The notes: generated from the sequence alone by a model not told the origin. Counted from the stretch's first letter, positions 1 through 64,000 are shown. The stretch is DNA of 64,000 bases from Bacteroidota bacterium (GCA_029237775.1 JAQZBR010000009.1:7708-71707); one strand, 5' to 3'. Numbers and translations: made by a program.

Positions 1-2269
1 TTATAGCATGATCTGATCGCTGCTTGTAATTAAGTCCATATCTGTTTTTTGTTGTGTCCGAATTCTGAACATACCCCTCCCATTCCCAGAATTGATAACT
101 GTTTGACAACAACGAATCTTTTCTCGTCAATGCAAATTTATTTTGTTCGAACTCATCCCGTACCCCGAAGGTGAACCATTTTATTGTTTGTGAGATCCCG
201 CTTTTGTGCCTGTAAAAGTTTGTATTTGTTTTACTGCTTGAATTCAAAAGACTTCCATCATAAGAAAAACGAAATCCTTTTTTTACAACATTGATGTTTG
301 AAATATGCTTGGTTGCATTGTATGCGTTGCCTTCCATAAATGCATTGAACCTGTATCCAAGCAATCCAAGATTTTTTTTTGAAACAGAAACTGCAAGCCC
401 CGCAATGTGCTGATCATCGCTAAGAGCAGAAGAAGCTCTGTTCCAATCACGTTCAAACTCCACACTTCTGTACCGCTCTATGGGAGAAAAATATTTCTGG
501 ACATACTCATAATTCACATTTGTGTTCAACCTGAAACCTTCTTGTAGCGTATCATTCGGTATCAGCTTGAATAAAGGAATACTGTTATCAAAATTTAATT
601 TCAATCCATAACCGGTATCGTCTTCACTGTTTGCTTTAGAAAAGGTATTGATATCGTTATTACTTGCGGCTCCTTCAACAGTTAGTTTTGAGTTCCGGCT
701 AAAGGCATACTCAGCACCAACCGTCAGCATCTGCTTTTTTCTCGGTGTTACAAGCTGTATCACAGGTTCATAACTTCCTCTCCTCTGACCGGTAAGCGTG
801 TCCGGCATTACCCATTCAAATACTTTCCCGTTGGCATCTGATGATACCTGGTTATAATTTCCTTTACCCACGCCTACGTTACTAAAAGTCACACGAAAAT
901 GTGCACTGTCGCTGTTGGTGCTGTAAACAAACACGTTCGGAAAAACATAACCTCCATACAGACTGTCTTTCTTCTGATACAATACCTCTTCATTTGAAAA
1001 TGGAACGCTGTCAAAACTCGGGCTGACTGCCAGTGATAGCGTATCTCCTATTCGGCTTAATAATTTTTTCTGATCTGCAGTAAGCTCTTGCTGTAATGGT
1101 TGGTTCTTGCTATCCTGTTCGGAATAGACATTCACATGCAGCCTTAATTTTCCCTGTTCGTAATCATTCCCGAAATGAACCAGCGAACGTGCGTAATTTT
1201 TATCAGAATACTGAAACTCAACAACAATACGTTTATCTTTTGTAATTAATTGTCGTGCAGTGAACGTGATCTCTGCGGTATTGTAATTTATCACGTAATC
1301 ATTTTCCTGCCCCCGTTCAACAAGCCTTCCATCTATGAACACTTTCTCGGTTCCTGACAGAACAATGATGAAGGGCTCACTTTCTGCTCCTCTTAAACGA
1401 TAGGGCCCCTGATTGCTTTCAATTCCCTGGATCTGATTCCTTGCAAACTTTCCTCTTGAAACTGCAGCGCTTATGGAAGTTGAATAGATGCCTTGCTTTG
1501 CTTTCTCTTTTTCTTCGTTCGTTTTTAAAGCCGTAGAGAAATTAATACCCTGAGCCTTTTTGTTGAAGTTCATAAAATAGGAAGCCGGCCGTAACAATTG
1601 GAAATCACCCGCGATTAATTTTGTATTCCCTTTTGACAGCTGAATGAAAACCTTATCAAACTCTTGCAATTGCTGGGTGTTTCCGTCAGGCTGAATAGGA
1701 ATGTTGTTGTCTGTTGCCGCCATGAGAATATCAACGTCATTGCTTAAATGCCCCGACAGCTGCAGATTCAGGTTTGAGTTGACAACTACATCCTGATTAT
1801 TTCCAAACGTGATCCCGCGTGAAATACTCCCACTTTTATTAAGTCCGTCCATTTTAAAAATATCATCGTTCTTACTTTCTATTTCGTAGCTGAAGGGATT
1901 TGCCACTCCTGAAATGTCTGTCTTTACACGGTTGGCATCCTTATGCCTGATTGTTTCTGTGAAAAGAAAGGGAAAGGTTTTGTATTCTATGGTCATGCTG
2001 TCAGTGGAAACACTGTCAGCTGCCATTTTCGCCCTGTTAAAAAAGAGAAGGCCCTGGGCGTAATTAATTTCGTAATATGATGTATCAAGTAATTGTTCGT
2101 TCGTAAGGCGAATAGTGAGTGAGCCCGGAACCAGGCTGAGTGAATCGGCCCGGATAGTATCTGCAACAACGTTTATTACCTGTGAGCGGGCACCCGAACT
2201 TACCTGCGCGCGGATGCCGGAAGAGATAATTACCAATAAAATAAAAAATATACTTTTTCTTAATTTCAC
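1..2269 (-). CDS. Outer-membrane protein, family unassigned. Partial: the C-terminus lies beyond the window start. Probable GTG start at ~2269, cleavable signal peptide (MKLRKSIFFILLVIISSGIRAQ), beta-rich.
   Basis: Long stop-free frame on the minus strand from ~2269 to the window edge; read by eye. Not in the ORF track because it is incomplete. The N-terminus looks like a signal peptide. Composition rich in N/S/T/Y/G, typical of OM beta-barrels. Confidence 0.4.
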   Translation of the reverse strand, partial: MKLRKSIFFILLVIISSGIRAQVSSGARSQVINVVADTIRADSLSLVPGSLTIRLTNEQLLDTSYYEINYAQGLLFFNRAKMAADSVSTDSMTIEYKTFPFLFTETIRHKDANRVKTDISGVANPFSYEIESKNDDIFKMDGLNKSGSISRGITFGNNQDVVVNSNLNLQLSGHLSNDVDILMAATDNNIPIQPDGNTQQLQEFDKVFIQLSKGNTKLIAGDFQLLRPASYFMNFNKKAQGINFSTALKTNEEKEKAKQGIYSTSISAAVSRGKFARNQIQGIESNQGPYRLRGAESEPFIIVLSGTEKVFIDGRLVERGQENDYVINYNTAEITFTARQLITKDKRIVVEFQYSDKNYARSLVHFGNDYEQGKLRLHVNVYSEQDSKNQPLQQELTADQKKLLSRIGDTLSLAVSPSFDSVPFSNEEVLYQKKDSLYGGYVFPNVFVYSTNSDSAHFRVTFSNVGVGKGNYNQVSSDANGKVFEWVMPDTLTGQRRGSYEPVIQLVTPRKKQMLTVGAEYAFSRNSKLTVEGAASNNDINTFSKANSEDDTGYGLKLNFDNSIPLFKLIPNDTLQEGFRLNTNVNYEYVQKYFSPIERYRSVEFERDWNRASSALSDDQHIAGLAVSVSKKNLGLLGYRFNAFMEGNAYNATKHISNINVVKKGFRFSYDGSLLNSSSKTNTNFYRHKSGISQTIKWFTFGVRDEFEQNKFALTRKDSLLSNSYQFWEWEGYVQNSDTTKNRYGLNYKQRSDHAI

Positions 2270-2409
2270 AAGAATGGAATACCCTGCAGGATATACAATT
2301 TAAAGGTACTATTTAAAATAATTACAGGATGTTAAACATCGTCAGCCCTTAAAAATACTAATTTTAGGGCGCAGAATTCTCCATCTCCAACATCTACATA
2401 CGCATAAAC

Positions 2410-3177
2410 ATGGCAAAAATTATAACCTATAACGTAAATGGAATACGTTCCGCGATCAGCAAAGGATTTGTTGAATGGCTAAAAGCAGCAAATCCGGATA
2501 TAATTTGCCTGCAGGAGATCAAGGCGGACCCTACGCAATTCGACACAGGTATATTTGAAGAGCTCGGTTATTATCACTACTGGTATCCCGCGCAGAAAAA
2601 GGGATACAGCGGTGTCGCGATACTCACTAAAATACTTCCTTCTCACATTGAATATGGTTGTGGAATTGAAAAATATGATTTTGAAGGAAGGATCCTCCGG
2701 GCTGATTTTGGTGACATCTCCGTAATGAGTGTTTATCATCCAAGTGGAAGCAGCGGTGAAGATCGTCAGGCTTTTAAAATGCAATGGCTTTCTGATTTCT
2801 ATGTTTACATTGAGAATTTAAAAAAAGAGCGCCCTAAACTGGTGATCTCCGGAGATTATAATATTTGTCACCAGCCGATAGATATTCACAACCCGAAAAG
2901 CAATGCGAACAGCAGCGGTTTCCTTCCGGAAGAAAGATCCTGGATCGAGGGGTTTCTGAGATCAGGATTCGTGGACAGCTTCAGGCATTTTAACAAAGAA
3001 CCACACAACTACACCTGGTGGAGTTTTCGTGCGGGGGCAAGAGGCAAAAATCTCGGCTGGCGAATCGATTATAACCTGGTGAGTGAACCTTTGGCCGCAC
3101 AAATGAAAAGAGCTCTAATTCTTGCTGAGGCAAAGCATTCAGACCATTGTCCTTCGGTTGTAGAACTTGATTTTTAG
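2410..3177 (+). CDS. xth: Exodeoxyribonuclease III (AP endonuclease, Xth family)
   Basis: 255 aa. N-terminus MAKIITYNVNGIRSA...DIICLQEIKA and C-terminal SDHCP motif are characteristic of the exonuclease III/AP endonuclease fold. Confidence 0.9.
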   Translation: MAKIITYNVNGIRSAISKGFVEWLKAANPDIICLQEIKADPTQFDTGIFEELGYYHYWYPAQKKGYSGVAILTKILPSHIEYGCGIEKYDFEGRILRADFGDISVMSVYHPSGSSGEDRQAFKMQWLSDFYVYIENLKKERPKLVISGDYNICHQPIDIHNPKSNANSSGFLPEERSWIEGFLRSGFVDSFRHFNKEPHNYTWWSFRAGARGKNLGWRIDYNLVSEPLAAQMKRALILAEAKHSDHCPSVVELDF

Positions 3178-3292
3178 AAGTTCAGCTTCACTCACTAGGC
3201 GTCATTTTAACGAAACATTCATAAAAAACAATGGCGTATGGCATATGGCCTTAAAAAACATGGTAATAAGATATGAAATTTAGTTATAATCT

Positions 3293-3300
3293 ATATATTT
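3293..3300 (+). promoter_or_regulatory. Candidate Bacteroidetes sigmaA -7 element (TATATTTG, matches TAnnTTTG) upstream of the SBP gene
   Basis: Motif match in the intergenic region about 100 nt upstream of the ATG at 3402. Small hairpins (aagaaatt/aatttctt) lie in the putative 5'UTR. Confidence 0.3.
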
Positions 3301-3401
3301 GTGCCTCATGAATAAGAAATTACCAATTTCTTCCTTACAAAGCATTTACAGAATATTGAATGGTTCAATCCATTACTATTAAAAAACAAATTTTTTTAAA
3401 T

Positions 3402-5153
3402 ATGAAAAAAGTTATTTATTCTTTCCTGATTGCTGGTCTTTTGGCATCATGCTCAAGCGACAACAATTCTTCGGGAGAAGCGCGCAAAGCCAAAGGTGGT
3501 GTGTATTACGGTGGAGTGTTCAGAACGAATGAAGTGGAAGATTTCCGTAACTTATTCCCGCTTAATATTACTGAGGTTACTTCTCACCGGATCGCAAATC
3601 AGGTTTATGAAGGACTTGTAAAGCTTTCTCAATCTGATCTTACAGTGATTCCAGGGCTTGCAGAGAAATGGGAAAAGAATGCTGATGCAACACAATGGAC
3701 ATTTTCGATCAGAAAAGGAATTAAATTTCATGATGATGCCTGCTTCCCTGACGGAAAAGGACGTGAGGTTACAGCTAAAGATTTTAAATACTGCTTCGAT
3801 ATGCTTTGTACTTCCAGCCCGGAAAATCAACAGTTCGGAGGAACCTTCAAAGACCGCGTAGTCGGAGCTAATGAATATTACCAATCTACAATCGACAAAA
3901 AACCCATTGCAGGCGGTGTTAGCGGAGTTAAAGTGGTCGATGACTACACCATACAGATCAGCCTGATGCATCCTTTTGCCGGATTTTTAAATATCATGAG
4001 TACTCCGGGCTGCTGGCTTTATCCTCAGGAAGCTCACGACAAATACGGTGTTGATATGCGCGCTAAATGTGTTGGAACAGGCCCATTCCAGGTGAAGAGC
4101 GTTAAAGAAGGAGAAGCTGTTATTCTGGAGCGTAACCCGAATTACTGGAACGTGGATGAGCATGGCAATCAGCTGCCATATCTTGATGCAGTTAAATACA
4201 CTTTTATCAAAGAGAAAAAATCAGAATTACTTGAATTTAAACGTGGAAATCTTGATATGATCTTCCGTTTACCTATCGAGATGATTCCGGATATCCTTGG
4301 GGAGCTTGACCACGCGAAAGAAGGCAACCAGCCTTTCGACATGCAGGTTGTTCCGGCTATGAGCATCTTCTATTATGGATTTCAGCACCAGAGTGATATT
4401 TTTGACAAGAAAGAGGTTCGTTTAGCATTTAACTATGCTATCGACCGCGAGAAAATTGTGAATTATACATTACAGGGTGAAGGAATCCCGGGATTGTTCG
4501 GTATCGTACCTCCTTCATTCAAAATGTACGATCACAAATCTTTAAAGGGTTATAATTTCGATGCTGACAAAGCGCGTAAATACATGGCTACAGCAGGTTA
4601 TCCTGATGGAAAAGGATTTCCTAAGCTAACATTACAGATCAACAGTGGCGGTGGCGACAGAAACATTCAGACTGCTGAAGTTATTCAGAAAATGCTGAAA
4701 GAAAATCTGAACATCGATATCGATATCAATGTTATGCCTTTCGCAGAACAGCTTGAAAGCGTTGAAACAGGAAAAGCATTATTCTGGAGATCAGGATGGG
4801 TTGCGGATTATCCGGATCCGGAGATCTTCCTTACTTTACTTTACAGCAAGCACATTCCCGAAAAATTATCGGACAAATCATACCTGAATTCAGTACGTTA
4901 CAAGAGTGCCAGATTCGATTCCCTTTTCACTGCTGCCCTACAGGAACCGGATGACGCAAAACGTATGGACCTTTACCGTCAGGCAGACCAACAGCAAATT
5001 GATGACGGCTCTATCATGCCTATTTTTTATGATGAGAATTACCGTTTAGTACAAAAGAATGTAAAGAATTTCCCTGCAAATGCAATGGAATACCGTGATT
5101 TCACACGTGTTTATATTGAACCGCAAACTGAAAAACCGGAAGCAAAAAAATAG
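3402..5153 (+). CDS. Extracellular solute-binding protein family 5 (OppA/DppA-like) lipoprotein. ORF track start is 3360; the likely start is the internal Met at 3402.
   Basis: MKKVIYSFLIAGLLASCSS lipoprotein signal with lipobox. Length about 580 aa and overall pattern typical of peptide/nickel SBP family 5. No permease or ATPase genes adjacent. Confidence 0.7.
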   Translation: MKKVIYSFLIAGLLASCSSDNNSSGEARKAKGGVYYGGVFRTNEVEDFRNLFPLNITEVTSHRIANQVYEGLVKLSQSDLTVIPGLAEKWEKNADATQWTFSIRKGIKFHDDACFPDGKGREVTAKDFKYCFDMLCTSSPENQQFGGTFKDRVVGANEYYQSTIDKKPIAGGVSGVKVVDDYTIQISLMHPFAGFLNIMSTPGCWLYPQEAHDKYGVDMRAKCVGTGPFQVKSVKEGEAVILERNPNYWNVDEHGNQLPYLDAVKYTFIKEKKSELLEFKRGNLDMIFRLPIEMIPDILGELDHAKEGNQPFDMQVVPAMSIFYYGFQHQSDIFDKKEVRLAFNYAIDREKIVNYTLQGEGIPGLFGIVPPSFKMYDHKSLKGYNFDADKARKYMATAGYPDGKGFPKLTLQINSGGGDRNIQTAEVIQKMLKENLNIDIDINVMPFAEQLESVETGKALFWRSGWVADYPDPEIFLTLLYSKHIPEKLSDKSYLNSVRYKSARFDSLFTAALQEPDDAKRMDLYRQADQQQIDDGSIMPIFYDENYRLVQKNVKNFPANAMEYRDFTRVYIEPQTEKPEAKK

Positions 5154-5175
5154 TAATTACACAGACATTTAGGAA

Positions 5176-5208
5176 CCACTCTTTCTCCCCGGAAGAGTGG
5201 TTTTTTTA
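5176..5208 (+). terminator. Rho-independent terminator (ccactctt / aagagtgg stem followed by T7)
   Basis: 8-bp perfect stem, 9-nt loop, then tttttttata, directly after the SBP stop. Confidence 0.6.
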
Positions 5209-5449
5209 TACACGAATCCTTCATTAAATTTGCATGCTCGAAATTTTCGCTCCCGCTCCTTCCAGGAGGGTCGGGGTGGTTTACAAGAATCTAACTTCTA
5301 TCAAATACTCATATAACTTTTAACCGTTAACTATTAACCTGCCTCTTATTAACAATCGCCTCATTTCCACTGTGCAAAAACTTTCTGCGGTACTTGCGTA
5401 AGGCGACATTAGATTGAATAATATTGTATGACCAAAAAACTCAAGAACA

Positions 5450-6457
5450 ATGAAAAAAACATATAAATATTTAGCGGTAATTTTATTCGCATCTTCTTTG
5501 TTCTCCTGCGTTCCACAACGCAAGCTGGAAGAAGAGCAGGCCAAACGCAAAACTTGTGAAACAGAACTTGCTGACCTGAAAACACGCTGCCAGGACTGTG
5601 ATACAAAACTTACAGAAGCAACCAAAGCAATTGCAGACAATACAAAGATCATCAACGGGCTGCAAAAAGACACATCCATTGCAGGTAACAGCTACCGCGG
5701 CCTAACAGCTAAATACGACAAGCTGAATCAGATCAACGAACAACTGCTTGATAAATACAATCGTCTTTTGGAAGGAAATTTATCCGATACCAAAAAGCTT
5801 TCAGGTGAGTTACAGGGCACCCAGGAACAGCTTTTGAAAAAAGAAGATGAGTTAAAACGACTCGCTGCTGAGCTGGATGCAAAGAAGAAAGATCTTGATG
5901 CACTCACAGAAGAACTGAAGAAGCGTGAAGCGCGTGTTGCCGAGCTGGAAGGAATTCTGAAGAAAAAAGATGATGCAACAAATGAGCTGAAGAAGAAGAT
6001 CTCCGATGCTTTAACCGGTTTTGAAGGAAAAGGGCTGACTATCACGCAAAAGAACGGAAAAGTTTATGTTTCAATGGATGAAAGCTTACTCTTTGCTTCT
6101 GGAAGCACAACAGTTGAGGCTAAAGGTGTTGAGGCTCTTAAAAAAGTTGCAAAGGTCCTTGAACAGAACACTGATATTAACATCCTTATTGAAGGACATA
6201 CCGATGATGTACCTATGGTTGGCAAGGGCGACATTAAAGATAACTGGGATCTTAGTGTAATGCGTGCGACATCTATTGTTAAGATCATAACGAAAAACAG
6301 CAGTGTTGATCCGAAACGATTAACTGCTGCAGGTCGTGGTGAATACTTTCCTATAGAAGCTGCAAAGACTGCAGAGGCACGTAAAAAGAACAGAAGAACA
6401 GAGATCATCCTCACACCGAAACTGGACGAACTACTAAAGGTTCTGGAAACAAACTAA
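5450..6457 (+). CDS. OmpA-family lipoprotein with long N-terminal coiled coil and C-terminal OmpA/MotB peptidoglycan-binding domain
   Basis: Lipoprotein signal MKKTYKYLAVILFASSLFSC. K/E/L-rich heptad region. C-terminal NTDINILIEGHTDDVP...NWDLSVMRA...AAGRGEYFPI...RRTEIILTP is the canonical OmpA_C motif. Confidence 0.8.
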   Translation: MKKTYKYLAVILFASSLFSCVPQRKLEEEQAKRKTCETELADLKTRCQDCDTKLTEATKAIADNTKIINGLQKDTSIAGNSYRGLTAKYDKLNQINEQLLDKYNRLLEGNLSDTKKLSGELQGTQEQLLKKEDELKRLAAELDAKKKDLDALTEELKKREARVAELEGILKKKDDATNELKKKISDALTGFEGKGLTITQKNGKVYVSMDESLLFASGSTTVEAKGVEALKKVAKVLEQNTDINILIEGHTDDVPMVGKGDIKDNWDLSVMRATSIVKIITKNSSVDPKRLTAAGRGEYFPIEAAKTAEARKKNRRTEIILTPKLDELLKVLETN

Positions 6458-6476
6458 TATAGCTTTAAAAGGCCTG

Positions 6477-6518
6477 AACTCCGCTTTGTCAGTCAATACT
6501 ACACAGCGGAGTTTTTTA
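6477..6518 (+). terminator. Probable intrinsic terminator (aactccgct / agcggagtt stem, long loop, T-run)
   Basis: 9-bp stem followed by tttttta, immediately downstream of the OmpA-family gene stop. Confidence 0.45.
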
Positions 6519-6595
6519 TAATACAACAGGTTAATTTTTAACCCGATGTAACATTTTAAGATTATTACGTTATTCATTTCTACGGAAAACATCAA

Positions 6596-8329
6596 ATGAA
6601 AAAATCAATTCTCTTTTTAAGCTTGTTTTTAATTTGTCGGTTAGGCATCAGCCAGGACCTTATTGAATACTGGGATATCGGTCAGACAAAAAAGAAAAGC
6701 GAACAGCAAATAAAAAACGGTATGCAGGATGGGAAATTCACTGCATGGTATGAGACCGGTGACGTTGCTAAGGAAGGAGTTTTTAAAGACGGAAAAGAGA
6801 ATGGAAAATTCATGACTTATTATCCGGGTAAAAAAGTAAAAGCGGAAGAGAATTACATTCTTGGAAAGAAAGAAGGCGCCTGGAAATACTGGTATATGAA
6901 TGGAGGCAAAGCTCAGGAAACATTTTTTAAAAATGATCTGGCCGACAGTACCTGGACCGGCTGGCACGAAAACGGGAAGCTTAAAAGCGTAGAGAATTAC
7001 ATTAAAGGAAAAAAGGAAGGAACTTGGACGTACTATTACGATAACGGACAAAAAGAAAGTGAAGGGAGCTTTAAGAATGACCTTCAGGAAGGCTTATACA
7101 CCGGCTGGTATAAAAACGGGAACGAACAGCGTAAAGGAAATTATAAAGCTGATAAAAAAACGGGAGTCTGGAAAGAATGGTATATGGATAACAAGCCAAA
7201 GCAGGAGCTTGTATATGAGTCACCGGATGATATTCTGATCATGAACCTTTGGCTGGAAAGCGGACAGCAAATGATCACCAACGGGAACGGGAAATTTACT
7301 ATTGTGTATGACACCGGAAAGAAAAAGGGTGAAGGCAGCTATAAGGAAGGAAGAATGGATGGCGACTGGATCTTCTACTTACCAACGGGAGAAAAAGATT
7401 ACACCGTAAAATATGTAAAAGGAAAAAAGAATGGGATCTGCACCAACTGGTTTAAAAACGGTAAAGTGAAAAGTGAAGGCTCGTTCGCAGATGACAAAAA
7501 GAATGGTTACTGGAAATGGTATAAAGAGGATGGCAAGGTTGCAATGGAAGGTTCTTTGAAGGACAATTTCCGCACAGGAAAATGGATGTATTGGTTTAAC
7601 AATGGTGCCAAAGAATCGCAGGGGATTTACAAGGAAGATTTAATGGATAGCACCTGGACCTATTGGTATAACACTGGAACCAAGTGGAAAGAAGGAAATT
7701 ACAAAAACAATTTAAAGGATGGTAAATGGACAGTTTGGTTTGAGAACGGTCAAAAACTGCAGGAGGGTTCTTATGTGAATGGGAAAGAAGAAGGAGTATG
7801 GCAGTCATGGTTTGAAGACGGCAGCATGAAGGATGAAGGCACGTTCACTGCCGGAGTTATGAATGGAAGCTGGAAAGGATGGTTCCCGGGAAACAAGCCA
7901 AACTACACCGGCTTTTTCAAAAATGGCTTAAAGGATGGCGATTGGAAATATTTTTATGATAAAGGAAATGTAAAGGAAGAAGGTTCCTTTAAAGAAGGCC
8001 GGAAAAGCGGGCATTGGATCTTCTGGACACCTTACGGCATTAAAGACAGCGAAGGCGATTATAAGGACGAAAAACCGGAAGGTAAATGGACTTATTATTA
8101 TGAGACCGGAGTGAAATCAATGGAACAAAATTATGAAGACGGAAAGCTTAGCGGATCCGCAAGTTCATGGTATGAAAACGCACAGCTTAAAAGCACTACC
8201 TCCTATAAGCTCATAAAAGAGAAAAGCGGTCGTGTAGAGAGTAAGCCGGACGGAAAGTGGACGTACTATGACAAAAATGGCAAGGTGATCATGGAAACCA
8301 CCTATAACAAAGGAGTAAAAGCCAACTGA
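6596..8329 (+). CDS. Secreted MORN-variant repeat protein (YwqK-like), about 22 tandem ~23-aa repeats
   Basis: Signal peptide MKKSILFLSLFLICRLGISQ. Reiterated G.W..WY.NG.K..EG.(Y/F)K.(G/D)..(D/E)G motifs throughout. Confidence 0.7.
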   Translation: MKKSILFLSLFLICRLGISQDLIEYWDIGQTKKKSEQQIKNGMQDGKFTAWYETGDVAKEGVFKDGKENGKFMTYYPGKKVKAEENYILGKKEGAWKYWYMNGGKAQETFFKNDLADSTWTGWHENGKLKSVENYIKGKKEGTWTYYYDNGQKESEGSFKNDLQEGLYTGWYKNGNEQRKGNYKADKKTGVWKEWYMDNKPKQELVYESPDDILIMNLWLESGQQMITNGNGKFTIVYDTGKKKGEGSYKEGRMDGDWIFYLPTGEKDYTVKYVKGKKNGICTNWFKNGKVKSEGSFADDKKNGYWKWYKEDGKVAMEGSLKDNFRTGKWMYWFNNGAKESQGIYKEDLMDSTWTYWYNTGTKWKEGNYKNNLKDGKWTVWFENGQKLQEGSYVNGKEEGVWQSWFEDGSMKDEGTFTAGVMNGSWKGWFPGNKPNYTGFFKNGLKDGDWKYFYDKGNVKEEGSFKEGRKSGHWIFWTPYGIKDSEGDYKDEKPEGKWTYYYETGVKSMEQNYEDGKLSGSASSWYENAQLKSTTSYKLIKEKSGRVESKPDGKWTYYDKNGKVIMETTYNKGVKAN

Positions 8330-8716
8330 TTATCTGCGAACCTTGTGAAGGGTATGCCCGTGAGCGGCATGACCGTGCGATTCCGGATGGTGCTTTTTAT
8401 TTGCCAGATTATGCTGAATGATTTTCATTTTGGCTTCAGCCTCAGCTTTTGAACGTTTTCTCGCGTTAATTGTACTGATCCAGGCAATTGCAATAACAAC
8501 AGCAAAACCTACTACCATATACACATAGCTCATAAATTCATCATGAGCCGCCTTTTCCTGAAGCTGAAGTGTTTTTTTTACATTGCTCAATGATGGGCCG
8601 CCATCCTGTGCAAGTATCTGTTGTGCTGAAGTAAGAAGTAAGAAGAAAAGAAGGGTACCGCTCTTATAAATCTTTGCAAATCTGCTTGTTACGGATGTTT
8701 TAATAGAAGTTTCCAT
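8330..8716 (-). CDS. Small two-TM membrane protein with His-rich C-terminal tail (HHPESHGHAAHGHTLH)
   Basis: 128-aa ORF. Two hydrophobic segments. The stop codon abuts the stop of the convergent MORN gene with 0-nt gap. No recognisable family. Confidence 0.4.
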   Translation of the reverse strand: METSIKTSVTSRFAKIYKSGTLLFFLLLTSAQQILAQDGGPSLSNVKKTLQLQEKAAHDEFMSYVYMVVGFAVVIAIAWISTINARKRSKAEAEAKMKIIQHNLANKKHHPESHGHAAHGHTLHKVRR

Positions 8717-8878
8717 AATATTTAATTTTAGATTACACAGTTGCGGAGTAGAACCATATTAACAAATAAAGATAAAATTCAACTTTACTCCGACAAAAGT
8801 AAACTATTTAGCTATTAAGACGAAAAAAAAAGCATTATAGTTGCTCAAAAAAGATTTTTTAATTAGAAATTTACTTCG

Positions 8879-8886
8879 TATCTTTG
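8879..8886 (+). promoter_or_regulatory. Candidate -7 promoter element TATCTTTG for the rimP-nusA-infB operon
   Basis: TAnnTTTG match about 68 nt upstream of the rimP ATG. The -33 element is weak or not obvious. Confidence 0.3.
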
Positions 8887-8911
8887 CCACTCGAAAATAG
8901 GGAATTGATTA

Positions 8912-8942
8912 GAAAGAGGGGACGTTGTCCCCTCTTTCTTTT
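8912..8942 (+). promoter_or_regulatory. Leader hairpin/attenuator: 12-bp perfect stem (gaaagaggggac / gtcccctctttc), 3-nt loop, then TTTT, 15 nt before the rimP start
   Basis: Read directly. Terminator-like structure lying between the candidate promoter and the rimP start codon. Confidence 0.45.
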
Positions 8943-8953
8943 ACCAAAACTGA

Positions 8954-9418
8954 ATGATAACAGCTGAAAAAATAAGAGAACTTGCGGAAGCTAAAATAGC
9001 TGAGGGCTCTAACTTCATTGTTGATGTTGTAGTGAAGCCCGGAAACAACATTTATATCCTTATCGATAATGACAATGGCGTTTCGATCAAGGATTGTGTG
9101 GAGATGAGCCGTTATGTGGAGTCGAACCTCGACAGAGAAGCTGAAGATTTTGAATTGCATGTTTCATCACCGGGACTCGACAGGCCTTTAAAGACCATCA
9201 GACAATATCAGAAGTATCTTGGTAAGGAGCTTAGCGTAACAACAAAAGAAGGACAAAAATTATCCGGAAAGCTGCTGAAGGTTAATGATGAAGGAATAGA
9301 GCTGGAAGCAAAATCGAAAGAAGCAGTTGAAGGCAAAAAAGGAAAACATTTAATAATCCGTAATATCAATTTAACTTTTAATCAAATCAAAGAAACTAAA
9401 GTTGTAATATCATTTTAA
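8954..9418 (+). CDS. rimP: Ribosome maturation factor RimP
   Basis: 154 aa. Conserved RimP N-terminal region. Sits immediately upstream of nusA as in the canonical rimP-nusA-infB operon. Confidence 0.85.
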   Translation: MITAEKIRELAEAKIAEGSNFIVDVVVKPGNNIYILIDNDNGVSIKDCVEMSRYVESNLDREAEDFELHVSSPGLDRPLKTIRQYQKYLGKELSVTTKEGQKLSGKLLKVNDEGIELEAKSKEAVEGKKGKHLIIRNINLTFNQIKETKVVISF

Positions 9419-9430
9419 CAAAAAAACAAA

Positions 9431-10681
9431 ATGGAAAGCATCAATTTAATTGAATCGTTCTCAGAATTCAAAGAATTAAAGAACATCGACAGGCCAACAC
9501 TAATGAGCATCATTGAAGATGTGTTCCGCAGCATGTTGCTTAAAAAATACGGTTCTGATGACAATTTCGATATCATTGTTAACCCTGACCGCGGGGAGAT
9601 AGAGATCTGGCATAACCGTGAAGTTGTGGATGATGAATTTGCTGAAGACAGCTTCGATTACGATGAAGCAAAACATATCGGTTTAACACCGGCTAAGAAA
9701 ATTGATGCAGATCTTGAGATAGGTGAAGAGATCACTACTCCTGTTAAGCTTGAAGATTTCGGAAGACGTGCAGTTCTTGCTGTTCGTCAGAATCTTGTAT
9801 CAAAGATCCTTGAACTTGAAAAAGACGGTATCTATAAAAAATACAAAGAGCGTGTTGGTGAGATCATGACAGGTGAAGTGTATCAGATCTGGAAAAAAGA
9901 ATTACTGATCCTTGATGAGGATGGAAATGAATTGCTTTTGCCTAAAACAGAGCAGATCCCTTCTGACTTCTTCAAAAAAGGTGATACTATCCGCGCTGTT
10001 GTTGCGCGTGTTGATATGAAGAACAACTCCCCTATCATTGTTCTTTCCCGTACTTCTCCTGCGTTCCTTGAGCGTTTATTCGAACTTGAGGTTCCTGAGG
10101 TTTTTGACGGATTGATCACTATCAAAAAGATCGTACGTGAGCCGGGCGAAAGAGCTAAGGTTGCAGTTGAATCTTATGACGACAGGATTGACCCGGTCGG
10201 AGCTTGTGTTGGTATGAAAGGATCGCGTATCCACGGTATCGTTCGCGAGCTTCGTAATGAGAACATTGACGTTATCAACTATACAAACAATGCTCAGCTT
10301 TTCATCACACGTGCACTCAGCCCTGCTAAAATCACTTCAGTAAAGCTGGATGATGAGAACAAACGTGCAGAAGTATTCTTAAAGCCTGATCAGGTTTCTT
10401 TAGCGATCGGTAAAGGCGGACATAACATTAAGCTTGCAGGTAAATTAACAGGTTACGAGATCGATGTTTACCGTGACACTGATGTGGATGTGGAAGATGT
10501 GGATCTTGAAGAATTTGCTGATGAGATCGAAAGCTGGATTCTTGATGAATTAAAAGCAGTTGGTTGCGACACCGCAAAATCTGTTCTTGAGCTTTCTGTT
10601 GACGAGCTTGTTAAGCGTACAGATCTGGAAGAAGAAACGGTGAAGGAAGTTAGAAATATCCTTCAGGCGGAATTTGAATAA
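9431..10681 (+). CDS. nusA: Transcription termination/antitermination factor NusA
   Basis: 416 aa. N-terminal NusA domain, S1 and KH regions (GDTIRAVV, VGACVGMKGSRI). Acidic C-terminus. Confidence 0.9.
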   Translation: MESINLIESFSEFKELKNIDRPTLMSIIEDVFRSMLLKKYGSDDNFDIIVNPDRGEIEIWHNREVVDDEFAEDSFDYDEAKHIGLTPAKKIDADLEIGEEITTPVKLEDFGRRAVLAVRQNLVSKILELEKDGIYKKYKERVGEIMTGEVYQIWKKELLILDEDGNELLLPKTEQIPSDFFKKGDTIRAVVARVDMKNNSPIIVLSRTSPAFLERLFELEVPEVFDGLITIKKIVREPGERAKVAVESYDDRIDPVGACVGMKGSRIHGIVRELRNENIDVINYTNNAQLFITRALSPAKITSVKLDDENKRAEVFLKPDQVSLAIGKGGHNIKLAGKLTGYEIDVYRDTDVDVEDVDLEEFADEIESWILDELKAVGCDTAKSVLELSVDELVKRTDLEEETVKEVRNILQAEFE

Positions 10682-10777
10682 TGAATGTTAACAGTTAAAA
10701 GGTTATTAGTTATAAGTGCTATAACCCAAGACTAATAACCGTTAACAAATAGCATTTAACGATTTTTAAAAAACAAT

Positions 10778-13660
10778 ATGACAGAAAATAAAGTACAGCG
10801 ATTAAGTAAAGTAGCTAAGGAATTCAATGTTAGTATCAGCACTATCACGGATTTCCTTAAGAGTAAAGGTCATGTGATCGAGAACAACCCAATGGCAAAG
10901 GTTACAGAGGACGTTTACGGGCTGTTACTGAAAGAATACCAGAGTGAAAAGGCTGCAAAGGAAGAGGCGAAACAGATCACTACCAGCACTAAAGCAAAGA
11001 AAGAAAGCATCACGCTTGATCCGGAAGCTAAAAAGCCGGAAGTGAAAAAAGAAGAGGAAGAGATCATTATTAAAAATGTTCAGCCTTCTGCTACTCCAAA
11101 GCCAAAAGAAAAAGCTCCGGTAAAAGCTGAGAAAAAAGAAGAAGAAAAAGAAAAGGAGACAGAGCCGGAAGAAGATAAAGAGGTGATCAAGGCTAAATCT
11201 GATTCCGATGTTAAAGTGAAAGTTGTTTCCAAAATCGACCTGGACGCGCTTAACACTAAAACCAAACCTGCTAAAAAAACCAAAGCAGACAAGGATGAGG
11301 AGAAAAAAACGAAAGCAACTGCTGCCAAAGGAAAAGGAAAAGCAAAGAAAGAGGAAGTAGAAACCCCACCTGCAGCTGAAGAAAAAGCTCCTGAAGTTGT
11401 TACGCCTGAACCTCCGGTTACTCCTGAGCCTCCAAAGGTTGATTTTTACGAAACGAAATTTGATAAGCTTGAAGGCCCTAAGATCATGGGCAAGATCGAG
11501 CTTCCCGTTAAAGAAGAACGTAAAAAGCCTGTGGCTTCCTCATCAGCTGATAAAGCTAATGATAATAAAAAGAAACGTAAACGTATCAAAAAGAGCTTCG
11601 GTGGAACAACCATCGGTGATGCTTTACAACCTAAGACCAGTGCGCCATCTACAGGCGATGCCAATAAAGACCGCGCTGCAAAATACGAAGGCCGTCAGCT
11701 TGGTACCGGTGCGTACAAAGGGAAAACGAGCAATACAGGCCGCGGCCCTAAAGTGGAACTGACTCCTGATCAGATCCAGGCGCAGATCAAAGAAACTCTT
11801 GCACGTTTAAGTGGAGGAGGAAAGTCAAAAGCTTCCAAACATCGTAAGAGCAAGCGTGACATGGTCAGCGAGCGTATGATGGAAGAAGCGGAACAAACTG
11901 AAGCAGGAAAAAAAGTAATCAAGGTTACTGAATTCGTTTCTGCAAATCAGTTGGCGCAGATGATGAACGTTCAGGTGAATGAGATTATCTCAACTTGTAT
12001 GAGCCTTGGAATGTTCGTTTCGATCAATCAGCGACTTGATGCTGAAACCATTGCTATCGTTGCTGAAGAGTTCGGATACCAACTGGAGTTTGTGAGTGTT
12101 GAAGTACAGGAGGCGATCAAAGAAGAAGAAGATACTGAAGACCAGCTAAAATCGCGCTCTCCTATCGTTACTGTAATGGGTCACGTGGATCACGGTAAAA
12201 CATCATTGCTGGATCATATCCGTAAAGCCAATGTAATTGCAGGTGAGGCCGGTGGTATCACTCAGCACATCGGTGCATACAACGTTAAATTAGAGAACGG
12301 CAAAACAATAACATTCCTGGATACTCCCGGGCACGAAGCGTTTACCGCGATGCGTGCACGTGGTGCCCAGGTAACGGATATCGCGATCATTGTGGTTGCG
12401 GCTGACGACAGCGTAATGCCTCAGACCATCGAGGCTATTAATCACGCTCAGGCAGCAGGTGTTCCGATTGTTATTGCGATAAATAAAATTGATAAGCCGG
12501 GCGCAAATCCTGATAAGATCCGCGAAGCTTTATCGCAAATGAATATCCTCGTTGAAGAATGGGGTGGAAAATATCAGTGTCAGGAGATCTCTGCGAAAAA
12601 AGGATTGAACATTGATGCTCTTCTTGAGAAAGTTTTGCTTGAAGCTGAGATGTTGAACCTTAAAGCTAATCCTGATAAAAATGCAACAGGAACTGTTATT
12701 GAATCTGAGCTTGACAAAGGCCGTGGTTACATCAGTACTATTCTTGTTGAAGCAGGAACGCTTCATGTTGGAGACACAGTTCTGGCAGGATGTTTCAGCG
12801 GTAAAGTAAAAGCATTACATAACGAGCGCGGTGCAGTTGTTAAAGAAGCAGGCCCTGCAATGCCGGTGATATTGCTGGGTTTAAGCGGTGCACCTCAGGC
12901 GGGTGATAAATTCCATGTAATGAGTGACGAGCGTGAAGCACGTGAGATAGCTGCGAAACGTTTACAGTTACAGCGTGAGCAAGGTATCCGTACTCAGAAG
13001 CACATTACACTTGATGAGATCGGTAGACGTTTGGCTATCGGTGATTTCAAGGAGTTAAATGTTATCGTGAAGGGTGACGTGGATGGGTCTGTTGAAGCAT
13101 TAGCGGATTCATTACAGAAACTTTCTACAGATAAAGTTCAGGTGAAAATCATCCATAAATCGGTTGGTGCGATCAGCGAATCGGATGTACTACTTGCATC
13201 AGCTTCTAACGCGATCATTGTCGGATTCCAGGTTCGTCCTTCTGTAAGTGCGAAGAAACTTGCAGAAACCGAACAGATCGATATCCGCTTATACTCTATT
13301 ATCTACAAAGCGATTGACGAGATCAAAGCTGCGATGGAAGGTATGCTTGCTCCTGAATTCGAAGAGAAAACAGTTTGTAATATCGAAATCCGCGAGGTGT
13401 TTAACATCACTAAAGTGGGTACAATCGCAGGATGTTTTGTTCTTGACGGAAAAGTCACACGTAACACGAAAGTACGTATCGTTCGCGATGGTATTGTTGT
13501 TCACGATGGTAAGCTTGGTTCATTAAAACGATTTAAAGACGATGTGAAAGAAGTGAACAAAGGCTTCGAGTGCGGATTGAACATTGAAGGTTTCAATGAC
13601 ATCAAAGTCGGAGACATCATCGAAGGTTATGAATTAGTTGAAGTAAAAGCGAAACTTTAA
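10778..13660 (+). CDS. infB: Translation initiation factor IF-2
   Basis: 960 aa. K/E/P-rich N-terminal extension, then G domain [29 protein letters not shown]. Typical IF-2 C-terminal domains. Confidence 0.95.
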
Positions 13661-13680
13661 TTTTAAATATGATCAACTTT

Positions 13681-13714
13681 AACGCCTTTGCAGATCGCAA
13701 GGGCGTTTTTATTT
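13681..13714 (+). terminator. Rho-independent terminator after infB (aacgcctttgc / gcaagggcgtt, one G-U pair; T5AT3)
   Basis: 11-bp stem, 5-nt loop, then tttttattt. Starts 21 nt after the infB stop. Confidence 0.6.
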
Positions 13715-13740
13715 AAGCCATTTTGTACTTTTACCCGCCA

Positions 13741-14427
13741 ATGAAACGCAGAACTAAAAACGGCATTATACTTCTTTGTATTTCCTTTGCAGGACTCCTG
13801 TTTGCACATAGCCATTTTTGTTATAACACAATTTACAGACCCACTTATTTATTTTCTAAAGCAGTCGAGCAGAAACCTTTGGATGCCATTATAGTTCCGG
13901 GAATCCCGTTTGATGGACTGAAATGGGGCTTTGTTATGAAATGGAGGGTCTTTTGGTCTGTATTTCTTTATAGAACAGGAGTGGCCAAAAACATTATTTA
14001 TTCCGGGGGCGCTGTATACACTCCTTACACTGAAAGCATGATAATGGCTTTGTATGCAGAGAAGCTTGGCATTCCCAGAGAGCATATTTTTATTGAAACG
14101 AACGCAGAGCATACCACTGAAAATCTTTATTATTCCTGGCAGCTTGCAAAGGAAAAGGGGTTTAAAAAAATTGCCTTTGCGACTGATCCCTTTCAGAGTT
14201 TGCAGATCGCTCCTTACATTCCTAAATTTGATATTGATGTAACACTACTGCCGTCTGTGATTTATTTTATGGAACACATGCCTGTTGTAACAGATCCTGA
14301 GATAGAATCATACAAGGCTTATAAACTAAATTTTGTAAGCATTCGCGAGCGCGAAACACCTGCACAACAGCTTTTTTATTCAAGAGGAGGCAGAATAAAA
14401 ATGCTTCTGGATAAAAAGCAAAAATAA
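13741..14427 (+). CDS. DUF218/YdcF-SanA-ElyC family protein. ORF track begins at a TTG at 13723; the ATG at 13741 gives a signal/TM N-terminus.
   Basis: IVPGIPFDG...YSGGAVYTPYTESMIMALYAEKLGIPREHIFIETNAEHTTENLYYS matches the DUF218 core (SGG ... E..S.NT.EN). Confidence 0.55.
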   Translation: MKRRTKNGIILLCISFAGLLFAHSHFCYNTIYRPTYLFSKAVEQKPLDAIIVPGIPFDGLKWGFVMKWRVFWSVFLYRTGVAKNIIYSGGAVYTPYTESMIMALYAEKLGIPREHIFIETNAEHTTENLYYSWQLAKEKGFKKIAFATDPFQSLQIAPYIPKFDIDVTLLPSVIYFMEHMPVVTDPEIESYKAYKLNFVSIRERETPAQQLFYSRGGRIKMLLDKKQK

Positions 14428-14430
14428 AAA

Positions 14431-14449
14431 AGCACCATCGAGTGGTGCT
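14431..14449. terminator. Bidirectional terminator hairpin (agcacca / tggtgct, loop tcgag) flanked by A-run upstream and T-run downstream
   Basis: Lies between the stops of convergent genes 13741..14427 (+) and 14454..14813 (-). A T-run follows the hairpin in both transcript orientations. Confidence 0.5.
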
Positions 14450-14453
14450 GAAA

Positions 14454-14813
14454 TTATTTTTTGGAGAGATCAGTGATCTCAGCAGGCTGGCCGGTAGTGC
14501 AGCCTTCGGGTTGAGCCATTCTCAAAGTCCTGTAATTGAATTTCACTTCAAGTCCGTCAACATCCATCTCCGAAGGGAGTTTATCCTTTGGTATCAGCGT
14601 GAGCTCCGTTTCATCCTGCATCAGAATTATCACTGTCGAACATCCGCTTGCGCGATATTTGTGGGAAACCTTACCGGAAGAAGTGGCTGTATTTGTCACA
14701 GGCGATGCTGTGTTCGATTCGGATGCAGTGGCTGAAGCCAAGGGAGCCTTTTTAGATTTGCATGACATCAGTACTGAAGAAACAAGGATAACAAGGGAAA
14801 ATATTTTTCTCAT
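14454..14813 (-). CDS. Small lipoprotein, hypothetical. ORF track start 14834; the likely start is the ATG at 14813.
   Basis: MRKIFSLVILVSSVLMSC lipobox. T/S/A-rich linker. No family recognised. A real gene is favoured over the overlapping plus-strand ORFs because of the clean lipoprotein signal. Confidence 0.45.
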   Translation of the reverse strand: MRKIFSLVILVSSVLMSCKSKKAPLASATASESNTASPVTNTATSSGKVSHKYRASGCSTVIILMQDETELTLIPKDKLPSEMDVDGLEVKFNYRTLRMAQPEGCTTGQPAEITDLSKK

Positions 14814-14828
14814 AAAAAAGGTATAAAA

Positions 14829-14872
14829 AAACACTCATGCAAAACCATTCGAAAGAATGAGCATGAGTGTTT
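14829..14872 (-). terminator. Rho-independent terminator for gene 14889..16769: 12-bp stem (aaacactcatgc / gcatgagtgttt) with nested inner hairpin cattc-gaaa-gaatg
   Basis: On the minus strand the hairpin is followed by TTTTTTTA. It begins 17 nt after the gene stop. Confidence 0.55.
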
Positions 14873-14888
14873 TATAATTTAATCTAAG

Positions 14889-16769
14889 TTATTTATTTAC
14901 AGAAACTTTAACAACACGCTGGAAGCTTGTGTTCACTTTTCCAACTCTAACAAGATACATACCTGTAGGCAGATTATCTGTTGATAAAGATGTTTCAAAG
15001 GAATTTCCTGCAAGCATTACTTGTTTACCGCTTAGCTGCTTACCTGATGCATCAAAAAGATCAACAACTACCTCGCCATCTACGTTAAGGTTGCTTGCCT
15101 TAACAGCGATCTCATTGTTTGACGTGTAAGCAGAAACATTGTTAACCTGATTACCGGCTTCATCAACACCTACTGACGTAAGTGGCAGCTGGTATGAAAA
15201 GATCCATGTTCTTGGGCCACCACTTGTGCCCGTTCCGCCAATATATTCAGACGTATGGTAAAATGTTACGCCATCAGGATCCATAGATGTATGAGAGTAA
15301 TCACCGAAACGATTTACACCGGTTTGTGAACCCGTACCAGCTTTTACAAGAGTCTCTGCAAAAGTCATTGTTCCTGCAGGGTCAGTAGCTTTTCTTCCTG
15401 TATAGCACAAGCTTGGATATCCGATATCAGTTGCAGATGTTGTTGATGCAGAACGTGCATAAGCTAAACCGATGCTTCCGTTATCATCCATCGCAATACT
15501 TCCGCACCAGCGTGTTTTTGTATCAGGCTGATAGGTGCCTTCCTGGAACAATGTCCACACTCCGGGGTTAGTTGTTAACTCTCTTAACTCTACCCACTTA
15601 ATTGCACGCTGACGAGGAGTTGCAGAAATAAGAACACCCCAGTTTAAAAGAACAGTGTTATAACCTGTCCATCTTCTGTATTGTGCACGGTATGTTGCAA
15701 CACCACCAATACCATCAAGCATAGAAGTTGTACCCGGCTGAGGAACGTCATTCCAGCTGGCGTTGTAAGTTCCGTTAAATGCTGCAGTTGTGATCTGTGC
15801 TGCAGGAGTAATGCTCAGCGTTGGATTTGGCGTAGCATTCCAGTTAACAGTTGCTTTGCAATATTTAACACCGTCAACATTACCGGACCATGAGTTGTCT
15901 GTCATCCAGAAGAAAGGACATGCAGTTCCTGCAGGTGGCAATGTTCCGTCAGCATCAGCAGCAAGCGGACACCAAAAACCTGAAGTCCCGCCAACTGTAA
16001 ACGTACTTGTTACCGAACGCGCTGTAGGTGTACCTGCAAGCATAGCAGTTCTTTCGAAAACATATAATCTTCCACCTTGGTTGGATGTCATGTAATAACC
16101 ATCCGCCCAGATAGAGAATTTTAAATAATCAGGAAACTGTGCCGAAGTGTATGTATAAGTATAATAAGTTCCGGCTGCATTGTTTGTAGTGGAAATCGCT
16201 ATATATACATAGTTTGTTGAACCGCTTTGTCCGAATTGAGCAAGGAACCAACGGTCAGCGAACTTATCATAAAGAACGATAGGATCGCCCATGTTTCCGG
16301 TTTGCGGAGACCAAAGTGTACCTATGTTTTTTGGAGCCATGATCTGAGCACCTGTTGTTTTATTGTATACTTTGAATGGAGTTGCGTTTACAGCCTGAAC
16401 ATATTGTGTAAGTCCTACAGCACCTGATGGATCCGGTGGATAACCATTACCGCTTTGTCCGGCAACAGATAATTTTAAACCATTATTTGGCACGGTTCCA
16501 AAGCTTGTCTGGATCGATGCTGGATCATTTCCGTATTCAGGACCATCCTTTTCAGTGAAATCAAAATGAGGTTTAGGGCGGTGTTCACGGTCCTTCGCCT
16601 CTTCTTTTTCATACAGATTATCCGTTTCTTCAAAATCCGGCATATCAGTTAAAGGAGGCGAGATGTGAAAGTCGATAGGATAAAGGACTTCACTCCCACT
16701 GTTTGATGTGTTCTGAGCGTTCATGATAGAAGCCGCGAAAACACCAGAAAGTAGTAAAATTTTTTTCAT
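14889..16769 (-). CDS. Secreted protein with T9SS type-A C-terminal sorting domain (Por_Secre_tail). N-terminal domain of unknown function.
   Basis: Signal peptide MKKILLLSGVFAASIMNAQ. C-terminal ~80 aa ...GNSFETSLSTDNLPTGMYLVRVGKVNTSFQRVVKVSVNK resembles T9SS CTD-A. The N-terminal ~500 aa has no family I can name. Confidence 0.6.
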   Translation of the reverse strand: MKKILLLSGVFAASIMNAQNTSNSGSEVLYPIDFHISPPLTDMPDFEETDNLYEKEEAKDREHRPKPHFDFTEKDGPEYGNDPASIQTSFGTVPNNGLKLSVAGQSGNGYPPDPSGAVGLTQYVQAVNATPFKVYNKTTGAQIMAPKNIGTLWSPQTGNMGDPIVLYDKFADRWFLAQFGQSGSTNYVYIAISTTNNAAGTYYTYTYTSAQFPDYLKFSIWADGYYMTSNQGGRLYVFERTAMLAGTPTARSVTSTFTVGGTSGFWCPLAADADGTLPPAGTACPFFWMTDNSWSGNVDGVKYCKATVNWNATPNPTLSITPAAQITTAAFNGTYNASWNDVPQPGTTSMLDGIGGVATYRAQYRRWTGYNTVLLNWGVLISATPRQRAIKWVELRELTTNPGVWTLFQEGTYQPDTKTRWCGSIAMDDNGSIGLAYARSASTTSATDIGYPSLCYTGRKATDPAGTMTFAETLVKAGTGSQTGVNRFGDYSHTSMDPDGVTFYHTSEYIGGTGTSGGPRTWIFSYQLPLTSVGVDEAGNQVNNVSAYTSNNEIAVKASNLNVDGEVVVDLFDASGKQLSGKQVMLAGNSFETSLSTDNLPTGMYLVRVGKVNTSFQRVVKVSVNK

Positions 16770-16918
16770 GGGGGATTAATTTTTAATAATACTTAATAAA
16801 GTTTAGAGAAATAATTTTCGCTAATTTAAGATTACGAAATGAATTTTCCAAGTAAAAGGTTGTAATTCTGGAAAAAGGAGGCGCAAGACATAATAGGTAA
16901 GGCGCGGACAAAAATTAA

Positions 16919-17335
16919 TTAATCGATCCTCGGCAATTCAATTTCATCGATCACAATGAATGCGGCCGAAAACTCAGCCTGTACTTCCTTAAGGTATTTA
17001 TAGGCTTCGAGTTTTGTCCGATAGTCTCCTACCTTAATAGTAAAGTTAGGCTGATCGTAAACGGGCCCATAGGCAGGGATCTCAGGAAATTTGGAGATGA
17101 ACTTCGCTTTTATTTCACTCGCTTTGGTTTTATCCGCACCGAAGTGAATCTTGATCCTGTAGCCTTTTAATTTAGCTTTTGAATTGATTTCAACATGCTT
17201 CGCCACAAGCTCCTTTATTTTATAATCCTGAACGATCTCAACATGTCCGGTATCCGAAGCACTGGATTGAGCTCCGGCAGACAAAAACAAAAAGAAGAAA
17301 CTAAGTATTAGTAAGATTGATCTGATATTACACAT
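16919..17335 (-). CDS. SPOR-domain (peptidoglycan-binding) protein. ORF track start 17422; the likely start is the ATG at 17335, giving a signal peptide.
   Basis: C-terminal ...GYRIKIHFGADKTKASEIKAKFISKFPEIPAYGPVYDQPNFTIKVGDYRTKLEAYKYLKEVQAEF is a typical SPOR repeat. Confidence 0.6.
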   Translation of the reverse strand: MCNIRSILLILSFFFLFLSAGAQSSASDTGHVEIVQDYKIKELVAKHVEINSKAKLKGYRIKIHFGADKTKASEIKAKFISKFPEIPAYGPVYDQPNFTIKVGDYRTKLEAYKYLKEVQAEFSAAFIVIDEIELPRID

Positions 17336-17569
17336 AAATTGCTGTTCTGCTGCAAAGTTATTTAAAAACATTTCCGAGCCAAGTATCATGCCCTTAATTT
17401 TAAAAGAGAATAGAAGTGTCATAATAGTGTAATTCGATTAAATATTTTTTTCAGAAGACGAATTACCGCTTTTCAATGCATTGAATTCCTATTTATTTTT
17501 CAAGGGAATCAAGCCTTATTTAGAATGAGTATAAATTAAATGAATTTTATAAAATTTTAACTTTTTTTG

Positions 17570-17599
17570 AATCAGCAATTACTCTTTCTTATAAATTTG
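17570..17599 (+). promoter_or_regulatory. Candidate promoter of the ACIII-cox operon: TTTG (~17570) and TAAATTTG (17592-17599), spacing about 19 nt
   Basis: Matches the Bacteroidetes sigmaA -33 TTTG / -7 TAnnTTTG architecture. About 70 nt upstream of actA. The leader contains a nested stem (gcccc...ggggc enclosing gagta-aaag-tactc). Confidence 0.35.
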
Positions 17600-17667
17600 C
17601 CCCTCGAGTAAAAGTACTCTCCTGAAAAACGGGGCTATACAACAGAGCTAAATACTTAAAAATCAAT

Positions 17668-18942
17668 ATGGATACATTGTTTAAAAAGTCGAAAAAACAA
17701 ATTTTCGCTATTTTTTCCTTCCTTTTTTTATCCCTAATTCTTAGTACAAACACATTCGCAGCAGACGGAGAAAAGATCTTCAAACAAAATTGCGCTGTTT
17801 GTCATACACTTGGTAAGAACAAACTTACCGGACCGGGACTTGAAGGTATCATGACCCGTGTACCTAGTGAAAAATGGCTTTTTGACTGGATCAAGAATAA
17901 CAAAGCGATGATCGCTGCGGGTGATGCATATGCTGTTAAAGTATTCAACGATAATAACAAGGCAGACATGACAGTGTTTGCTTCTACATTAAGCGATGAG
18001 GAAATTCAGGCTACTATTGATTATATTAAAGCTCCTCCTGCTCCAACAACACCTGCAGGTCCTGTTGCCCAAACTTCTGGCGAAGCGGCTCCTCAGGAAG
18101 AAGGAATCAACCCTCTTGCAGTTTTACTTGGTGTTATCGCTTTCTTAATTATCATCATAGCAGTATTAAGGGGTGTTCGTCATTCCCTTACTAACTTACA
18201 GAATGAAAAAATGGGCCTTCCTGAAGAGGAAGCTGTTGGTCCATGGACAGAATTAAAGAACTGGATCTACACACATAAGCGCACTACTACTGTTATCATA
18301 CTTATTATCACCGGGGGATTGCTAACTTCAGGATGGTATGCTTTAAAAGGTATTGGAGTTTATGCTGATCCTGAAACCAAAGCAGTTTATCACCCTGACC
18401 AGCCTATTCAATTTTCTCATAAGATCCATGCTGGCGACAATGCGATTAATTGTCAGTATTGCCACTCAGGTGTAGAAAAAAGTAAAACTGCGGGTATTCC
18501 TTCAGTGAATGTGTGTATGAACTGTCATAAAGGAATTTCTTCCGGAGCTACAACAGGTACAAAAGAGATCGCTAAGATCTATGAAGCGGCTGGATGGGAT
18601 GTTGAAAAAGGAGAATACAACAAACCGCAAAAACCTATTAAATGGATCAAAGTACATAACCTTCAGGATTTCGTATTCTTCTCTCACCAGCAACACGTAA
18701 CTGTTGGTAAGCAGGATTGTGCAAACTGTCATGGAGATGTTAAAGAGATGACAACTGTTAAGCAGGTTAGTCCTTTAACTATGGGTTGGTGTATCGACTG
18801 TCACAGAAAGACAGAAGTACCGGGAATGAAAGACAATCCATATTACGAAAGCCTTCACAAGCGTCTCGCTGAGAAATACAAAGGTGAGCCTATCACAGTT
18901 GATAAAATGGGCGGAATTGATTGCGTAAGATGTCACTACTAA
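17668..18942 (+). CDS. actA: Alternative complex III subunit ActA: multiheme cytochrome c with six CxxCH motifs (extra N-terminal mono-heme domain plus pentaheme core)
   Basis: CAVCH, CQYCH, CMNCH, CANCH, CIDCH, CVRCH. Signal peptide and two TM helices. Followed by actBCDEF. Confidence 0.85.
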   Translation: MDTLFKKSKKQIFAIFSFLFLSLILSTNTFAADGEKIFKQNCAVCHTLGKNKLTGPGLEGIMTRVPSEKWLFDWIKNNKAMIAAGDAYAVKVFNDNNKADMTVFASTLSDEEIQATIDYIKAPPAPTTPAGPVAQTSGEAAPQEEGINPLAVLLGVIAFLIIIIAVLRGVRHSLTNLQNEKMGLPEEEAVGPWTELKNWIYTHKRTTTVIILIITGGLLTSGWYALKGIGVYADPETKAVYHPDQPIQFSHKIHAGDNAINCQYCHSGVEKSKTAGIPSVNVCMNCHKGISSGATTGTKEIAKIYEAAGWDVEKGEYNKPQKPIKWIKVHNLQDFVFFSHQQHVTVGKQDCANCHGDVKEMTTVKQVSPLTMGWCIDCHRKTEVPGMKDNPYYESLHKRLAEKYKGEPITVDKMGGIDCVRCHY

Positions 18943-19056
18943 AGAATTGAAAATTATAAATATAGATTATAAATTTTTAATTACAGAACTAAAAAAAGAA
19001 TTGAACGCTGAATCACATTTATAATTCATAATTCAGCATTTATAATTAAAATAGAT

Positions 19057-22000
19057 ATGGCAACAAAAAAATACTGGAAAGGATTAGAAGAACTTAACAA
19101 TAGTCCTGAGTTTGTTCAAAAAGCGAACAATGAGTTTGCAGAACAGCTGCCTGTAGAAAAATTACTTGGAGATAAGAATCTTGAGAACGATGGAACAAAC
19201 CGCAGGGATTTCCTTAAGTTCTTAGGTTTCAGCGTAACTGCAGCTTCTTTAGCGGCTTGCGAAACTCCTGTAAATAAAGCTATCCCTTACGTTGTAAAAC
19301 CGGATGATATTACTCCGGGTGTTGCTAACTGGTATGCTTCCACATATTTTGACGGAAACGATTACGCATCTGTAATTGTTAAAACCCGTGAAGGCCGCCC
19401 GATCAAGATCGAAGGTAATGAGCTTTCGAAGATCACAAGAGGCGGAACCAATGCGCGTGTTCAGGCATCGGTTCTTTCTTTATACGATTCATCAAGGTTA
19501 GCAGGCCCTACAATGGGCGGAAATGCTACAACCTGGACGACTGCAGATAAAGAAATCGGAGCGAAATTAGCTGCTATCTCTGCAAAAGGCGGTGCTATCC
19601 GTATCCTTTCTTCTACTATCATCAGCCCTTCCACTAAGGCTGTAATTGCTGACTTCACAGCAAAATATCCTACAACAAAACATGTTACCTACGATGCAGT
19701 TTCTTATTCCGGAATTGCTAAAGCGAACGCTCAGACCTTCGGACAGGAAGTAATTCCTTCATACAATTTTGATAAGGCTGAAGTGATCGTATCGATTGGA
19801 GCTGATTTCCTTGCAAACTGGCTTTCACCGATTGAATCCGCACATCAGTATGCGATGACACGTAAAGTCGGTAAGGACAAAAAGAAAATGTCGAGACATT
19901 ACCAGTTCGAGTCTATCTTATCTCTTACCGGTGCAAACGCTGATTACCGCTCTCCTGTTAAAGTTTCTGAGCATGGTAAGGTAGTAGTTAACTTATACAA
20001 TGCAGTTGCAAAAATTGTAGGAGGAAGTTCATTGTCTTCTTCTGCTTTAGCAGCGGATGCAATGATCGCGAAAGCAGCAAAAGATCTTACTGAGAGCAAA
20101 GGAAAATCAGTTGTAGTTTGCGGCTCGAACGATATGCATGTTCAGCTCGTTGTGAACGGTATCAACCAGATGCTTGATAACTATGGCAAGACCATCGATA
20201 TTGAAACACCAAACTATACCCGCCAGGGTGACGATGCAGCATTTGCAGCACTTGTTTCTGAAATGGCTTCAGGTAAAGTTGATGCGATCATCACATACAA
20301 TACAAACCCTGTTTACACTGCGCCTGCAGCTCTTAAATTTGCAGAGGCTTACAATAAGGTGGGATTAAGGATCTCTTTTGCCGACAGAGCTGACGAAACA
20401 GCTTCAATGGCTACACACATCTGTCCTGATCACAACTACCTTGAATCATGGAATGATTTCAATCCTAAAAAAGCACACTACAGCTTATCACAACCTACAA
20501 TATCTCCTCTTTTCAACACACGCCAGGCTCAGGAATCATTACTGAAGTGGAGCGGAAACAGCTTAGACTATCATACTTATCTTCAGAGAAACTGGATGGA
20601 CCGCGTTTTCCCAATGCAGGGAAAATTCATGGCATTCGGAGAATTCTGGAATAACTCATTACATGATGGTGCTATTGAAGTTGGGAAAGGTGATGCGATG
20701 GAGAACCACACATCTGCTGATACCGCAATGGTAGCAATGGCTGTGGCTGCTGAAAAAGCAAAAGCTCCTAAAAAAGAAGAAGCTCCTGCGGAAGAAAAAC
20801 CGGTTGCAAAAGTTGATCTTAATGACGCTGCTTCAAAGATCGCTGCAGTAAAAAGCACTTCTGAATTCGAATTAGCATTATACGAAAAAGTTGGAATCGG
20901 TAACGGTAACCAGGCGAACAATCCTTGGCTGCAGGAATTACCTGATCCTATCACTAAATTAACATGGGATAACTATGTTACTATGTCGCCATTGGACATG
21001 GAAGGCAAATATGACCTGATGGAACGTCAGGACAGAGATGCAAGTGTTGTAAACGTTACAGTAAACGGAACAACAATCAAATTACCTGTTGTACCACAAC
21101 CCGGACAAGCACGCGGAACCATCGGTATCGCTGTAGGTTACGGAAGGGATAAAGCAGGTGCATTAAGCATGAGAACTGGTTCAGTGATCGGACAAAATGC
21201 ATATCAGTTCGTTCAGTTAATGAACGGAACAATGATGTACGGAGCTCTTGATGCAAGAGTTGAAAGCGCGAACGAAATGGTTGCAATGGCGGGAACTCAG
21301 GTTCACCACACATTAATGGGCCGTGAGATCGTTAAAGAAACAGTTCTTTCAGAATACGTAAAAGATCCGAAAGCAGGTAATGAAGATGAAATGCTTGTTA
21401 CACATTCCGGAAAAGTGAAGATGGCTGAAGTGGATCTTTGGGATTCATTTGACCGTCCCGGACATAAGTGGGGAATGACGATCGATCTTAACTCATGTAT
21501 CGGTTGCGGATCTTGTGTTGTGAGCTGTACAGCAGAGAATAACGTTGCAGTAGTAGGAAAAGATCAGGTAATGAAAACACGTGAGATGCACTGGTTGCGC
21601 ATCGACCGTTACTATACAACAAACTGGCCTAACAAAGGAAAAGAAGCAAAAGAAAAAGCACACGAAGATGGCGTTGGCGCTATCGACATGTACCTTGATA
21701 TGGAAAATCCGGAGGCATCGAATCCGAAAGTTGTTTTCCAACCGATGCTTTGTCAGCACTGTAACCACGCGCCTTGCGAGAATGTTTGCCCTGTATTGGC
21801 AACCAACCACAGCTCTGACGGATTGAACCAGATGACATATAACCGTTGCGTAGGTACTCGTTACTGCGCTAACAACTGTCCTTATAAAGTTAGACGTTTC
21901 AACTGGTTTAACTACAACGCTAACAGCGATTTCACATTCAACCCTTCACAGGATGACCTTGGACGTATGGTGTTAAACCCTGACGTAGTTGTTCGTTCAC

Positions 22001-22329
22001 GCGGTGTAATGGAAAAATGCTCAATGTGTGTTCAACGTATCCAGGGTGGTAAGCTTGATGCAAAAAAAGCTGAGCGTAAACTGAAGGATGGCGAGATCAA
22101 AACTGCTTGTCAGCAATCTTGTCCTACAAACGCGATCATCTTCGGAGATCTTAACGATGAAGAAAGCGCTGTAACGAAGCTTAGAAAAGAAGACGAACGT
22201 AACTTCTATGTTCTGGAAGAGATCGGAACGAAGCCGGCTATATCTTACTTAACCAAAGTGAGAAACTGCGAAGAGGCTGAGTTCAATCACGAGCAAAAAG
22301 CAGTGGAGAAAGAAAAGGAACACGCATAA
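19057..22329 (+). CDS. actB: Alternative complex III subunit ActB (molybdopterin-oxidoreductase-like domain fused to 4Fe-4S ferredoxin domain), Tat-exported
   Basis: 1090 aa. Twin-arginine motif NRRDFLKFLG. C-terminal Cys clusters CIGCGSCVVSC, CQHCNHAPCENVCP, CVGTRYCANNCP typical of PsrB/ActB. Confidence 0.9.
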   Translation: MATKKYWKGLEELNNSPEFVQKANNEFAEQLPVEKLLGDKNLENDGTNRRDFLKFLGFSVTAASLAACETPVNKAIPYVVKPDDITPGVANWYASTYFDGNDYASVIVKTREGRPIKIEGNELSKITRGGTNARVQASVLSLYDSSRLAGPTMGGNATTWTTADKEIGAKLAAISAKGGAIRILSSTIISPSTKAVIADFTAKYPTTKHVTYDAVSYSGIAKANAQTFGQEVIPSYNFDKAEVIVSIGADFLANWLSPIESAHQYAMTRKVGKDKKKMSRHYQFESILSLTGANADYRSPVKVSEHGKVVVNLYNAVAKIVGGSSLSSSALAADAMIAKAAKDLTESKGKSVVVCGSNDMHVQLVVNGINQMLDNYGKTIDIETPNYTRQGDDAAFAALVSEMASGKVDAIITYNTNPVYTAPAALKFAEAYNKVGLRISFADRADETASMATHICPDHNYLESWNDFNPKKAHYSLSQPTISPLFNTRQAQESLLKWSGNSLDYHTYLQRNWMDRVFPMQGKFMAFGEFWNNSLHDGAIEVGKGDAMENHTSADTAMVAMAVAAEKAKAPKKEEAPAEEKPVAKVDLNDAASKIAAVKSTSEFELALYEKVGIGNGNQANNPWLQELPDPITKLTWDNYVTMSPLDMEGKYDLMERQDRDASVVNVTVNGTTIKLPVVPQPGQARGTIGIAVGYGRDKAGALSMRTGSVIGQNAYQFVQLMNGTMMYGALDARVESANEMVAMAGTQVHHTLMGREIVKETVLSEYVKDPKAGNEDEMLVTHSGKVKMAEVDLWDSFDRPGHKWGMTIDLNSCIGCGSCVVSCTAENNVAVVGKDQVMKTREMHWLRIDRYYTTNWPNKGKEAKEKAHEDGVGAIDMYLDMENPEASNPKVVFQPMLCQHCNHAPCENVCPVLATNHSSDGLNQMTYNRCVGTRYCANNCPYKVRRFNWFNYNANSDFTFNPSQDDLGRMVLNPDVVVRSRGVMEKCSMCVQRIQGGKLDAKKAERKLKDGEIKTACQQSCPTNAIIFGDLNDEESAVTKLRKEDERNFYVLEEIGTKPAISYLTKVRNCEEAEFNHEQKAVEKEKEHA

Positions 22330-22419
22330 GTAAATTAGAGAAATAGAGAATTGCAGAAATGGAGAATTAAAATCCGCAATTCTATAAATCAACAAATCAA
22401 CAAATCGTAATTAAAGAAT

Positions 22420-23850
22420 ATGCAGCACGAATCGGAAATCAGAGAGCCGTTAATCCTTGGAAAAAAGTCGTATCATCAGGTAACTGAAGATATCGTAAGA
22501 CCAATTGAGGGCAAAGCTTCAAAGTATTGGTACATGCTACTTACAGCATCTATTATCTGCTTCATCTGGGGTATCGGATGTTTGTGTTACACGATCGGTA
22601 CAGGTATCGGGGTTTGGGGTTCAAACAACGGTGTTGACTGGGCATGGGACATTACCAACTTCGTATGGTGGATCGGTATCGGACACGCTGGTACTCTTAT
22701 TTCTGCGGTGCTTTTATTATTCCGTCAGAAATGGAGAATGGCGATCAACCGTTCAGCTGAGGCGATGACGATCTTTGCCGTAATGTGCGCTGCCATCTTC
22801 GTATTATTACATACAGGCCGTCCATGGTTAGATTATTGGTTATTTCCATTGCCAAATCAATTCGGATCTCTTTGGGTGAACTTTAACTCACCGTTAATGT
22901 GGGACGTTTTCGCGGTATCAACTTACTTCTCTGTTTCTCTTGTATTCTGGTACACAGGACTTATCCCTGATTTCGCGATGATCCGCGACAGAGCAGTGAA
23001 GCCATTTGCAAAGAAAATGTATGGCATCATGAGCTTCGGCTGGGGTGGAAGTGCGCGTCACTGGCACCGTTTCGAAGAGGTATCTCTTGTACTTGCTGGT
23101 TTATCTACTCCACTTGTATTCTCGGTTCACTCGATCGTATCCACCGACTTTGCTACATCAGTAGTACCGGGCTGGCACACGACTATCTTCCCTCCTTACT
23201 TCGTTGCAGGAGCTGTATTCTCAGGTTTCGCAATGGTATTGACACTGTTGTTGATCATGCGTAAGATCTACAACCTGGAGAACTACATCACTATCAAGCA
23301 CATCGAATACATGAACATTGTAATCATCGTTACAGGTTCTATCGTAGGTGTTGCTTACTTAACAGAGCTTTTCATTTCATGGTATTCAGGAGTTGAATAT
23401 GAGCAGTATGCATTCCTTAACCGTGCGACAGGACCATACTGGTGGGCTTATGCAGCCATGATGACCTGCAACGTAATTTCTCCGCAGTTATTCTGGTCGA
23501 AGAAATTAAGAACGAACTTAATGTTCACATTCGTAATGTCGATCATTGTAAACATCGGTATGTGGTTCGAGCGTTTCGTAATTATCGTTCCAACATTATG
23601 CCGTACTTACCTTCCATCAACATGGAATATGTACTCACCTACTTTCGTTGATATCGGGATCTACACAGGAACGATCGGAATGTTCTTCACATTCTTCCTT
23701 CTGTTCACGCGTTACTTCCCTGTTATCGCGCAGGCAGAGTTAAAGTCTATCATGAAGTCATCCGGACAGGAATACAAAGAGAGACATGCAGCACATGGCA
23801 ATGCTCATCCTGATGCAGGACACGGACATGGCGGACATGAAGCACACTAA
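22420..23850 (+). CDS. actC: Alternative complex III subunit ActC (NrfD/PsrC-like polytopic quinol-interacting membrane subunit)
   Basis: 476 aa, about 10 TM helices. Position in the act operon. His-rich C-terminus HAAHGNAHPDAGHGHGGHEAH. Confidence 0.85.
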   Translation: MQHESEIREPLILGKKSYHQVTEDIVRPIEGKASKYWYMLLTASIICFIWGIGCLCYTIGTGIGVWGSNNGVDWAWDITNFVWWIGIGHAGTLISAVLLLFRQKWRMAINRSAEAMTIFAVMCAAIFVLLHTGRPWLDYWLFPLPNQFGSLWVNFNSPLMWDVFAVSTYFSVSLVFWYTGLIPDFAMIRDRAVKPFAKKMYGIMSFGWGGSARHWHRFEEVSLVLAGLSTPLVFSVHSIVSTDFATSVVPGWHTTIFPPYFVAGAVFSGFAMVLTLLLIMRKIYNLENYITIKHIEYMNIVIIVTGSIVGVAYLTELFISWYSGVEYEQYAFLNRATGPYWWAYAAMMTCNVISPQLFWSKKLRTNLMFTFVMSIIVNIGMWFERFVIIVPTLCRTYLPSTWNMYSPTFVDIGIYTGTIGMFFTFFLLFTRYFPVIAQAELKSIMKSSGQEYKERHAAHGNAHPDAGHGHGGHEAH

Positions 23851-23893
23851 TTAAAAACAAAAAGACACTGATTCAGAATTAAAATAATAAGAT

Positions 23894-24412
23894 ATGAGCA
23901 AAGTAGTAATACATGCAATTTATGATGATGAAGAGCCATTGTTGGCGAGTGCAAAAAGCATTCGTTCAAATGGGATCAGAATAGTTAACGCTTTCACTCC
24001 ATTCCCTGTTCACGGTTTGGATGCTGCTATTGGCGTACCAAGAACACGCATCGCAATCTGCGCATTCATCTATGGATTAACAGGAGCATCACTTGCTACA
24101 TTAATGATGTGGTACATGATGATCGGTGACTGGCCAACTGATGTTGGTGGAAAACCAAGCTTCTCCTATTACATGAACATGCCTGCTTTTATTCCTATCA
24201 CTTTCGAGTCGACTGTACTTTGTGCAGCACACGGAATGGCGATCACCTTCTTCTTAAGAAGCTGGCTGGTACCGGGAGCTAAAGCTAAAAATCCGGATCC
24301 TCGCACTACTGATGATAAGTTCATGATGGTGATCGAGACAAAGGAAGAAAACAAAATGAATGTTGAAGCTTTATTAAAAAGCACCGGAGCATCTGAAATT
24401 CATTACAAATAG
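23894..24412 (+). CDS. actD: Alternative complex III subunit ActD (DUF3341-type small membrane subunit)
   Basis: 172 aa, two hydrophobic segments. Synteny between actC and actE. Confidence 0.7.
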   Translation: MSKVVIHAIYDDEEPLLASAKSIRSNGIRIVNAFTPFPVHGLDAAIGVPRTRIAICAFIYGLTGASLATLMMWYMMIGDWPTDVGGKPSFSYYMNMPAFIPITFESTVLCAAHGMAITFFLRSWLVPGAKAKNPDPRTTDDKFMMVIETKEENKMNVEALLKSTGASEIHYK

Positions 24413-24479
24413 TATTTTTTATGCAGCCCGTTGCTATCGGGATGCAACCTAGTATAGATTCGTAATTTGTAACAACAAT

Positions 24480-25148
24480 ATGAACAAAAAGATAACAAAA
24501 GTAATTTCATTAATGGCGGTTTTTGGCTGTGTTGCCATAGCTTTCACCTCCTGTGGAAAACACGATGCAAACAGTCCTGGCGTAGAGTTCATGCCTGACA
24601 TGTATCGTTCACCTTCTTTAGAAAGCAATATGGCTTATGTGAAGATCGAGAACGGTAAGGAAACAGGCGATACTATGCAGGCTAACCGTATGCCGGTTGC
24701 TGGCACTATTCCACGCGGTTTTATGCCTTATGCATTCCCTGATTCACCGGAAGGAAATGAAGCTGCTAAAACAGGCGCAAAAAATCCCCTGCAAAAAAAT
24801 GAGAAGAATCTGAAAGATGGCGAAGTGCTGTACGGTAAGTTCTGTGTTCATTGCCATGGTGCAACAGGTATGGGCGATGGTGCTGTCGGCTTAAAATTAC
24901 CCGGAGCTCCTCCTGCATACACTGCTCCGGATAAGATCAACATGACTGAAGGAGAACTTTTCCAGATCATTACTTACGGAAAAGGATTGATGGGGCCTCA
25001 TGCACCATTGGTTAACCAGGAAGAAAGATGGAAACTTGTTCTTTATGTACAAAAGCTTCAGCATCCTAATGGTGTTGCTGCTCCTGCCGCTGCTGCTGAT
25101 TCAACTGCAACTGCTGCTGCACCAAAAGAAGAAGCAAAGAAAAAATAA
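24480..25148 (+). CDS. actE: Alternative complex III subunit ActE (mono-heme cytochrome c lipoprotein)
   Basis: Lipoprotein signal ...AIAFTSC. Single CVHCHG heme-binding motif. A/P-rich C-terminal tail. Confidence 0.75.
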   Translation: MNKKITKVISLMAVFGCVAIAFTSCGKHDANSPGVEFMPDMYRSPSLESNMAYVKIENGKETGDTMQANRMPVAGTIPRGFMPYAFPDSPEGNEAAKTGAKNPLQKNEKNLKDGEVLYGKFCVHCHGATGMGDGAVGLKLPGAPPAYTAPDKINMTEGELFQIITYGKGLMGPHAPLVNQEERWKLVLYVQKLQHPNGVAAPAAAADSTATAAAPKEEAKKK

Positions 25149-25196
25149 TTGTTGCGTAAAATTATATTCGGGAAATAAAGAAAAATTACAATTGAT

Positions 25197-26429
25197 ATGA
25201 CTAACCAAAACTATACGTTTACAAGCAGAACCAGGAACATCACTTTTGGTTTGATGGCTATAGGCTTGATCACACTTATTGCAGGATTTATGTTGGATAC
25301 TGCACCGGAAGGCGTAAATCATGATGAGTATCATCATTCACGCCTTTGGGCTAACCTGCTTCTAAACAGTTATTTCTACATGGGTATTGCCCTGCTTGCC
25401 ACTTTCTTCCTGGCCTTACAGTATGTTGCTGAGGTTGCTTGGTCTGTTGCTGTGAAGCGTGTTTTTGAAGCAGTATCAAGTTATTTACCGGTCGGAGCAA
25501 CCCTAATGTTCCTTGTATTATTAGCGGGACAACTTCAGGTTCACCATCTGTATCACTGGATGGATCCTTCAACCATCGATCCTGCATCCCCTCACTACGA
25601 TGAGATCATTGCCGGTAAACACGGTTATTTCACTCCTTGGTTCTTCTGGTTAAGAACAATTCTTTATCTTGGGGTATGGTGCTATTTCCAGCACCTTTTC
25701 GTGAAGCTTTCACATGAGCAGGATCTTGTAGGCGGGACGGGTATCCATTACAAAACAATGGGTAAAGCTGCTGTCTTCATGGTATTCTTCGCTGTAACAT
25801 CTTCTACTTCTGCATGGGATTGGTTAATGTCTCTTGATGTTCACTGGTTCAGTACAATGTATGGTTGGTATGCATTCTCCGGAATGTGGATCAGCGCAAT
25901 GATCACAATTACACTTGTTGTTCTTTATTTGAAGCGTAAAGGTTACCTAGAGCAGGTAAATGAAAGCCATATCCACGATCTTGGAAAATGGGTGTTCGCG
26001 GTAAGCTTCCTTTGGAGCTACCTCTGGTTCATGCAGTTCATGCTGATCTGGTACACAGATATTCCTGAAGAGATCATTTATTTCCAGGAGCGTTTACACG
26101 ATTTCGGATACATGAGTCTTATGTGGACAGTGTTCTTTATGAACTTCGCATTCCCAATGGTTCTGTTAATGAGCCGCGATGCAAAACGCAATTACTTCTT
26201 CCTGACGTTTGTTGGAGCGATCATCTTCATCGGCCACTGGCTGGATGTATTCATGATGGTAATGCCTGCAACCGTTAAAGGTAACTGGCACTTAGGCTGG
26301 ATGGAGATCGGTCTTGGGCTTGGTTTCCTCGGAGCATTGTTATTCATGATCCACAGAGCATTGGCAAAAGCACCATTGATGGTTCAGAAACATCCTTATC
26401 TTGATGAAACATTGCACCACAGTGTTTAA
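25197..26429 (+). CDS. actF: Alternative complex III subunit ActF (NrfD-like membrane subunit)
   Basis: 410 aa polytopic membrane protein completing the actABCDEF order. Confidence 0.75.
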   Translation: MTNQNYTFTSRTRNITFGLMAIGLITLIAGFMLDTAPEGVNHDEYHHSRLWANLLLNSYFYMGIALLATFFLALQYVAEVAWSVAVKRVFEAVSSYLPVGATLMFLVLLAGQLQVHHLYHWMDPSTIDPASPHYDEIIAGKHGYFTPWFFWLRTILYLGVWCYFQHLFVKLSHEQDLVGGTGIHYKTMGKAAVFMVFFAVTSSTSAWDWLMSLDVHWFSTMYGWYAFSGMWISAMITITLVVLYLKRKGYLEQVNESHIHDLGKWVFAVSFLWSYLWFMQFMLIWYTDIPEEIIYFQERLHDFGYMSLMWTVFFMNFAFPMVLLMSRDAKRNYFFLTFVGAIIFIGHWLDVFMMVMPATVKGNWHLGWMEIGLGLGFLGALLFMIHRALAKAPLMVQKHPYLDETLHHSV

Positions 26430-26504
26430 TTTTTGAAGAAGCGAAATAAAAAAATAATTATAATAACCCGGTTCATCTAAAGCCTGGATAAATTTAATAC
26501 TACT

Positions 26505-27683
26505 ATGATAAAGTTTTTAGTTTACGTTGCCATTATCCTGACAGTACTCGCAGTTGGATATTTAGTCCGTGTATTCGAGCTTGCATCTGCATTGAAAGGA
26601 AAAAAATCTGAAGAGGTTACGGAAAAAGATAATCGTACCATGGCTAAGATCATGCTCACCTTTCTTGTAGCTTTCTTTGCTTTCGTTATCTGGCAATTGA
26701 CAAACTACGGATGGAGAATGCTTCCGGAAGCTGCTTCAGTTCATGGTAAAGAGCTTGACTGGCTTTTTAACTTTAACATGGGTATTTTATGGTTTGTATT
26801 TACTGTAACACACATCCTTTTATTTTACTTCGCTTATAAATATTACGGAAGAGCCGGACAAAAAGCAACTTATTTTCCTCATGACAACCGTCTTGAAATG
26901 ATCTGGACAGTTATTCCTGCAATTGTTCTTGCCGTTATCGTTATCTACGGTATCAAAACATGGAACCACATCACCGCAGTGGCTGACCCAAATACACAGA
27001 TCATTGAGCTTTATTCTAAACAGTTCGACTGGACCGCTCGTTATGCCGGTGGCGACAATGTTCTTGGTGCATCAAACTACAAGCTGATCACAGCAACCAA
27101 CGATCTTGGTATGGATTCTACGAGCAAAGAAGGACAGGATGACATCGTTGTTAAAAATGAGCTTCACCTTGTTGTTAATAAAGAAGTTGAATTCAAGTTC
27201 AGATCTCGTGATGTTATTCACAGTGCTTTCTTCCCTCACTTCAGAGCTCAGATGAACACGGTTCCGGGAATGACAACAATGCTTCACTTCACCCCTACTA
27301 TTACTACTGCAGAAATGCGTCAGAAACCTGAAGTGATCAAGCAGTGGACCGACATTAACCGCCTGAGAAAAGAAAGAGGTGAGAAGCCGGAAGAGTTCAA
27401 TTACGTTTTATTATGTAACAAGATCTGCGGTAACTCCCACTATAATATGCAGATGACGATCATCGTAGAAACTCAGGCTGAATACGACAAATGGATCGCT
27501 TCTAAAAAACCATTCTATGCAGAAAAAGGGACACCTGCTCCAACTGAGAACAAACCTGCTGATATTAAAGAGTCGGAAGATGCTGCAGGTACTGCAGACG
27601 CTGCAAGAGATTCTATAAAAACCGGCAATGCACAGGAAGAAGAAGCGGCTGCAAGAAAATTAATTCAAGAAAAGAAAAATTAA
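26505..27683 (+). CDS. coxB: Cytochrome c oxidase subunit II (CuA centre, no fused cytochrome c domain)
   Basis: HSAFFPHFRAQMNTVPG and CuA ligands LLCNKICGNSHYNMQM (CxxxCGxxHxxM). N-terminal TM helices. Confidence 0.85.
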   Translation: MIKFLVYVAIILTVLAVGYLVRVFELASALKGKKSEEVTEKDNRTMAKIMLTFLVAFFAFVIWQLTNYGWRMLPEAASVHGKELDWLFNFNMGILWFVFTVTHILLFYFAYKYYGRAGQKATYFPHDNRLEMIWTVIPAIVLAVIVIYGIKTWNHITAVADPNTQIIELYSKQFDWTARYAGGDNVLGASNYKLITATNDLGMDSTSKEGQDDIVVKNELHLVVNKEVEFKFRSRDVIHSAFFPHFRAQMNTVPGMTTMLHFTPTITTAEMRQKPEVIKQWTDINRLRKERGEKPEEFNYVLLCNKICGNSHYNMQMTIIVETQAEYDKWIASKKPFYAEKGTPAPTENKPADIKESEDAAGTADAARDSIKTGNAQEEEAAARKLIQEKKN

Positions 27684-27708
27684 ATTAAACATCAATAAAG
27701 AAGATAAT

Positions 27709-29535
27709 ATGTCAATGGAGAATCACGGTCATCACGATAATCACGGAAGCCACGAACACCACGGTCACCACGATGAGCATCATCATGAAGAATCTTTTGT
27801 GAGTAAGTACATCTTTAGTATGGATCACAAAACCATCTCACGTCAGTTCTTAGTTACTGCCGTGATCATGGCAACATTTGCAATGATCATGTCAATGCTG
27901 TTCCGTTTGCAGCTCGCATGGCCTGAGGAAAAATTCGCTTTCATCAACTGGATCCTCGGAGACAAATGGGGTAAGGACGGAATCCTTGAGCCGGGAATGT
28001 ACATGGCACTTGTTACCATCCACGGAACTGTAATGGTCTTCATGGTATTAACAGGCGGACTAAGTGGTACTTTCTCCAACCTTCTGATCCCTTATCAGAT
28101 CGGTGCGCGTGATATGGCATCAGGGTTCATGAACATGCTTTCTTACTGGTTCTTCTTCCTTTCTAGTGCTGTGATGATGGCTTCTTTCTTTATAGAAACA
28201 GGCCCTGCATCAGGCGGATGGACAGTTTATCCTCCGTTAAGCGCTTTACCGCAGGCAATGGATGGTTCTAAATTAGGTATGACTTTCTGGTTAGTTTCAA
28301 TGACATTCTTCATTGTATCTTCATTACTTGGAGGTTTGAACTACATTATCACCATCATCAATTTACGTACGAAAGGTATGTCGATGACACGTCTTCCGCT
28401 TACGATCTGGGCATTCTTCGTAACAGCTATCCTTGGGGTTCTTTCTTTCCCCGTATTATTATCAGCTGCCTTACTTTTGATCTTCGACAGAAGCTTCGGA
28501 ACATCGTTCTACCTTTCCGATATTTATATCGGAGGACAGGCATTAGAGCAAACAGGTGGTTCTCCGATCCTTTACCAGCACTTATTCTGGTTTCTTGGTC
28601 ACCCGGAGGTTTACATCATCATCTTACCCGCACTTGGTTTAACTTCTGAGATCATTTCGGTAAATGCGCGTAAACCTATCTTCGGTTACCGTGCGATGAT
28701 CGGATCAATCATGGCGATTGGATTCCTATCCTTCATTGTTTGGGGTCACCACATGTTCATTACAGGTATGAACCCGTTCTTAGGTTCTGTATTCGTATTC
28801 ACTACATTATTGATCGCGATCCCATCTGCGGTTAAAGCGTTCAATTACATCACAACATTATGGAAAGGTAACATCCGCTTCACTCCTGCTATGTTGTTCG
28901 CGATCGGATTGGTATCTACCTTCATCTCCGGTGGTTTAACGGGTATCATCCTTGCGGATTCTGCACTTGATATTCCTATCCACGATACATATTTCGTTGT
29001 TGCCCACTTCCACATTGTAATGGGTGTATCTGCGATCCTGGGAATGCTTGCAGGTGTTTATCACTGGTTCCCGAAAATGTTCTTACGCCACATGAACAAG
29101 AAGCTTGGATATGTTCACTTCTGGCTGACATTCATTTCAGCTTACGGAGTGTTCTTCCCGATGCACTTCTTAGGGCTTGCCGGTGTACCACGTAGATATT
29201 ACAATAACACGGCATTCCCGATGTTCGATAACTTAGTTGACATCAACGTATTGATCACATGCTTCGCTATTCTTGGCGGACTTGCTCAGGTGTTATTCCT
29301 GTTCAACTTCTTCTATTCAATGTTCCGCGGAGCTAAATCAGAAGTTAACCCTTGGGGCTCCAACACGCTTGAGTGGACAACACCAATGGCGCAAACTCAT
29401 GGTAACTGGCCTGGTGCATTACCGGTAGTTCACCGTTGGCCATACGATTACAGCAAGCCTGGAAAAGATGCTGATTTCGTTATGCAGACTGTTCCTTTGA
29501 GCGAAGGGGAAGTTGATGGTGGCGGACATCATTAA
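27709..29535 (+). CDS. ctaD: Cytochrome c oxidase subunit I (heme-copper oxidase family A) with His-rich N-terminal extension
   Basis: GGWTVYPPL, WFFGHPEVYIIILPALG, HHMF, VAHFHIV signature segments. N-terminus MSMENHGHHDNHGSHEHHGHHDEHHHEE. Confidence 0.95.
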   Translation: MSMENHGHHDNHGSHEHHGHHDEHHHEESFVSKYIFSMDHKTISRQFLVTAVIMATFAMIMSMLFRLQLAWPEEKFAFINWILGDKWGKDGILEPGMYMALVTIHGTVMVFMVLTGGLSGTFSNLLIPYQIGARDMASGFMNMLSYWFFFLSSAVMMASFFIETGPASGGWTVYPPLSALPQAMDGSKLGMTFWLVSMTFFIVSSLLGGLNYIITIINLRTKGMSMTRLPLTIWAFFVTAILGVLSFPVLLSAALLLIFDRSFGTSFYLSDIYIGGQALEQTGGSPILYQHLFWFLGHPEVYIIILPALGLTSEIISVNARKPIFGYRAMIGSIMAIGFLSFIVWGHHMFITGMNPFLGSVFVFTTLLIAIPSAVKAFNYITTLWKGNIRFTPAMLFAIGLVSTFISGGLTGIILADSALDIPIHDTYFVVAHFHIVMGVSAILGMLAGVYHWFPKMFLRHMNKKLGYVHFWLTFISAYGVFFPMHFLGLAGVPRRYYNNTAFPMFDNLVDINVLITCFAILGGLAQVLFLFNFFYSMFRGAKSEVNPWGSNTLEWTTPMAQTHGNWPGALPVVHRWPYDYSKPGKDADFVMQTVPLSEGEVDGGGHH

Positions 29536-29566
29536 TACTAAGATCACGATACTACTATATAATAAA

Positions 29567-29598
29567 AAATCCCCGAACAATCGTTCGGGGATTTTCGC
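29567..29598 (+). terminator. Rho-independent terminator after the cox genes (aaatccccgaac / gttcggggattt, 12-bp stem, 4-nt loop, T-rich tail)
   Basis: Read directly, about 30 nt after the coxA stop. Confidence 0.65.
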
Positions 29599-29632
29599 TT
29601 TATAGAAAATATAACCAAAGAGCTCCTTATCT

Positions 29633-30307
29633 TTGTGCGTGCGCAAACTTGCTTATACATTGCTCTTCCTCTTGTTTTTGATGAACTCAAAAGCACAACC
29701 GACCCTCGACACCATTCGCTATTGCCTTCAGCAAAAACCACAGCCCTTTATAAAATTTGACGGCCGGAATTCTTTCATCGAAAACAGCAGGGCAAAGATC
29801 TTCGGGGTGAAAGCCGGAGTCAGCTTTGGTAAAAGATTACACTTCGGATTAGGCTACAATCAGCTGATCCCTCCTACTTCAAGCTTTGATAAGATCGTTT
29901 ACTTTCCTGACTCTTATGGGAGTATGTTTCCGGTGATCAAACGCCTTCGCATGTATTATCTTTCAGTCCATGCCGAATATGTTTTCTATCAGACCAAACA
30001 TTGGGAGTTAAGCATGCCATTGCAGTTAGGAATTGGGAAGAGTTATTACACCTATTCCATTTTCGGAAGTAAGCAGCGATCCGATGAAGCATTCAACTTC
30101 ATCTATGAGCCTGCAGTCTCCATTGAATACAAAATTGTAAAATGGTTTGGTGTAGGTGCGGACGTAGGTTATCGCTTTATGCTAACGAGTGATAAGCAGC
30201 TGAATACAAACTTCACTTCACCTACCTATGCATTTAAATTATTGATCTATTACAGCGAGATCTTTAAAAGTCTTTTTCCAAAGAGTAAGCTGGCGGGGAA
30301 GATGTGA
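29633..30307 (+). CDS. Hypothetical secreted/outer-membrane beta-rich protein
   Basis: 224-aa ORF with hydrophobic N-terminus and alternating-hydrophobic (beta-strand-like) pattern. No family recognised. Confidence 0.35.
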   Translation: MCVRKLAYTLLFLLFLMNSKAQPTLDTIRYCLQQKPQPFIKFDGRNSFIENSRAKIFGVKAGVSFGKRLHFGLGYNQLIPPTSSFDKIVYFPDSYGSMFPVIKRLRMYYLSVHAEYVFYQTKHWELSMPLQLGIGKSYYTYSIFGSKQRSDEAFNFIYEPAVSIEYKIVKWFGVGADVGYRFMLTSDKQLNTNFTSPTYAFKLLIYYSEIFKSLFPKSKLAGKM

Positions 30308-30445
30308 CTTCTTACCACGAAGGCGCAAAGACGCAAAAAGTTTCTCGCAAAGGCGCAAAGAATGAAAAGCTTTACTAAGTGATAGATCCGATTCTCCGAG
30401 TTGATCCTGAGTTTGTGGAAGGAGAAAGGGACCGGGGCTGAGGTT

Positions 30446-32689
30446 TTAAACCCTCACGCCAATAACTAAAACATCATCTACCTGTTCGTGGTTACCTTTC
30501 CACTCATTAAAATATCTGTCGAGCTCATGTTTCTGGGCATCCAGAGATTTTGAAGATATTTGGAGTAACAAGCTTTTTAGATTCTTTGTCATCAGCTTCT
30601 TTCCTTTATCCCCGCCAAACTGATCTGCAAAGCCATCAGTGAACGTATAAACAGTATCACCTTTTAGAAGGTTTGTCGACTGCAAAGTAAAAGGCTTCAA
30701 TTCGCCCTGATGAATTCCAACAGGAAACTTATCAGGCTTAAACTCTATCAATTGATTATTCCTGACAATGATCACAGGGTTATTAGCAGCTGCAAATTCC
30801 AGGCTGTGTTTTTGAAAATCAAAAGAGCATAGAACTGCATCCATACCATCTTTGGATTGTTCTTCTGATCCATCCGTGTTCAATGCTTTGATGATTTCTT
30901 CCCGGACGTTATTAAGTACCAAGTCGGGTCGCTCGATTTTCCTTTCATTGACAGTCTCATTCAATTTGGAAATATTCAGCAGACTCATGAAAGCTCCCGG
31001 AACACCATGCCCGGTGCAATCGCTGGTAGCCATTATAAACTGCGAATCTGTTTTATGCGCCCAGTAAAAATCACCGCTGACAATATCCTTTGGTTTATAC
31101 AGAACAAAATATTCCGGCAAATTCTTTCTGAGAAGAGTGTCAGAAGCAAGTAAAGCACGTTGTATCCTTTTTGCGTAATGTATTGAATCAAGGATTGATT
31201 TATTCTTTTCCTCTATCAATTCCTTTTGCAAGGTGATTTCCACATTTGCCTTCTTCTTTTCACGATATCTTTTAAAAGACACGAAGGCAAGGAACAACAT
31301 TAAAAGTAACCCGGTTACAACCGCATAATTCACTACGCGTTGCCTGATTATTCTTTCTCCTTTGATCTCGTTATCCTTCTGAAGAAGATCAATCTCCGCC
31401 TGCTTCTTATCTGCTTCATACATCGCCTGCATCTGCCCGAGGCGCTTATTTAAAGCATCATTATTGAGAGAGTCGGAAAGCTCCAGGGCAAGCTTTTGAT
31501 TCTGAAAAGCCTTTTGATGATCACCCGAAGCGGAATATATATTTGCCAGCGTCATGTAATCATTCTTCAACTCATTTTTATCATTCAGAAATTTCTGATA
31601 CGACAAACCCTTCTCCGCATATGTTTGAGCCTGCTGCAGTTTGCCGGTCTGTAAACTAAGTTCTGCAAGCGACATGTAACAACCGGCAATGTAATAATTA
31701 TCATTGTTCTTTAATGCTTCACTCAATGCAACCGAATGGCACTGAAATGCCTTTTCATAATCCTTCATTTCAGCATAAACCGACCCGATATTACTTAACA
31801 GCATTGTGGCTGAAAAATCCATCCCGATCTTTTTATACAAACGCATGCTTTCATTATAATTCTTTAAAGCGAGCTCATACTTACCCTCGTTTTTATAAAC
31901 GATCCCGAGATTATTATAAACATTCGCCTGGATATCATCCCTGCCAAGTTCCTTAAACAGTTCAAGGCTTCTTAAGCTATATTCTTCAGCCAGCTTATAC
32001 TGTTTCTGCTCTTCATAAATAATCCCGATGTTGGCGTAAATAAAACCGTCCTGCGTAGGATCTTTTTCCGTTTTATTAAGCTTTAATGACCTGAACAGAC
32101 AATCCAGCGATTTTCCATAGTCACCGAGATTCTGATACACAACAGATAAATTTGTAAGAGCAGTTATCTGTGTTTTTACTGAGTGAGTCTGCTCAGCTCT
32201 TTCAATCGCCATTTTATAGTAACGCTCTGCCTTCGCATAATCAGACATATCAAGATATACATTGGCTATATTCACATATACCTTTCCCTGCTTTTCCGTC
32301 TGTCCAAGCTCAATACGGATCTGTAAACTCTTTTTAAAATTTTCGATCGCACTCTCATAGGCAGCTTTATTCCTGTCCGACACACCCAGCAGCTCATATG
32401 ATTGTGCGAGGCCTTCCTTATAATTTAATTTTTCGGATAAGCTCAAAGCCTCGTTTGCATACTTATCTGTATTGGCAATATTGGAATAAGAATACTCCCA
32501 TCCAATGTCGATAAGTGTTTTTACTTTCGAAGTATCTGCGTCTTCTTTCTTAATCACCTTTAACAAGCTGTCCAATACATCTGCATAGCTTACTGCGCTT
32601 ACAAGAATAAAGAATAAAAGAAGAGTGAATTTTTGAATATGAGTTTTCAAAGCCGGTTTGCTATATGCAGTAAATATAAAAAATCCCAA
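30446..32689 (-). CDS. Membrane sensor phosphatase: signal peptide, periplasmic TPR array, TM helix, coiled coil, PP2C/SpoIIE-family Ser/Thr phosphatase domain. True start may be the TTG at ~32650.
   Basis: TPR-like YxxAxxYxxKA repeats. TM VVNYAVVTGLLLMLFLAFVSF. PP2C motifs SGDFYW, DCTGHGVPGAFMS, DGMDAVLC, FTDGFADQFGG. C-terminus VIGVRV. Confidence 0.8.
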   Translation of the reverse strand: MGFFIFTAYSKPALKTHIQKFTLLLFFILVSAVSYADVLDSLLKVIKKEDADTSKVKTLIDIGWEYSYSNIANTDKYANEALSLSEKLNYKEGLAQSYELLGVSDRNKAAYESAIENFKKSLQIRIELGQTEKQGKVYVNIANVYLDMSDYAKAERYYKMAIERAEQTHSVKTQITALTNLSVVYQNLGDYGKSLDCLFRSLKLNKTEKDPTQDGFIYANIGIIYEEQKQYKLAEEYSLRSLELFKELGRDDIQANVYNNLGIVYKNEGKYELALKNYNESMRLYKKIGMDFSATMLLSNIGSVYAEMKDYEKAFQCHSVALSEALKNNDNYYIAGCYMSLAELSLQTGKLQQAQTYAEKGLSYQKFLNDKNELKNDYMTLANIYSASGDHQKAFQNQKLALELSDSLNNDALNKRLGQMQAMYEADKKQAEIDLLQKDNEIKGERIIRQRVVNYAVVTGLLLMLFLAFVSFKRYREKKKANVEITLQKELIEEKNKSILDSIHYAKRIQRALLASDTLLRKNLPEYFVLYKPKDIVSGDFYWAHKTDSQFIMATSDCTGHGVPGAFMSLLNISKLNETVNERKIERPDLVLNNVREEIIKALNTDGSEEQSKDGMDAVLCSFDFQKHSLEFAAANNPVIIVRNNQLIEFKPDKFPVGIHQGELKPFTLQSTNLLKGDTVYTFTDGFADQFGGDKGKKLMTKNLKSLLLQISSKSLDAQKHELDRYFNEWKGNHEQVDDVLVIGVRV

Positions 32690-32727
32690 CGGCTTACCAT
32701 CGGGATTCTTATTTTATTAGATCATTG

Positions 32728-35700
32728 TTATTCTTCAGAAAGCAAAGTGACATGTCCGGTATAATTGTGCGGATGAGAATCAAAATCCCGTACTCCTATC
32801 TTATACACATAGACTCCATCCTCAGCAACCTTGCTTCCATTGTTGGCAGTCCCATCCCAGCCCGTTTGCATATCAGTTGTCTGGAAGATCATTTCACCCC
32901 AACGATCGAAGATCATCATCTTAAATTCCGTGATCTCATCTCCCTTAGCCGTGAAATAATCATTGATATTATTTCCATCCGGTGTGAATGCATTTGGGAT
33001 ATAAAGTGTGAATACAGGCCTTATCTCAACTAATTTCTGCAGTGTATCAAGACAACCGTCAGCGCTTGCGGCAATCAATGTAACGGTGTACTCTCCTTTT
33101 GATGCGTAAACGTGTTGCGGTGATTCAAGTGTTGAAAAAGACCCGTCATTAAAGTCCCAGGAGTAAGATGTCGCGTTTGTTGACTGGTTGTAAAATTTAT
33201 ATTCCGGGCTGATGGTTGTTCCATCGAGCGCTTCCGTTGCAAATTCAGCAACCGCAGGTTTGTAAATAACAATATGGCTTATGGTGCTTCCGGAGTTTGT
33301 ACAACCGGCTGCTGAAGTGATCGTCAGATCAACCATAAAGTCACCGGATTCTATATACGTATGTGAAGGCATCGTATAAGCAGATGTGCTGCCATCACCG
33401 AAATCCCAAAGAAAAGACGCGTTATAATTCGTACCTGAGTTTTCAATAAAATTCAATGGCTCCGCTGAACATCCTACCATAGATTGTGGATTAAGATCAA
33501 TGATGGGAAGCGGGTTAACTGAAACGGGAACCGAACCTGTTATACTATGTGAACAGGCATCGGTAACAGTTACAATATAAGTGGTGCTGGTTATCGGACT
33601 AACTGTGAACGGACCGGAACCGGATCCTAATCCATTATTCCAATTGAGCGTTACGGGGCCGGTGTTACCGGTAACAGCTGCAGAAATAGTAGCCGTGCCT
33701 CCTGAACAAATTGCGTTGGCACCGCTTACTATTAAATTGGAAGCAGTAAGTGATGTGACATTTATTGAAACCGTGGCAGCAGAACTTGCACATCCGTTAC
33801 CATCAGTTGCTGTAACACTGTACGTTGATATCGTTGAAGGACTCACCGTCTGATTCGCTCCGTTTCCCACACCCACCCAGGTATAAGTGTAATTTCCATT
33901 TCCTCCTGAAGCGTTAGCGGAGATCTGTGTGTTTTGACCAAGACAAATAGTAGTGCTCCCTGATGCGACAATGTTTATCGGAGCAGGTTGTGTTACAGTA
34001 AGGTTGGCAGTTATTATACATCCGCTTCCATCAGTTACAATGGCTGAATAAGTTCCGGGACATAAGTTGATCGCATTAGCGCTTGTCCCGCCATCAGGTA
34101 ACCACTGATATGTATAACCGGGAGTACCACCACCAGGTATCACAATTCCTTCACCGTTGCAACTTCCATAGCATGTTACTGGAAACGCAGCTGAAGCAAG
34201 AGAGAGCGGAGCGGGTTCCGTAATGGATACCTGTGCAATAATAGTACAATTGTTTGCATCTGAAACAGTAACAGCATAATTACCCGGAGCGAGTGGAGAG
34301 ATCGCCTGACTATTCTGAACCGGAGAGGTGTTCCATGTATAAGTATAACTTCCGCTTCCACCGGATGCAGAAGCGATCGCCTGACCATCGCTTAAACCGT
34401 TGCAACTGACATTGCTAATAACCAATCCATTCGCAATTAAAGCCGGAGGTTCCGAAATATTTACGGAAGCAGTAACTGAACACCCGCCACCATCTGTAAC
34501 TATGCAGGTATAATTACCGGCATTCAAGTTATTAGCTGATGCCGAATTATTCTGGCTCTGAATATTCCAGTTATAAGAATAATTTCCCCATCCACCCGCC
34601 ACAGTCACTGCTGCAGAACCATTAGTAGCTCCGTTACATAATACATTCGTTTGTGATGTTGAAAAGGTAATTGGCGAGGAGGGCTGGATAACGGTAGCGC
34701 TTCCTGTTGTTACACATCCGTTCGCTGTTGTTACAGTCACAGAATATGTTCCTTGTGATAGTCCGGTGATAACTGCAGTTGTGTCACCGTTCGACCATTG
34801 ATAAGAATAAGGCTGCATACCACCATTAACGTTAGCTTCAATTGATCCATCGTTCGCACCAAAACAGGTCACGTTTGACGAATCGATTTGTATGTTCCCA
34901 GGTGCGGCACCTGAGCCAACGGTCGCAGTTGCAGATAAAGAACAACCACCGGCATTTGTCACTGTAACAGTGTATGTGCCGGCCTGCAATCCGTTTTGCC
35001 CGCTGTTTACACTACCCGCAGACCATTGATATGTAAATGGACCGACACCGGAAGTTACCTGAACATTAGCTGTGCCGTTTGATGCATTACAATTCGCATC
35101 AGTGGAAGATGTAGCAATGGTAAGGCCGGAAACGGTAATGCAGAAAGAATATGTCTGAGACCCGTTATAAGGACAGTTATCATCACGAACTGTTACAGTA
35201 AAACACTGCGGTGCTGAGCTGATATCTGAAACAGAAGGCGTCCAGCTAAAAGTACCTGAAGGCCTTGATGTGCCCGATGTTGTAAAGGATGCGCCCGCAA
35301 TGGCGTTGTTCCAGTTGAGGATGACTGACTGTGAAGAATCAACATCAAAGGAAGAAACAACGAAACTTAAAGGAACACCAGCGCATGCATTCACTGAATA
35401 TGTATTTGTATTGTTTATACCATTTACGTATGGGTTGCTATTTGTGCAATTAATCGTTCTGAGCTGAATATCGCGCATCACACTTCCGATCATAACACCA
35501 TTTCTCCATTCCTGTACAAGCACAGCGAAGACTGTAACTTCAAGACTGGTGGGAAACATGCACATATCACCGCTTACGATATCGAATGATACTGCCGGTG
35601 ATGAAAGCAAAGGCTGTGAGGCTGAATATGAATTATTGTAAACAACACTTGTTGTTGAGCTTGTAGCGGGTGTGATCAATGAATAAGAAAGTGAGTCGCC

Positions 35701-36288
35701 ATCGGCATCAAATGATCCATTATTAAAGCAATAGGGCTGTCCCACACACACAAATGGGATCGGAGGATTAGAAAAGTAAGGAGAGCTGTTGCAAGGAAAA
35801 TCAAGGTTATTCAAAACTGCTTCGACATAGATATTTTCGGCAGAAGGATTTATGATCGTGTTGATCGCGGCATTCCGGCAGCAAAGACTGAAGCTGAACG
35901 TCCAGTCGTTACATTGCATAGGAAGTGTAATTACTCCACTGTAGATATATTCCTGCACACCGGGATACGTACCGCCCGAGCATTGTGTCGTCATACCGGA
36001 GCATATTGAAGACACTTCTGTCCCTGTTCCGTTGATTGGATTTAATGTAAGATTAATGTTTTGTCCGCATGACGCGGAAGAAATATTTATCGTGGCTGTA
36101 GTTGGAGCAGCAACTCCCGCGCAGTCGCGGTAAAAGGAGAGGTTGATCTGGTATTGATTTCCGCCCAAACATTGATAGGTAATATCAGCGCTTTGGGCAT
36201 GTGATGCAAATGCTTCATTCTGTGATTGAATGAACATTACAATGAAACTAATCCAAAAGAAAACCCTGTGAGTAATTTGCGTATTCAT
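32728..36288 (-). CDS. Large cell-surface adhesin-like protein: Cys-rich N-terminal domain, about 8 SprB repeats, two PKD domains, T9SS type-B (gliding motility-associated) C-terminal domain
   Basis: Signal peptide. Repeats of C.G..(N/D)G.......GG..PY.Y.W. PKD-like W(D/N)FGDGS segments. C-terminal YIPNAFTPDGNNINDYF...FDRWGEMIF...GWDG...GVYVYKI is the TIGR04131-type domain. Confidence 0.8.
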   Translation of the reverse strand: MNTQITHRVFFWISFIVMFIQSQNEAFASHAQSADITYQCLGGNQYQINLSFYRDCAGVAAPTTATINISSASCGQNINLTLNPINGTGTEVSSICSGMTTQCSGGTYPGVQEYIYSGVITLPMQCNDWTFSFSLCCRNAAINTIINPSAENIYVEAVLNNLDFPCNSSPYFSNPPIPFVCVGQPYCFNNGSFDADGDSLSYSLITPATSSTTSVVYNNSYSASQPLLSSPAVSFDIVSGDMCMFPTSLEVTVFAVLVQEWRNGVMIGSVMRDIQLRTINCTNSNPYVNGINNTNTYSVNACAGVPLSFVVSSFDVDSSQSVILNWNNAIAGASFTTSGTSRPSGTFSWTPSVSDISSAPQCFTVTVRDDNCPYNGSQTYSFCITVSGLTIATSSTDANCNASNGTANVQVTSGVGPFTYQWSAGSVNSGQNGLQAGTYTVTVTNAGGCSLSATATVGSGAAPGNIQIDSSNVTCFGANDGSIEANVNGGMQPYSYQWSNGDTTAVITGLSQGTYSVTVTTANGCVTTGSATVIQPSSPITFSTSQTNVLCNGATNGSAAVTVAGGWGNYSYNWNIQSQNNSASANNLNAGNYTCIVTDGGGCSVTASVNISEPPALIANGLVISNVSCNGLSDGQAIASASGGSGSYTYTWNTSPVQNSQAISPLAPGNYAVTVSDANNCTIIAQVSITEPAPLSLASAAFPVTCYGSCNGEGIVIPGGGTPGYTYQWLPDGGTSANAINLCPGTYSAIVTDGSGCIITANLTVTQPAPINIVASGSTTICLGQNTQISANASGGNGNYTYTWVGVGNGANQTVSPSTISTYSVTATDGNGCASSAATVSINVTSLTASNLIVSGANAICSGGTATISAAVTGNTGPVTLNWNNGLGSGSGPFTVSPITSTTYIVTVTDACSHSITGSVPVSVNPLPIIDLNPQSMVGCSAEPLNFIENSGTNYNASFLWDFGDGSTSAYTMPSHTYIESGDFMVDLTITSAAGCTNSGSTISHIVIYKPAVAEFATEALDGTTISPEYKFYNQSTNATSYSWDFNDGSFSTLESPQHVYASKGEYTVTLIAASADGCLDTLQKLVEIRPVFTLYIPNAFTPDGNNINDYFTAKGDEITEFKMMIFDRWGEMIFQTTDMQTGWDGTANNGSKVAEDGVYVYKIGVRDFDSHPHNYTGHVTLLSEE

Positions 36289-36487
36289 AATACCCTCCGT
36301 TTCTTGAAATTGTTAAACAATAAATTAAGAACTACATCATTAAACGACCAGTAAAATAAAGGGTTACAGGAATATCAATAAAAATGTACAGAGGAGCTAT
36401 ACCGAATGATGTATATATATAATGTATAGATGAAGGATGTGAGATGCTATCATCCCGATAACCCGATTTTGTGTTCTAATCGCTATT

Positions 36488-38593
36488 TTATACTCTCACG
36501 CCTATAATTAAAACATCATCTACCTGGTCAAGAGAGCCTTTCCAGTCATCGAAGCGTTTTGCCAATACACCTTGCTGCTCATCGGGTGATAAAGGAGCCA
36601 TCCCGGTAAGCATTTCTTTCAGCTGATTGTATTTGAATTTTTTCCCTTTCGGTCCACCGAACTGATCCGCATAACCATCGCTATACAAATAAACACAATC
36701 ACCTTTCTTTAATTGAATGCTGTGATTGGTGTATTCATCAACCTTCCCATTTGTGTTAACACCGATAGGAAACTTATCTGCTTTGATCTCAGTCAGCACC
36801 GAATCGCTCACATAGTACAATGAATTAAATGCACCGGCATACTGAAGTTCCAGCGTTGTTGTATTCAAGGTGCATAACGACAGATCCATTCCATCTTTCA
36901 CACCTTTGCCCTCTTCCGATTGCCTGAGTGTTTTTGTTACGCCTGCATCGAGGTGCTTGAGGATCTCGGAAGGCTTCGTTAAATGAACTTCATTGATGGC
37001 CTGTGTAAGTAAATTAAAACCAACCACACTCATCAGTGCTCCCGGAACTCCATGACCGGTACAATCCACAGCTGCGAAACATACAACATCATTCTTATGC
37101 TCTATCCAGTAGAAGTCACCGCTTACAATATCCTTCGGACGGTAAAAAATAAAACTATCGGGAAGTATTCTTTTCCAGACCTCCATCGGTGGAAGAATTG
37201 ATTCCTGAATGCGCTTTGCATAATTGATACTGTCGGTGATCTCTTTCTTTTGTAAAGTTATTTCGGTGTTGCGATGCTCTAACAATTGATTCGCTTTCTG
37301 CTTTAGTTTATTCCGGTTGTAGAATAATGCAGCGATCGCAAACACCAACAAAACAGCAACCCCAAGGATCATCAACCAAAGTTTATTTCGGTTTAACTGC
37401 AACGACTGAATCTCACTGTCACGCGTAAGAATCGCGATCTCCTTTTCCTTTTTTTCTGATTCATATTTAGTTTGCATTTCCGTCATTTCCTTAATGCTTC
37501 CCTCACGGAACAAGCTATCCTTCATTTCACCGTACAAAGTCAGATAACTGTATGCATCTTTATAATTCTGCTGATCAGCATTCACTTTTGAAAGGATCCC
37601 ATAAACTATCTTCAGCCCCTCTGTCCTGTTGTTGGCCTTACACAACTCTAAAGCCTTGTGCAGAAATTCCATCGCCTCTTTCTTTTTATTAATAGAAAGA
37701 TATGTTTGCGCCATATTGATATAGCAGGTCGAGATGCTGGCGTTGTCTTTGATCTTCTCTTTTATTGCTAATGCTTTAAAAGTATATTCAAGAGCGAGCT
37801 CAGGCTTCTTTTGAAAATCGTAAATCATTCCGATGTTCATATTACTTGTGGAAGAGCCCACCTCATCATTAAGCGATGTATAGATCTCAAGTGATTTCAA
37901 ATAATTATTGAGCGCCATCGTATCTTTTTTCTGATCCCAGTAAACGTTTCCAATATTAATATAGCTAGCTGCCACACCAGACAGATTGTTAAGATGATCC
38001 CAAAGCTTAAGAGCCTTGGTATGATAAAAAATAGCGAGCGCATGATTGCTCTGTGAATCATAAATATTTCCTATCGCGCTGTAATTCTTCGCCATTCCTT
38101 CCGAATCGTTAAGCTCTTCCCTGAGCTTCAGTGATTGAAACTGATAATTTAAAGCGAGCGGAAGATCACCGGTCGCCCGGTGGATCAATCCTATATTACC
38201 ATAACATTTTGCCGCTCCGGACTTATCACCTGATGCAAGGAAGATTTTGAGTGCTTTTGAAAAGTTATCTCTTGCCTTTGCATAATCTCCGTGCTGCCAC
38301 TCGAGCACACCGATGTTATTGATCGCACTTGCTTCACCTTTCTTAAAATTTATTTTCCGGGATAGTTGCAAGGCCTCGTTTGCGAAGGATCTTGCCTTAT
38401 CGGGTGACTTTTGAAGATATGCCCTGCTCAGATCATTTTGAAGATTAATCTTTAATGTATCAACAACCGTTTTGCTTAAGAGCGCTTCAAGTGAATCTGT
38501 TTTATTTTGAGCTGCCCCTGTCAGCCCAAACAAAATTAAGGCATGTAAAAGAAAGATCCTGCTTATGAACACTGTGTTGATTTTTTTATTCAT
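36488..38593 (-). CDS. Membrane sensor phosphatase (periplasmic TPR array, TM, coiled coil, PP2C/SpoIIE domain), paralog
   Basis: Signal MNKKINTVFISRIFLLHALILFGLTGAAQ. TPR repeats. TM LWLMILGVAVLLVFAIAALF. SGDFYW, VDCTGHGVPGALMS, DGMDLSLC, SDGYADQFGG. C-terminus LIIGVRV. Confidence 0.8.
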   Translation of the reverse strand: MNKKINTVFISRIFLLHALILFGLTGAAQNKTDSLEALLSKTVVDTLKINLQNDLSRAYLQKSPDKARSFANEALQLSRKINFKKGEASAINNIGVLEWQHGDYAKARDNFSKALKIFLASGDKSGAAKCYGNIGLIHRATGDLPLALNYQFQSLKLREELNDSEGMAKNYSAIGNIYDSQSNHALAIFYHTKALKLWDHLNNLSGVAASYINIGNVYWDQKKDTMALNNYLKSLEIYTSLNDEVGSSTSNMNIGMIYDFQKKPELALEYTFKALAIKEKIKDNASISTCYINMAQTYLSINKKKEAMEFLHKALELCKANNRTEGLKIVYGILSKVNADQQNYKDAYSYLTLYGEMKDSLFREGSIKEMTEMQTKYESEKKEKEIAILTRDSEIQSLQLNRNKLWLMILGVAVLLVFAIAALFYNRNKLKQKANQLLEHRNTEITLQKKEITDSINYAKRIQESILPPMEVWKRILPDSFIFYRPKDIVSGDFYWIEHKNDVVCFAAVDCTGHGVPGALMSVVGFNLLTQAINEVHLTKPSEILKHLDAGVTKTLRQSEEGKGVKDGMDLSLCTLNTTTLELQYAGAFNSLYYVSDSVLTEIKADKFPIGVNTNGKVDEYTNHSIQLKKGDCVYLYSDGYADQFGGPKGKKFKYNQLKEMLTGMAPLSPDEQQGVLAKRFDDWKGSLDQVDDVLIIGVRV

Positions 38594-38627
38594 TGATTTT
38601 AAAATCTTCCTGTAAATTTTTCCTCCG

Positions 38628-40556
38628 CTAAAATTTAATTCCCGCGATCAGGATATCGTCCACCTGTTCAAGAGGGCCTTTCCACTTTTCTATTGCTTGA
38701 TCCAGAAGTTGCTTTTGCTCATGCATTGGCAGATGGCTGTTTTGAAGAAGCAAATTCTGCAACTGTTTATATTTAAATTTTTTGCCTTTGTCGCCTCCAA
38801 ACTGGTCAGCATATCCGTCAGTAAGAAGATAAACTATATCACCTCTTCGCAAACCGATAGTTTGCAGACTAAAAGACTTTTGCTCATCATGATGTTTGCC
38901 TACCGGCATTTTATCGGCTTCAAAAACTTTAAGCTCATTGTTCCTTATTAGCCACAAAGGATTATTAGCACATGCAAAGCGAAGCCACATCCCTTTAAAA
39001 TCAAATATGCACAATACAGCATCCATTCCGTCACGTGAGATATCCTCTGAGCCTTCCGGATTTAATGATGTGATTATTTGCTCACGCACTTCGTTAAGAA
39101 TTTTATCCGGGGACTCGATGTGCTTTTCTTTTAAAGCCTCATTGAGAAACGAAATATTCAAAAGACTCATGAAAGCACCAGGCACTCCATGTCCCGTACA
39201 ATCTGCAACACAAAAATAAAAACGGCCCGAGTGCGAACCCGCCCAGTAAAAGTCGCCACTGACAATATCTTTTGGTTTGTATAAAATAAAATGTTCAGGT
39301 AAATTTTCATTCAGCACTTTCTCACTTGCAAGTAAAGTCTGCTGGATCCTTTTCGCATAGTTGATGCTGTCAGTTACTTCACGGTTACGCTGACCCACCA
39401 GGTCGCGCTGATGCTCCACTTCAGCCTTTTGTAGCGTGATAACCTCATTTGCTTTCTTCTTGTTACGATAAGCAACAACAACTACAAGAATAATTATTAC
39501 GAACAAAGCGATCGCGATGTATAATGTGCGCGTTCTCGCAGCCTGTTCTTCCAGTTTCAAAAGATTGAGCTCACTCTGCTTGTGAAGATTATCGATCTGA
39601 AGCTGCTTGCTGGTATTTTGATACTTAGCTTCCATTTCAGTGATGATCCTCGTATTTTGCTCATTGAAGATACTGTCCTTTATATCCACATGTTTCTGAT
39701 AAAATACCAAAGCCTGTTCGAAATTCTTCTGTCGCATATAAATTTCGGAGATCATCTTATAACAATGTTTCAGCAGATCAGCATACTTGATACGCTCAGC
39801 AATTTCAGCGCTTTGCGTAAAAAAGCTCAGTGCATTTTTCAGGTCTCCCATTTGAAGGTTAACTTCACCCAAATTAACAAAGTTGATCGCCAGCCCGGCT
39901 GTATCGCCAAGCTCCATTCTTATTTGCGATGCCTGAGACAGGTAATCAATTGCAAGCGTAAAATTTTTCTGATTCGAATAAAGCTCTGCAAGAAAGTTCA
40001 GGCTATATGATTCACCGAGCTTATTTGCCGTGAGACGATACATCTCGAGCGCCTTATTGATCGTAACAATGGCAGTGTCTGCCTTACCCTGCAGCTGAAA
40101 CACCAAACCAATATCGTTGAGCGCACCTGCCATTCCTGAAGTATCTTTTAGATCATAGGCGAGCTTATAAGCATTATTAAACTGTACTGAAGCATCAGGA
40201 AGCTTATTCAGTTTTTTATAGAAAGTCCCGTAGAGATTGTAAACCGATAACAGTATATCATTGAATTTTTCTTTCTCTGCGATCGTTAATGCCTCCTGGT
40301 AGTTAGCAAGAGCCGATGCATATACGCCTTTTGTATAAAAAGCCAGCCCTTTGTTCTTGTATGCTTCGGCAAGAGCGTGTTTATTATTTTCCGTCTTTGC
40401 GAGTACAATTACTGAATCGGAATATATTATAGAGCTGTCGTATTTTGTGCTGAGTGTGCGATAGGAATTTTTCAGCAAATGATCGATACGATTTTGAGCA
40501 CCTGCATTTGAACAAAACAGGACAACCAACAACACTGCATATTTAAGCCTTTCCAT
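38628..40556 (-). CDS. Membrane sensor phosphatase (periplasmic TPR array, TM, PP2C/SpoIIE domain), paralog
   Basis: Signal MERLKYAVLLVVLFCSNAGAQ. TPR repeats. TM LYIAIALFVIIILVVVVAY. SGDFYW, ADCTGHGVPGAFMS, DGMDAVLC, TDGYADQFGG. C-terminus LIAGIKF. Confidence 0.8.
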   Translation of the reverse strand: MERLKYAVLLVVLFCSNAGAQNRIDHLLKNSYRTLSTKYDSSIIYSDSVIVLAKTENNKHALAEAYKNKGLAFYTKGVYASALANYQEALTIAEKEKFNDILLSVYNLYGTFYKKLNKLPDASVQFNNAYKLAYDLKDTSGMAGALNDIGLVFQLQGKADTAIVTINKALEMYRLTANKLGESYSLNFLAELYSNQKNFTLAIDYLSQASQIRMELGDTAGLAINFVNLGEVNLQMGDLKNALSFFTQSAEIAERIKYADLLKHCYKMISEIYMRQKNFEQALVFYQKHVDIKDSIFNEQNTRIITEMEAKYQNTSKQLQIDNLHKQSELNLLKLEEQAARTRTLYIAIALFVIIILVVVVAYRNKKKANEVITLQKAEVEHQRDLVGQRNREVTDSINYAKRIQQTLLASEKVLNENLPEHFILYKPKDIVSGDFYWAGSHSGRFYFCVADCTGHGVPGAFMSLLNISFLNEALKEKHIESPDKILNEVREQIITSLNPEGSEDISRDGMDAVLCIFDFKGMWLRFACANNPLWLIRNNELKVFEADKMPVGKHHDEQKSFSLQTIGLRRGDIVYLLTDGYADQFGGDKGKKFKYKQLQNLLLQNSHLPMHEQKQLLDQAIEKWKGPLEQVDDILIAGIKF

Positions 40557-40575
40557 TTCTTAATCCTTCTGTTTA

Positions 40576-43500
40576 TCAGATCCTGATACCAATTACCAAT
40601 ATATCATCCACCTGCTCCAGATCACCCTGCCATTCAGCATTTCTATTCGTCAAAATTTCTTTTTGTTCAGCCATTGGCTTCTGATGAATGCTGATCAATA
40701 ATTCCTGAAATTGTTTGTATTTGAACTTTTTGCCTTTCGGGCCACCAAACTGATCGGCATAGCCATCGGTAAACAGATAAATGCAATCACCTTTTTGAAT
40801 TTCCCATTCATGATTGGTGAAGCGTTGCAGTTCTTCTCCTATAAAAGCGCCAACAGGAAATTTATCTCCATTGATCTCGATCACCTGATTATCTCTTATC
40901 AGCCACAAAGGATTATTTGCACCCGCAAACTCCATTGTTGACTTTTTATAATTGATAGCACAAAGCGCGATGTCCATTCCATCACGCACGGTGGCCTCTT
41001 CAGGATTCTGATTTAATTTTTTTGAAAGCTGTGAATTGGTTTCATTTAAGATCAACGCAGGTTTTGCAAGACCCAGAACATTTACCGCCTGGGTCAAAAG
41101 ATTGTGAGCAACAATACTCATAAAAGCTCCCGGCACTCCATGTCCTGTGCAATCTACAGCCGCTATGAGCGTCTGAGGCCCCCATTGTTCAAGCCAGTAA
41201 AAATCTCCGCTTACAATATCCTTCGGTTTATAAAACACAAATGAATCGGGGAGCAGTTGTTTTATGCTTGAGTCAGATGGCAGGATCGCTTCCTGAATAC
41301 GTTTCGCATAATGTATACTATCAGTAATATCTTTATTCTTTTCATCGATCTCAGAATATGCGCTCTGCAGCTTTTCTTTTTCTTCCCGAAGCTCTTTGGT
41401 TCTTATCGCTACCTCTTCCTTCAAGCGTTGACGGCTTCGCTGCAGGCTTTGTTCGCGGAACTTTATAAATCCGTAGATAACAGATACACCCAGAAGTATT
41501 GTAATTATATAGAACCAGGGCCTCTTCCAGAACGGTGGTACGATCTCAAAAGAATAAGCGACAGGTGTTTCATTCCACACTCCATCATTGTTTGATGCTT
41601 TTACAAGAAAAGTATATTTTCCCGGAGGAAGATTCGAGTATGTGGTGCTGGTTGATTTTCCTTCGGGGAGCCAATCCTGGTCGAAGTTCTGAAGCATAAA
41701 GCGGTAGCGGACCTTATCGGGAATGGTTTGTGACACACCCACAAAATCGAATGTGATGTGATTTTTATCGTACGGTAACACAAGATTTCGCGGTAAGCCG
41801 TTAACGATGCTATCAGAGTATTGGCTGAAATTCACAGCCTCAAGAAATAAGCGGATTCCTGTGATCTGTGTTTGCGGAGGAACCTTGTTCTGATATTCAA
41901 AATCGGGATTATAAATTGTAACCCCGTTGATCGTTCCTATCCAAAGCTTGCCGTCAACATCGCGGTAAATTGCATTTTGATTGCATTCAAGCCCAATAAA
42001 ACCTTCTTCTTTGCCATAATGCTTCAGCCTGACTTCCTTCTGATTAACAAAGGAATTTATATCAAGCCGGTCAATTCCATTGTTGGTGCCGATCCATAAA
42101 TATCCATCATTATCCGCATTCACATAATAAACAGTATTTGAGCTTAATCCGTTCAGCTCATTTATTGTGATGAATTTTTTCCCGTTATAAACGGCAACTC
42201 CATAGTCGGTGCTGATCCAGAGATAACCAAGATGATCCCTCACCAGGTTTCTTATTCTGGGAAATCCTTCGGGACGTGTGATTGACGTGAATTTCTTCCC
42301 ATCATACTTTGTGATCTTGTCAACAGAACCGAACCAGAAGTCGCCAAAATTATCCTGGTAGATTGCGTTTACTCCTTTTGATGAAAGTCCGTTCTTAGAA
42401 TCAAAAAGAGTAAAGGTCTTCCCATCAAACATATCAACTCCGTTCTCGTGCGCTATCCAGACATTCCCCTTTCTATCAGTTAGCAGGGCGGGAATACGAA
42501 CACCGTGAAGGCCATCCTTCAGATAATAATTCTTGAATTTTTTCCCGTCAAAAACACTGATGCCGCTGGCAGATGTCCCCATCCAGATATTCCCTTTTTT
42601 GTCTTCAGTGATCGACCACACGTTATTAAACGCAAGGCCATCCTTCTGGCTATAATTGGTGAAAACGGCAGTGTCCCTTGCAATGCTTTCACTATAGTTG
42701 AATTTAGAAACACCGCCACCCCAGGTCCCGATCCAGAAATTATCTTTACTGTCTTTGTAAACAGACATCACGGTATTATGAACAAGTCCGTGCGCCTCAT
42801 TAAAATTTATAAAACGGTCATTTTGGTATTTACTTACTCCACCTGAGAATGAGCCAAACCACATATTCCCTTCCCTGTCTTGTGTGATCGCATCGATCAA
42901 TGTTCCGCACAAACCATTGGCTTTAGTGATCGTACGCATTCTTCCGTAAGTGATCTTGAGAATACCCTTTGCCGTACCTGCCCAGATATTTCCGAGTGAA
43001 TCTTTATATAATTTGTAAACCGTTTCAAGCTTTTTATCAGTGATGAGCTTAAATGACTGATCACCGGTATAAGCTTTTGAAGGATCATATTCATGGATCC
43101 CTCGATAGGTGGTGACCCAGACCTTGCTTCCGTTAATAAGTATGTCGCGGACTTTAAGATCTATTAGGCCATCCTTTGAAGTAAAGTGTTTTATCGTTTT
43201 TCCGTCATAACAAAAAACACCGTTCAGCATTGTGGCGATCCAGGTATTCCCGAGCTTGTCCTGCTTCACAGACCACACCTGATAGCTTCCTAAAGAATCA
43301 TTTCGGGCAAAAGCTCTGAATTTGTTACCATCATACAACACAATTCCGGAACTGGTGCCGATCCAGTAATTCCCATCACTATGCTTATACACACAATAAA
43401 TTCCGCTTTCATTAACGAGCGGATCCTTAAAAGATTCTATTTTTTTATTGTTGATGCGGCAAAGGCCCTTTGTTGTCCCGAACCATATGTTCTGACTATC

Positions 43501-43764
43501 GTATTCAAAAATGGTATTGACGCGGTTATTGTTCAGTCCGTCACGTGTGCTGTAATTTGTAAACTTCACACCGTCAAAACAGCTTACTCCGCCTCCATTG
43601 GTCGCAAACCACATGTTTCCGCTGTGATCCTGAATCAAATCAATGATCTGTGATTGAGGCAAGCCATCACCGATCGAATAATTTTTAAAATTAAGCAGTT
43701 GGGCGTTTGCTATAAAGCAAAAGCAAAAAAGGCAGAAGGATATGTAGATCTTTTTAAAGGACAC
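40576..43764 (-). CDS. Membrane sensor phosphatase with periplasmic two-component-regulator beta-propeller repeats plus Y_Y_Y domain, TM, coiled coil, PP2C/SpoIIE domain. GTG start.
   Basis: Signal MSFKKIYISFCLFCFCFIANAQ. Many G..W.GT..G(L/V)..(Y/F)(D/N) propeller blades. Y_Y_Y-like YRFMLQNFDQDW...YTFLVKASNNDGVWNE. TM. SGDFYW, VDCTGHGVPGAFMS, DGMDIALC, TDGYADQFGG. C-terminus LVIGIRI. Confidence 0.8.
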   Translation of the reverse strand: MSFKKIYISFCLFCFCFIANAQLLNFKNYSIGDGLPQSQIIDLIQDHSGNMWFATNGGGVSCFDGVKFTNYSTRDGLNNNRVNTIFEYDSQNIWFGTTKGLCRINNKKIESFKDPLVNESGIYCVYKHSDGNYWIGTSSGIVLYDGNKFRAFARNDSLGSYQVWSVKQDKLGNTWIATMLNGVFCYDGKTIKHFTSKDGLIDLKVRDILINGSKVWVTTYRGIHEYDPSKAYTGDQSFKLITDKKLETVYKLYKDSLGNIWAGTAKGILKITYGRMRTITKANGLCGTLIDAITQDREGNMWFGSFSGGVSKYQNDRFINFNEAHGLVHNTVMSVYKDSKDNFWIGTWGGGVSKFNYSESIARDTAVFTNYSQKDGLAFNNVWSITEDKKGNIWMGTSASGISVFDGKKFKNYYLKDGLHGVRIPALLTDRKGNVWIAHENGVDMFDGKTFTLFDSKNGLSSKGVNAIYQDNFGDFWFGSVDKITKYDGKKFTSITRPEGFPRIRNLVRDHLGYLWISTDYGVAVYNGKKFITINELNGLSSNTVYYVNADNDGYLWIGTNNGIDRLDINSFVNQKEVRLKHYGKEEGFIGLECNQNAIYRDVDGKLWIGTINGVTIYNPDFEYQNKVPPQTQITGIRLFLEAVNFSQYSDSIVNGLPRNLVLPYDKNHITFDFVGVSQTIPDKVRYRFMLQNFDQDWLPEGKSTSTTYSNLPPGKYTFLVKASNNDGVWNETPVAYSFEIVPPFWKRPWFYIITILLGVSVIYGFIKFREQSLQRSRQRLKEEVAIRTKELREEKEKLQSAYSEIDEKNKDITDSIHYAKRIQEAILPSDSSIKQLLPDSFVFYKPKDIVSGDFYWLEQWGPQTLIAAVDCTGHGVPGAFMSIVAHNLLTQAVNVLGLAKPALILNETNSQLSKKLNQNPEEATVRDGMDIALCAINYKKSTMEFAGANNPLWLIRDNQVIEINGDKFPVGAFIGEELQRFTNHEWEIQKGDCIYLFTDGYADQFGGPKGKKFKYKQFQELLISIHQKPMAEQKEILTNRNAEWQGDLEQVDDILVIGIRI

Positions 43765-43855
43765 AAATGATCACCGGGTGTAAAACATCCCTAAAATAAA
43801 GGAAAAAAACCATATAATACAAAACATTTATTATAAAAAAGCCGCTAAAAATGAC

Positions 43856-43863
43856 TACTTTTG
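43856..43863 (+). promoter_or_regulatory. Candidate -7 promoter element TACTTTTG for the ABC-F gene
   Basis: TAnnTTTG match about 22 nt upstream of the ATG at 43885, in the divergent intergenic region. Confidence 0.35.
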
Positions 43864-43872
43864 CAGCCTTAA

Positions 43873-45519
<1,647 letters not shown>

Positions 45520-45590
45520 TTCCGTGGCAGAGTTGCTTATGAATGTTTGTATTAACTAATTATCTTTTTAGTAATAAATAATCATCGATC

Positions 45591-46253
45591 ATGAAAAAAG
45601 TAACACTGTTAATTATTCTTATTTGCTCTCTAAAGGCTTACTCTCAAAATGTTTCTGCAGACACAACTAAAAAAGATTTTAAGAATGCGATTGGAATAGA
45701 TGCTTCCACTTTTGTAAGGCAATTTTTCATTTCGAACAACACATCTTTACCTGTCCAACGTTTTCCCACAATTCTAAGCTACAGGAGATTTATCAAAAGT
45801 AGTGCGCTAAAAATAGCTGCCGGTGCGTACGTTCAGACAACCGACAACACTACAAATGACAGTGTTGGGAATAAGACCGAAAATTCAGGTTACTGCATCC
45901 GGCTTGGTTATGAGCACTACTCTTATCTTGGTAAAAGGTGGATGTATTATTTTGGAGCAGATCTTATTTATGCACATTCAAAAGATCATAGCGACACCCA
46001 TTTTTCAACTACTTCTGCTTCAGAATACACCACGATCGCAACTGATTATGGGATCTCACCTTTATTGGGAATAAACTTTCAGATAACTGAACGTTTAAGC
46101 ATAGCGTCTGAAGCCAGCTTTGATGTCGCTTATGAAATGGGAAATACAAAATCAACCGCATTCCCTTCAGGACTTGACACCCACAGATCATCCAATAAAA
46201 TAATTACAACCTTTAACGCACTTCAGTTAATAAACCTGAGAATTAAGTTTTAA
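45591..46253 (+). CDS. Small outer-membrane beta-barrel-like protein, hypothetical
   Basis: Signal MKKVTLLIILICSLKAYSQ. Alternating hydrophobic pattern. C-terminal ...LRIKF ending in Phe (OMP terminal signature). Confidence 0.45.
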   Translation: MKKVTLLIILICSLKAYSQNVSADTTKKDFKNAIGIDASTFVRQFFISNNTSLPVQRFPTILSYRRFIKSSALKIAAGAYVQTTDNTTNDSVGNKTENSGYCIRLGYEHYSYLGKRWMYYFGADLIYAHSKDHSDTHFSTTSASEYTTIATDYGISPLLGINFQITERLSIASEASFDVAYEMGNTKSTAFPSGLDTHRSSNKIITTFNALQLINLRIKF

Positions 46254-46277
46254 TAAATAATTCTTTTAAACAAACAA

Positions 46278-46302
46278 AAACGCCTTCATCATGAAGGCGT
46301 TT
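46278..46302. terminator. Bidirectional rho-independent terminator (aaacgccttcat c atgaaggcgttt), T-runs on both sides
   Basis: 12-bp perfect inverted repeat between the convergent gene stops at 46253 and 46307. Transcript from either strand gets a hairpin followed by a U-run. Confidence 0.6.
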
Positions 46303-46306
46303 CTTT

Positions 46307-47554
46307 TTATCGGCTTTGTGGGCGTTGCCCCTGCGGCTTTGGATTTCTCCTGAAAGGTTTCTTTTTAGCACCACCTGCAAAAGGCTTTTTGATCCTCACA
46401 TCAGGTGCATAAACAGGGCCTTCACCGAGATGTGCAGGCAATGGGATCTTATTCACTTCTGCAGCAATCAGCGTTTCTATCTGTGCGAACTTTTGCTGAT
46501 CATATTCATTGATAAAAGTTAAAGCAACTCCTGTTGATGAAGCACGAGCTGTCCTTCCAATGCGGTGTATGTAATCCGCGGCATCACCAGGAACATCATA
46601 ATTGATCACCAGGTTAATGTCTTCAATATCTATTCCACGGGAAAGAATATCTGTTGCAACAAGGATCTGAGTCTGCTTACTTCTAAAATCCCTCAGTACC
46701 TGTTCGCGTTCCGATTGTTCAAGATCCGAATGAATAGCTTTTGCCATTATACCGGCCTTAATAAGATCGCGCTCCAGCTCTTTCACTTTTTGTTTTGTCG
46801 AAACAAAAATGATCACAGAGCTTAACTCTTTCTCTTTGCCTTCCAATAATGATTTTATTAGGTTATTTTTCTGTGCATCGTACACCAGATATGCTCCCTG
46901 TAAAACACCTTCTGCAGGCTTCGAAAGAGAGATGCTGATCTGCTCAGGATCATTGAGAAGCTTTGTTGCAAGTGTTCTGATCTTCGGTGCCATCGTAGCA
47001 GAGAACATCAGCGTTTGTCTATTCTTAGGCAGGTATGTTGTTATTTTAAGGATATCATCCACGAAGCCCATGTCAAGCATGCGATCTGCTTCATCGAGAA
47101 TTAAATGCTTAAGATCATCGAGCTTAACATATCCCATGTTAAGGTGAGCCATTAAACGGCCCGGAGTAGCTATGATAACATTCGCACCTTGTGTTAATGC
47201 CTTCTTTTCGGTTTCAAAAACACTTCCGTCACTTCCTCCATAAATAGCAATTGAGCTCACTGAAGTGAAATAGGAGAAGCCCTGTAAAGCCTGGTCTATC
47301 TGAAGCGCAAGCTCACGGGTAGGAACAATGATCAAAGTGTTTGTGGAATTAGTATCCTCTTTTGCAAGCTTATTAAGTATCGGCAACACAAAAGCTGCAG
47401 TTTTTCCTGTTCCCGTTTGTGCGCATCCTATTAGATCTTTTCCTTTTAAGATAATTGGTATTGCCTGTTCCTGTATTGGTGTCGGGTTCTCAAACCCCAT
47501 AGCATCAAGCCCTTCCTGAAGGCTGGGCTCAAAATTAAATTCACTGAATTTCAA
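46307..47554 (-). CDS. DEAD-box ATP-dependent RNA helicase (RhlE/CsdA-like) with basic C-terminal tail. Apparent TTG start.
   Basis: Q-motif GFENPTPIQ, Walker A AQTGTGKT, DEAD (LILDEADRM), SAT, HRIGRTAR. C-terminal R/K/P-rich tail. Confidence 0.9.
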   Translation of the reverse strand: MKFSEFNFEPSLQEGLDAMGFENPTPIQEQAIPIILKGKDLIGCAQTGTGKTAAFVLPILNKLAKEDTNSTNTLIIVPTRELALQIDQALQGFSYFTSVSSIAIYGGSDGSVFETEKKALTQGANVIIATPGRLMAHLNMGYVKLDDLKHLILDEADRMLDMGFVDDILKITTYLPKNRQTLMFSATMAPKIRTLATKLLNDPEQISISLSKPAEGVLQGAYLVYDAQKNNLIKSLLEGKEKELSSVIIFVSTKQKVKELERDLIKAGIMAKAIHSDLEQSEREQVLRDFRSKQTQILVATDILSRGIDIEDINLVINYDVPGDAADYIHRIGRTARASSTGVALTFINEYDQQKFAQIETLIAAEVNKIPLPAHLGEGPVYAPDVRIKKPFAGGAKKKPFRRNPKPQGQRPQSR

Positions 47555-47730
47555 ATCGTTCTGTATTTATATGTTATACGAAGATACGGCTAATAATTCA
47601 TTAATGCCAGCAAAACCCACTGAATGTAAGGAGCGGTTAAAAGTTATAACGCAAGGGATTATTATAAATATAAGCAGGTGGGGCGGCTAAAAATATAAAA
47701 AAACAATATATTCGTTATAAGAAAGGCGAT

Positions 47731-48300
47731 ATGTTCAAATTCATTTTTAAATTGTTCGGCTGGAAGATCACACATTATCTTCCGAATGATATTAAGCAAT
47801 GTGTGATAGTTGTTGCACCGCATACAAGCAATTGGGAATTTGTTTTCGGCATGGGTGCAATAAAATTCATGAAACTAAATCCGCGGTTCGCTATAAAAAA
47901 AGAATGGATCCGTTTTCCTTTCAAAAAACTGATGCTTTCCTCCGGAGCTCTACCTATAGACAGAAATGCAAAAAATAATTTAGGCGAAAAAAAAGGCACG
48001 GTAGATGCTATGGCGGAGCTGTTCAAAACTAATCCAAACCTCCGGCTTGTAATCACCCCTGAAGGGACAAGGTCGAGAATGGAAAAGTGGAAGACGGGAT
48101 TTTATCATGTTGCGGTTAAAGCCAATGTTCCTATCGCTTTAGGGTACATGGATTATGAAAAGAGACAATGCGGGATCAGCTCAATTATTTATCCGAGCGG
48201 TGATTTTAAAAAAGACATGAAGATAATTATGGACTTCTATAAAGATGTTAAAGCAAAACATCCTGAAAACTTCAGTGTTGATGTGGAATTAAGTAAATAG
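47731..48300 (+). CDS. Lysophospholipid (1-acyl-sn-glycerol-3-phosphate) acyltransferase family protein
   Basis: H(X4)E/D-type block APHTSNWEF and PEGTRS motif typical of the PlsC/LPLAT superfamily. 189 aa. Confidence 0.55.
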   Translation: MFKFIFKLFGWKITHYLPNDIKQCVIVVAPHTSNWEFVFGMGAIKFMKLNPRFAIKKEWIRFPFKKLMLSSGALPIDRNAKNNLGEKKGTVDAMAELFKTNPNLRLVITPEGTRSRMEKWKTGFYHVAVKANVPIALGYMDYEKRQCGISSIIYPSGDFKKDMKIIMDFYKDVKAKHPENFSVDVELSK

Positions 48301-48307
48301 AAAAACA

Positions 48308-49501
48308 ATGAACATGAAATTAAAACATTTTTTCCTGCTCGTGCTTTTTTCAGGCTCTGTGCTCCTTTCCGCGCAGAACCGCGAAATTCAATTTGAAAAA
48401 GGTAAATGGTCAAGCGTTCTGGAGAAAGCGCGAAAGGAAAACAAAGTGATCTATCTCGATTGCTATACAACCTGGTGCGGGCCTTGCAAATGGATGGCGA
48501 AGAAGGTTTTCACCAATGATACAGTTGCCGATTTCTATAATAAGAATTTTGTAAATGTGAAAATGGATATGGAAAAAGGCGAAGGCGTTGAGCTCGCTAA
48601 AAAGTATGGGATCCGTGCCTACCCTACAATGCTTTATCTGGATGCATCAGGAGAGATAGTTCACCGCAGCTGCGGCTCAACCTCCACCGGCAAATTTATA
48701 AATACAGGGAAAGATGCCTTGAATCCTGACACCCAATTAAGAACCTTCACAAAAAAATTTAACAATGGAATCAATCCGGAAACCAATGTTGCTGCTTATT
48801 TCGGGATGCTTGATGATGCCTGCCAGGAGATGCAAACCGAACTGAGCAATTATTTCGCGTCTCAAAAGGATAGCCAGCTGGCTTCCCGCGCAAACTGGGA
48901 GATCATCTATCGTTTTGTAAACGATTACTCAAGCAGGGAATTTCAGTTATTCGAAAAAAACAAACGTTCATTCGAGGAGCTTTACACTGTTGATTCAGTT
49001 CGTTCGAAACTTAATTCCGTTTACGCTTCGGGCTTAAAACAGGCGGTCCGCAAAAAAGACAGCGATACATACGATGCTTTAAAAGCAAAAGTAAATTCCT
49101 CAGGAGCAGCTGACGCTGAGAAGATAGTGATGAATGCTGAACTCGAACTTTACCAGTCGAAGGGCGATTGGGATAAATACATTCAGACCGCTAACGCCTA
49201 TGCAGATAAATATCTGGAGGATAAAGCCTCGGAATTAAACGGCATTGCATGGATGTTTTATGAGCATACCGATGACATAGCTTTGCTACAGAAAGCTGAA
49301 GGCTGGGCTAAGAGGGCGGTAGAGCTTCAGGACATTTATCCTACAAATGATACATATGCTTCGGTTTTATACAAATTAGGCAAAAAGGAAGAAGCGAAGA
49401 AAGCTGCAGAAAGAGCTATTTCACTAGCAAAGGAGAGTGGAAGCAATTACGATGAAACGAAGGAGCTTCTTAAGAAAATCGAGAAATTAAAAGCGCGATA
49501 G
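48308..49501 (+). CDS. Secreted thioredoxin-fold protein (CGPC active site) with helical/TPR-like C-terminal domain
   Basis: Signal peptide. VIYLDCYTTWCGPCKWM thioredoxin motif. Helical K/E-rich C-terminal half. Starts 7 nt after the acyltransferase stop. Confidence 0.6.
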   Translation: MNMKLKHFFLLVLFSGSVLLSAQNREIQFEKGKWSSVLEKARKENKVIYLDCYTTWCGPCKWMAKKVFTNDTVADFYNKNFVNVKMDMEKGEGVELAKKYGIRAYPTMLYLDASGEIVHRSCGSTSTGKFINTGKDALNPDTQLRTFTKKFNNGINPETNVAAYFGMLDDACQEMQTELSNYFASQKDSQLASRANWEIIYRFVNDYSSREFQLFEKNKRSFEELYTVDSVRSKLNSVYASGLKQAVRKKDSDTYDALKAKVNSSGAADAEKIVMNAELELYQSKGDWDKYIQTANAYADKYLEDKASELNGIAWMFYEHTDDIALLQKAEGWAKRAVELQDIYPTNDTYASVLYKLGKKEEAKKAAERAISLAKESGSNYDETKELLKKIEKLKAR

Positions 49502-49599
49502 ATACCCTCATATCAATTCCGTAACACTTTATCGCTCTTTTATTTCGGCTCGTCAAATAATATTGATAAAGTGCAGGAAGTTAGGTACTTTTACCAAAC

Positions 49600-50577
49600 A
49601 TGAAAAGCTTTCTGATTGCGTTGACAGGCGTTTTTTGCATGAATTGCTATGCACAACAAATACCTGCTCCGGAAGAAAATATTCCTTACCTGGTTACCTT
49701 TGCCAAAGATGGTGTTAAATCATGGGGTGATGATGACTTTTCCCAAACGTGGTTTTTTGTTGTTCCGAAATATCAGGTGAAGCCGGTTTATCTAAGAATC
49801 TTTGATCCGGAAACAGGCGGAGAACTTGATGAAAAAAAAGTCGAGTTCAACTCAAAGACCCAATACTCTATTTACGGAGGTAAAACCTGCTTTACAACAA
49901 AAGATGTTCGCGATAATAAACCTACGGGAAATTATAAAAGCGGCAATCTCCTTTACACAAAAACTTTCGGAAGCAACGAGATCTATGATGGGGAATGGTA
50001 CACCTTTGGGCCTTTTAATCCGAAAGAAGGTGAGTTCGTAAACGAATATGGGGGTTACATCTTTAAGGTCATAGCAGAAGGAATCAGCGGTGATGACGGA
50101 AATCTTTACACGTATTTTTTAAGTGAATCGCCCGTAGAAAACAAACCTGTGGAAGGTGGAAATGCTTTTACATTTGAATATACATTTCGCCTTTCAGATA
50201 AGCCGGATAACGTTGCACATCTTTACCCTTTCATTGAAGAGAATGTGATCTCTGTTAAGATCTCGAATTTTGATTTCGACAATGACGGCAACGTCAACAT
50301 CATTTCTATCGCCAAGAAAAAAGAACTCAGTAATTCCTCCGGTGACAATATCTGGGCAACGAGCGAGCACAAAATTATTGAACAGGAAAAGAAGACCACA
50401 CTTGATGTTCAATTCCTTAAGAGCAAGACGAAGGTGATTAAAAACAATAATGTTACCTTGTTTGTCACCAACCAATATGGCGACATGCTGCCCATATACA
50501 CAATGCCTATTGGCGGTTCTCCAAACAGTAACTATAAAGTGCAGTTTAACCAGAAGAAAAAAACCACCACTTATTAA
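49600..50577 (+). CDS. Hypothetical lipoprotein, translationally coupled to the downstream propeller-PP2C sensor
   Basis: MKSFLIALTGVFCMNCYAQ signal. Stop TAA is 2 nt before the ATG of 50580. No family recognised. Confidence 0.5.
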   Translation: MKSFLIALTGVFCMNCYAQQIPAPEENIPYLVTFAKDGVKSWGDDDFSQTWFFVVPKYQVKPVYLRIFDPETGGELDEKKVEFNSKTQYSIYGGKTCFTTKDVRDNKPTGNYKSGNLLYTKTFGSNEIYDGEWYTFGPFNPKEGEFVNEYGGYIFKVIAEGISGDDGNLYTYFLSESPVENKPVEGGNAFTFEYTFRLSDKPDNVAHLYPFIEENVISVKISNFDFDNDGNVNIISIAKKKELSNSSGDNIWATSEHKIIEQEKKTTLDVQFLKSKTKVIKNNNVTLFVTNQYGDMLPIYTMPIGGSPNSNYKVQFNQKKKTTTY

Positions 50578-50579
50578 TT

Positions 50580-53500
50580 ATGCCTAAAAAGTTTAAATTG
50601 AAGGTGACGAATTATCTCCATGCTCTTCTGTTTGTTCTTTCATCCTTCAATTGTTTTTCTCAGGCTTATCAATTTAAATCTTATAACACTGACAATGGTA
50701 TATCTCAACCATATGTCTATACCATTAATCAGGACAAAAACGGCTATCTCTGGATTGGTACAGGTGAAGGCTTATGCAAGTTTGACGGAATCAGCTTTAA
50801 ATCTTTTTACACAACCGATGGCATCGCTGAAAACTTTATCACTTCGAGCTACAAAGACCGAAAAAATAACATGTGGCTTGGTTTTAACCAAGGGAGCGTA
50901 ACAGTTTATGATGGGAAAAATTTCAAATCCATAAACACTTCCGGATTCACTAAAAGTCCGGTTACTGCCATTACCGCTGATGAGAAAGGCAACATCTGGT
51001 GTGCCACCCAAAATGATGGAGTATTCCGTATATCTAAAATATTTGAAGTCACTGTTTTTAAGCTTGAGTTCGACAGAGAGAATATTTATTCAATAGCCTT
51101 TATTAAGAATGATCAACTTTTGGTTGGTACCGCAAACGGGCTTAAGTTGTACCAGGTAACCGGCAACGAACAAAAGCCGAAATTTCTGCGGACCATAGAG
51201 GAGATCCCTGAAACACAGATCAAATGCATTGTGAAAAAGAACAGCTCCACAAGCTTCTGGGTAGGCACGGAGGATTCAGGGCTTTTTCTTATTACCCCGG
51301 TTTCAAATAATCAATTTAAGATCACCGAAGTTGGGGCCGACCTGGGTTTCGTGATTCCTGCCATACAGGCGATCTATGAAGATCCTAAATCCAACCTATG
51401 GCTCGCAACATTTGGAAAAGGTGTTTACAAGCTTTTATCTTCAGGCAACAGACTTTCTTATCAGGAATATCTGCATCTTGATGAGAGCAACGGCCTCACG
51501 AATAACTACATTAAAAGCCTTTACAATGACCACGAAGGAAATGTCTGGGTTGGAACGTATGGCTCGGGTATTATTCAGATCACAGATAATTCATTCAGCT
51601 TTTTTAAACATCAATCAAAGAGTTACAGTAACAATGTCACCTCAATTCTTATTGGAAAGACAAAATGGTTCGGGCTGGAAAACGGGCTTCTGAAAATCGA
51701 TATGAGCACTGCTCAAAAATGGTTTTTCTATAATGCACTTAACGGATTCCAAAATGATCGCGTAACTTCTTTGTATCAACCGGACAGCTCTCATCTTTAT
51801 ATTGGAACCGAACGGAACGGTGTATATCTTTTAGATACGAAGACGGATAATTTTACAAAAATACCTTTAAGCGAAGATGAGCTCTGCAACTCGATAAATT
51901 GTCTGACGGGCTACGGCAATGTTCTGTGGATTGCCACGAAAAATGGGATCTTCAAACTTGATCCAGGTAAAAAGATAACTACGCATTACACTACCGAAAC
52001 CGGCCTGCCGCATAACAACATCAACTATATCTATTATGATAAGGGTGATAGGATCCTCATCGGGACACACAGCAACTTTTTGAGTGAAATAAACATTAAA
52101 ACAGATTCGATCAGGAACAGAAAAATTTATGATGCCACAGACCTGTTAACAATAACAGGCATTATCAAAGGTGTTGATTCAAACATATGGGCATGTACAT
52201 TTGGTAACGGATTATTTAAGATCAATGATAACATAACGCGCTATACTACTGAACACGGACTCGCTTCAAATTATTGCTACGGAATTACTGATGACGGCTC
52301 AAACAACCTTTGGATAGGACATCGCATGGGGCTAAGTCGGTTCAAGGTTCAGAAAGATATTATCGAAGTTTTTTCCAAGAATGAAGGAATCACAGGCGAT
52401 TGTAATTATAATGCATTGGTAAAAGATGAGAATGGAAATGCGTGGTTCGGAACAACAGACGGTGCGATCAGATTCGATCCGCATAAAGACAAAAAAAATA
52501 TTATCCCTCCAATCGTAAATATTGCTTCCGTAAAGATCAATGATAAAGACCTTCAGCTTACAAGCGAGATCTCACTTCCATACGACAATTACAAGATCAG
52601 GTTAGACTTTATCGGAATCAGCTTTAAGGCGAACTCGAATATTCTTTATCAATATAAACTTGAAGGTTTTGATGCAGATTGGTCGGAACGGACAAAAACA
52701 CCCTTTGTACAATACGGGAAGCTTTCAGACGGGGAATATACCTTCTTGCTAAAAGCCTACAATAGCGATGGAATAGGAAACAATACCCCATTAAAGATCA
52801 CTATAAACATTGAAAAGCCTTTCTGGAAAAAATGGTGGTTCATCGTTTTGGTTCTGGCGGCTATATTTTACGCTGTGTATTTCTATATTAAAATCAGAGA
52901 GAAGAATCACAGAAAATTTCAGGCCCAGCTCCAAAAAGCACTCAATGAGAAAACACGTGAGGTGATCATTCAGAAAGAGGAGATCGAAAAGAAAAATAAG
53001 GATATCACCGACAGTATTCGTTATGCAAAACGGATTCAGGATGCTCTCCTCCCGGACGTAAAAAAACTCACCACAATGTTTCCTGAGTCATTCATTTTCT
53101 TTCAGCCAAGAGATATTGTAAGCGGTGACTTTTATTGGTATGAGAAATACGGTGATAAGGTTGTGATCGCCTGTGCAGATGCTACCGGTCATGGTGTACC
53201 GGGCGCATTCATGAGCATGATCGGCAGTACGCTGTTAAAAGATATCACTTCACGAAAAGGTGTTACTTCCCCTGCTTTTGCTCTCGCTGTAATGGATGAA
53301 GAGATCAGGATGCTTCTTAAGCAACATGACGGTGATCACGATCAAACACAGGACAGCGTTGATATAGTTATTTGTGAAATTGACAGGAAAACGAACTTTG
53401 TCCGGATCTGTTCAACAAGACGTTCCGTATTTGTTGTGCATAAGGATGAATTAAAGCTTATTAAAAAAGACAACACCGATAGCCAACAATACGATACGGT

Positions 53501-53735
53501 TAATATACAACTGGATAAAGGAGATATTATTTATATGTTTACCGATGGATATCCTGATCAGTTTGGTGGCGAAAAAGGCAAGAAGATCAAATCAGCCAAC
53601 ATGAAGCAAATGCTTGAGCAGATCCGAACACTGCCTTTTGACAAGCAGGAAATGATCGTAGATCGTTATTTTAACAGGTGGAAGGAAGGTTATGATCAGG
53701 TTGATGATGTTTTGTTCATTGCTATCAGAATCTAA
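50580..53735 (+). CDS. Membrane sensor phosphatase (beta-propeller repeats, Y_Y_Y, TM, PP2C/SpoIIE domain), divergent paralog
   Basis: Propeller repeats. Y_Y_Y-like YQYKLEGFDADW...YTFLLKAYNSDG. TM WWFIVLVLAAIFYAVYFYIKI. SGDFYW, ADATGHGVPGAFMS, DSVD (variant of DGMD), TDGYPDQFGG. C-terminus FIAIRI. Confidence 0.8.
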   Translation: MPKKFKLKVTNYLHALLFVLSSFNCFSQAYQFKSYNTDNGISQPYVYTINQDKNGYLWIGTGEGLCKFDGISFKSFYTTDGIAENFITSSYKDRKNNMWLGFNQGSVTVYDGKNFKSINTSGFTKSPVTAITADEKGNIWCATQNDGVFRISKIFEVTVFKLEFDRENIYSIAFIKNDQLLVGTANGLKLYQVTGNEQKPKFLRTIEEIPETQIKCIVKKNSSTSFWVGTEDSGLFLITPVSNNQFKITEVGADLGFVIPAIQAIYEDPKSNLWLATFGKGVYKLLSSGNRLSYQEYLHLDESNGLTNNYIKSLYNDHEGNVWVGTYGSGIIQITDNSFSFFKHQSKSYSNNVTSILIGKTKWFGLENGLLKIDMSTAQKWFFYNALNGFQNDRVTSLYQPDSSHLYIGTERNGVYLLDTKTDNFTKIPLSEDELCNSINCLTGYGNVLWIATKNGIFKLDPGKKITTHYTTETGLPHNNINYIYYDKGDRILIGTHSNFLSEINIKTDSIRNRKIYDATDLLTITGIIKGVDSNIWACTFGNGLFKINDNITRYTTEHGLASNYCYGITDDGSNNLWIGHRMGLSRFKVQKDIIEVFSKNEGITGDCNYNALVKDENGNAWFGTTDGAIRFDPHKDKKNIIPPIVNIASVKINDKDLQLTSEISLPYDNYKIRLDFIGISFKANSNILYQYKLEGFDADWSERTKTPFVQYGKLSDGEYTFLLKAYNSDGIGNNTPLKITINIEKPFWKKWWFIVLVLAAIFYAVYFYIKIREKNHRKFQAQLQKALNEKTREVIIQKEEIEKKNKDITDSIRYAKRIQDALLPDVKKLTTMFPESFIFFQPRDIVSGDFYWYEKYGDKVVIACADATGHGVPGAFMSMIGSTLLKDITSRKGVTSPAFALAVMDEEIRMLLKQHDGDHDQTQDSVDIVICEIDRKTNFVRICSTRRSVFVVHKDELKLIKKDNTDSQQYDTVNIQLDKGDIIYMFTDGYPDQFGGEKGKKIKSANMKQMLEQIRTLPFDKQEMIVDRYFNRWKEGYDQVDDVLFIAIRI

Positions 53736-53739
53736 AACT

Positions 53740-56700
53740 CTATACTCTGATACCTATCACGAGGATATCATCAACTTGTTCCAGGTTGCCCCTCCATTCT
53801 TCAATTGCTGTATCCAGGCGCTTTTTCTGCTCTTCCATCGGAAGTGCGGCAAGCTTTAATAACAAAGCTTCAAGGCTTCTGTATTTAAACTTTTTGCCAT
53901 CAGGTCCGCCAAACTGATCAGCAAAACCATCACTGAAAAGAAAGATCTGATCCCCTGACTGTAGATCTATCTCGTGATTTGTAAAAGGCTTAGACTCCAT
54001 TTCACTGAATGTTCCGATTGGCTGTTTATCGGCTTTAATTTTTATCATCTCGTTATTTCGCAGAACCCATAAAGGATTATTCGCTCCTGCATACTGAAGC
54101 TTATTATTCTCAAAATCAAATGCACATAAAGCCAGGTCCATTCCATCCCTAACTGTTATTTCATCTACATGCTGACGAAGCTGTTTTGACAAACCCCTGT
54201 TCATTCCGTTAAGAATCACTGATGGCTTGTCGATCCCATGTTCGTTCAAAGCCTGATTCAACAGGTTATATCCAACAATACTCATAAACGCACCCGGAAC
54301 TCCATGCCCTGTACAATCCACTGCGGCAACAAAGTTTTTCTTTCCATTTGTCTCCATCCAATAAAAATCACCGCTTACAATATCCTTTGGTTTATATAAA
54401 ACAAACGATGAAGGGAAGTAACGTTTGATCGTTTCGTTTGACGGCAGGATTGCCTGTTGTATTCTTCTTGCATAGTTTATACTATCCGTAATATCCTTAT
54501 TCTTTTTCTCAATTATATCCTTCTGCTGAACAACTTCAAAAGTTCTCGACTGAACTTCCTTTTCCAGAATTAACTTATCGCGTTTTAGTTTCCTTGTGCG
54601 GAAAGTCGTATAAATGTAGATACCTGCAAGTATAAGAAGGATCATGATCACGTAGAACCAGATCGTCTTCCAGAAAGGAGGTGAAATAACAATAATAAGG
54701 CTGTTGCCTTGCTCATTCCACACGCCATCATTGTTAGAGGCTTTAATTCTGAATATGTATTTGCCGGGATCAAGGTTAGTGTAACTAACATAACGCCTGT
54801 TACCAAGCTTGATCCAGTCTTTATCGAAGCCTTCCATTTTACACGCATATTGATTCTTTTCTGAGGCTGTATAATCAAGGGCTGCAAACTCAAATGAAAG
54901 AAAATTATCCGTGTAATCGAGATCAAGCTTCTTTCGATAAGAGATAGTTGTGTCACCCGGAAGCTCATTATTGAACAACTTGATAGAAGTAATAAAAACA
55001 GGTGGCCTGTTAGGATTTTTACGGATCGAAGCGGGTTTAAAAATGTTAAACCCATTCACTCCTCCGAAGTAGATCTTATCATCCTTTGTTTTCAGATACG
55101 CTCCCTGATTGAATTCATTGCTCTGCAAGCCATCTTTTACATCAAAATTCTGAAACGCATTGGTTGAGGGATTCAATTTGCTTAATCCGTTATTAGTGCT
55201 CAGCCAGATATTACCTTTTTCGTCCTTTACAATGCCGTAAACAACATTGTTCGGCAGGCCGTTCTTCTCACTGAACTGGATCACCTTTTTAGTGTGAACG
55301 TTCATTTTGTTCAGGCCGCCACCATCTGTGCCTATCCAAAGAAAGTTCCCATCAGGCAGAATGCTTCTTATTCTGTCGCTGCTTAAAGTTGTACTATCCT
55401 CTGTGTTTGATTTGAAATGAGTGAAGCCATCAACGCTTCGGTCATATAGCTCTAGCCCACCCCCGTTTGTTCCTGCCCATACCTTATTATCAGCATCAAC
55501 AGACAATGAGATAACTTTATTATTGCTGATCGAATTTGACTTTGAGGGATCAGACTTATAGCTTCGAAATATATTTTCTTCAGGGTAAAAATGATTCAAG
55601 CCTCCACCCCAGGTTCCTATCCATACAGATCCGTCTTTGTCTTCGCGAATGCACCAAACATCATCACTGCTGATACTGTTCGCATCATTCTCATCGTGAC
55701 GATATGAAGTGAAACTTCCGTTGGATTGCATCAGGTTTAGTCCGCCACCGTATGTACCGATCCATAACCGACCTTTAGAATCACGGAAAATACACCTCAC
55801 GATGTCGCTTGCCAATGATCTTTTATCATTCTCCTTTTTTCTGAAATAAATAAATTCATTTGTCTTTGGATTGAACTTGTTTAATCCGCCACCGTACGTG
55901 CCGATCCAGACTGTCTGGTCGGGATCTTCCCAAAAACCCATCACAACGTTTTCAGAAAGTGTGTTTACGTTTGATTGCTCGTGTCTGAAATGCCGGAAGC
56001 TTTCTTTAACAGGATCAAACACGTTGAGTCCGCCACCGAGAGTACCAACCCAATAAAGGCCGCGATAATCCTGATAGGCACACATGATCACATTGTGGCT
56101 CAAAGAATTGTTATCTGAAGGACTGTTTTTATAAACTGTAAATTCTTCAGACTTTCTATCATATCTGCAAAGGCCATCTCCGTAGGAGCCAAACCACATA
56201 TTGAAGTTCAGGTCTTCAAAGATTACCCATACATCATTACTGTTCAGTGAATTTTTTCCGGCAACAAAGTGTCGGAACTCAAAATTCACGGGATTGAACA
56301 TGTCCGCTCCGCCACCAGATGTAGCGATCCAGATCATTCCCTGATGATCCTGCGTGATCATCTTCACAATATTTTTACTGAGTGAATTGTTGTTTAAAGG
56401 ATCATTACTGAAGCGAGTGAAGCCTCTTCCACCTGTATTCATAAGGTTGAATCCCTGATCGGTCCCAACCCAGAGACGCTCGCGGTTGTCGATGAAAACA
56501 CAACTTACTTTATTGCTACTGATGGAGTTCAGATCCTGAGATGAATTGCGATAACATCTGAATTGCTTTGCCTTCTGATCATAATAATTCAATCCGTCCT
56601 GAGTGCCGATCCATAGGTTATCTTTACTATCACAAACGATTGAAGTAACAGCATCATTGCTGATTGAACCTTTATTGGAAGAGTCGTTTTTAAAGGTTTC

Positions 56701-57063
56701 AAATTTTCCGGACAATTTATTAAGCCTGCATAATCCTGAACCGTAAGTGCCGATCCAGATATTGCCGCTGCGATCTTCACACAGGGTTTGAATATAGTTA
56801 TCAGAGATGCTTGAAGTGATTTTGGGATCATGCTTAAAAACCTTGAAGCTGTAACCGTCAAATTTATTAAGTCCATCCTGCGTCCCTATCCACATAAAAC
56901 CTTCCCGGTCCTGAATAACACAATTGACCGTGCTTTGCGAGAGGCCTTGTAAAATAGAAATGTTATTGAATTTAATCTGTTGGGCCTTGATCGGGAAACA
57001 AAGCATCATTGCAAACACAATTGCAAAGCACTTTAAGTTTTTCAGACGATCATTTATCTTCAT
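53740..57063 (-). CDS. Membrane sensor phosphatase (beta-propeller repeats, Y_Y_Y, TM, PP2C/SpoIIE domain). ORF track start is a TTG at 57072; the likely start is the ATG at 57063.
   Basis: Signal MKINDRLKNLKCFAIVFAMMLCFPIKAQQ. Propeller blades. YACKMEGFDKDW...YIFRIKASNNDGVWNE. TM IWFYVIMILLILAGIYIY. SGDFYW, VDCTGHGVPGAFMS, DGMDLALC, SDGFADQFGG. C-terminus LVIGIRV. Confidence 0.8.
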   Translation of the reverse strand: MKINDRLKNLKCFAIVFAMMLCFPIKAQQIKFNNISILQGLSQSTVNCVIQDREGFMWIGTQDGLNKFDGYSFKVFKHDPKITSSISDNYIQTLCEDRSGNIWIGTYGSGLCRLNKLSGKFETFKNDSSNKGSISNDAVTSIVCDSKDNLWIGTQDGLNYYDQKAKQFRCYRNSSQDLNSISSNKVSCVFIDNRERLWVGTDQGFNLMNTGGRGFTRFSNDPLNNNSLSKNIVKMITQDHQGMIWIATSGGGADMFNPVNFEFRHFVAGKNSLNSNDVWVIFEDLNFNMWFGSYGDGLCRYDRKSEEFTVYKNSPSDNNSLSHNVIMCAYQDYRGLYWVGTLGGGLNVFDPVKESFRHFRHEQSNVNTLSENVVMGFWEDPDQTVWIGTYGGGLNKFNPKTNEFIYFRKKENDKRSLASDIVRCIFRDSKGRLWIGTYGGGLNLMQSNGSFTSYRHDENDANSISSDDVWCIREDKDGSVWIGTWGGGLNHFYPEENIFRSYKSDPSKSNSISNNKVISLSVDADNKVWAGTNGGGLELYDRSVDGFTHFKSNTEDSTTLSSDRIRSILPDGNFLWIGTDGGGLNKMNVHTKKVIQFSEKNGLPNNVVYGIVKDEKGNIWLSTNNGLSKLNPSTNAFQNFDVKDGLQSNEFNQGAYLKTKDDKIYFGGVNGFNIFKPASIRKNPNRPPVFITSIKLFNNELPGDTTISYRKKLDLDYTDNFLSFEFAALDYTASEKNQYACKMEGFDKDWIKLGNRRYVSYTNLDPGKYIFRIKASNNDGVWNEQGNSLIIVISPPFWKTIWFYVIMILLILAGIYIYTTFRTRKLKRDKLILEKEVQSRTFEVVQQKDIIEKKNKDITDSINYARRIQQAILPSNETIKRYFPSSFVLYKPKDIVSGDFYWMETNGKKNFVAAVDCTGHGVPGAFMSIVGYNLLNQALNEHGIDKPSVILNGMNRGLSKQLRQHVDEITVRDGMDLALCAFDFENNKLQYAGANNPLWVLRNNEMIKIKADKQPIGTFSEMESKPFTNHEIDLQSGDQIFLFSDGFADQFGGPDGKKFKYRSLEALLLKLAALPMEEQKKRLDTAIEEWRGNLEQVDDILVIGIRV

Positions 57064-57073
57064 CACCACCAAA

Positions 57074-58243
57074 TTATTTTGATCTTTCGAGAGCCTGCTC
57101 TATGTCAGCTATTATATCGATTATATTTTCAAGTCCTACAGAGATCCTCACCATACCGGGAGTAATACCAACAGACAATCTTTCTTCCTCGGAAAGCTTT
57201 GCATGCGTTGTAGAAGCAGGATGTGTTACTATCGTTCGTGTGTCGCCAAGATTTGCAGTCAGTGAACACATCTTTAAAGCATCAAGAAACTTTCTACCTC
57301 TTTCTATTCCTCCTTTAAGTTCTAATGAAACTATTCCACCTCCGAGACTCATTTGCTTTCTTGCAATGTCAAACTGTGGATGAGAGATTAAAAAAGGATA
57401 ACGCACCTGCAGCACTTCTGAATGCTTTTCCAGTAATGCAGCCAACTTGTGCGCATTGTCAGAGTGACGTTCCATCCGTACAGCAAGCGTCTCAAGGCTT
57501 TTTGAAAGGATCCACGCATTGAAGGGAGATAAAGAAGGTCCGGTGCTTCTGCAAAACATATGGATCTCTTTGATCAACTCTTTCTTTCCCAAAACAATTC
57601 CTCCGAGTACGCGCCCCTGTCCATCAAGATATTTTGTTCCTGAATGTGTAACGAGATGCGCCCCAAATTCGATCGGCCTTTGAATAAACGGAGTTGCAAA
57701 GCAGTTGTCTACGTTAAGGATCAGATTATGTTTGGCTGCGAGCTCACCCAGCCATGCAAGATCAATGATATCAAGTCCCGGATTAGAAGGAGTTTCAACA
57801 AAGATCATGCGTGTGTTTTCCTTGATCAATCCTTCCCACTGTTCAGGTTTATTAACGTCAGCATAAGTGCAGGTGATACCCCACTTAGGTAAAAACTTTG
57901 TAAGGACCGTGTGTGTGGATCCGAAAATTGAACTTGAAGAAAGTATATGATCACCACTCTTCAACAAACCCATGAAGCTCGCGAAGATAGCGGCCATGCC
58001 TGATGCAGTTGCATATCCGGCTTCTGCACCTTCAAGCTGGCACATCTTCTCTATAAATTCAGATGAATTCGGATTGACAAACCTGCTGTAAATATTACCA
58101 TCAAGCTCGTCAGCAAACATTGCACGCATTTGCTCGGCATCCTCAAAAGTAAAACTCGAAGTGAGATACACCGGTACCGAGTGCTCCCTGTTTACGCTTT
58201 GTTCTGATTGGATCCTGATTGCATTCGTTTCAAACTTCTTCAT
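57074..58243 (-). CDS. metZ: PLP-dependent trans-sulfuration enzyme (O-acyl-homoserine sulfhydrylase / cystathionine gamma-synthase family). ORF track start 58270; the second Met at 58243 is more likely.
   Basis: FETNAIR..., SGMAAI, HSGTKYLDGQG (PLP-Lys region) typical of the Cys/Met metabolism PLP family. Adjacent metX. Confidence 0.8.
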   Translation of the reverse strand: MKKFETNAIRIQSEQSVNREHSVPVYLTSSFTFEDAEQMRAMFADELDGNIYSRFVNPNSSEFIEKMCQLEGAEAGYATASGMAAIFASFMGLLKSGDHILSSSSIFGSTHTVLTKFLPKWGITCTYADVNKPEQWEGLIKENTRMIFVETPSNPGLDIIDLAWLGELAAKHNLILNVDNCFATPFIQRPIEFGAHLVTHSGTKYLDGQGRVLGGIVLGKKELIKEIHMFCRSTGPSLSPFNAWILSKSLETLAVRMERHSDNAHKLAALLEKHSEVLQVRYPFLISHPQFDIARKQMSLGGGIVSLELKGGIERGRKFLDALKMCSLTANLGDTRTIVTHPASTTHAKLSEEERLSVGITPGMVRISVGLENIIDIIADIEQALERSK

Positions 58244-58259
58244 AGAAAAATATCTCTGA

Positions 58260-58682
58260 TTAGATTTCATTCACACTTATCTGATAGCTGATCGTTGCAC
58301 CGGCTATCTCCAGTGTTTTTGAAACAGAGCAATATTTTTCCAACGACAGTTGCACCGCACGCTCAGCCTTTTCTTTATCTATCGTCCCTTTCAGCTTAAA
58401 ATGAATATGAACTGATTTCCATAAGGCCGGCTCTTTATCTTTTTCGCGTTCAGCATCAATGGTCATCTGAAAATCCTCGATCACCTGTCTTTGTTTTTTT
58501 AGAATGAGAACAATATCAATAGCGCTGCAACCACCAACGCCCATGATAAGCATCTGCATCGGACGAACACCTTTGTTATGTCCCCCAATGTTCTCTCCGG
58601 CATCCATGTGAACAATATTTCCTGTCTCACTTACACCTTCGAAGTGAAAAGCATCGTCTAACCGTTTTAATTCTATGCGCAT
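58260..58682 (-). CDS. OsmC/Ohr-family peroxiredoxin-like protein
   Basis: 140 aa. GGHNKGVRPMQMLIMGVGGCSAIDIVLILKKQ with a conserved Cys pair typical of the OsmC fold. Confidence 0.75.
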   Translation of the reverse strand: MRIELKRLDDAFHFEGVSETGNIVHMDAGENIGGHNKGVRPMQMLIMGVGGCSAIDIVLILKKQRQVIEDFQMTIDAEREKDKEPALWKSVHIHFKLKGTIDKEKAERAVQLSLEKYCSVSKTLEIAGATISYQISVNEI

Positions 58683-58757
58683 GTATTGTTGTATTCGTGT
58701 TTTTCAAAGGTAATTAAATAGCGTAAATTTTGATAGTTTTGTATCAAGCCTACGCAC

Positions 58758-59771
58758 ATGAACCGACACGTTTTCAATTACGACCAAACCTTTACGCTTG
58801 AAAATGGCAAAACCCTTTCGTCCATAGAAATAACTTATCACACCTATGGCAAACTGAATGCTGATAAAAGTAATGTGATCTGGTTCTGTCACGCATTGAC
58901 CGCTAACAGTGATGTTGCTGACTGGTGGGATTCCCTTGTAGGAGAAGGCAAAAAATATGATCCTTCAGAATACTTTATTATTTGTGCAAATATCCTCGGA
59001 TCCTGTTATGGCAGCTCCGGGCCATTAAGTATTGATCCTCGTACGCAAAAACCTTACTACAGCACATTTCCACAGGTCACTATCCGCGACATGGTAAGAG
59101 CGCACTCGTTACTGCGTCAGCATCTGACGATCGAAAAGATAAACACCGTTGTTGGCGGATCGATGGGCGGATATCAGGTTTTGGAATGGGCTGTGAGTGA
59201 ACCTGAAGTTTTCGACAATATGGTGCTTGTAGCTACGAGCCCGCAGGAATCCGCCTGGGGAATAGCAGTGCACACCTCTCAGCGTTTAGCGATTGAGGCT
59301 GATTCCTCATGGAATGACATGAATGCAAATGCAGGAGCAAAAGGTCTGAAAGCCGCACGTGCTATCGGAATGCTCACATACAGAACCTATGATGCTTTTG
59401 TAAAAACACAAACAGATAATGAGCACAGGCTTGATAACTTCAAAGCGAGCTCATACATTCATCATCAGGGAGATAAATTAGTGAGGCGCTTCAACACCTA
59501 TAGTTATTGGCTTTTAGGCAAAGCGATGGATTCGCATAATATCGGAAGAGGAAGAGGCACGGTTGAAAGCGTTTTACAAAATATAAAGATGCCAACAATT
59601 ATAATCGGCATTTCGAGCGATCAGCTCTGTCCGGTTTCGGAGCAAAAATTCATGGCAAAACATATTCCGGGCTCTTCTTATATTGAGATCGATTCACCTT
59701 ACGGGCATGACGGATTTTTGATCGAAGGAAAATTGATCGGAGAGGCTATTTCAAATGCTTTACCGAGTTAA
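58758..59771 (+). CDS. metX: Homoserine O-acetyltransferase
   Basis: 337 aa. N-terminal FTLENGKTL...ITYHTYGKLN...NVIWFCHALT and GGSMGG nucleophile elbow of the alpha/beta hydrolase fold. The sequence does not distinguish acetyl from succinyl donor. Confidence 0.9.
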   Translation: MNRHVFNYDQTFTLENGKTLSSIEITYHTYGKLNADKSNVIWFCHALTANSDVADWWDSLVGEGKKYDPSEYFIICANILGSCYGSSGPLSIDPRTQKPYYSTFPQVTIRDMVRAHSLLRQHLTIEKINTVVGGSMGGYQVLEWAVSEPEVFDNMVLVATSPQESAWGIAVHTSQRLAIEADSSWNDMNANAGAKGLKAARAIGMLTYRTYDAFVKTQTDNEHRLDNFKASSYIHHQGDKLVRRFNTYSYWLLGKAMDSHNIGRGRGTVESVLQNIKMPTIIIGISSDQLCPVSEQKFMAKHIPGSSYIEIDSPYGHDGFLIEGKLIGEAISNALPS

Positions 59772-60690
59772 ACACTCCTTTGATCACTTCGCACATTTTA
59801 TCAAGATCAAGCGTTTCGATCGTATCTGTCGGCTCATGATAATTAGCATTCCGGTAAAATGATGTATCAGTGATCATCACAGCTACATAGCCATATTTCC
59901 AGTAATTCAGATGATCCGAAAAATCTATTCCCGGAATAAATGCCGGTGCATTCAGGGATATCGTTTTTATCTCAGATGTTCTGTTCATCTGCCGCTTGAT
60001 CCTTCGAGTTGTTTTGCCCTGCCCCACCCTGCCTATCACGGCAATGAAATTGCCTTTCGTAGGATAAAATAGTTTCATGATGCCAACCGGATATTCCTGA
60101 GAATGTTTCTTCTCTGAAAAGTATCCGATCATTTCAAGACAAACCATTGCTTTTACTTTAATGCCTTTGTCGTGTAGCATTTTCGCGTGCACTGAGCTTC
60201 CCATGTTTTCAGTCCTGAAATTCGGAGGCTCTTCCAACGTATAAGCAACAAGATCAACTCGGTATTTTAAATCCTTTTCATATTCTCTTAATAGCCTTGA
60301 AATTTCCAGCAAACCCGCCACTCCGCTAGCATTGTCATCCGCGCCCGGCTGCAAACCGCAAACATCATAGTGGGCACCGATTATTATCCTTTCACCTTCA
60401 ACAGGCCCGAATGAACATATTACGTTTTTATATTCAATGGCTCCTACAAAGTACTTCTGCTCTTCAACCCTGCTTGTTTGTCCACTAAAGGCTTTAAAAA
60501 TATAAGCAGCACACTCATTCAGGCGGGCCGGGTTTCCGTCAAACCTTGATTTAGCAGAACCCGCCAAAAACTGAAGGTCCTTCAGAACGCGTTCTTTATT
60601 TACGCGCTGACTATCAGGAAATGAAAAAACGGGATCCGCATTCATACGAATCCCGCTAATCAATAAAATTAATATTAGAAACTTTCTCAA
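59746..60690 (-). CDS. M28-family zinc aminopeptidase, secreted. TTG start directly after the ferritin stop.
   Basis: Signal peptide. GAHYDVCGLQPGADDNASGVAGLLE is the M28 metal-binding/active-site block. The 3' end overlaps metX by 26 nt. Confidence 0.75.
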   Translation of the reverse strand: MRKFLILILLISGIRMNADPVFSFPDSQRVNKERVLKDLQFLAGSAKSRFDGNPARLNECAAYIFKAFSGQTSRVEEQKYFVGAIEYKNVICSFGPVEGERIIIGAHYDVCGLQPGADDNASGVAGLLEISRLLREYEKDLKYRVDLVAYTLEEPPNFRTENMGSSVHAKMLHDKGIKVKAMVCLEMIGYFSEKKHSQEYPVGIMKLFYPTKGNFIAVIGRVGQGKTTRRIKRQMNRTSEIKTISLNAPAFIPGIDFSDHLNYWKYGYVAVMITDTSFYRNANYHEPTDTIETLDLDKMCEVIKGVFNSVKHLK

Positions 60691-61204
60691 TTATTTTTGA
60701 ATTGGAACTTCACCACCAGACATGCCGCCAAGATCGCGGTCAAAGAAATACATCCCGGCTTTATCGTTGCCAATAAATTTAAGCTTATCCAGAACCCTTC
60801 TTGATAATGCTTCTTCTTCTATCTGCTCAGACACATACCACTGAAGGAAGTTTTGGGTTGTATAGTCTTTTTCCTTTAAACAGATCTCTACCAGATCATT
60901 GATCGATGCAGAAACTAATTCCTCATGTTTCAACACCTCTTCGAATACAAATTGTACCGATTCGAATTCCTGCGACTGAGCTTTTAATGCCGGGATCAAG
61001 GCCTTCCCTCCGCGTTCATTTACGTATTTAACAAGCTTTAACATATGCATCCGCTCTTCATCCGAATGCGAATAAAGAAAAGCAGCAACACCTTCAAGAC
61101 CCTGGGTTTCTGCCCACGAAGCCATGGCTAAATAATATTGTGATGATGAAGCCTCCAGCTCTATCTGCTGATTAAGAGCATGTTCTACTTTTTTAGTTAC
61201 CATA
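60691..61204 (-). CDS. ftn: Ferritin (bacterial non-heme ferritin-like). ORF track start 61293; the likely start is the ATG at ~61204 (MVTKKVEHALN...).
   Basis: ELEASSSQYYLAMASWAE...DEERMHMLKLVKYVNERGG...ELVSASINDL: ferroxidase-centre Glu/His pattern of ferritin. Confidence 0.7.
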
Positions 61205-61365
61205 AGTAAATGTTTTTTTAAATTAAAGTGTCTCTTTTTTAAGAATGACCTTAGCAAAGTTATATCTTTTTTATTAAAAAGAAGTGCCAGCAACAGGCTT
61301 GAAAAAACCGCCCGGATTTAGTATCTTTGAAATACCTTATTAAATTATTCCGCGTTAGAAACAAA

Positions 61366-64000
61366 ATGACTGCTAATTACCAAAACCTTATTTCCAAATT
61401 GGATGAATTTATCCGCAAATATTACAAGAATCAGCTTGTAAGAGGATTCATCTATACCATAGGATTGGTTCTTATATTTTTTATCACAGTTACCGCGCTT
61501 GAGTATTACGCTCACTTCAGCACTCTTGTCAGAACTATACTCTTTTATCTTTTTATAGCTTCAAGTCTCTTCATCCTTGTTAAGTATATGGTCATTCCGC
61601 TTTCACGGCTTTACAAATTCGGGAAGATCATTTCATATGAAGAAGCTTCTGCAATTATCGGCACACACTTTAACAATGTACAGGATAAATTATTGAATGT
61701 TCTACAGCTTCAGAAACAATCCTCTGAATATAACCTTACCGGTCCGCATTTGGAACTTTTACAGGCCAGTATCGATCAGAAAACATTAGAGCTTCGCCCG
61801 ATCCCGTTCACCTCTGCGGTAAATATTTCGGAGAATAAAAAACATCTGAAATATGCGTTAATTCCTCTGCTCCTGGTCCTGCTTATACTTTTTGCCGCAC
61901 CCGGAATAATCAAAGAAGGAACAACCAGGCTTGTGCAGCATGACGAATATTTCGAGGCGCAGGCGCCTTTTCAATTTGTTATCCTCAACAATGATTTGAA
62001 GACTGTCGCCCAGGAAGATTATGAGTTAAAGGTGAAATTAACGGGACAGGAAATTCCTGAGAACATTTATGTTGAAATCGATGGAAATGAATTCAAGCTT
62101 GATAAAGAGAACATCGTTAATTTCAAATACCTGTTCAAAAATGTACAGAGAACGGTTAACTTCCAGCTTAGCGCAGACGGATTTAAATCCAGGGAATACG
62201 AATTAGTTGCTTTACCGAATCCAATCCTGTTAAATTTTGATATTGCTCTCGCATATCCGAAATACCTTAATAAAAAGGATGAAGTACTTAAAAACACAGG
62301 TGATCTTATCGTACCTGCCGGAACAAAGGTTAGCTGGAATTTTAATACAGAGAACACCAAACAACTACGATTGAATTTTAATGACACCGCATTTAATGTT
62401 GAACAGAATTCAGAGAATGCTTTTAATTATTCCACACGTCTTTACCGCGATAAGACATATTCTGTTACCACTTCAAACCAGTTCCTTAAGAGCAGGGATT
62501 CTGTAACCTACACCATCAACGTGATTCCGGATGCATATCCGCAGATAGATGTTGAAGAACAAAAGGATTCGGTATCAACTCAAAAACTGCATTTCCGCGG
62601 ACAGGTAAAAGATGATCATGGTTTGTCCAAACTGACATTCAACTATCGTTTCATTATTAATAATGATTCCGCTATTTCCGATGCGCACAAAAAAAACACA
62701 ACAAACACAAAAGCTCTTTTAGTCAACACAAACTCTGCTCAGGATATCTTCTTTCACAACTGGGATCTTGGCTCACTTGGTGTGAATGCAGGCGATGAGA
62801 TAGAGTATTATTTCGAGATCTTCGACAATGACGGAGTTACAGGGAGCAAGTCAACAAGATCTCAAAGGATGATCTTTAAAGCACCGACACTTGACGAATT
62901 GGCTGCAAATACAGAGAAGAACAACAGCAAGATCAAAGACGACCTGAAGGAAAGCATCACACAGGCAAAAGATGTTCAGAAAGCGCTGGCTGATCTTCAG
63001 CGAAAAGTGGCGGAGAAAAAGGAGCTAAGCTGGGAAGAAAAGAAAAAGATGCAGGATCTCCTTGAAAAGCAGAAACAGCTTCAGAAGAAAGTAGAAAATA
63101 TTAAAAATGAGAATGCTCAGAACAATGAGCAACAAAATGAATACAAGAATCCGGATGAAGAAATGCTTGAAAAGCAAAGGCAGCTGGAAGAACTTTTCGA
63201 TAAGGTAATGACACCGGAGATGAAAGAGAAGTACGAAGAGCTTCAGAAGCTGCTGGAAAAAATGGATAAGGATAAAGTGCAGGAAGCGCTCGAGAAAATG
63301 AAACTTGATAACAAAGATCTTTTAAAGGAGCTTGATAGAAACCTTGAGATCTTTAAGCAAATGGAGTTCGAACAAAAACTCCAGCAGAATATCGAAAAGC
63401 TGAATGACCTTTCTAAAAAACAGGAAGACCTTGCGAAACAATCCGAAGACAAAAAAGCAGACGCTAAAGATCAAAAAGAAAAGCAGGATGACCTGAATAA
63501 GAAGTTTGAAGAGCTGAAACAGGACATGAAAGAGCTTGAGAAAAAGAACAGTGAGCTTCAGGATCCTAAAAAGCTTGAGAATACTGATCAAAAGCAGGAA
63601 GAGATTAAAAAGGAAATGGAGAAAAGTAGTGAAGAGCTAAAGCAGGATCAAAAAAAGAGTGCAGCAAAATCACAAAAAAGTGCAGCTCAAAAAATGCAGG
63701 AAATGAGCCAGCAAATGCAGGAAATGCAGGAGAAGGAACAAAAAGAGCAGGAAGGCGAGGACATTAATAAGCTCCGTGATTTACTGGAAAATATAGTTCA
63801 GCTTTCTTTCGGGCAGGAAGGTCTGATGAATGAATTATCAAAAGCTAAAACCAACGACCCTCAGTATTATAAGCTGAATCAAAAACAAAAAAAGCTGCAG
63901 GACGATTCGAAAATGGTTGAAGACAGTCTGCTTGCCCTTGCTAAAAGAGTTCCGCAGATCAAAGTGGCGGTTTTACATGAAACCAGCGCCATTAATATGA
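61366..64000 (+). CDS. Large membrane-anchored coiled-coil protein (DUF4175-like). Partial: continues beyond the window end.
   Basis: ATG at 61366. Two N-terminal hydrophobic helices, beta-rich middle region, then >300 aa of K/E/Q-rich coiled coil. Open frame runs to the window edge; not in the ORF track because it is incomplete. Confidence 0.5.
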   Translation, partial: MTANYQNLISKLDEFIRKYYKNQLVRGFIYTIGLVLIFFITVTALEYYAHFSTLVRTILFYLFIASSLFILVKYMVIPLSRLYKFGKIISYEEASAIIGTHFNNVQDKLLNVLQLQKQSSEYNLTGPHLELLQASIDQKTLELRPIPFTSAVNISENKKHLKYALIPLLLVLLILFAAPGIIKEGTTRLVQHDEYFEAQAPFQFVILNNDLKTVAQEDYELKVKLTGQEIPENIYVEIDGNEFKLDKENIVNFKYLFKNVQRTVNFQLSADGFKSREYELVALPNPILLNFDIALAYPKYLNKKDEVLKNTGDLIVPAGTKVSWNFNTENTKQLRLNFNDTAFNVEQNSENAFNYSTRLYRDKTYSVTTSNQFLKSRDSVTYTINVIPDAYPQIDVEEQKDSVSTQKLHFRGQVKDDHGLSKLTFNYRFIINNDSAISDAHKKNTTNTKALLVNTNSAQDIFFHNWDLGSLGVNAGDEIEYYFEIFDNDGVTGSKSTRSQRMIFKAPTLDELAANTEKNNSKIKDDLKESITQAKDVQKALADLQRKVAEKKELSWEEKKKMQDLLEKQKQLQKKVENIKNENAQNNEQQNEYKNPDEEMLEKQRQLEELFDKVMTPEMKEKYEELQKLLEKMDKDKVQEALEKMKLDNKDLLKELDRNLEIFKQMEFEQKLQQNIEKLNDLSKKQEDLAKQSEDKKADAKDQKEKQDDLNKKFEELKQDMKELEKKNSELQDPKKLENTDQKQEEIKKEMEKSSEELKQDQKKSAAKSQKSAAQKMQEMSQQMQEMQEKEQKEQEGEDINKLRDLLENIVQLSFGQEGLMNELSKAKTNDPQYYKLNQKQKKLQDDSKMVEDSLLALAKRVPQIKVAVLHETSAINM

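Follow-up and report, generated by a model that had tools for sequence, protein, structure and literature searches.

Organization of the phosphatase-adhesin locus

The locus described here raises the question of whether a set of membrane sensor phosphatases controls the surface adhesin that is encoded among them. Within the window (the whole 64 kb stretch of DNA analyzed, from an uncultured Bacteroidia genome), five open reading frames designated P1, P2, P3, the adhesin and P4 follow one another on the minus strand, with gaps of 19, 34, 199 and 38/77 nt. These reading frames match exactly the order, coordinates and gaps given in the initial annotation of this region, and are as follows:

40576..43764, minus strand: P1 sensor phosphatase of 1062 aa, at the head of the probable P1-P2-P3 operon
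38628..40556, minus strand: P2 TPR sensor phosphatase, 642 aa, start 19 nt past P1
36488..38593, minus strand: P3 TPR sensor phosphatase of 701 aa, start 34 nt past P2, with its transmembrane helix at aa 405-423
32728..36288, minus strand: adhesin-like T9SS cargo protein, 1186 aa, with SprB repeats, PKD and type-B CTD
30446..32650, minus strand: P4 TPR sensor phosphatase, 734 aa from TTG 32650 or 747 aa from TTG 32689

The sensor phosphatases

Profile searches support the assignment of P1-P4 as membrane sensor Ser/Thr phosphatases with predicted periplasmic sensor domains. All four match PF07228 with scores of 67.5-75.6 bits (gathering cutoff 25), and each is predicted to possess an N-terminal signal peptide and a single transmembrane helix between the sensor and the PP2C domain, a topology that fits their earlier description as periplasm-sensing. 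In P1, the signal peptide is followed by periplasmic Reg_prop beta-propellers (7e-56) and a Y_Y_Y domain (5e-17), a transmembrane helix at aa 751-769, a cytoplasmic coiled segment and a SiaA-type PP2C domain (SpoIIE/PP2C, 7e-21). P2 is organized as a signal peptide, periplasmic TPR, transmembrane helix (aa 344-362) and PP2C domain; the helix of P4 lies at aa 452-470 in the numbering of its long form, and P2, P3 and P4 all show TPR matches along with a SpoIIE match at about 1e-18 to 1e-19. The propeller-PP2C and TPR-PP2C assignments of the initial annotation, together with the SprB repeats and type-B CTD that it ascribed to the adhesin, are thus borne out by profile matches. Of the two candidate starts of P4, TTG 32650 is the likelier, because it yields a good signal peptide (MKTHIQKF...) and agrees with the start of the L004 ortholog; TTG 32689 falls within the adhesin terminator hairpin described below.

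Two further paralogs are encoded in the window, at 7-13 kb from the block, which thus belongs to a larger expansion of this family:

50580..53735, plus strand: P5 propeller/Y_Y_Y/PP2C paralog, starting 2 nt past orf325, outside the reported block
53740..57072, minus strand: P6 propeller/Y_Y_Y/PP2C paralog, closing a tight OsmC-CysMet-P6 run

P5 and P6 score 51.6-84.1 bits against PF07228 (cutoff 25) and adjoin unrelated genes; in both, as in P1, the transmembrane helix is followed by SpoIIE only. Six phosphatase paralogs within 27 kb is an array far beyond chance. Their PP2C parts are 37-58 % identical and their sensor parts 23-28 % identical, and the PP2C family as a whole is very large, with more than 6500 matches at E <= 1e-20. 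Judging from their conserved residues, the PP2C domains are of the SiaA/RsbU type with intact catalytic motifs: all six paralogs retain the metal-binding motifs SGDFYW, D(C/A)TGHGVPGA, DGMD, TDGYADQFGG and QVDDxL, and the conserved Asp motifs (GDF, DxxGHG, DGxD, DG..DQ, VDD) of the six align with those of SiaA (6K4E). Members of this family are labeled "serine phosphatase RsbU (regulator of sigma subunit)" in the source databases.

The adhesin

The adhesin consists of a signal peptide, a Cys-rich N-terminal domain of ~340 aa, SprB repeats (2e-47, in six stretches), two PKD domains and a type-B T9SS CTD (aa 1097-1182) that is matched by both TIGR04131 (50.6 bits, cutoff 35) and PF13585/CHU_C (59.6 bits, cutoff 27). 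Its Sec signal peptide, judged by eye, extends from a hydrophobic N-terminus to ...NEAFA, with SHAQ following, and is kept in orthologs. The orthogroup is tight (1168-1192 aa, 52-76 % identity) and comes from uncultured Bacteroidia; a structure model of the head domain has a pLDDT of 48, too low for interpretation. The protein was considered as an SprB ortholog and rejected as such, given its length of 1186 aa, its own head domain, and only the SprB repeat type in common. No cognate PorP/SprF-like gene (PF11751) was found in the window, and among the related loci one was seen in L075 only, 3 kb upstream of the adhesin ortholog; adjacency of such a gene to type-B CTD cargo is common but not obligatory (PMC9143113).

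Transcription units

P1, P2 and P3 probably form one operon, as was originally proposed, since the gaps between them are tight, a search for terminators between them found none, and the spacing is kept in relatives. The adhesin and P4 are associated with signals of their own:

36340..36367, minus strand: ECF-sigma-type adhesin promoter, GTAACC -35 (36367-36362) and CGTTTAA -10 (36346-36340)
36312..36333, minus strand: conserved leader segment AGTTCTTAATTTATTGTTTAAC, past the promoter and ahead of the ribosome-binding site
36293..36298, minus strand: Shine-Dalgarno GGAGGG, 4 nt ahead of the adhesin ATG
32669..32710, minus strand: intrinsic adhesin terminator with a 14-bp stem, GUAA-type loop and U-tract
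32678-32671, minus strand: Bacteroidetes sigma-A-type -7-like box TATATTTA ahead of P4, overlapping the terminator T-tract

In the candidate adhesin promoter, AAC and CGT are separated by 16 nt. ECF promoters are marked by AAC at -35 and CGT at -10 (PMC8103513), and the adhesin motif fits this hallmark with a spacing of 16-17 nt and is conserved upstream of orthologs. The consensus is GnAAC[C/T]-N16-CGTT[T/A]AA; CGTT.AA is invariant, and G.AAC nearly so, in 19 aligned upstream regions drawn from six kinds of upstream context, with the upstream gene encoding a PP2C, an M1 peptidase, a PRPP synthetase, an M16 peptidase, a Cys/Met enzyme or SiaB/SiaC. The motif was found in every adhesin ortholog, including those with a divergent or unrelated gene upstream, and is present in the branch with 43 % adhesin identity; it is absent from more distant adhesin homologs. 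A regular expression for the promoter returned 40 matches in the 2.33 Mb searched, of which 35 lie immediately ahead of an adhesin ortholog; the strict motif was not found at any other gene of the window. No sigma gene was found in the window or in the relatives' loci examined, and it may be that the motif serves a different regulator as an operator instead of acting as a promoter.

Within the leader, the blocks GTTC..TT and TTATTGT are conserved, with no conserved RNA fold and no Rfam match. A strong Shine-Dalgarno sequence is odd for Bacteroidia. The adhesin GGAGG is the sole one among the window's 37 genes, and pairs with the 16S tail at -10.0 kcal/mol, against -6.0 for the next best and a median of 0.1 for the window's genes. 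Similarly strong sequences (-7.6 to -11.6 kcal/mol) precede 20 of 21 orthologs in the clade of at least 50 % identity.

The adhesin and P4 had been described as separated by no terminator, and this description does not hold. A 14-bp GC-rich hairpin followed by UUUUUUAUAUUU is located at 32710-32679, 17 nt past the adhesin stop, with a folding energy of -17 to -18.8 kcal/mol (z = -4.2; 0/200 shuffles fold as well), and terminators with differing stem sequences follow the adhesin in 18/20 related loci. An exact TAnnTTTG box occurs at the terminator/P4 site only in loci with a P4-type gene; P4 is read as a separate transcription unit with its own putative promoter box. Given the adhesin's own promoter and terminator and the P4 promoter box, three transcription units are predicted rather than one: P1-P2-P3, a monocistronic adhesin gene, and P4 from its putative promoter. 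The adhesin is thus not embedded in a co-transcribed block.

The five genes do share a strand and are separated by short gaps, as would be expected of one largely co-transcribed module in which adhesin and P4 expression is driven from upstream of the phosphatases. In most loci no convincing terminator was found in the P3-adhesin interval, and some read-through into the adhesin is therefore possible. Such a module is nonetheless very improbable in view of the strong conserved terminator after the adhesin, the dedicated adhesin promoter that is kept even with a divergent or unrelated upstream gene, and the -7 box found only where P4 is present.

Phosphatase-adhesin linkage in related genomes

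In at least five flanking contexts, with adhesin identity ranging from 43 to 100 %, the gene next upstream of the adhesin ortholog, and in the same orientation, encodes a P3-type TPR-PP2C. A P3 ortholog occupies this position in L004-L006, L008, L009, L014, L067, L073, L074, L077, L080, L083 and L145, and a weaker P3-like TPR-PP2C (30 % identity) does so in L098. The contexts are ABC-F...P1-P3>ADH>P4-cox; the same layout with other downstream flanks (L005, L009, L074, L145); OsmC-CysMet-prop-TPR>ADH (L067, L083), where the OsmC-CysMet-propeller run that includes P6 in the window stands ahead of TPR-PP2C and adhesin; Trx|prop-TPR>ADH (L098); and three short contigs, L094, L109 and L110. P3 is the most widely kept adhesin neighbor among the phosphatases, and at least 29 of the 67 contigs bearing an adhesin ortholog also carry a top-ranked P3-family protein. 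In loci with only a distant SprB-repeat homolog, any PP2C was found within 10 kb in 3/52 and adjacent in 0/52. Linkage absent from all related genomes had been named as a sign of coincidental adjacency; it is instead found beyond the source genome, and that outcome does not apply.

The linkage is, however, facultative. At least five adhesin-ortholog contexts have no phosphatase in reach (L071, L079, L082/L091, L086-88, L084), and in L075/76 a phosphatase is found only downstream of the adhesin. The adhesin promoter, Shine-Dalgarno sequence and terminator are kept in the phosphatase-free contexts, and the cis-linkage is therefore dispensable. The array itself is in flux, with an extra paralog in some relatives, P2 undetected in others (L014, L077/78, L081), and no P4 after the adhesin in L005, L009, L074, L079, L082 and L145. 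P1 orthologs are 64-84 % identical; the sensor part of P2 is fast-evolving, and its orthologs are 42-49 % identical. Gene order is shared with close relatives across the entire region (ABC-F 85-97 % and COX1 87-98 % identical), so that part of the conservation reflects shared ancestry. The gene orf224 is an equally constant neighbor with no obvious signaling role.

Pathway genes have been inserted or deleted twice independently, each time exactly upstream of the adhesin promoter and in separate lineages: L067 differs from L071 by two PP2Cs, and L070 differs from L084 by SiaB/SiaC. In L070 the adhesin ortholog adjoins a SiaB-family kinase (238 bits, cutoff 85) and SiaC (Pfam, 1e-35), which is the single case of this adjacency. 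A SiaB/SiaC pair is also found in L142-144, ~1 kb away from a propeller-PP2C with 34 % identity to P1. The Pseudomonas SiaABC proteins control aggregation and biofilm formation, a surface-adhesion output (PMC7647112, PMC8457831). Pfam searches of the ORFs in the 64-kb window detected no partner-switch, SiaB, SiaC, STAS, sigma or anti-sigma genes, tblastn with SiaB/SiaC over the window gave no match, and a word-based SiaC search gave none in the 775-kb source contig.

It is quite possible that this neighborhood is neutral, the adhesin cassette and a shuffling phosphatase array merely sharing a variable stretch between ABC-F and cox/ACIII, with the phosphatases serving an unrelated output and the adjacency due to common ancestry. 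The collinearity of the whole region in close relatives, the autonomy of the adhesin unit and the at least five contexts without any PP2C are all in line with this, as are the unstable composition of the array, the unrelated neighbors of P5 and P6 in a huge family, and the constancy of orf224. Less easily accommodated are the persistence of the P3-adhesin junction at adhesin identities as low as 43 % while both outer flanks changed, the gain or loss of same-pathway genes at an identical spot upstream of the adhesin in two lineages (L067, L070), and the near absence of PP2C neighbors at distant SprB-repeat genes.

A possible route from sensors to adhesin

A functional link between the sensor phosphatases and the adhesin is plausible, and the partial conservation of the gene neighborhood suggests that the sensors may control the adhesin. 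We assign a probability of roughly 0.4 to the reading in which the three units are functionally linked, the sensors acting through a SiaC-type partner switch and a sigma factor on an adhesin that is surface-displayed via T9SS. The adhesin has its own conserved promoter and terminator, and any sensor control would therefore be indirect. The phosphatases would sense envelope or periplasmic cues via their ligand-binding propeller/Y_Y_Y or TPR domains and dephosphorylate a SiaC/STAS-type phosphoprotein encoded elsewhere, their presumed substrate, which a SiaB-family kinase would phosphorylate. The partner switch would then act in trans on a sigma/anti-sigma system, with a putative sigma factor reading the adhesin promoter. 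The adhesin would undergo Sec export, followed by type IX secretion via its type-B CTD and display at the cell surface, and several sensors would converge on this display. Counting against the mechanism, ECF sigmas are usually under membrane anti-sigmas and not PP2C partner switches; counting against the link itself are the large, expanded PP2C family, the fluctuating array, the phosphatase-free contexts and the single SiaB/SiaC-adhesin case.

The sensors may instead be read as monitors of the adhesin, with its CTD or Cys-rich head serving as the periplasmic ligand of the neighboring TPR phosphatases, such that the cell would gauge its T9SS cargo load and adjust expression. A T9SS cargo CTD can serve as a periplasmic signal, as the PorA CTD binds PorY, a sensor feeding an ECF sigma (PMC12152298). 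TPRs are protein-binding modules, predicted to be periplasmic here, the adhesin has an ECF-type promoter, and the sensor parts, with paralogs only 23-28 % identical, have diverged rapidly, as co-evolving binders should. With many adhesin orthologs lacking adjacent sensors, such feedback appears unlikely.

Comparison with known systems

The literature searched yielded no characterized module of the phosphatase-adhesin kind, in keeping with the initial annotation, and several systems resemble the locus in part. One of them is SiaABCD of P. aeruginosa, comprising a PP2C phosphatase (SiaA), a kinase (SiaB), a phosphoprotein (SiaC) and a diguanylate cyclase (SiaD). SiaA (6K4E) is the best solved relative of the PP2C domains (E = 8e-38), the NCBIfam SiaA model is the top match for 6/6 paralogs, and the phosphatases here are likewise membrane-anchored. 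The scores against the SiaA equivalog NF038263 are 158-223 bits versus a cutoff of 700, with the match confined to the PP2C part (model ~374-657). The periplasmic propeller/Y_Y_Y or TPR sensors differ from those of SiaA, and there are several phosphatases rather than one; siaB, siaC and siaD are missing from the window, as is any diguanylate cyclase. The output of SiaABCD is c-di-GMP, whereas an ECF-type promoter together with a T9SS protein forms the candidate output here.

The RsbU/RsbV/RsbW and SpoIIE/SpoIIAA/SpoIIAB switches employ phosphatases of the same SpoIIE/PP2C family (PF07228), and the logic proposed here is alike, passing from phosphatase to phosphoprotein to sigma-factor activity. 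Genes for a STAS antagonist, an anti-sigma kinase or a group-3 sigma are not found nearby, and those switches involve sigma-B/sigma-F promoters and cytoplasmic sensors, in contrast to the ECF-type promoter and predicted periplasmic sensors of this locus. In the PorXY-SigP-PorA system of Porphyromonas gingivalis, an envelope sensor, an ECF sigma and CTD cargo are likewise tied together (PMC4800418, PMC12152298). Its sensor is a histidine kinase with a response regulator rather than PP2C phosphatases, the reported SigP motif is unlike AAC-N16-CGTT, and its targets are T9SS machinery genes.

SprB of Flavobacterium johnsoniae, with SprF, has SprB repeats, a type-B CTD and T9SS surface display in common with the adhesin (PMC9143113). 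SprB is a 669 kDa protein compared to the 1186 aa of the adhesin, which carries PKD domains and a Cys-rich head of its own, and the window has no adjacent porP/sprF-like gene. The hybrid two-component systems of Bacteroides share with P1, P5 and P6 a periplasmic Reg_prop and Y_Y_Y sensor and one transmembrane helix, but their HisKA, HATPase, receiver and HTH_AraC domains are absent from these three proteins, in which the output domain is PP2C. The model of P. gingivalis FimS, a TPR-containing sensor kinase that controls fimbriae, is matched over its TPR-transmembrane region by P2-P4 (E = 1e-26 to 2e-36); these proteins score 93-126 bits against a cutoff of 600, and their output domain is PP2C, not HisKA/HATPase. 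FimS, together with FimR, controls a surface adhesin.

Sensor phosphatases of the block

All five minus-strand ORFs lie exactly where the initial annotation had placed them, with gaps of 19, 34, 199 and 38 (or 77) nt. Domain searches assign Reg_prop repeats, a Y_Y_Y domain and a SpoIIE/PP2C domain to the phosphatase P1, and TPR repeats with a SpoIIE/PP2C domain to P2, P3 and P4. Each phosphatase carries a signal peptide and one transmembrane helix separating the sensor from the PP2C part, which by prediction places the propeller or TPR regions in the periplasm and the PP2C domains in the cytoplasm. The closest solved structure to the PP2C domain is that of P. aeruginosa SiaA (6K4E, E = 8e-38), and sequence comparison located all metal-binding motifs in every paralog, with the catalytic domains intact. 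The array described in the initial annotation is real, but two further propeller paralogs had been overlooked:

50580-53735, plus strand: P5, a propeller/Y_Y_Y/PP2C phosphatase, 2 nt after a 325-aa ORF without assigned function
53740-57072, minus strand: P6, a propeller/Y_Y_Y/PP2C phosphatase, last in a tight OsmC-CysMet-P6 run (region 50580-58682)

The six phosphatases, whose catalytic parts are 37-58% identical and whose sensor parts are only 23-28% identical, are old duplicates whose inputs have diverged. Relatives of P3 alone number more than 6500. One protein, P0200 (593 aa), has a glycosyltransferase-2 domain fused to a PP2C domain 64% identical to that of P3, an example of this output domain recombined with an N-terminus that is not a sensor.

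Conservation of the phosphatase-adhesin linkage

Neighbourhoods were compared in one-genome-per-species contigs, metagenome contigs and loci retrieved by exact-protein look-ups. The context of the window (ABC-F, P1 to P3, the adhesin, P4, orf224 and cox genes) recurs in L004, L006, L014, L073, L077 and L080. A P3-type TPR-PP2C gene lies directly upstream of the adhesin on the same strand, with other downstream flanks, in L005, L009, L074 and L145, and likewise on the short contigs L094, L109 and L110. In L098 the adhesin follows a Trx gene and a propeller-TPR phosphatase pair, and in L090 only a propeller-PP2C lies upstream. In L067 and L083 an OsmC-CysMet-propeller-PP2C run, with the gene order of the P6 run, stands directly before a TPR-PP2C (in L067 the P3 ortholog) and the adhesin, which suggests that this run ahead of the adhesin is the older arrangement, split in the source genome.

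The linkage from which the initial annotation had drawn a signalling module is facultative in relatives: a P3-type TPR-PP2C adjoins the adhesin in several contexts and no phosphatase does so in others. Locus L071 has the flanks of L067 without the phosphatases; the gene upstream of the adhesin in L079, L082/L091, L086-88 and L084 is an M1 peptidase, PRPP synthetase, M16 peptidase or PhoH gene; and in L075/76 a phosphatase lies downstream of the adhesin only. At least 29 of 67 contigs bearing an adhesin ortholog also encode a top-ranked P3-family protein, a lower bound obtained by cross-matching the adhesin and P3 match lists, in which L145 was a false negative. Among the loci of distant SprB-repeat homologs, a PP2C gene occurs within 10 kb in 3 of 52 and is adjacent in none of the 52. 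The phosphatase-adhesin block is real and non-random. Close relatives are collinear across the whole region (ABC-F 85-97% and COX1 87-98% identical), so that the linkage signal partly reflects shared ancestry, and the array is unstable, some relatives having no detected P2 ortholog, others no P4, and some an extra paralog. Neutral co-location of the phosphatases and the adhesin is a serious contender, if a somewhat doubtful one.

The gene downstream of P4, orf224 (29633-30307, plus strand), has only weak outer-membrane beta-barrel matches. Across the ≥59% clade almost every locus has it convergent and next downstream of the adhesin or of P4, including loci where no cox genes adjoin it (L075, L079, L082, L145), and its constancy equals that of the phosphatases. 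Beyond it, at 17668-29535 on the plus strand, lies an alternative complex III set (multihaem cytochrome, Fe-S subunit, NrfD-like, ActD, cytochrome c, ActF-like) with the genes for cytochrome oxidase subunits II and I after it. Relatives conserve this block in collinear order, and it anchors the variable region on the downstream side. The window ends in truncated genes at 2-2299 (minus strand, >766 aa, no Pfam match) and 61303-63999 (plus strand, >880 aa, DUF4175).

Promoter, leader and Shine-Dalgarno sequence of the adhesin

When the upstream regions of adhesin orthologs from very different contexts were aligned, CGTT(T/A)AA was invariant and G-AAC(C/T), 16-17 nt upstream, nearly so. The hallmark of ECF sigma promoters is AAC at -35 and CGT at -10, and the adhesin -35 element resembles that of SigW (PMC8103513). 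The features ahead of the window adhesin are:

36367-36340, minus strand: ECF-type promoter, GTAACC-N15-CGTTTAA, with 16 nt from AAC to CGT
36312-36333, minus strand: leader segment AGTTCTTAATTTATTGTTTAAC, between the ECF-type -10 box and the Shine-Dalgarno (SD) sequence
36293-36298, minus strand: SD sequence GGAGG of the adhesin, the sole GGAGG among 37 window genes

As a regular expression the promoter gave 40 matches in 2.33 Mb of collected sequence, 35 of them 47-95 nt ahead of an adhesin ortholog's start codon; none of the remaining five is upstream of an adhesin ortholog, and at least three of these lie within SprB-repeat coding sequence. Every adhesin ortholog has the motif, to identities as low as 43% and also when its upstream gene is a divergent or unrelated one; more distant homologs of the adhesin N-terminal domain lack it. 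The strict motif has no other plausible position in the window, and the loose motif occurs there at chance frequency, so that no regulon partners can be named. A GTAAC-N15-CGTT sequence at 6548-6571 (plus strand), 25 nt ahead of a putative adhesin gene with MORN repeats and similarity to LIC20035 (6596-8329), belongs to this chance-frequency class and may mean nothing. Two further candidates were rejected. A 22-nt similarity between the promoter spacer and the region upstream of P1 (repeat D17) is an AT-rich coincidence, and the conserved P1 upstream region contains no AAC/CGT boxes; an invertible promoter, considered for the inverted repeat I4 overlapping the promoter, was dismissed, the repeat being 18 nt at 83% identity, AT-rich and with no recombinase nearby.

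Within the leader, GTTC..TT and TTATTGT are conserved across orthologs. The leader shows no conserved RNA fold, and an Rfam search of the window gave no family match; the segment may be a binding site for a protein or an sRNA. The SD is predicted to pair with the 16S tail at -10.0 kcal/mol (next best window gene -6.0, median 0.1). Of the 21 orthologs in the ≥50% clade, 20 retain it, with values between -7.6 and -11.6 kcal/mol; L086 and the 43% branch have lost it. Published work describes Bacteroidia ribosomes as SD-blind, with strong SDs known on rpsU and a small number of ribosomal protein genes (PMC7797042, PMC9976891, PMC13000453). Because these ribosomes reportedly do not use the SD, its conservation in strong form on a gene that is not ribosomal stands out as a separate oddity, one that may interest research on specialised ribosomes.

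Terminator, P4 start and transcription units

The adhesin and P4 had been described as having no terminator between them, but one is present and is followed at once by a promoter element:

32710-32679, minus strand: intrinsic terminator of the adhesin, 17 nt past the stop codon, with a 14-bp stem and U-tract
32671-32678, minus strand: Bacteroidetes sigma-A-type -7 box (TAnnTTTG), overlapping the adhesin terminator T-tract

The terminator has a folding energy of -17 to -18.8 kcal/mol (z = -4.2), and 18 of 20 related loci keep a terminator after the adhesin gene, with differing stem sequences. The annotated TTG start of P4 (32689) sits within the hairpin, whereas a start at TTG 32650 yields a proper signal peptide and agrees with the L004 ortholog. 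The -7 box reads exactly TAnnTTTG in five P4-bearing loci (L004, L006, L075, L077, L080) and has one mismatch in the window; at the terminator it is confined to loci with a P4-type gene and is missing where P4 is missing. T-tract and -7 box form a compact terminator-promoter junction. Scans of the block for sigma-70 and Bacteroidetes -7 boxes performed no better than chance and delineated no operons.

By these features the region comprises three predicted transcription units, the adhesin being by prediction a unit of its own. The operon-like reading fails for the adhesin, which has its own promoter and terminator, and for P4, which has its own -7 box. No convincing terminator was found in the P3-adhesin gap, so that some read-through is possible, and this much favours the earlier picture of a single co-transcribed module; against it, the dedicated adhesin promoter is retained whatever gene lies upstream, and we consider that picture very improbable. 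In the convergent gap between orf224 and P4, a 24-nt element, AAGGCGCAAAGA...AAA..TTT, occurs in two copies 30 nt apart (30320-30373).

Association with SiaB/SiaC genes

In L070, genes for a SiaB-family kinase (NF038262, 238 bits against a cutoff of 85) and SiaC (Pfam, 1e-35) precede the adhesin ortholog in divergent orientation. The closest relative, L084, is without SiaB/SiaC at the corresponding spot, and this adjacency is therefore a single event. In another related genome (L142) a SiaB/SiaC pair lies ~1 kb from a propeller-PP2C 34% identical to P1. The SiaB-family kinases of L070 (8243-9854, minus strand) and L142 (6878-8387, plus strand) are fused tandems with two DUF6272 domains, of 420 and 376 aa, overlapping the downstream SiaC gene. 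Locus L143 and the adhesin locus L098 share one ENA sample as their source. Through the L070 and L142-type adjacencies, pairwise neighbourhood links join sensor PP2C, SiaB/SiaC and adhesin. The flanks match within each of two pairs of related loci; the sole difference between L067 and L071 is two sensor PP2C genes, and that between L070 and L084 is SiaB/SiaC, in each case exactly upstream of the adhesin promoter. This spot is a recurrent insertion/deletion site for signalling genes in two lineages.

Pseudomonas SiaABC is a partner switch governing aggregation and biofilm formation via the cyclase SiaD (PMC7647112, PMC8457831). The 64-kb window contains no SiaD, SiaB, SiaC, STAS, sigma or anti-sigma genes. 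Just 20 proteins came up as SiaC relatives, none of them encoded on the 775-kb contig of an uncultured Bacteroidota MAG from which the window is taken or on the 4.5-Mb relative, and tblastn with SiaB/SiaC matched only L070 and, weakly, L053.

Proposed regulation and significance

A functional link between the phosphatases and the adhesin is plausible and testable, if unproven. The explanation tentatively preferred here, with a probability of roughly 0.4, is composite: three units, sensor PP2Cs, and a SiaC/STAS-type switch acting on the adhesin's sigma system. The phosphatases would dephosphorylate a SiaC/STAS-type protein encoded elsewhere, and this switch would act in trans on the sigma system reading the adhesin promoter. 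To our knowledge, Bacteroidota are largely without SiaD-type cyclases. An unlikely but more novel scheme would lead from the sensor PP2C array through a SiaB/SiaC-type switch to an ECF-type sigma factor (not c-di-GMP), controlled by anti-sigma sequestration or reversal of sigma phosphorylation, and on to the T9SS surface protein; the strong SD would gate translation in ribosomes otherwise SD-blind, and the C-terminal domain/head of the adhesin may feed back on the TPR sensors. If true, it would give the very many sensor PP2C phosphatases of Bacteroidota their first defined output and T9SS cargo a new mode of regulation. Cargo-sensing feedback of the PorA type has a precedent (PMC12152298); by analogy it could operate here, which we judge improbable.

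Almost nothing was found in the literature on the targets of Bacteroidota membrane sensor PP2C phosphatases and nothing on the role of SiaB/SiaC-type switches in Bacteroidota; nor, in keeping with the initial annotation's belief that no such module is characterised, was any paper found linking sensor PP2C arrays to T9SS cargo. The locus offers a concrete, testable candidate output, one surface protein with a sharply defined ECF-type promoter, leader and terminator, and the motif is specific enough to be used, in complete genomes, for tracing the sigma factor involved and the other members of its regulon. Should the link not be real, two useful results stand: the co-directional cluster here is no operon, and the phosphatase arrays of these genomes are fluid.

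Comparison with known systems

The 1186-aa adhesin (32728-36288, minus strand) combines SprB repeats and two PKD domains with a C-terminal domain of the type-B T9SS class (TIGR04131 at 50.6 bits, cutoff 35), and is by its domains a type-B T9SS cargo. Its orthogroup is tight (1168-1192 aa, 52-76% identity), and the public gene call begins at a later Met than the 1186-aa ORF. An AlphaFold model of its N-terminal domain from a 9-sequence alignment (pLDDT 48) was too poor for use. The adhesin is not an ortholog of SprB and is without an adjacent porP/sprF gene. The window phosphatases are not equivalogs of SiaA (158-223 bits against a cutoff of 700), from which they differ in sensors and gene context; they do belong to the SpoIIE/PP2C family and are predicted to work like SiaA or RsbU. 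Their propeller sensors are the same input module as that of the Bacteroides hybrid two-component systems, and their TPR sensors resemble the input part of FimS.

Follow-up and report, generated by a model that had tools for sequence, protein, structure and literature searches.

Six SiaA-type membrane sensor phosphatases in a Bacteroidota genome, with their partners predicted in trans

In the 64-kb stretch of Bacteroidota DNA analysed here (the window), sequence comparison confirmed six Open Reading Frames (ORFs), A to F, as membrane sensor phosphatases in the SiaA branch of the PP2C family. The six genes lie within 27 kb, and the genome of this MAG carries at least 8 such genes. We favour, with moderate confidence, the reading that they encode dimeric single-pass sensor phosphatases, which most probably act in trans on a SiaC-type protein phosphorylated by SiaB. 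A first-pass annotation of the window had held that the substrates are encoded elsewhere and unknown. No substrate gene is found in the window, but the substrate class is predictable, namely SiaC (DUF1987) with its kinase SiaB, because the catalytic module is SiaA-like. The cluster is typical of a signalling family that is common and little studied, and is no anomaly; the searched literature contained no experiments on any Bacteroidota member.

Architecture and active sites of the six phosphatases

The six membrane sensor phosphatases described in the first-pass annotation, with a shared C-terminal transmembrane (TM) helix, linker and PP2C domain, were all recovered, and each has a Pfam SpoIIE match (PF07228) at its C-terminus (E-values 1.5e-13 to 1.6e-23; 51.6–84.1 bits, compared with a gathering cut-off of 25). 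Every copy contains an N-terminal signal-like hydrophobic segment, a single internal TM segment with a positively charged stretch behind it, a linker of 24–43 aa and the PP2C domain. The sensors fall into two classes, TPR in A, B and C, and Reg_prop with Y_Y_Y in D, E and F.

Phosphatase A (30446..32689, minus strand; 747 aa) consists of a signal peptide, a periplasmic TPR sensor (TPR_12, 1.3e-41), a TM helix at aa 451–475, a 24-aa helical linker and a SiaA-type PP2C domain at aa ~500–747 (Pfam SpoIIE, 4.4e-19; NCBIfam SiaA, 4e-46, model positions 402–657). The same order of signal peptide, TPR sensor, TM helix, linker and SiaA-type PP2C is found in B (36488..38593, minus strand; 701 aa; GenBank MDF2438748.1, K0Q95_3124), with the TM helix at aa 402–428 and a 24-aa linker (TPR_12, 1.5e-50; SpoIIE, 1.8e-19; SiaA, 1.4e-58). 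It is also found in C (38628..40556, minus strand; 642 aa; MDF2438749.1, wrongly named 'nprA' in the database), with the TM helix at aa 339–367 and a 27-aa linker (TPR_12, 9.5e-28; SpoIIE, 1.9e-18; SiaA, 2.5e-51).

In phosphatase D (40576..43764, minus strand; 1062 aa), a signal peptide precedes a periplasmic sensor of Reg_prop beta-propellers and Y_Y_Y (7.3e-56 and 4.6e-17), followed by a TM helix at aa 749–770, a 43-aa linker and SiaA-type PP2C (SpoIIE, 6.7e-21; SiaA, 9e-66). Phosphatase E (50580..53735, plus strand; 1051 aa; MDF2438757.1, wrongly named 'serine/threonine protein kinase') has a Reg_prop and Y_Y_Y sensor (1.1e-35 and 3.5e-13), a TM helix at aa 748–773, a 36-aa linker and a divergent SiaA-type PP2C (SpoIIE, 1.5e-13; SiaA, 6.6e-51). 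The sensor of F (53740..57072, minus strand; 1110 aa) is of the same kind (Reg_prop, 6.2e-60; Y_Y_Y, 3e-17), with a TM helix at aa ~798–826, a 35-aa linker and SiaA-type PP2C (SpoIIE, 1.6e-23; SiaA, 6.1e-61).

The active site of P. aeruginosa SiaA comprises D457, D474, G477, D534, D600, G601, D604 and D653; metal is coordinated by D457, D474, G477, D600, G601 and D653, with D534 and D604 added for a third metal (PMC7647112). When the six copies were aligned with three SiaA proteins, these columns were invariant throughout, and the D604 equivalent sits in a subfamily DGxxDQ motif in the window copies and SiaA alike. The motifs that the first-pass annotation had called intact in every copy (SGDFYW; DCTGHG, or DATGHG in E; DGMD, or DSVD in E; (T/S)DG(F/Y)(A/P)DQFGG) were all found, and no catalytic Asp is substituted. 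Since the copies share 37–58% identity in the PP2C module and 23–28% in the sensors (BLAST), they are, as judged from sequence, old paralogues and no recent duplicates, which goes against the recent tandem duplication considered earlier.

The PP2C module is nearest to SiaA

The module had been taken for an RsbU/SpoIIE-type phosphatase, but its sequence and predicted fold point to SiaA instead. NCBIfam NF038263 (SiaA) matches all six proteins across linker and PP2C (4e-46 to 9e-66), whereas the best match to the SpoIIE model TIGR02865 (1.4e-8; 33.3 bits versus a cut-off of 490.8 bits) leaves them outside SpoIIE, whose N-terminal domain is polytopic (10 TM) as compared with one internal TM per copy. 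In phmmer searches against PDB, the SiaA PP2C domain (6k4e) was matched at 3.4e-35 by F and SpoIIE at ~5e-9, while RsbX, Rv1364c and RssB were not matched. BLAST gave 101–187 bits to three SiaA proteins versus 27–51 bits to two RsbU proteins, and the identity of the linker and PP2C module to SiaA is 30–35%.

An AF2 model of D (aa 771–1062; pLDDT 94.3) has the PPM alpha-beta-beta-alpha fold, with 152 PDB matches at E <= 0.001, the best 50 of which are all PPM/PP2C-type phosphatases or phosphatase-like domains. The best match is 6k4e (E = 2e-25, TM-score 0.91, rmsd 2.1 Å), compared with 4e-13 and TM-scores of 0.5–0.6 for SpoIIE; it is ahead of the next match by ~12 orders of magnitude in E-value when folds are compared and by 26 orders when sequences are. 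Among characterised PP2Cs, SiaA is the nearest to the module in both sequence and predicted structure.

With 158–223 bits against a SiaA equivalog cut-off of 700 bits, and matches to model positions ~375–657 of 658 only, the window proteins are by this model no SiaA orthologues and are SiaA-like in the output module only. Pfam detected no HAMP domain (PF00672) in any of the six; some database homologues have one. Pfam also found neither the RsbT-binding domain of RsbU nor the PAS/RsbQ-dependent domain of RsbP, the N-termini being exported TPR or Reg_prop/Y_Y_Y sensors.

Partner genes in the window and at homologous loci

Pfam scans, tblastn and an HMM survey of every stop-to-stop ORF of 60 aa or longer detected no STAS, HATPase_c_2, SiaB (DUF6272), SiaC (DUF1987), sigma-factor or Pkinase domain in any window ORF, in agreement with the first-pass statement that the 64 kb contain no partner-switching component. 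The clustering of RsbU/RsbP type, with STAS, GHKL kinase and sigma factor genes beside the phosphatase, is not present in the window. Genes siaB and siaC are absent also in the flanks (7.6 kb left, 4.7 kb right), and the SiaC matches included no contig of this MAG (K0Q95; IMG 3300045996), which these searches covered in part.

A classical partner switch, in which the six phosphatases act on STAS anti-anti-sigma proteins phosphorylated by an RsbW-type kinase/anti-sigma factor and the output is a sigma factor or another RsbW-bound target, is in our view unlikely. Its kinase would be the product of a gene past the window (window-equivalent 64787–65200, 0.8 kb beyond the right edge and 7.7 kb from F), a 137-aa RsbW-like GHKL protein (PF13581, HATPase_c_2) with intact N, G1 and G2 boxes, whose 84–97% conservation across many Bacteroidia MAGs implies an important role. 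The SpoIIE domain in all six phosphatases is consistent with such a switch. A STAS substrate is conceivable because SiaC and STAS have a common fold (PMC7647112), so that cross-recognition might occur, because the genome has this RsbW-type kinase, and because Bacteroidota carry orphan STAS genes (locus L082 and a syntenic group of metagenomic loci). However, the kinase gene is coupled to a DUF4175 gene with a gap of 7 nt, and the ferritin/DUF4175/RsbW-like triad is kept in a relative without an adjoining phosphatase cluster. The kinase is conserved beside DUF4175 and not beside the phosphatases, and is independent of the phosphatase cluster. Of the STAS/anti-sigma kinase pair that the first-pass annotation had considered just outside the window, only the kinase half is there: no STAS gene lies beside it, in the window or in the flanks, and no sigma factor accompanies it. 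The much closer relation of the PP2C module to SiaA than to RsbU or SpoIIE also argues against this switch.

SiaB is the kinase of SiaC, and SiaA removes the phosphate from SiaC-T68 (PMC7647112, PMC8457831). All 20 proteobacterial replicons in PLSDB with a strong SiaA-like PP2C match (20 of 20) also encode SiaC, and rhizobial PP2Cs without SiaC on the same replicon (Aminobacter, Rhizobium, Sinorhizobium, Ensifer) score 54–68 bits versus 111–207 bits for the SiaA-like group, which again speaks against the classical switch. Homologues of the window phosphatases adjoin siaB/siaC at Persicobacter L007, L120, L119, L125 and L114. For example, L007, on a plasmid of Persicobacter (Cytophagales), is a TPR-TM-PP2C/SiaB/DUF1987 operon in which the PP2C protein is built like A, B and C, and the Reg_prop/Y_Y_Y-PP2C protein encoded directly upstream of siaB-siaC at L120 matches F over the full length (36% across 1238 alignment columns, 691 bits). 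Among 80 metagenomic SiaC loci, SiaB was found in 68 and a SiaA-like PP2C in 9, mostly arranged as PP2C-SiaB-SiaC. Bacteroidota SiaC homologues keep the phospho-acceptor Thr motif, and a Bernardetia-type SiaB-SiaC pair shows 65–100% identity over several Cytophagales families.

We also summarized 80 Bacteroidota genome loci chosen by their PP2C module. In 4 of them, SiaB/SiaC lie no more than 10 kb away (chance expectation ~0.3–0.9, under rough assumptions), STAS is near 1, beside pyrB, and a STAS-RsbW pair is near none (0 of 80); phosphatase clusters are common (15 of the 80 loci), with up to 5 in tandem in other MAGs. Since these counts are so low and SiaB-SiaC pairs in Bacteroidota mostly stand alone, SiaA-type phosphatases in Bacteroidota as a rule lack partner genes in cis, and the absence in the window is no peculiarity. 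Because ~95% of the homologous phosphatase genes have no SiaB/SiaC inside 10 kb, the link to SiaB/SiaC rests on a minority of operonic cases and on Proteobacteria.

Divergence among the copies

Phosphatase E is a clear outlier, deviating at 14 of 75 columns conserved at >=90% in the family, compared with at most 7 of 75 in each of the other five copies. An 8-residue DKxPxG loop is deleted in E, while its metal ligands are retained. The earlier expectation that all six should be active agrees with the intact metal ligands of every copy, but because of these deviations and the lost loop in E, activity as predicted from the residues is safest for the other five.

It seems rather improbable that each paralogue has a separate substrate (SiaC paralogues, STAS proteins or Hanks kinase targets), with E altered in specificity or serving mainly as a non-catalytic scaffold or sensor. 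The PP2C modules share just 37–58% identity, the beta7-beta8 loop absent from E was proposed to influence substrate choice in SiaA (PMC7647112), and SiaC in Bacteroidota comes in divergent types, with two genes at some loci. In addition, L115 has, next to SiaB/SiaC, a TPR homologue whose PP2C domain is degenerate, so pseudo-phosphatases occur in the family. However, all six copies, E included, have intact metal ligands, five of the six deviate little from the family columns, Pfam detected no Hanks kinase in the window, and no direct evidence points to an alternative substrate.

Gene neighbourhood

D is followed by C after 19 nt and C by B after 34 nt, so the three genes probably form one operon (D-C-B). 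Only 1 nt separates F from the Cys/Met PLP-enzyme gene upstream of it (57074–58270), which is itself preceded by an OsmC gene (58260–58682), and these three are therefore probably one operon as well. The gene of a 325-aa secreted protein with a signal peptide (49600..50577, plus strand; gene call shared with JGI) stops 2 nt before the start of E; the protein has no Pfam or NCBIfam match and might serve sensor E as a periplasmic accessory. E is apparently co-transcribed with this gene and with that of a thioredoxin-TPR protein. The gene that separates A from B, in the same orientation, encodes an SprB-repeat/PKD/CHU_C protein, a T9SS cargo (32728..36288, minus strand; SprB, 1.8e-47; PKD_4, 1.3e-25; CHU_C, 3.2e-16), and is taken here as genomic context only.

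Local action of the phosphatases on such neighbours (the SprB/PKD/CHU_C pathway, OsmC/MetC-like or thioredoxin-like proteins), with no partner switch, would suit the position of the cargo gene and the apparent co-transcription of E and F with their neighbours, but it is highly improbable, as the neighbours are periplasmic, secreted or metabolic and no known PP2C substrates, the neighbourhoods of homologues are highly variable, the same neighbours are largely absent around orthologues in related genomes, and SiaC is the sole recurrent signalling-phosphoprotein neighbour.

Proposed signalling mechanism

In the SiaA-type mechanism that we favour, the periplasmic sensor would read an extracytoplasmic signal through its TPR array (A, B, C) or its beta-propellers and Y_Y_Y (D, E, F). 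The signal would pass the TM helix and then the 24–43-residue helical linker, predicted to be continuous with the first PP2C helix; residues 2–57 of the AF2 model form one continuous helix, and hydrophobicity at the linker heptad a/d positions is 0.45–0.62 versus 0.26–0.33 overall. The linker may set the conformation of the dimer and switch helix, and through it metal binding and activity, as proposed for RsbU and related phosphatases; coiled-coil linkers are described as a general mechanism (PMC12143880), and the SiaA PP2C domain is a dimer (PMC7647112). The active phosphatase would dephosphorylate a small cytoplasmic protein with a STAS-like fold, most probably one of SiaC type that a SiaB-type kinase (DUF6272) phosphorylates on the conserved Thr of YFNT(S/A)S. 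The putative SiaB-SiaC pair would be encoded elsewhere in the genome, and several sensors would converge on one or few phosphoproteins, which makes a partner switch in trans.

In this scheme we infer the identity of the substrate, the many-to-one wiring, the signals and the downstream output. A SiaD-type cyclase is an unlikely output, because no such cyclase accompanies the Bacteroidota SiaB-SiaC pairs examined and no GGDEF gene lies beside those inspected. The earlier suggestion of a multi-input signalling network is a reasonable reading. As a tentative extension, sensor-PP2C arrays of Bacteroidota, like the one in this MAG, might all feed in trans a single SiaB-SiaC hub, whose output would be an effector other than the diguanylate cyclase of Pseudomonas; if true, this would be a phylum-wide layer of many inputs to one switch, parallel to two-component systems.

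Comparison with known systems

The closest known system is SiaABCD of P. aeruginosa. Its SiaA (PA0172; PDB 6K4E; NF038263) has a homologous linker and PP2C module with the same metal-binding residues and closely similar predicted fold, both are membrane-anchored sensor phosphatases, and homologues with the architecture of the window proteins occur in PP2C-siaB-siaC operons. In contrast to SiaA, the window copies have other periplasmic sensors, no HAMP domain and a short linker from TM to PP2C; siaB, siaC and siaD are lacking in cis, no diguanylate cyclase output is evident, and many copies replace the single SiaA of Pseudomonas.

With RsbU, RsbP and SpoIIE of Bacillota, the window proteins share the Pfam SpoIIE domain, the PPM fold, an N-terminal regulatory module on a helical linker and, as the expected substrate, a small partner-switch phosphoprotein with a STAS-type fold. 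However, the sequence relation is remote, regulation would come from a periplasmic sensor through the TM helix and not from RsbT, RsbQ or a polytopic domain, and the phosphatase genes have no STAS, RsbW or sigma factor gene beside them.

The same periplasmic modules and single-TM topology are found in hybrid two-component sensors and TPR kinases of Bacteroidota. A, B and C match the model of Porphyromonas FimS (NF053520) over the TPR and TM region (1e-26 to 1.7e-36), and D, E and F resemble Reg_prop/Y_Y_Y hybrid two-component sensors of the Bacteroides thetaiotaomicron BT4663 type. The output differs: PP2C takes the place of the histidine kinase and its receiver and AraC domains, and this pairing of sensors with PP2C agrees with the idea that sensor and output modules can be exchanged (PMC12143880).

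Architecture of the six phosphatases

The six ORFs described in the first-pass annotation were all recovered at their positions, each with a C-terminal Pfam SpoIIE domain (6 of 6). In Pfam scans, the minus-strand copies A (30446–32689; 747 aa), B (36488–38593; 701 aa) and C (38628–40556; 642 aa) contain a signal-like N-terminus, TPR repeats, one transmembrane (TM) helix and the PP2C domain, while D (40576–43764, minus strand; 1062 aa), E (50580–53735, plus strand; 1051 aa) and F (53740–57072, minus strand; 1110 aa) contain a signal segment, Reg_prop beta-propeller repeats, Y_Y_Y, one TM helix and PP2C. Positively charged residues follow every TM segment, so the sensors are predicted to be periplasmic and the phosphatase cytoplasmic. 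The linkers between TM and PP2C are 24, 24, 27, 43, 36 and 35 residues long in A to F, with heptad a/d positions enriched in hydrophobic residues. In the AlphaFold2 model of D residues 771–1062 (pLDDT 94.3), residues 2–57 form a single unbroken helix, which continues into the conserved ITDSIxYAxRIQ helix of PP2C.

The motifs quoted in that annotation were all found, and the catalytic aspartates are intact as it had claimed: equivalents of the SiaA active-site residues D457, D474, G477, D534, D600, G601, D604 and D653 (PMC7647112) are invariant across the alignment of all six proteins. Copy E keeps the metal ligands but deviates at 14 of 75 highly conserved columns and lacks the loop matching the flexible beta7-beta8 loop of SiaA, and may therefore have altered specificity or activity. 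The GenBank names of C ("nprA", MDF2438749.1) and E ("serine/threonine protein kinase", MDF2438757.1) are misleading; in IMG, B and C are called "serine phosphatase RsbU (regulator of sigma subunit)" and E "ligand-binding sensor domain-containing protein".

Genomic setting and paralogues

The window covers positions 693,981–757,980 of a 774,766-bp contig (IMG 3300045996, Ga0456371_00000018; GenBank locus-tag prefix K0Q95). Its other genes fit Bacteroidota, including rimP-nusA-infB, T9SS cargo proteins with CHU_C or Por_Secre_tail, and a caa3-type oxidase downstream of an alternative complex III cluster. The alternative complex III cluster (17668–29535, plus strand), located just upstream of the phosphatases, comprises multihaem cytochrome c, Fe-S/molybdopterin-like, NrfD-like, ActD and cytochrome c genes and an unassigned 410-aa ORF, and precedes the genes for cytochrome oxidase subunits II and I, a layout typical of aerobic Bacteroidota. 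The tRNA and Rfam scans returned no tRNA genes or Rfam matches in the window. In the left flank (L099:190–4600; window-equivalent about −7400 to −3000), there is a run of small minus-strand gene calls (115–181 aa) without Pfam matches, whose translations are near-repeats of each other (…VYVPAA(L/F)TVG…PETIPGP.QLNVAP…); the calls may lie antisense to, or be fragments of, a long repetitive gene.

Recent tandem duplication, which the first-pass annotation had raised as a possibility, is rejected by the identities among the six copies, 37–58% in the PP2C output module and 23–28% in the sensors, and to judge from these values A–F are old paralogues. Sensor type does not by itself account for how the PP2C domains are related, as B groups with D and F. 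Because the gaps between genes are 1–99 nt, D-C-B, OsmC/MetC-like/F and acyltransferase/thioredoxin-TPR/unknown/E look like operons. A plus-strand gene at 49600–50577 stops 2 nt short of the start codon of E; its secreted product of 325 aa has a signal peptide but no match in Pfam or NCBIfam, and may serve sensor E in the periplasm as an accessory or by binding ligand.

Similarity of the PP2C module to SiaA

The decisive finding concerns the catalytic module of A–F: by sequence and modelled fold, it is SiaA-like. The earlier RsbU/SpoIIE-type assignment named the wrong subfamily and with it the wrong class of partner. All six proteins match NCBIfam NF038263 ("biofilm regulation protein phosphatase SiaA") over model positions ~375–657 with E-values of 4e-46 to 9e-66, compared with a best E-value of 1.4e-8 among the six for the SpoIIE equivalog model. 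In a search against all PDB sequences, the sole strong match is 6K4E (E 3.4e-35), the PP2C domain of P. aeruginosa SiaA (PMC7647112), followed by SpoIIE at ~5e-9, and no other solved PP2C scores better than E = 1. The model of D superimposes on 6K4E with a TM-score of 0.91 and an rmsd of 2.1 Å (E 2e-25), and its next structural matches, SpoIIE, RssB, RsbX and Rv1364c, are at E ~1e-10 to 1e-13. BLAST gives 101–187 bits to SiaA of Pseudomonas, Azospirillum and Persicobacter, against 27–51 bits to RsbU of Staphylococcus and Lysinibacillus. The (T/S)DG(F/Y)xDQxGG stretch of A–F corresponds to TDGFLDQAGG in two proteobacterial SiaA proteins, and its DGxxDQ core is also present in the Persicobacter protein, while two RsbU proteins have TDGVTE at the matching place.

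Search for partner-switch genes

We scanned the window with Pfam on all ORFs of at least 150 aa and on intergenic small ORFs, and with tblastn and HMMs on stop-to-stop ORFs of at least 60 aa. None of these searches found a STAS, RsbW-type, SiaB, SiaC, sigma-factor or Hanks-kinase domain in the window, which bears out the earlier observation that partner-switch genes are absent from the 64 kb. The left flank, over 7.6 kb, contains no partner candidate either.

An RsbW-like gene lies just outside the window, so the genome clearly has RsbW-type signalling, and the classical model, in which the phosphatases serve a STAS/RsbW partner switch, stays alive as a rival to a SiaC-type partner. This gene encodes a 137-aa GHKL kinase (PF13581, HATPase_c_2; L013:3483–3896, minus strand, window-equivalent 64787–65200, plus strand) with intact N, G1 and G2 boxes, and is 84–97% identical in many Bacteroidia MAGs. 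It starts 7 nt after a DUF4175 gene (~61366–64779, running past the right window edge) for a 1137-aa membrane protein. The ferritin/DUF4175/RsbW-like triad is kept in a relative without the phosphatase cluster, and no STAS gene adjoins the kinase; since its linkage to DUF4175 is independent of the phosphatases and it has no STAS neighbour, this kinase is unlikely to be the partner of A–F. The canonical STAS/kinase pair next door that would have refuted the first-pass reading is thus not there.

SiaA, SiaB and SiaC across genomes

In P. aeruginosa, SiaA dephosphorylates Thr68 of SiaC, a DUF1987 protein whose fold is STAS-like; SiaB is the kinase, and SiaC in its unphosphorylated form activates the cyclase SiaD (PMC7647112, PMC8457831). 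The link of A–F to SiaB and SiaC is statistical and comparative. Of the PLSDB replicons from Proteobacteria that strongly match a SiaA-like PP2C, 20 of 20 also encode SiaC, within ~1 kb of the PP2C gene in both replicons checked (Azospirillum oryzae and Burkholderia sp. YI23). On a Persicobacter plasmid, genes annotated "SiaB family protein kinase" and "DUF1987" come after one for a TPR-TM-PP2C protein. The SiaB-DUF1987 pair of a Bernardetia plasmid stands alone, and five genes for SiaA-like PP2Cs are located elsewhere on that replicon.

Among 80 metagenomic SiaC loci, SiaB is beside SiaC in 68, and a SiaA-like PP2C occurs in 9, mostly directly upstream in the order PP2C-SiaB-SiaC. The sensors of these phosphatases are PAS, Pkinase-AAA-GAF, 7TMR-DISM, a DUF4154 fusion, TPR, or Reg_prop/Y_Y_Y; the last (locus L120) aligns with F end to end (36% identity, 691 bits). 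When Bacteroidota genome loci were picked by the PP2C module, SiaB/SiaC lay within 10 kb in 4 of 80, compared with a chance expectation of ~0.3–0.9 of 80 assuming 1–3 pairs per 4-Mb genome. A STAS gene is near only 1 of these 80 loci (between pyrB and a tRNase Z-like gene) and a STAS-RsbW pair near 0 of 80, by an HMM seeded with two Bacillota RsbV only, which divergent STAS proteins may escape, supplemented by Pfam scans of 261 small neighbouring ORFs with the 25 commonest families listed. A small "RsbW-like" match in L035 is a histidine-kinase fragment at a contig end. The idea that the SiaA likeness is generic to proteobacterial PP2Cs is rejected, since the PP2Cs of rhizobia (Aminobacter, Rhizobium, Sinorhizobium, Ensifer), whose replicons in PLSDB lack SiaC, drop to 54–68 bits, a sharp subfamily boundary.

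Most homologues of SiaC from Bacteroidota conserve the phospho-acceptor motif YFNT(S/A)S. In a protein search seeded with Bernardetia SiaC, the named sources among the best 120 of 220 matches are Cytophagales or unclassified Bacteroidota MAGs. No Ga0456371 contig is among the matches listed for the metagenome scan with the SiaC alignment (at least 600 pattern matches), and the 80 loci retained from the genome-collection scan, with a best identity of 58%, do not include the source MAG.

Divergent SiaC loci were also observed. Two SiaC paralogues stand in tandem in some Bacteroidota loci (L058:14326–16195, minus strand; L008:5878–7390), and L058 has in addition a gene for a SiaB-like protein of 370 aa that contains two DUF6272 domains. 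SiaC proteins near phosphatase clusters share 20–32% identity with one another and with the Bernardetia-type group (65–100% within the group), and in the one at L076 the phospho-acceptor Thr is replaced. At L115:1709–4024 (plus strand), a TPR-TM protein adjoining SiaC-SiaB-SiaC ends in a PP2C-like region whose catalytic motifs are degenerate and which does not match Pfam SpoIIE at E ≤ 1e-5; it is an apparent pseudo-phosphatase within the family. In a syntenic group of metagenomic loci (L137, L142–L144, L149, L150, L153, L157, L174, L175, L178), STAS lies ~6.5 kb upstream of SiaB-SiaC, often with a second STAS 4–7 kb downstream, so both phosphoprotein types coexist in one neighbourhood in some lineages. 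DUF4154 (a YfiR/HmsC-like periplasmic protein) is the commonest small neighbour of homologous phosphatases (8 of 261 small ORFs; L014–L093) and is fused to PP2C directly upstream of SiaC at L118:1886–3853, which suggests YfiR-like periplasmic regulators for some family members; the window contains no DUF4154.

A widespread sensor phosphatase family

The family has at least 8000 database matches at E ≤ 1e-10, the named ones mostly from Bacteroidia, with N-terminal modules including HAMP, REC, PAS, TPR and Y_Y_Y. Most members have no partner gene nearby, and SiaB-SiaC pairs likewise usually stand alone. At least two such phosphatase genes occur in 15 of 80 loci and five in tandem in 2 of 80; the source MAG has at least two further copies on another contig. 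The ORFs fall mainly into two length classes (~570–860 aa and ~1010–1170 aa, with a minority shorter or longer), corresponding to the TPR and Reg_prop/Y_Y_Y types of the window. The window cluster typifies a widespread and uncharacterised family of Bacteroidota signalling proteins; the searched literature contains no study of any Bacteroidota member of the SiaA-type sensor phosphatases.

Discussion

We propose that a signal sensed in the periplasm would pass through the TM helix and the coiled-coil linker to change a dimeric PP2C switch. The SiaA PP2C domain dimerises through helices alpha1-alpha3 (PMC7647112), and linker-controlled dimerisation has been proposed as general for such phosphatases (PMC12143880). 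Once active, the enzyme would remove the phosphate from a candidate SiaC-type protein encoded elsewhere in the genome, and several sensors would in this way converge on one switch. The first-pass interpretation, a multi-input network with substrates encoded elsewhere, was partly right, and its subfamily and partner class give way to a SiaA-like module and a candidate SiaC-type substrate.

Labels such as "RsbU", "SpoIIE family", "nprA" and "serine/threonine protein kinase" hide a very large Bacteroidota family of SiaA-type sensor phosphatases, and the SiaA/SiaB/SiaC relationship points to a candidate substrate that is concrete and testable. It further poses the question of what SiaC controls in a phylum where the SiaB-SiaC pairs inspected have no SiaD-type cyclase alongside. 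The window adds no new principle, but it is a clean, representative case and could guide work in cultured relatives.

The sensors of the family are the same modules as those of polysaccharide-sensing hybrid two-component systems and FimS-type kinases. A–F are not SiaA orthologues: compared with P. aeruginosa SiaA, they have no HAMP domain, carry different sensors and score far under the 700-bit equivalog cut-off. The TPR-TM-PP2C protein of Persicobacter has an architecture identical to that of A, B and C.
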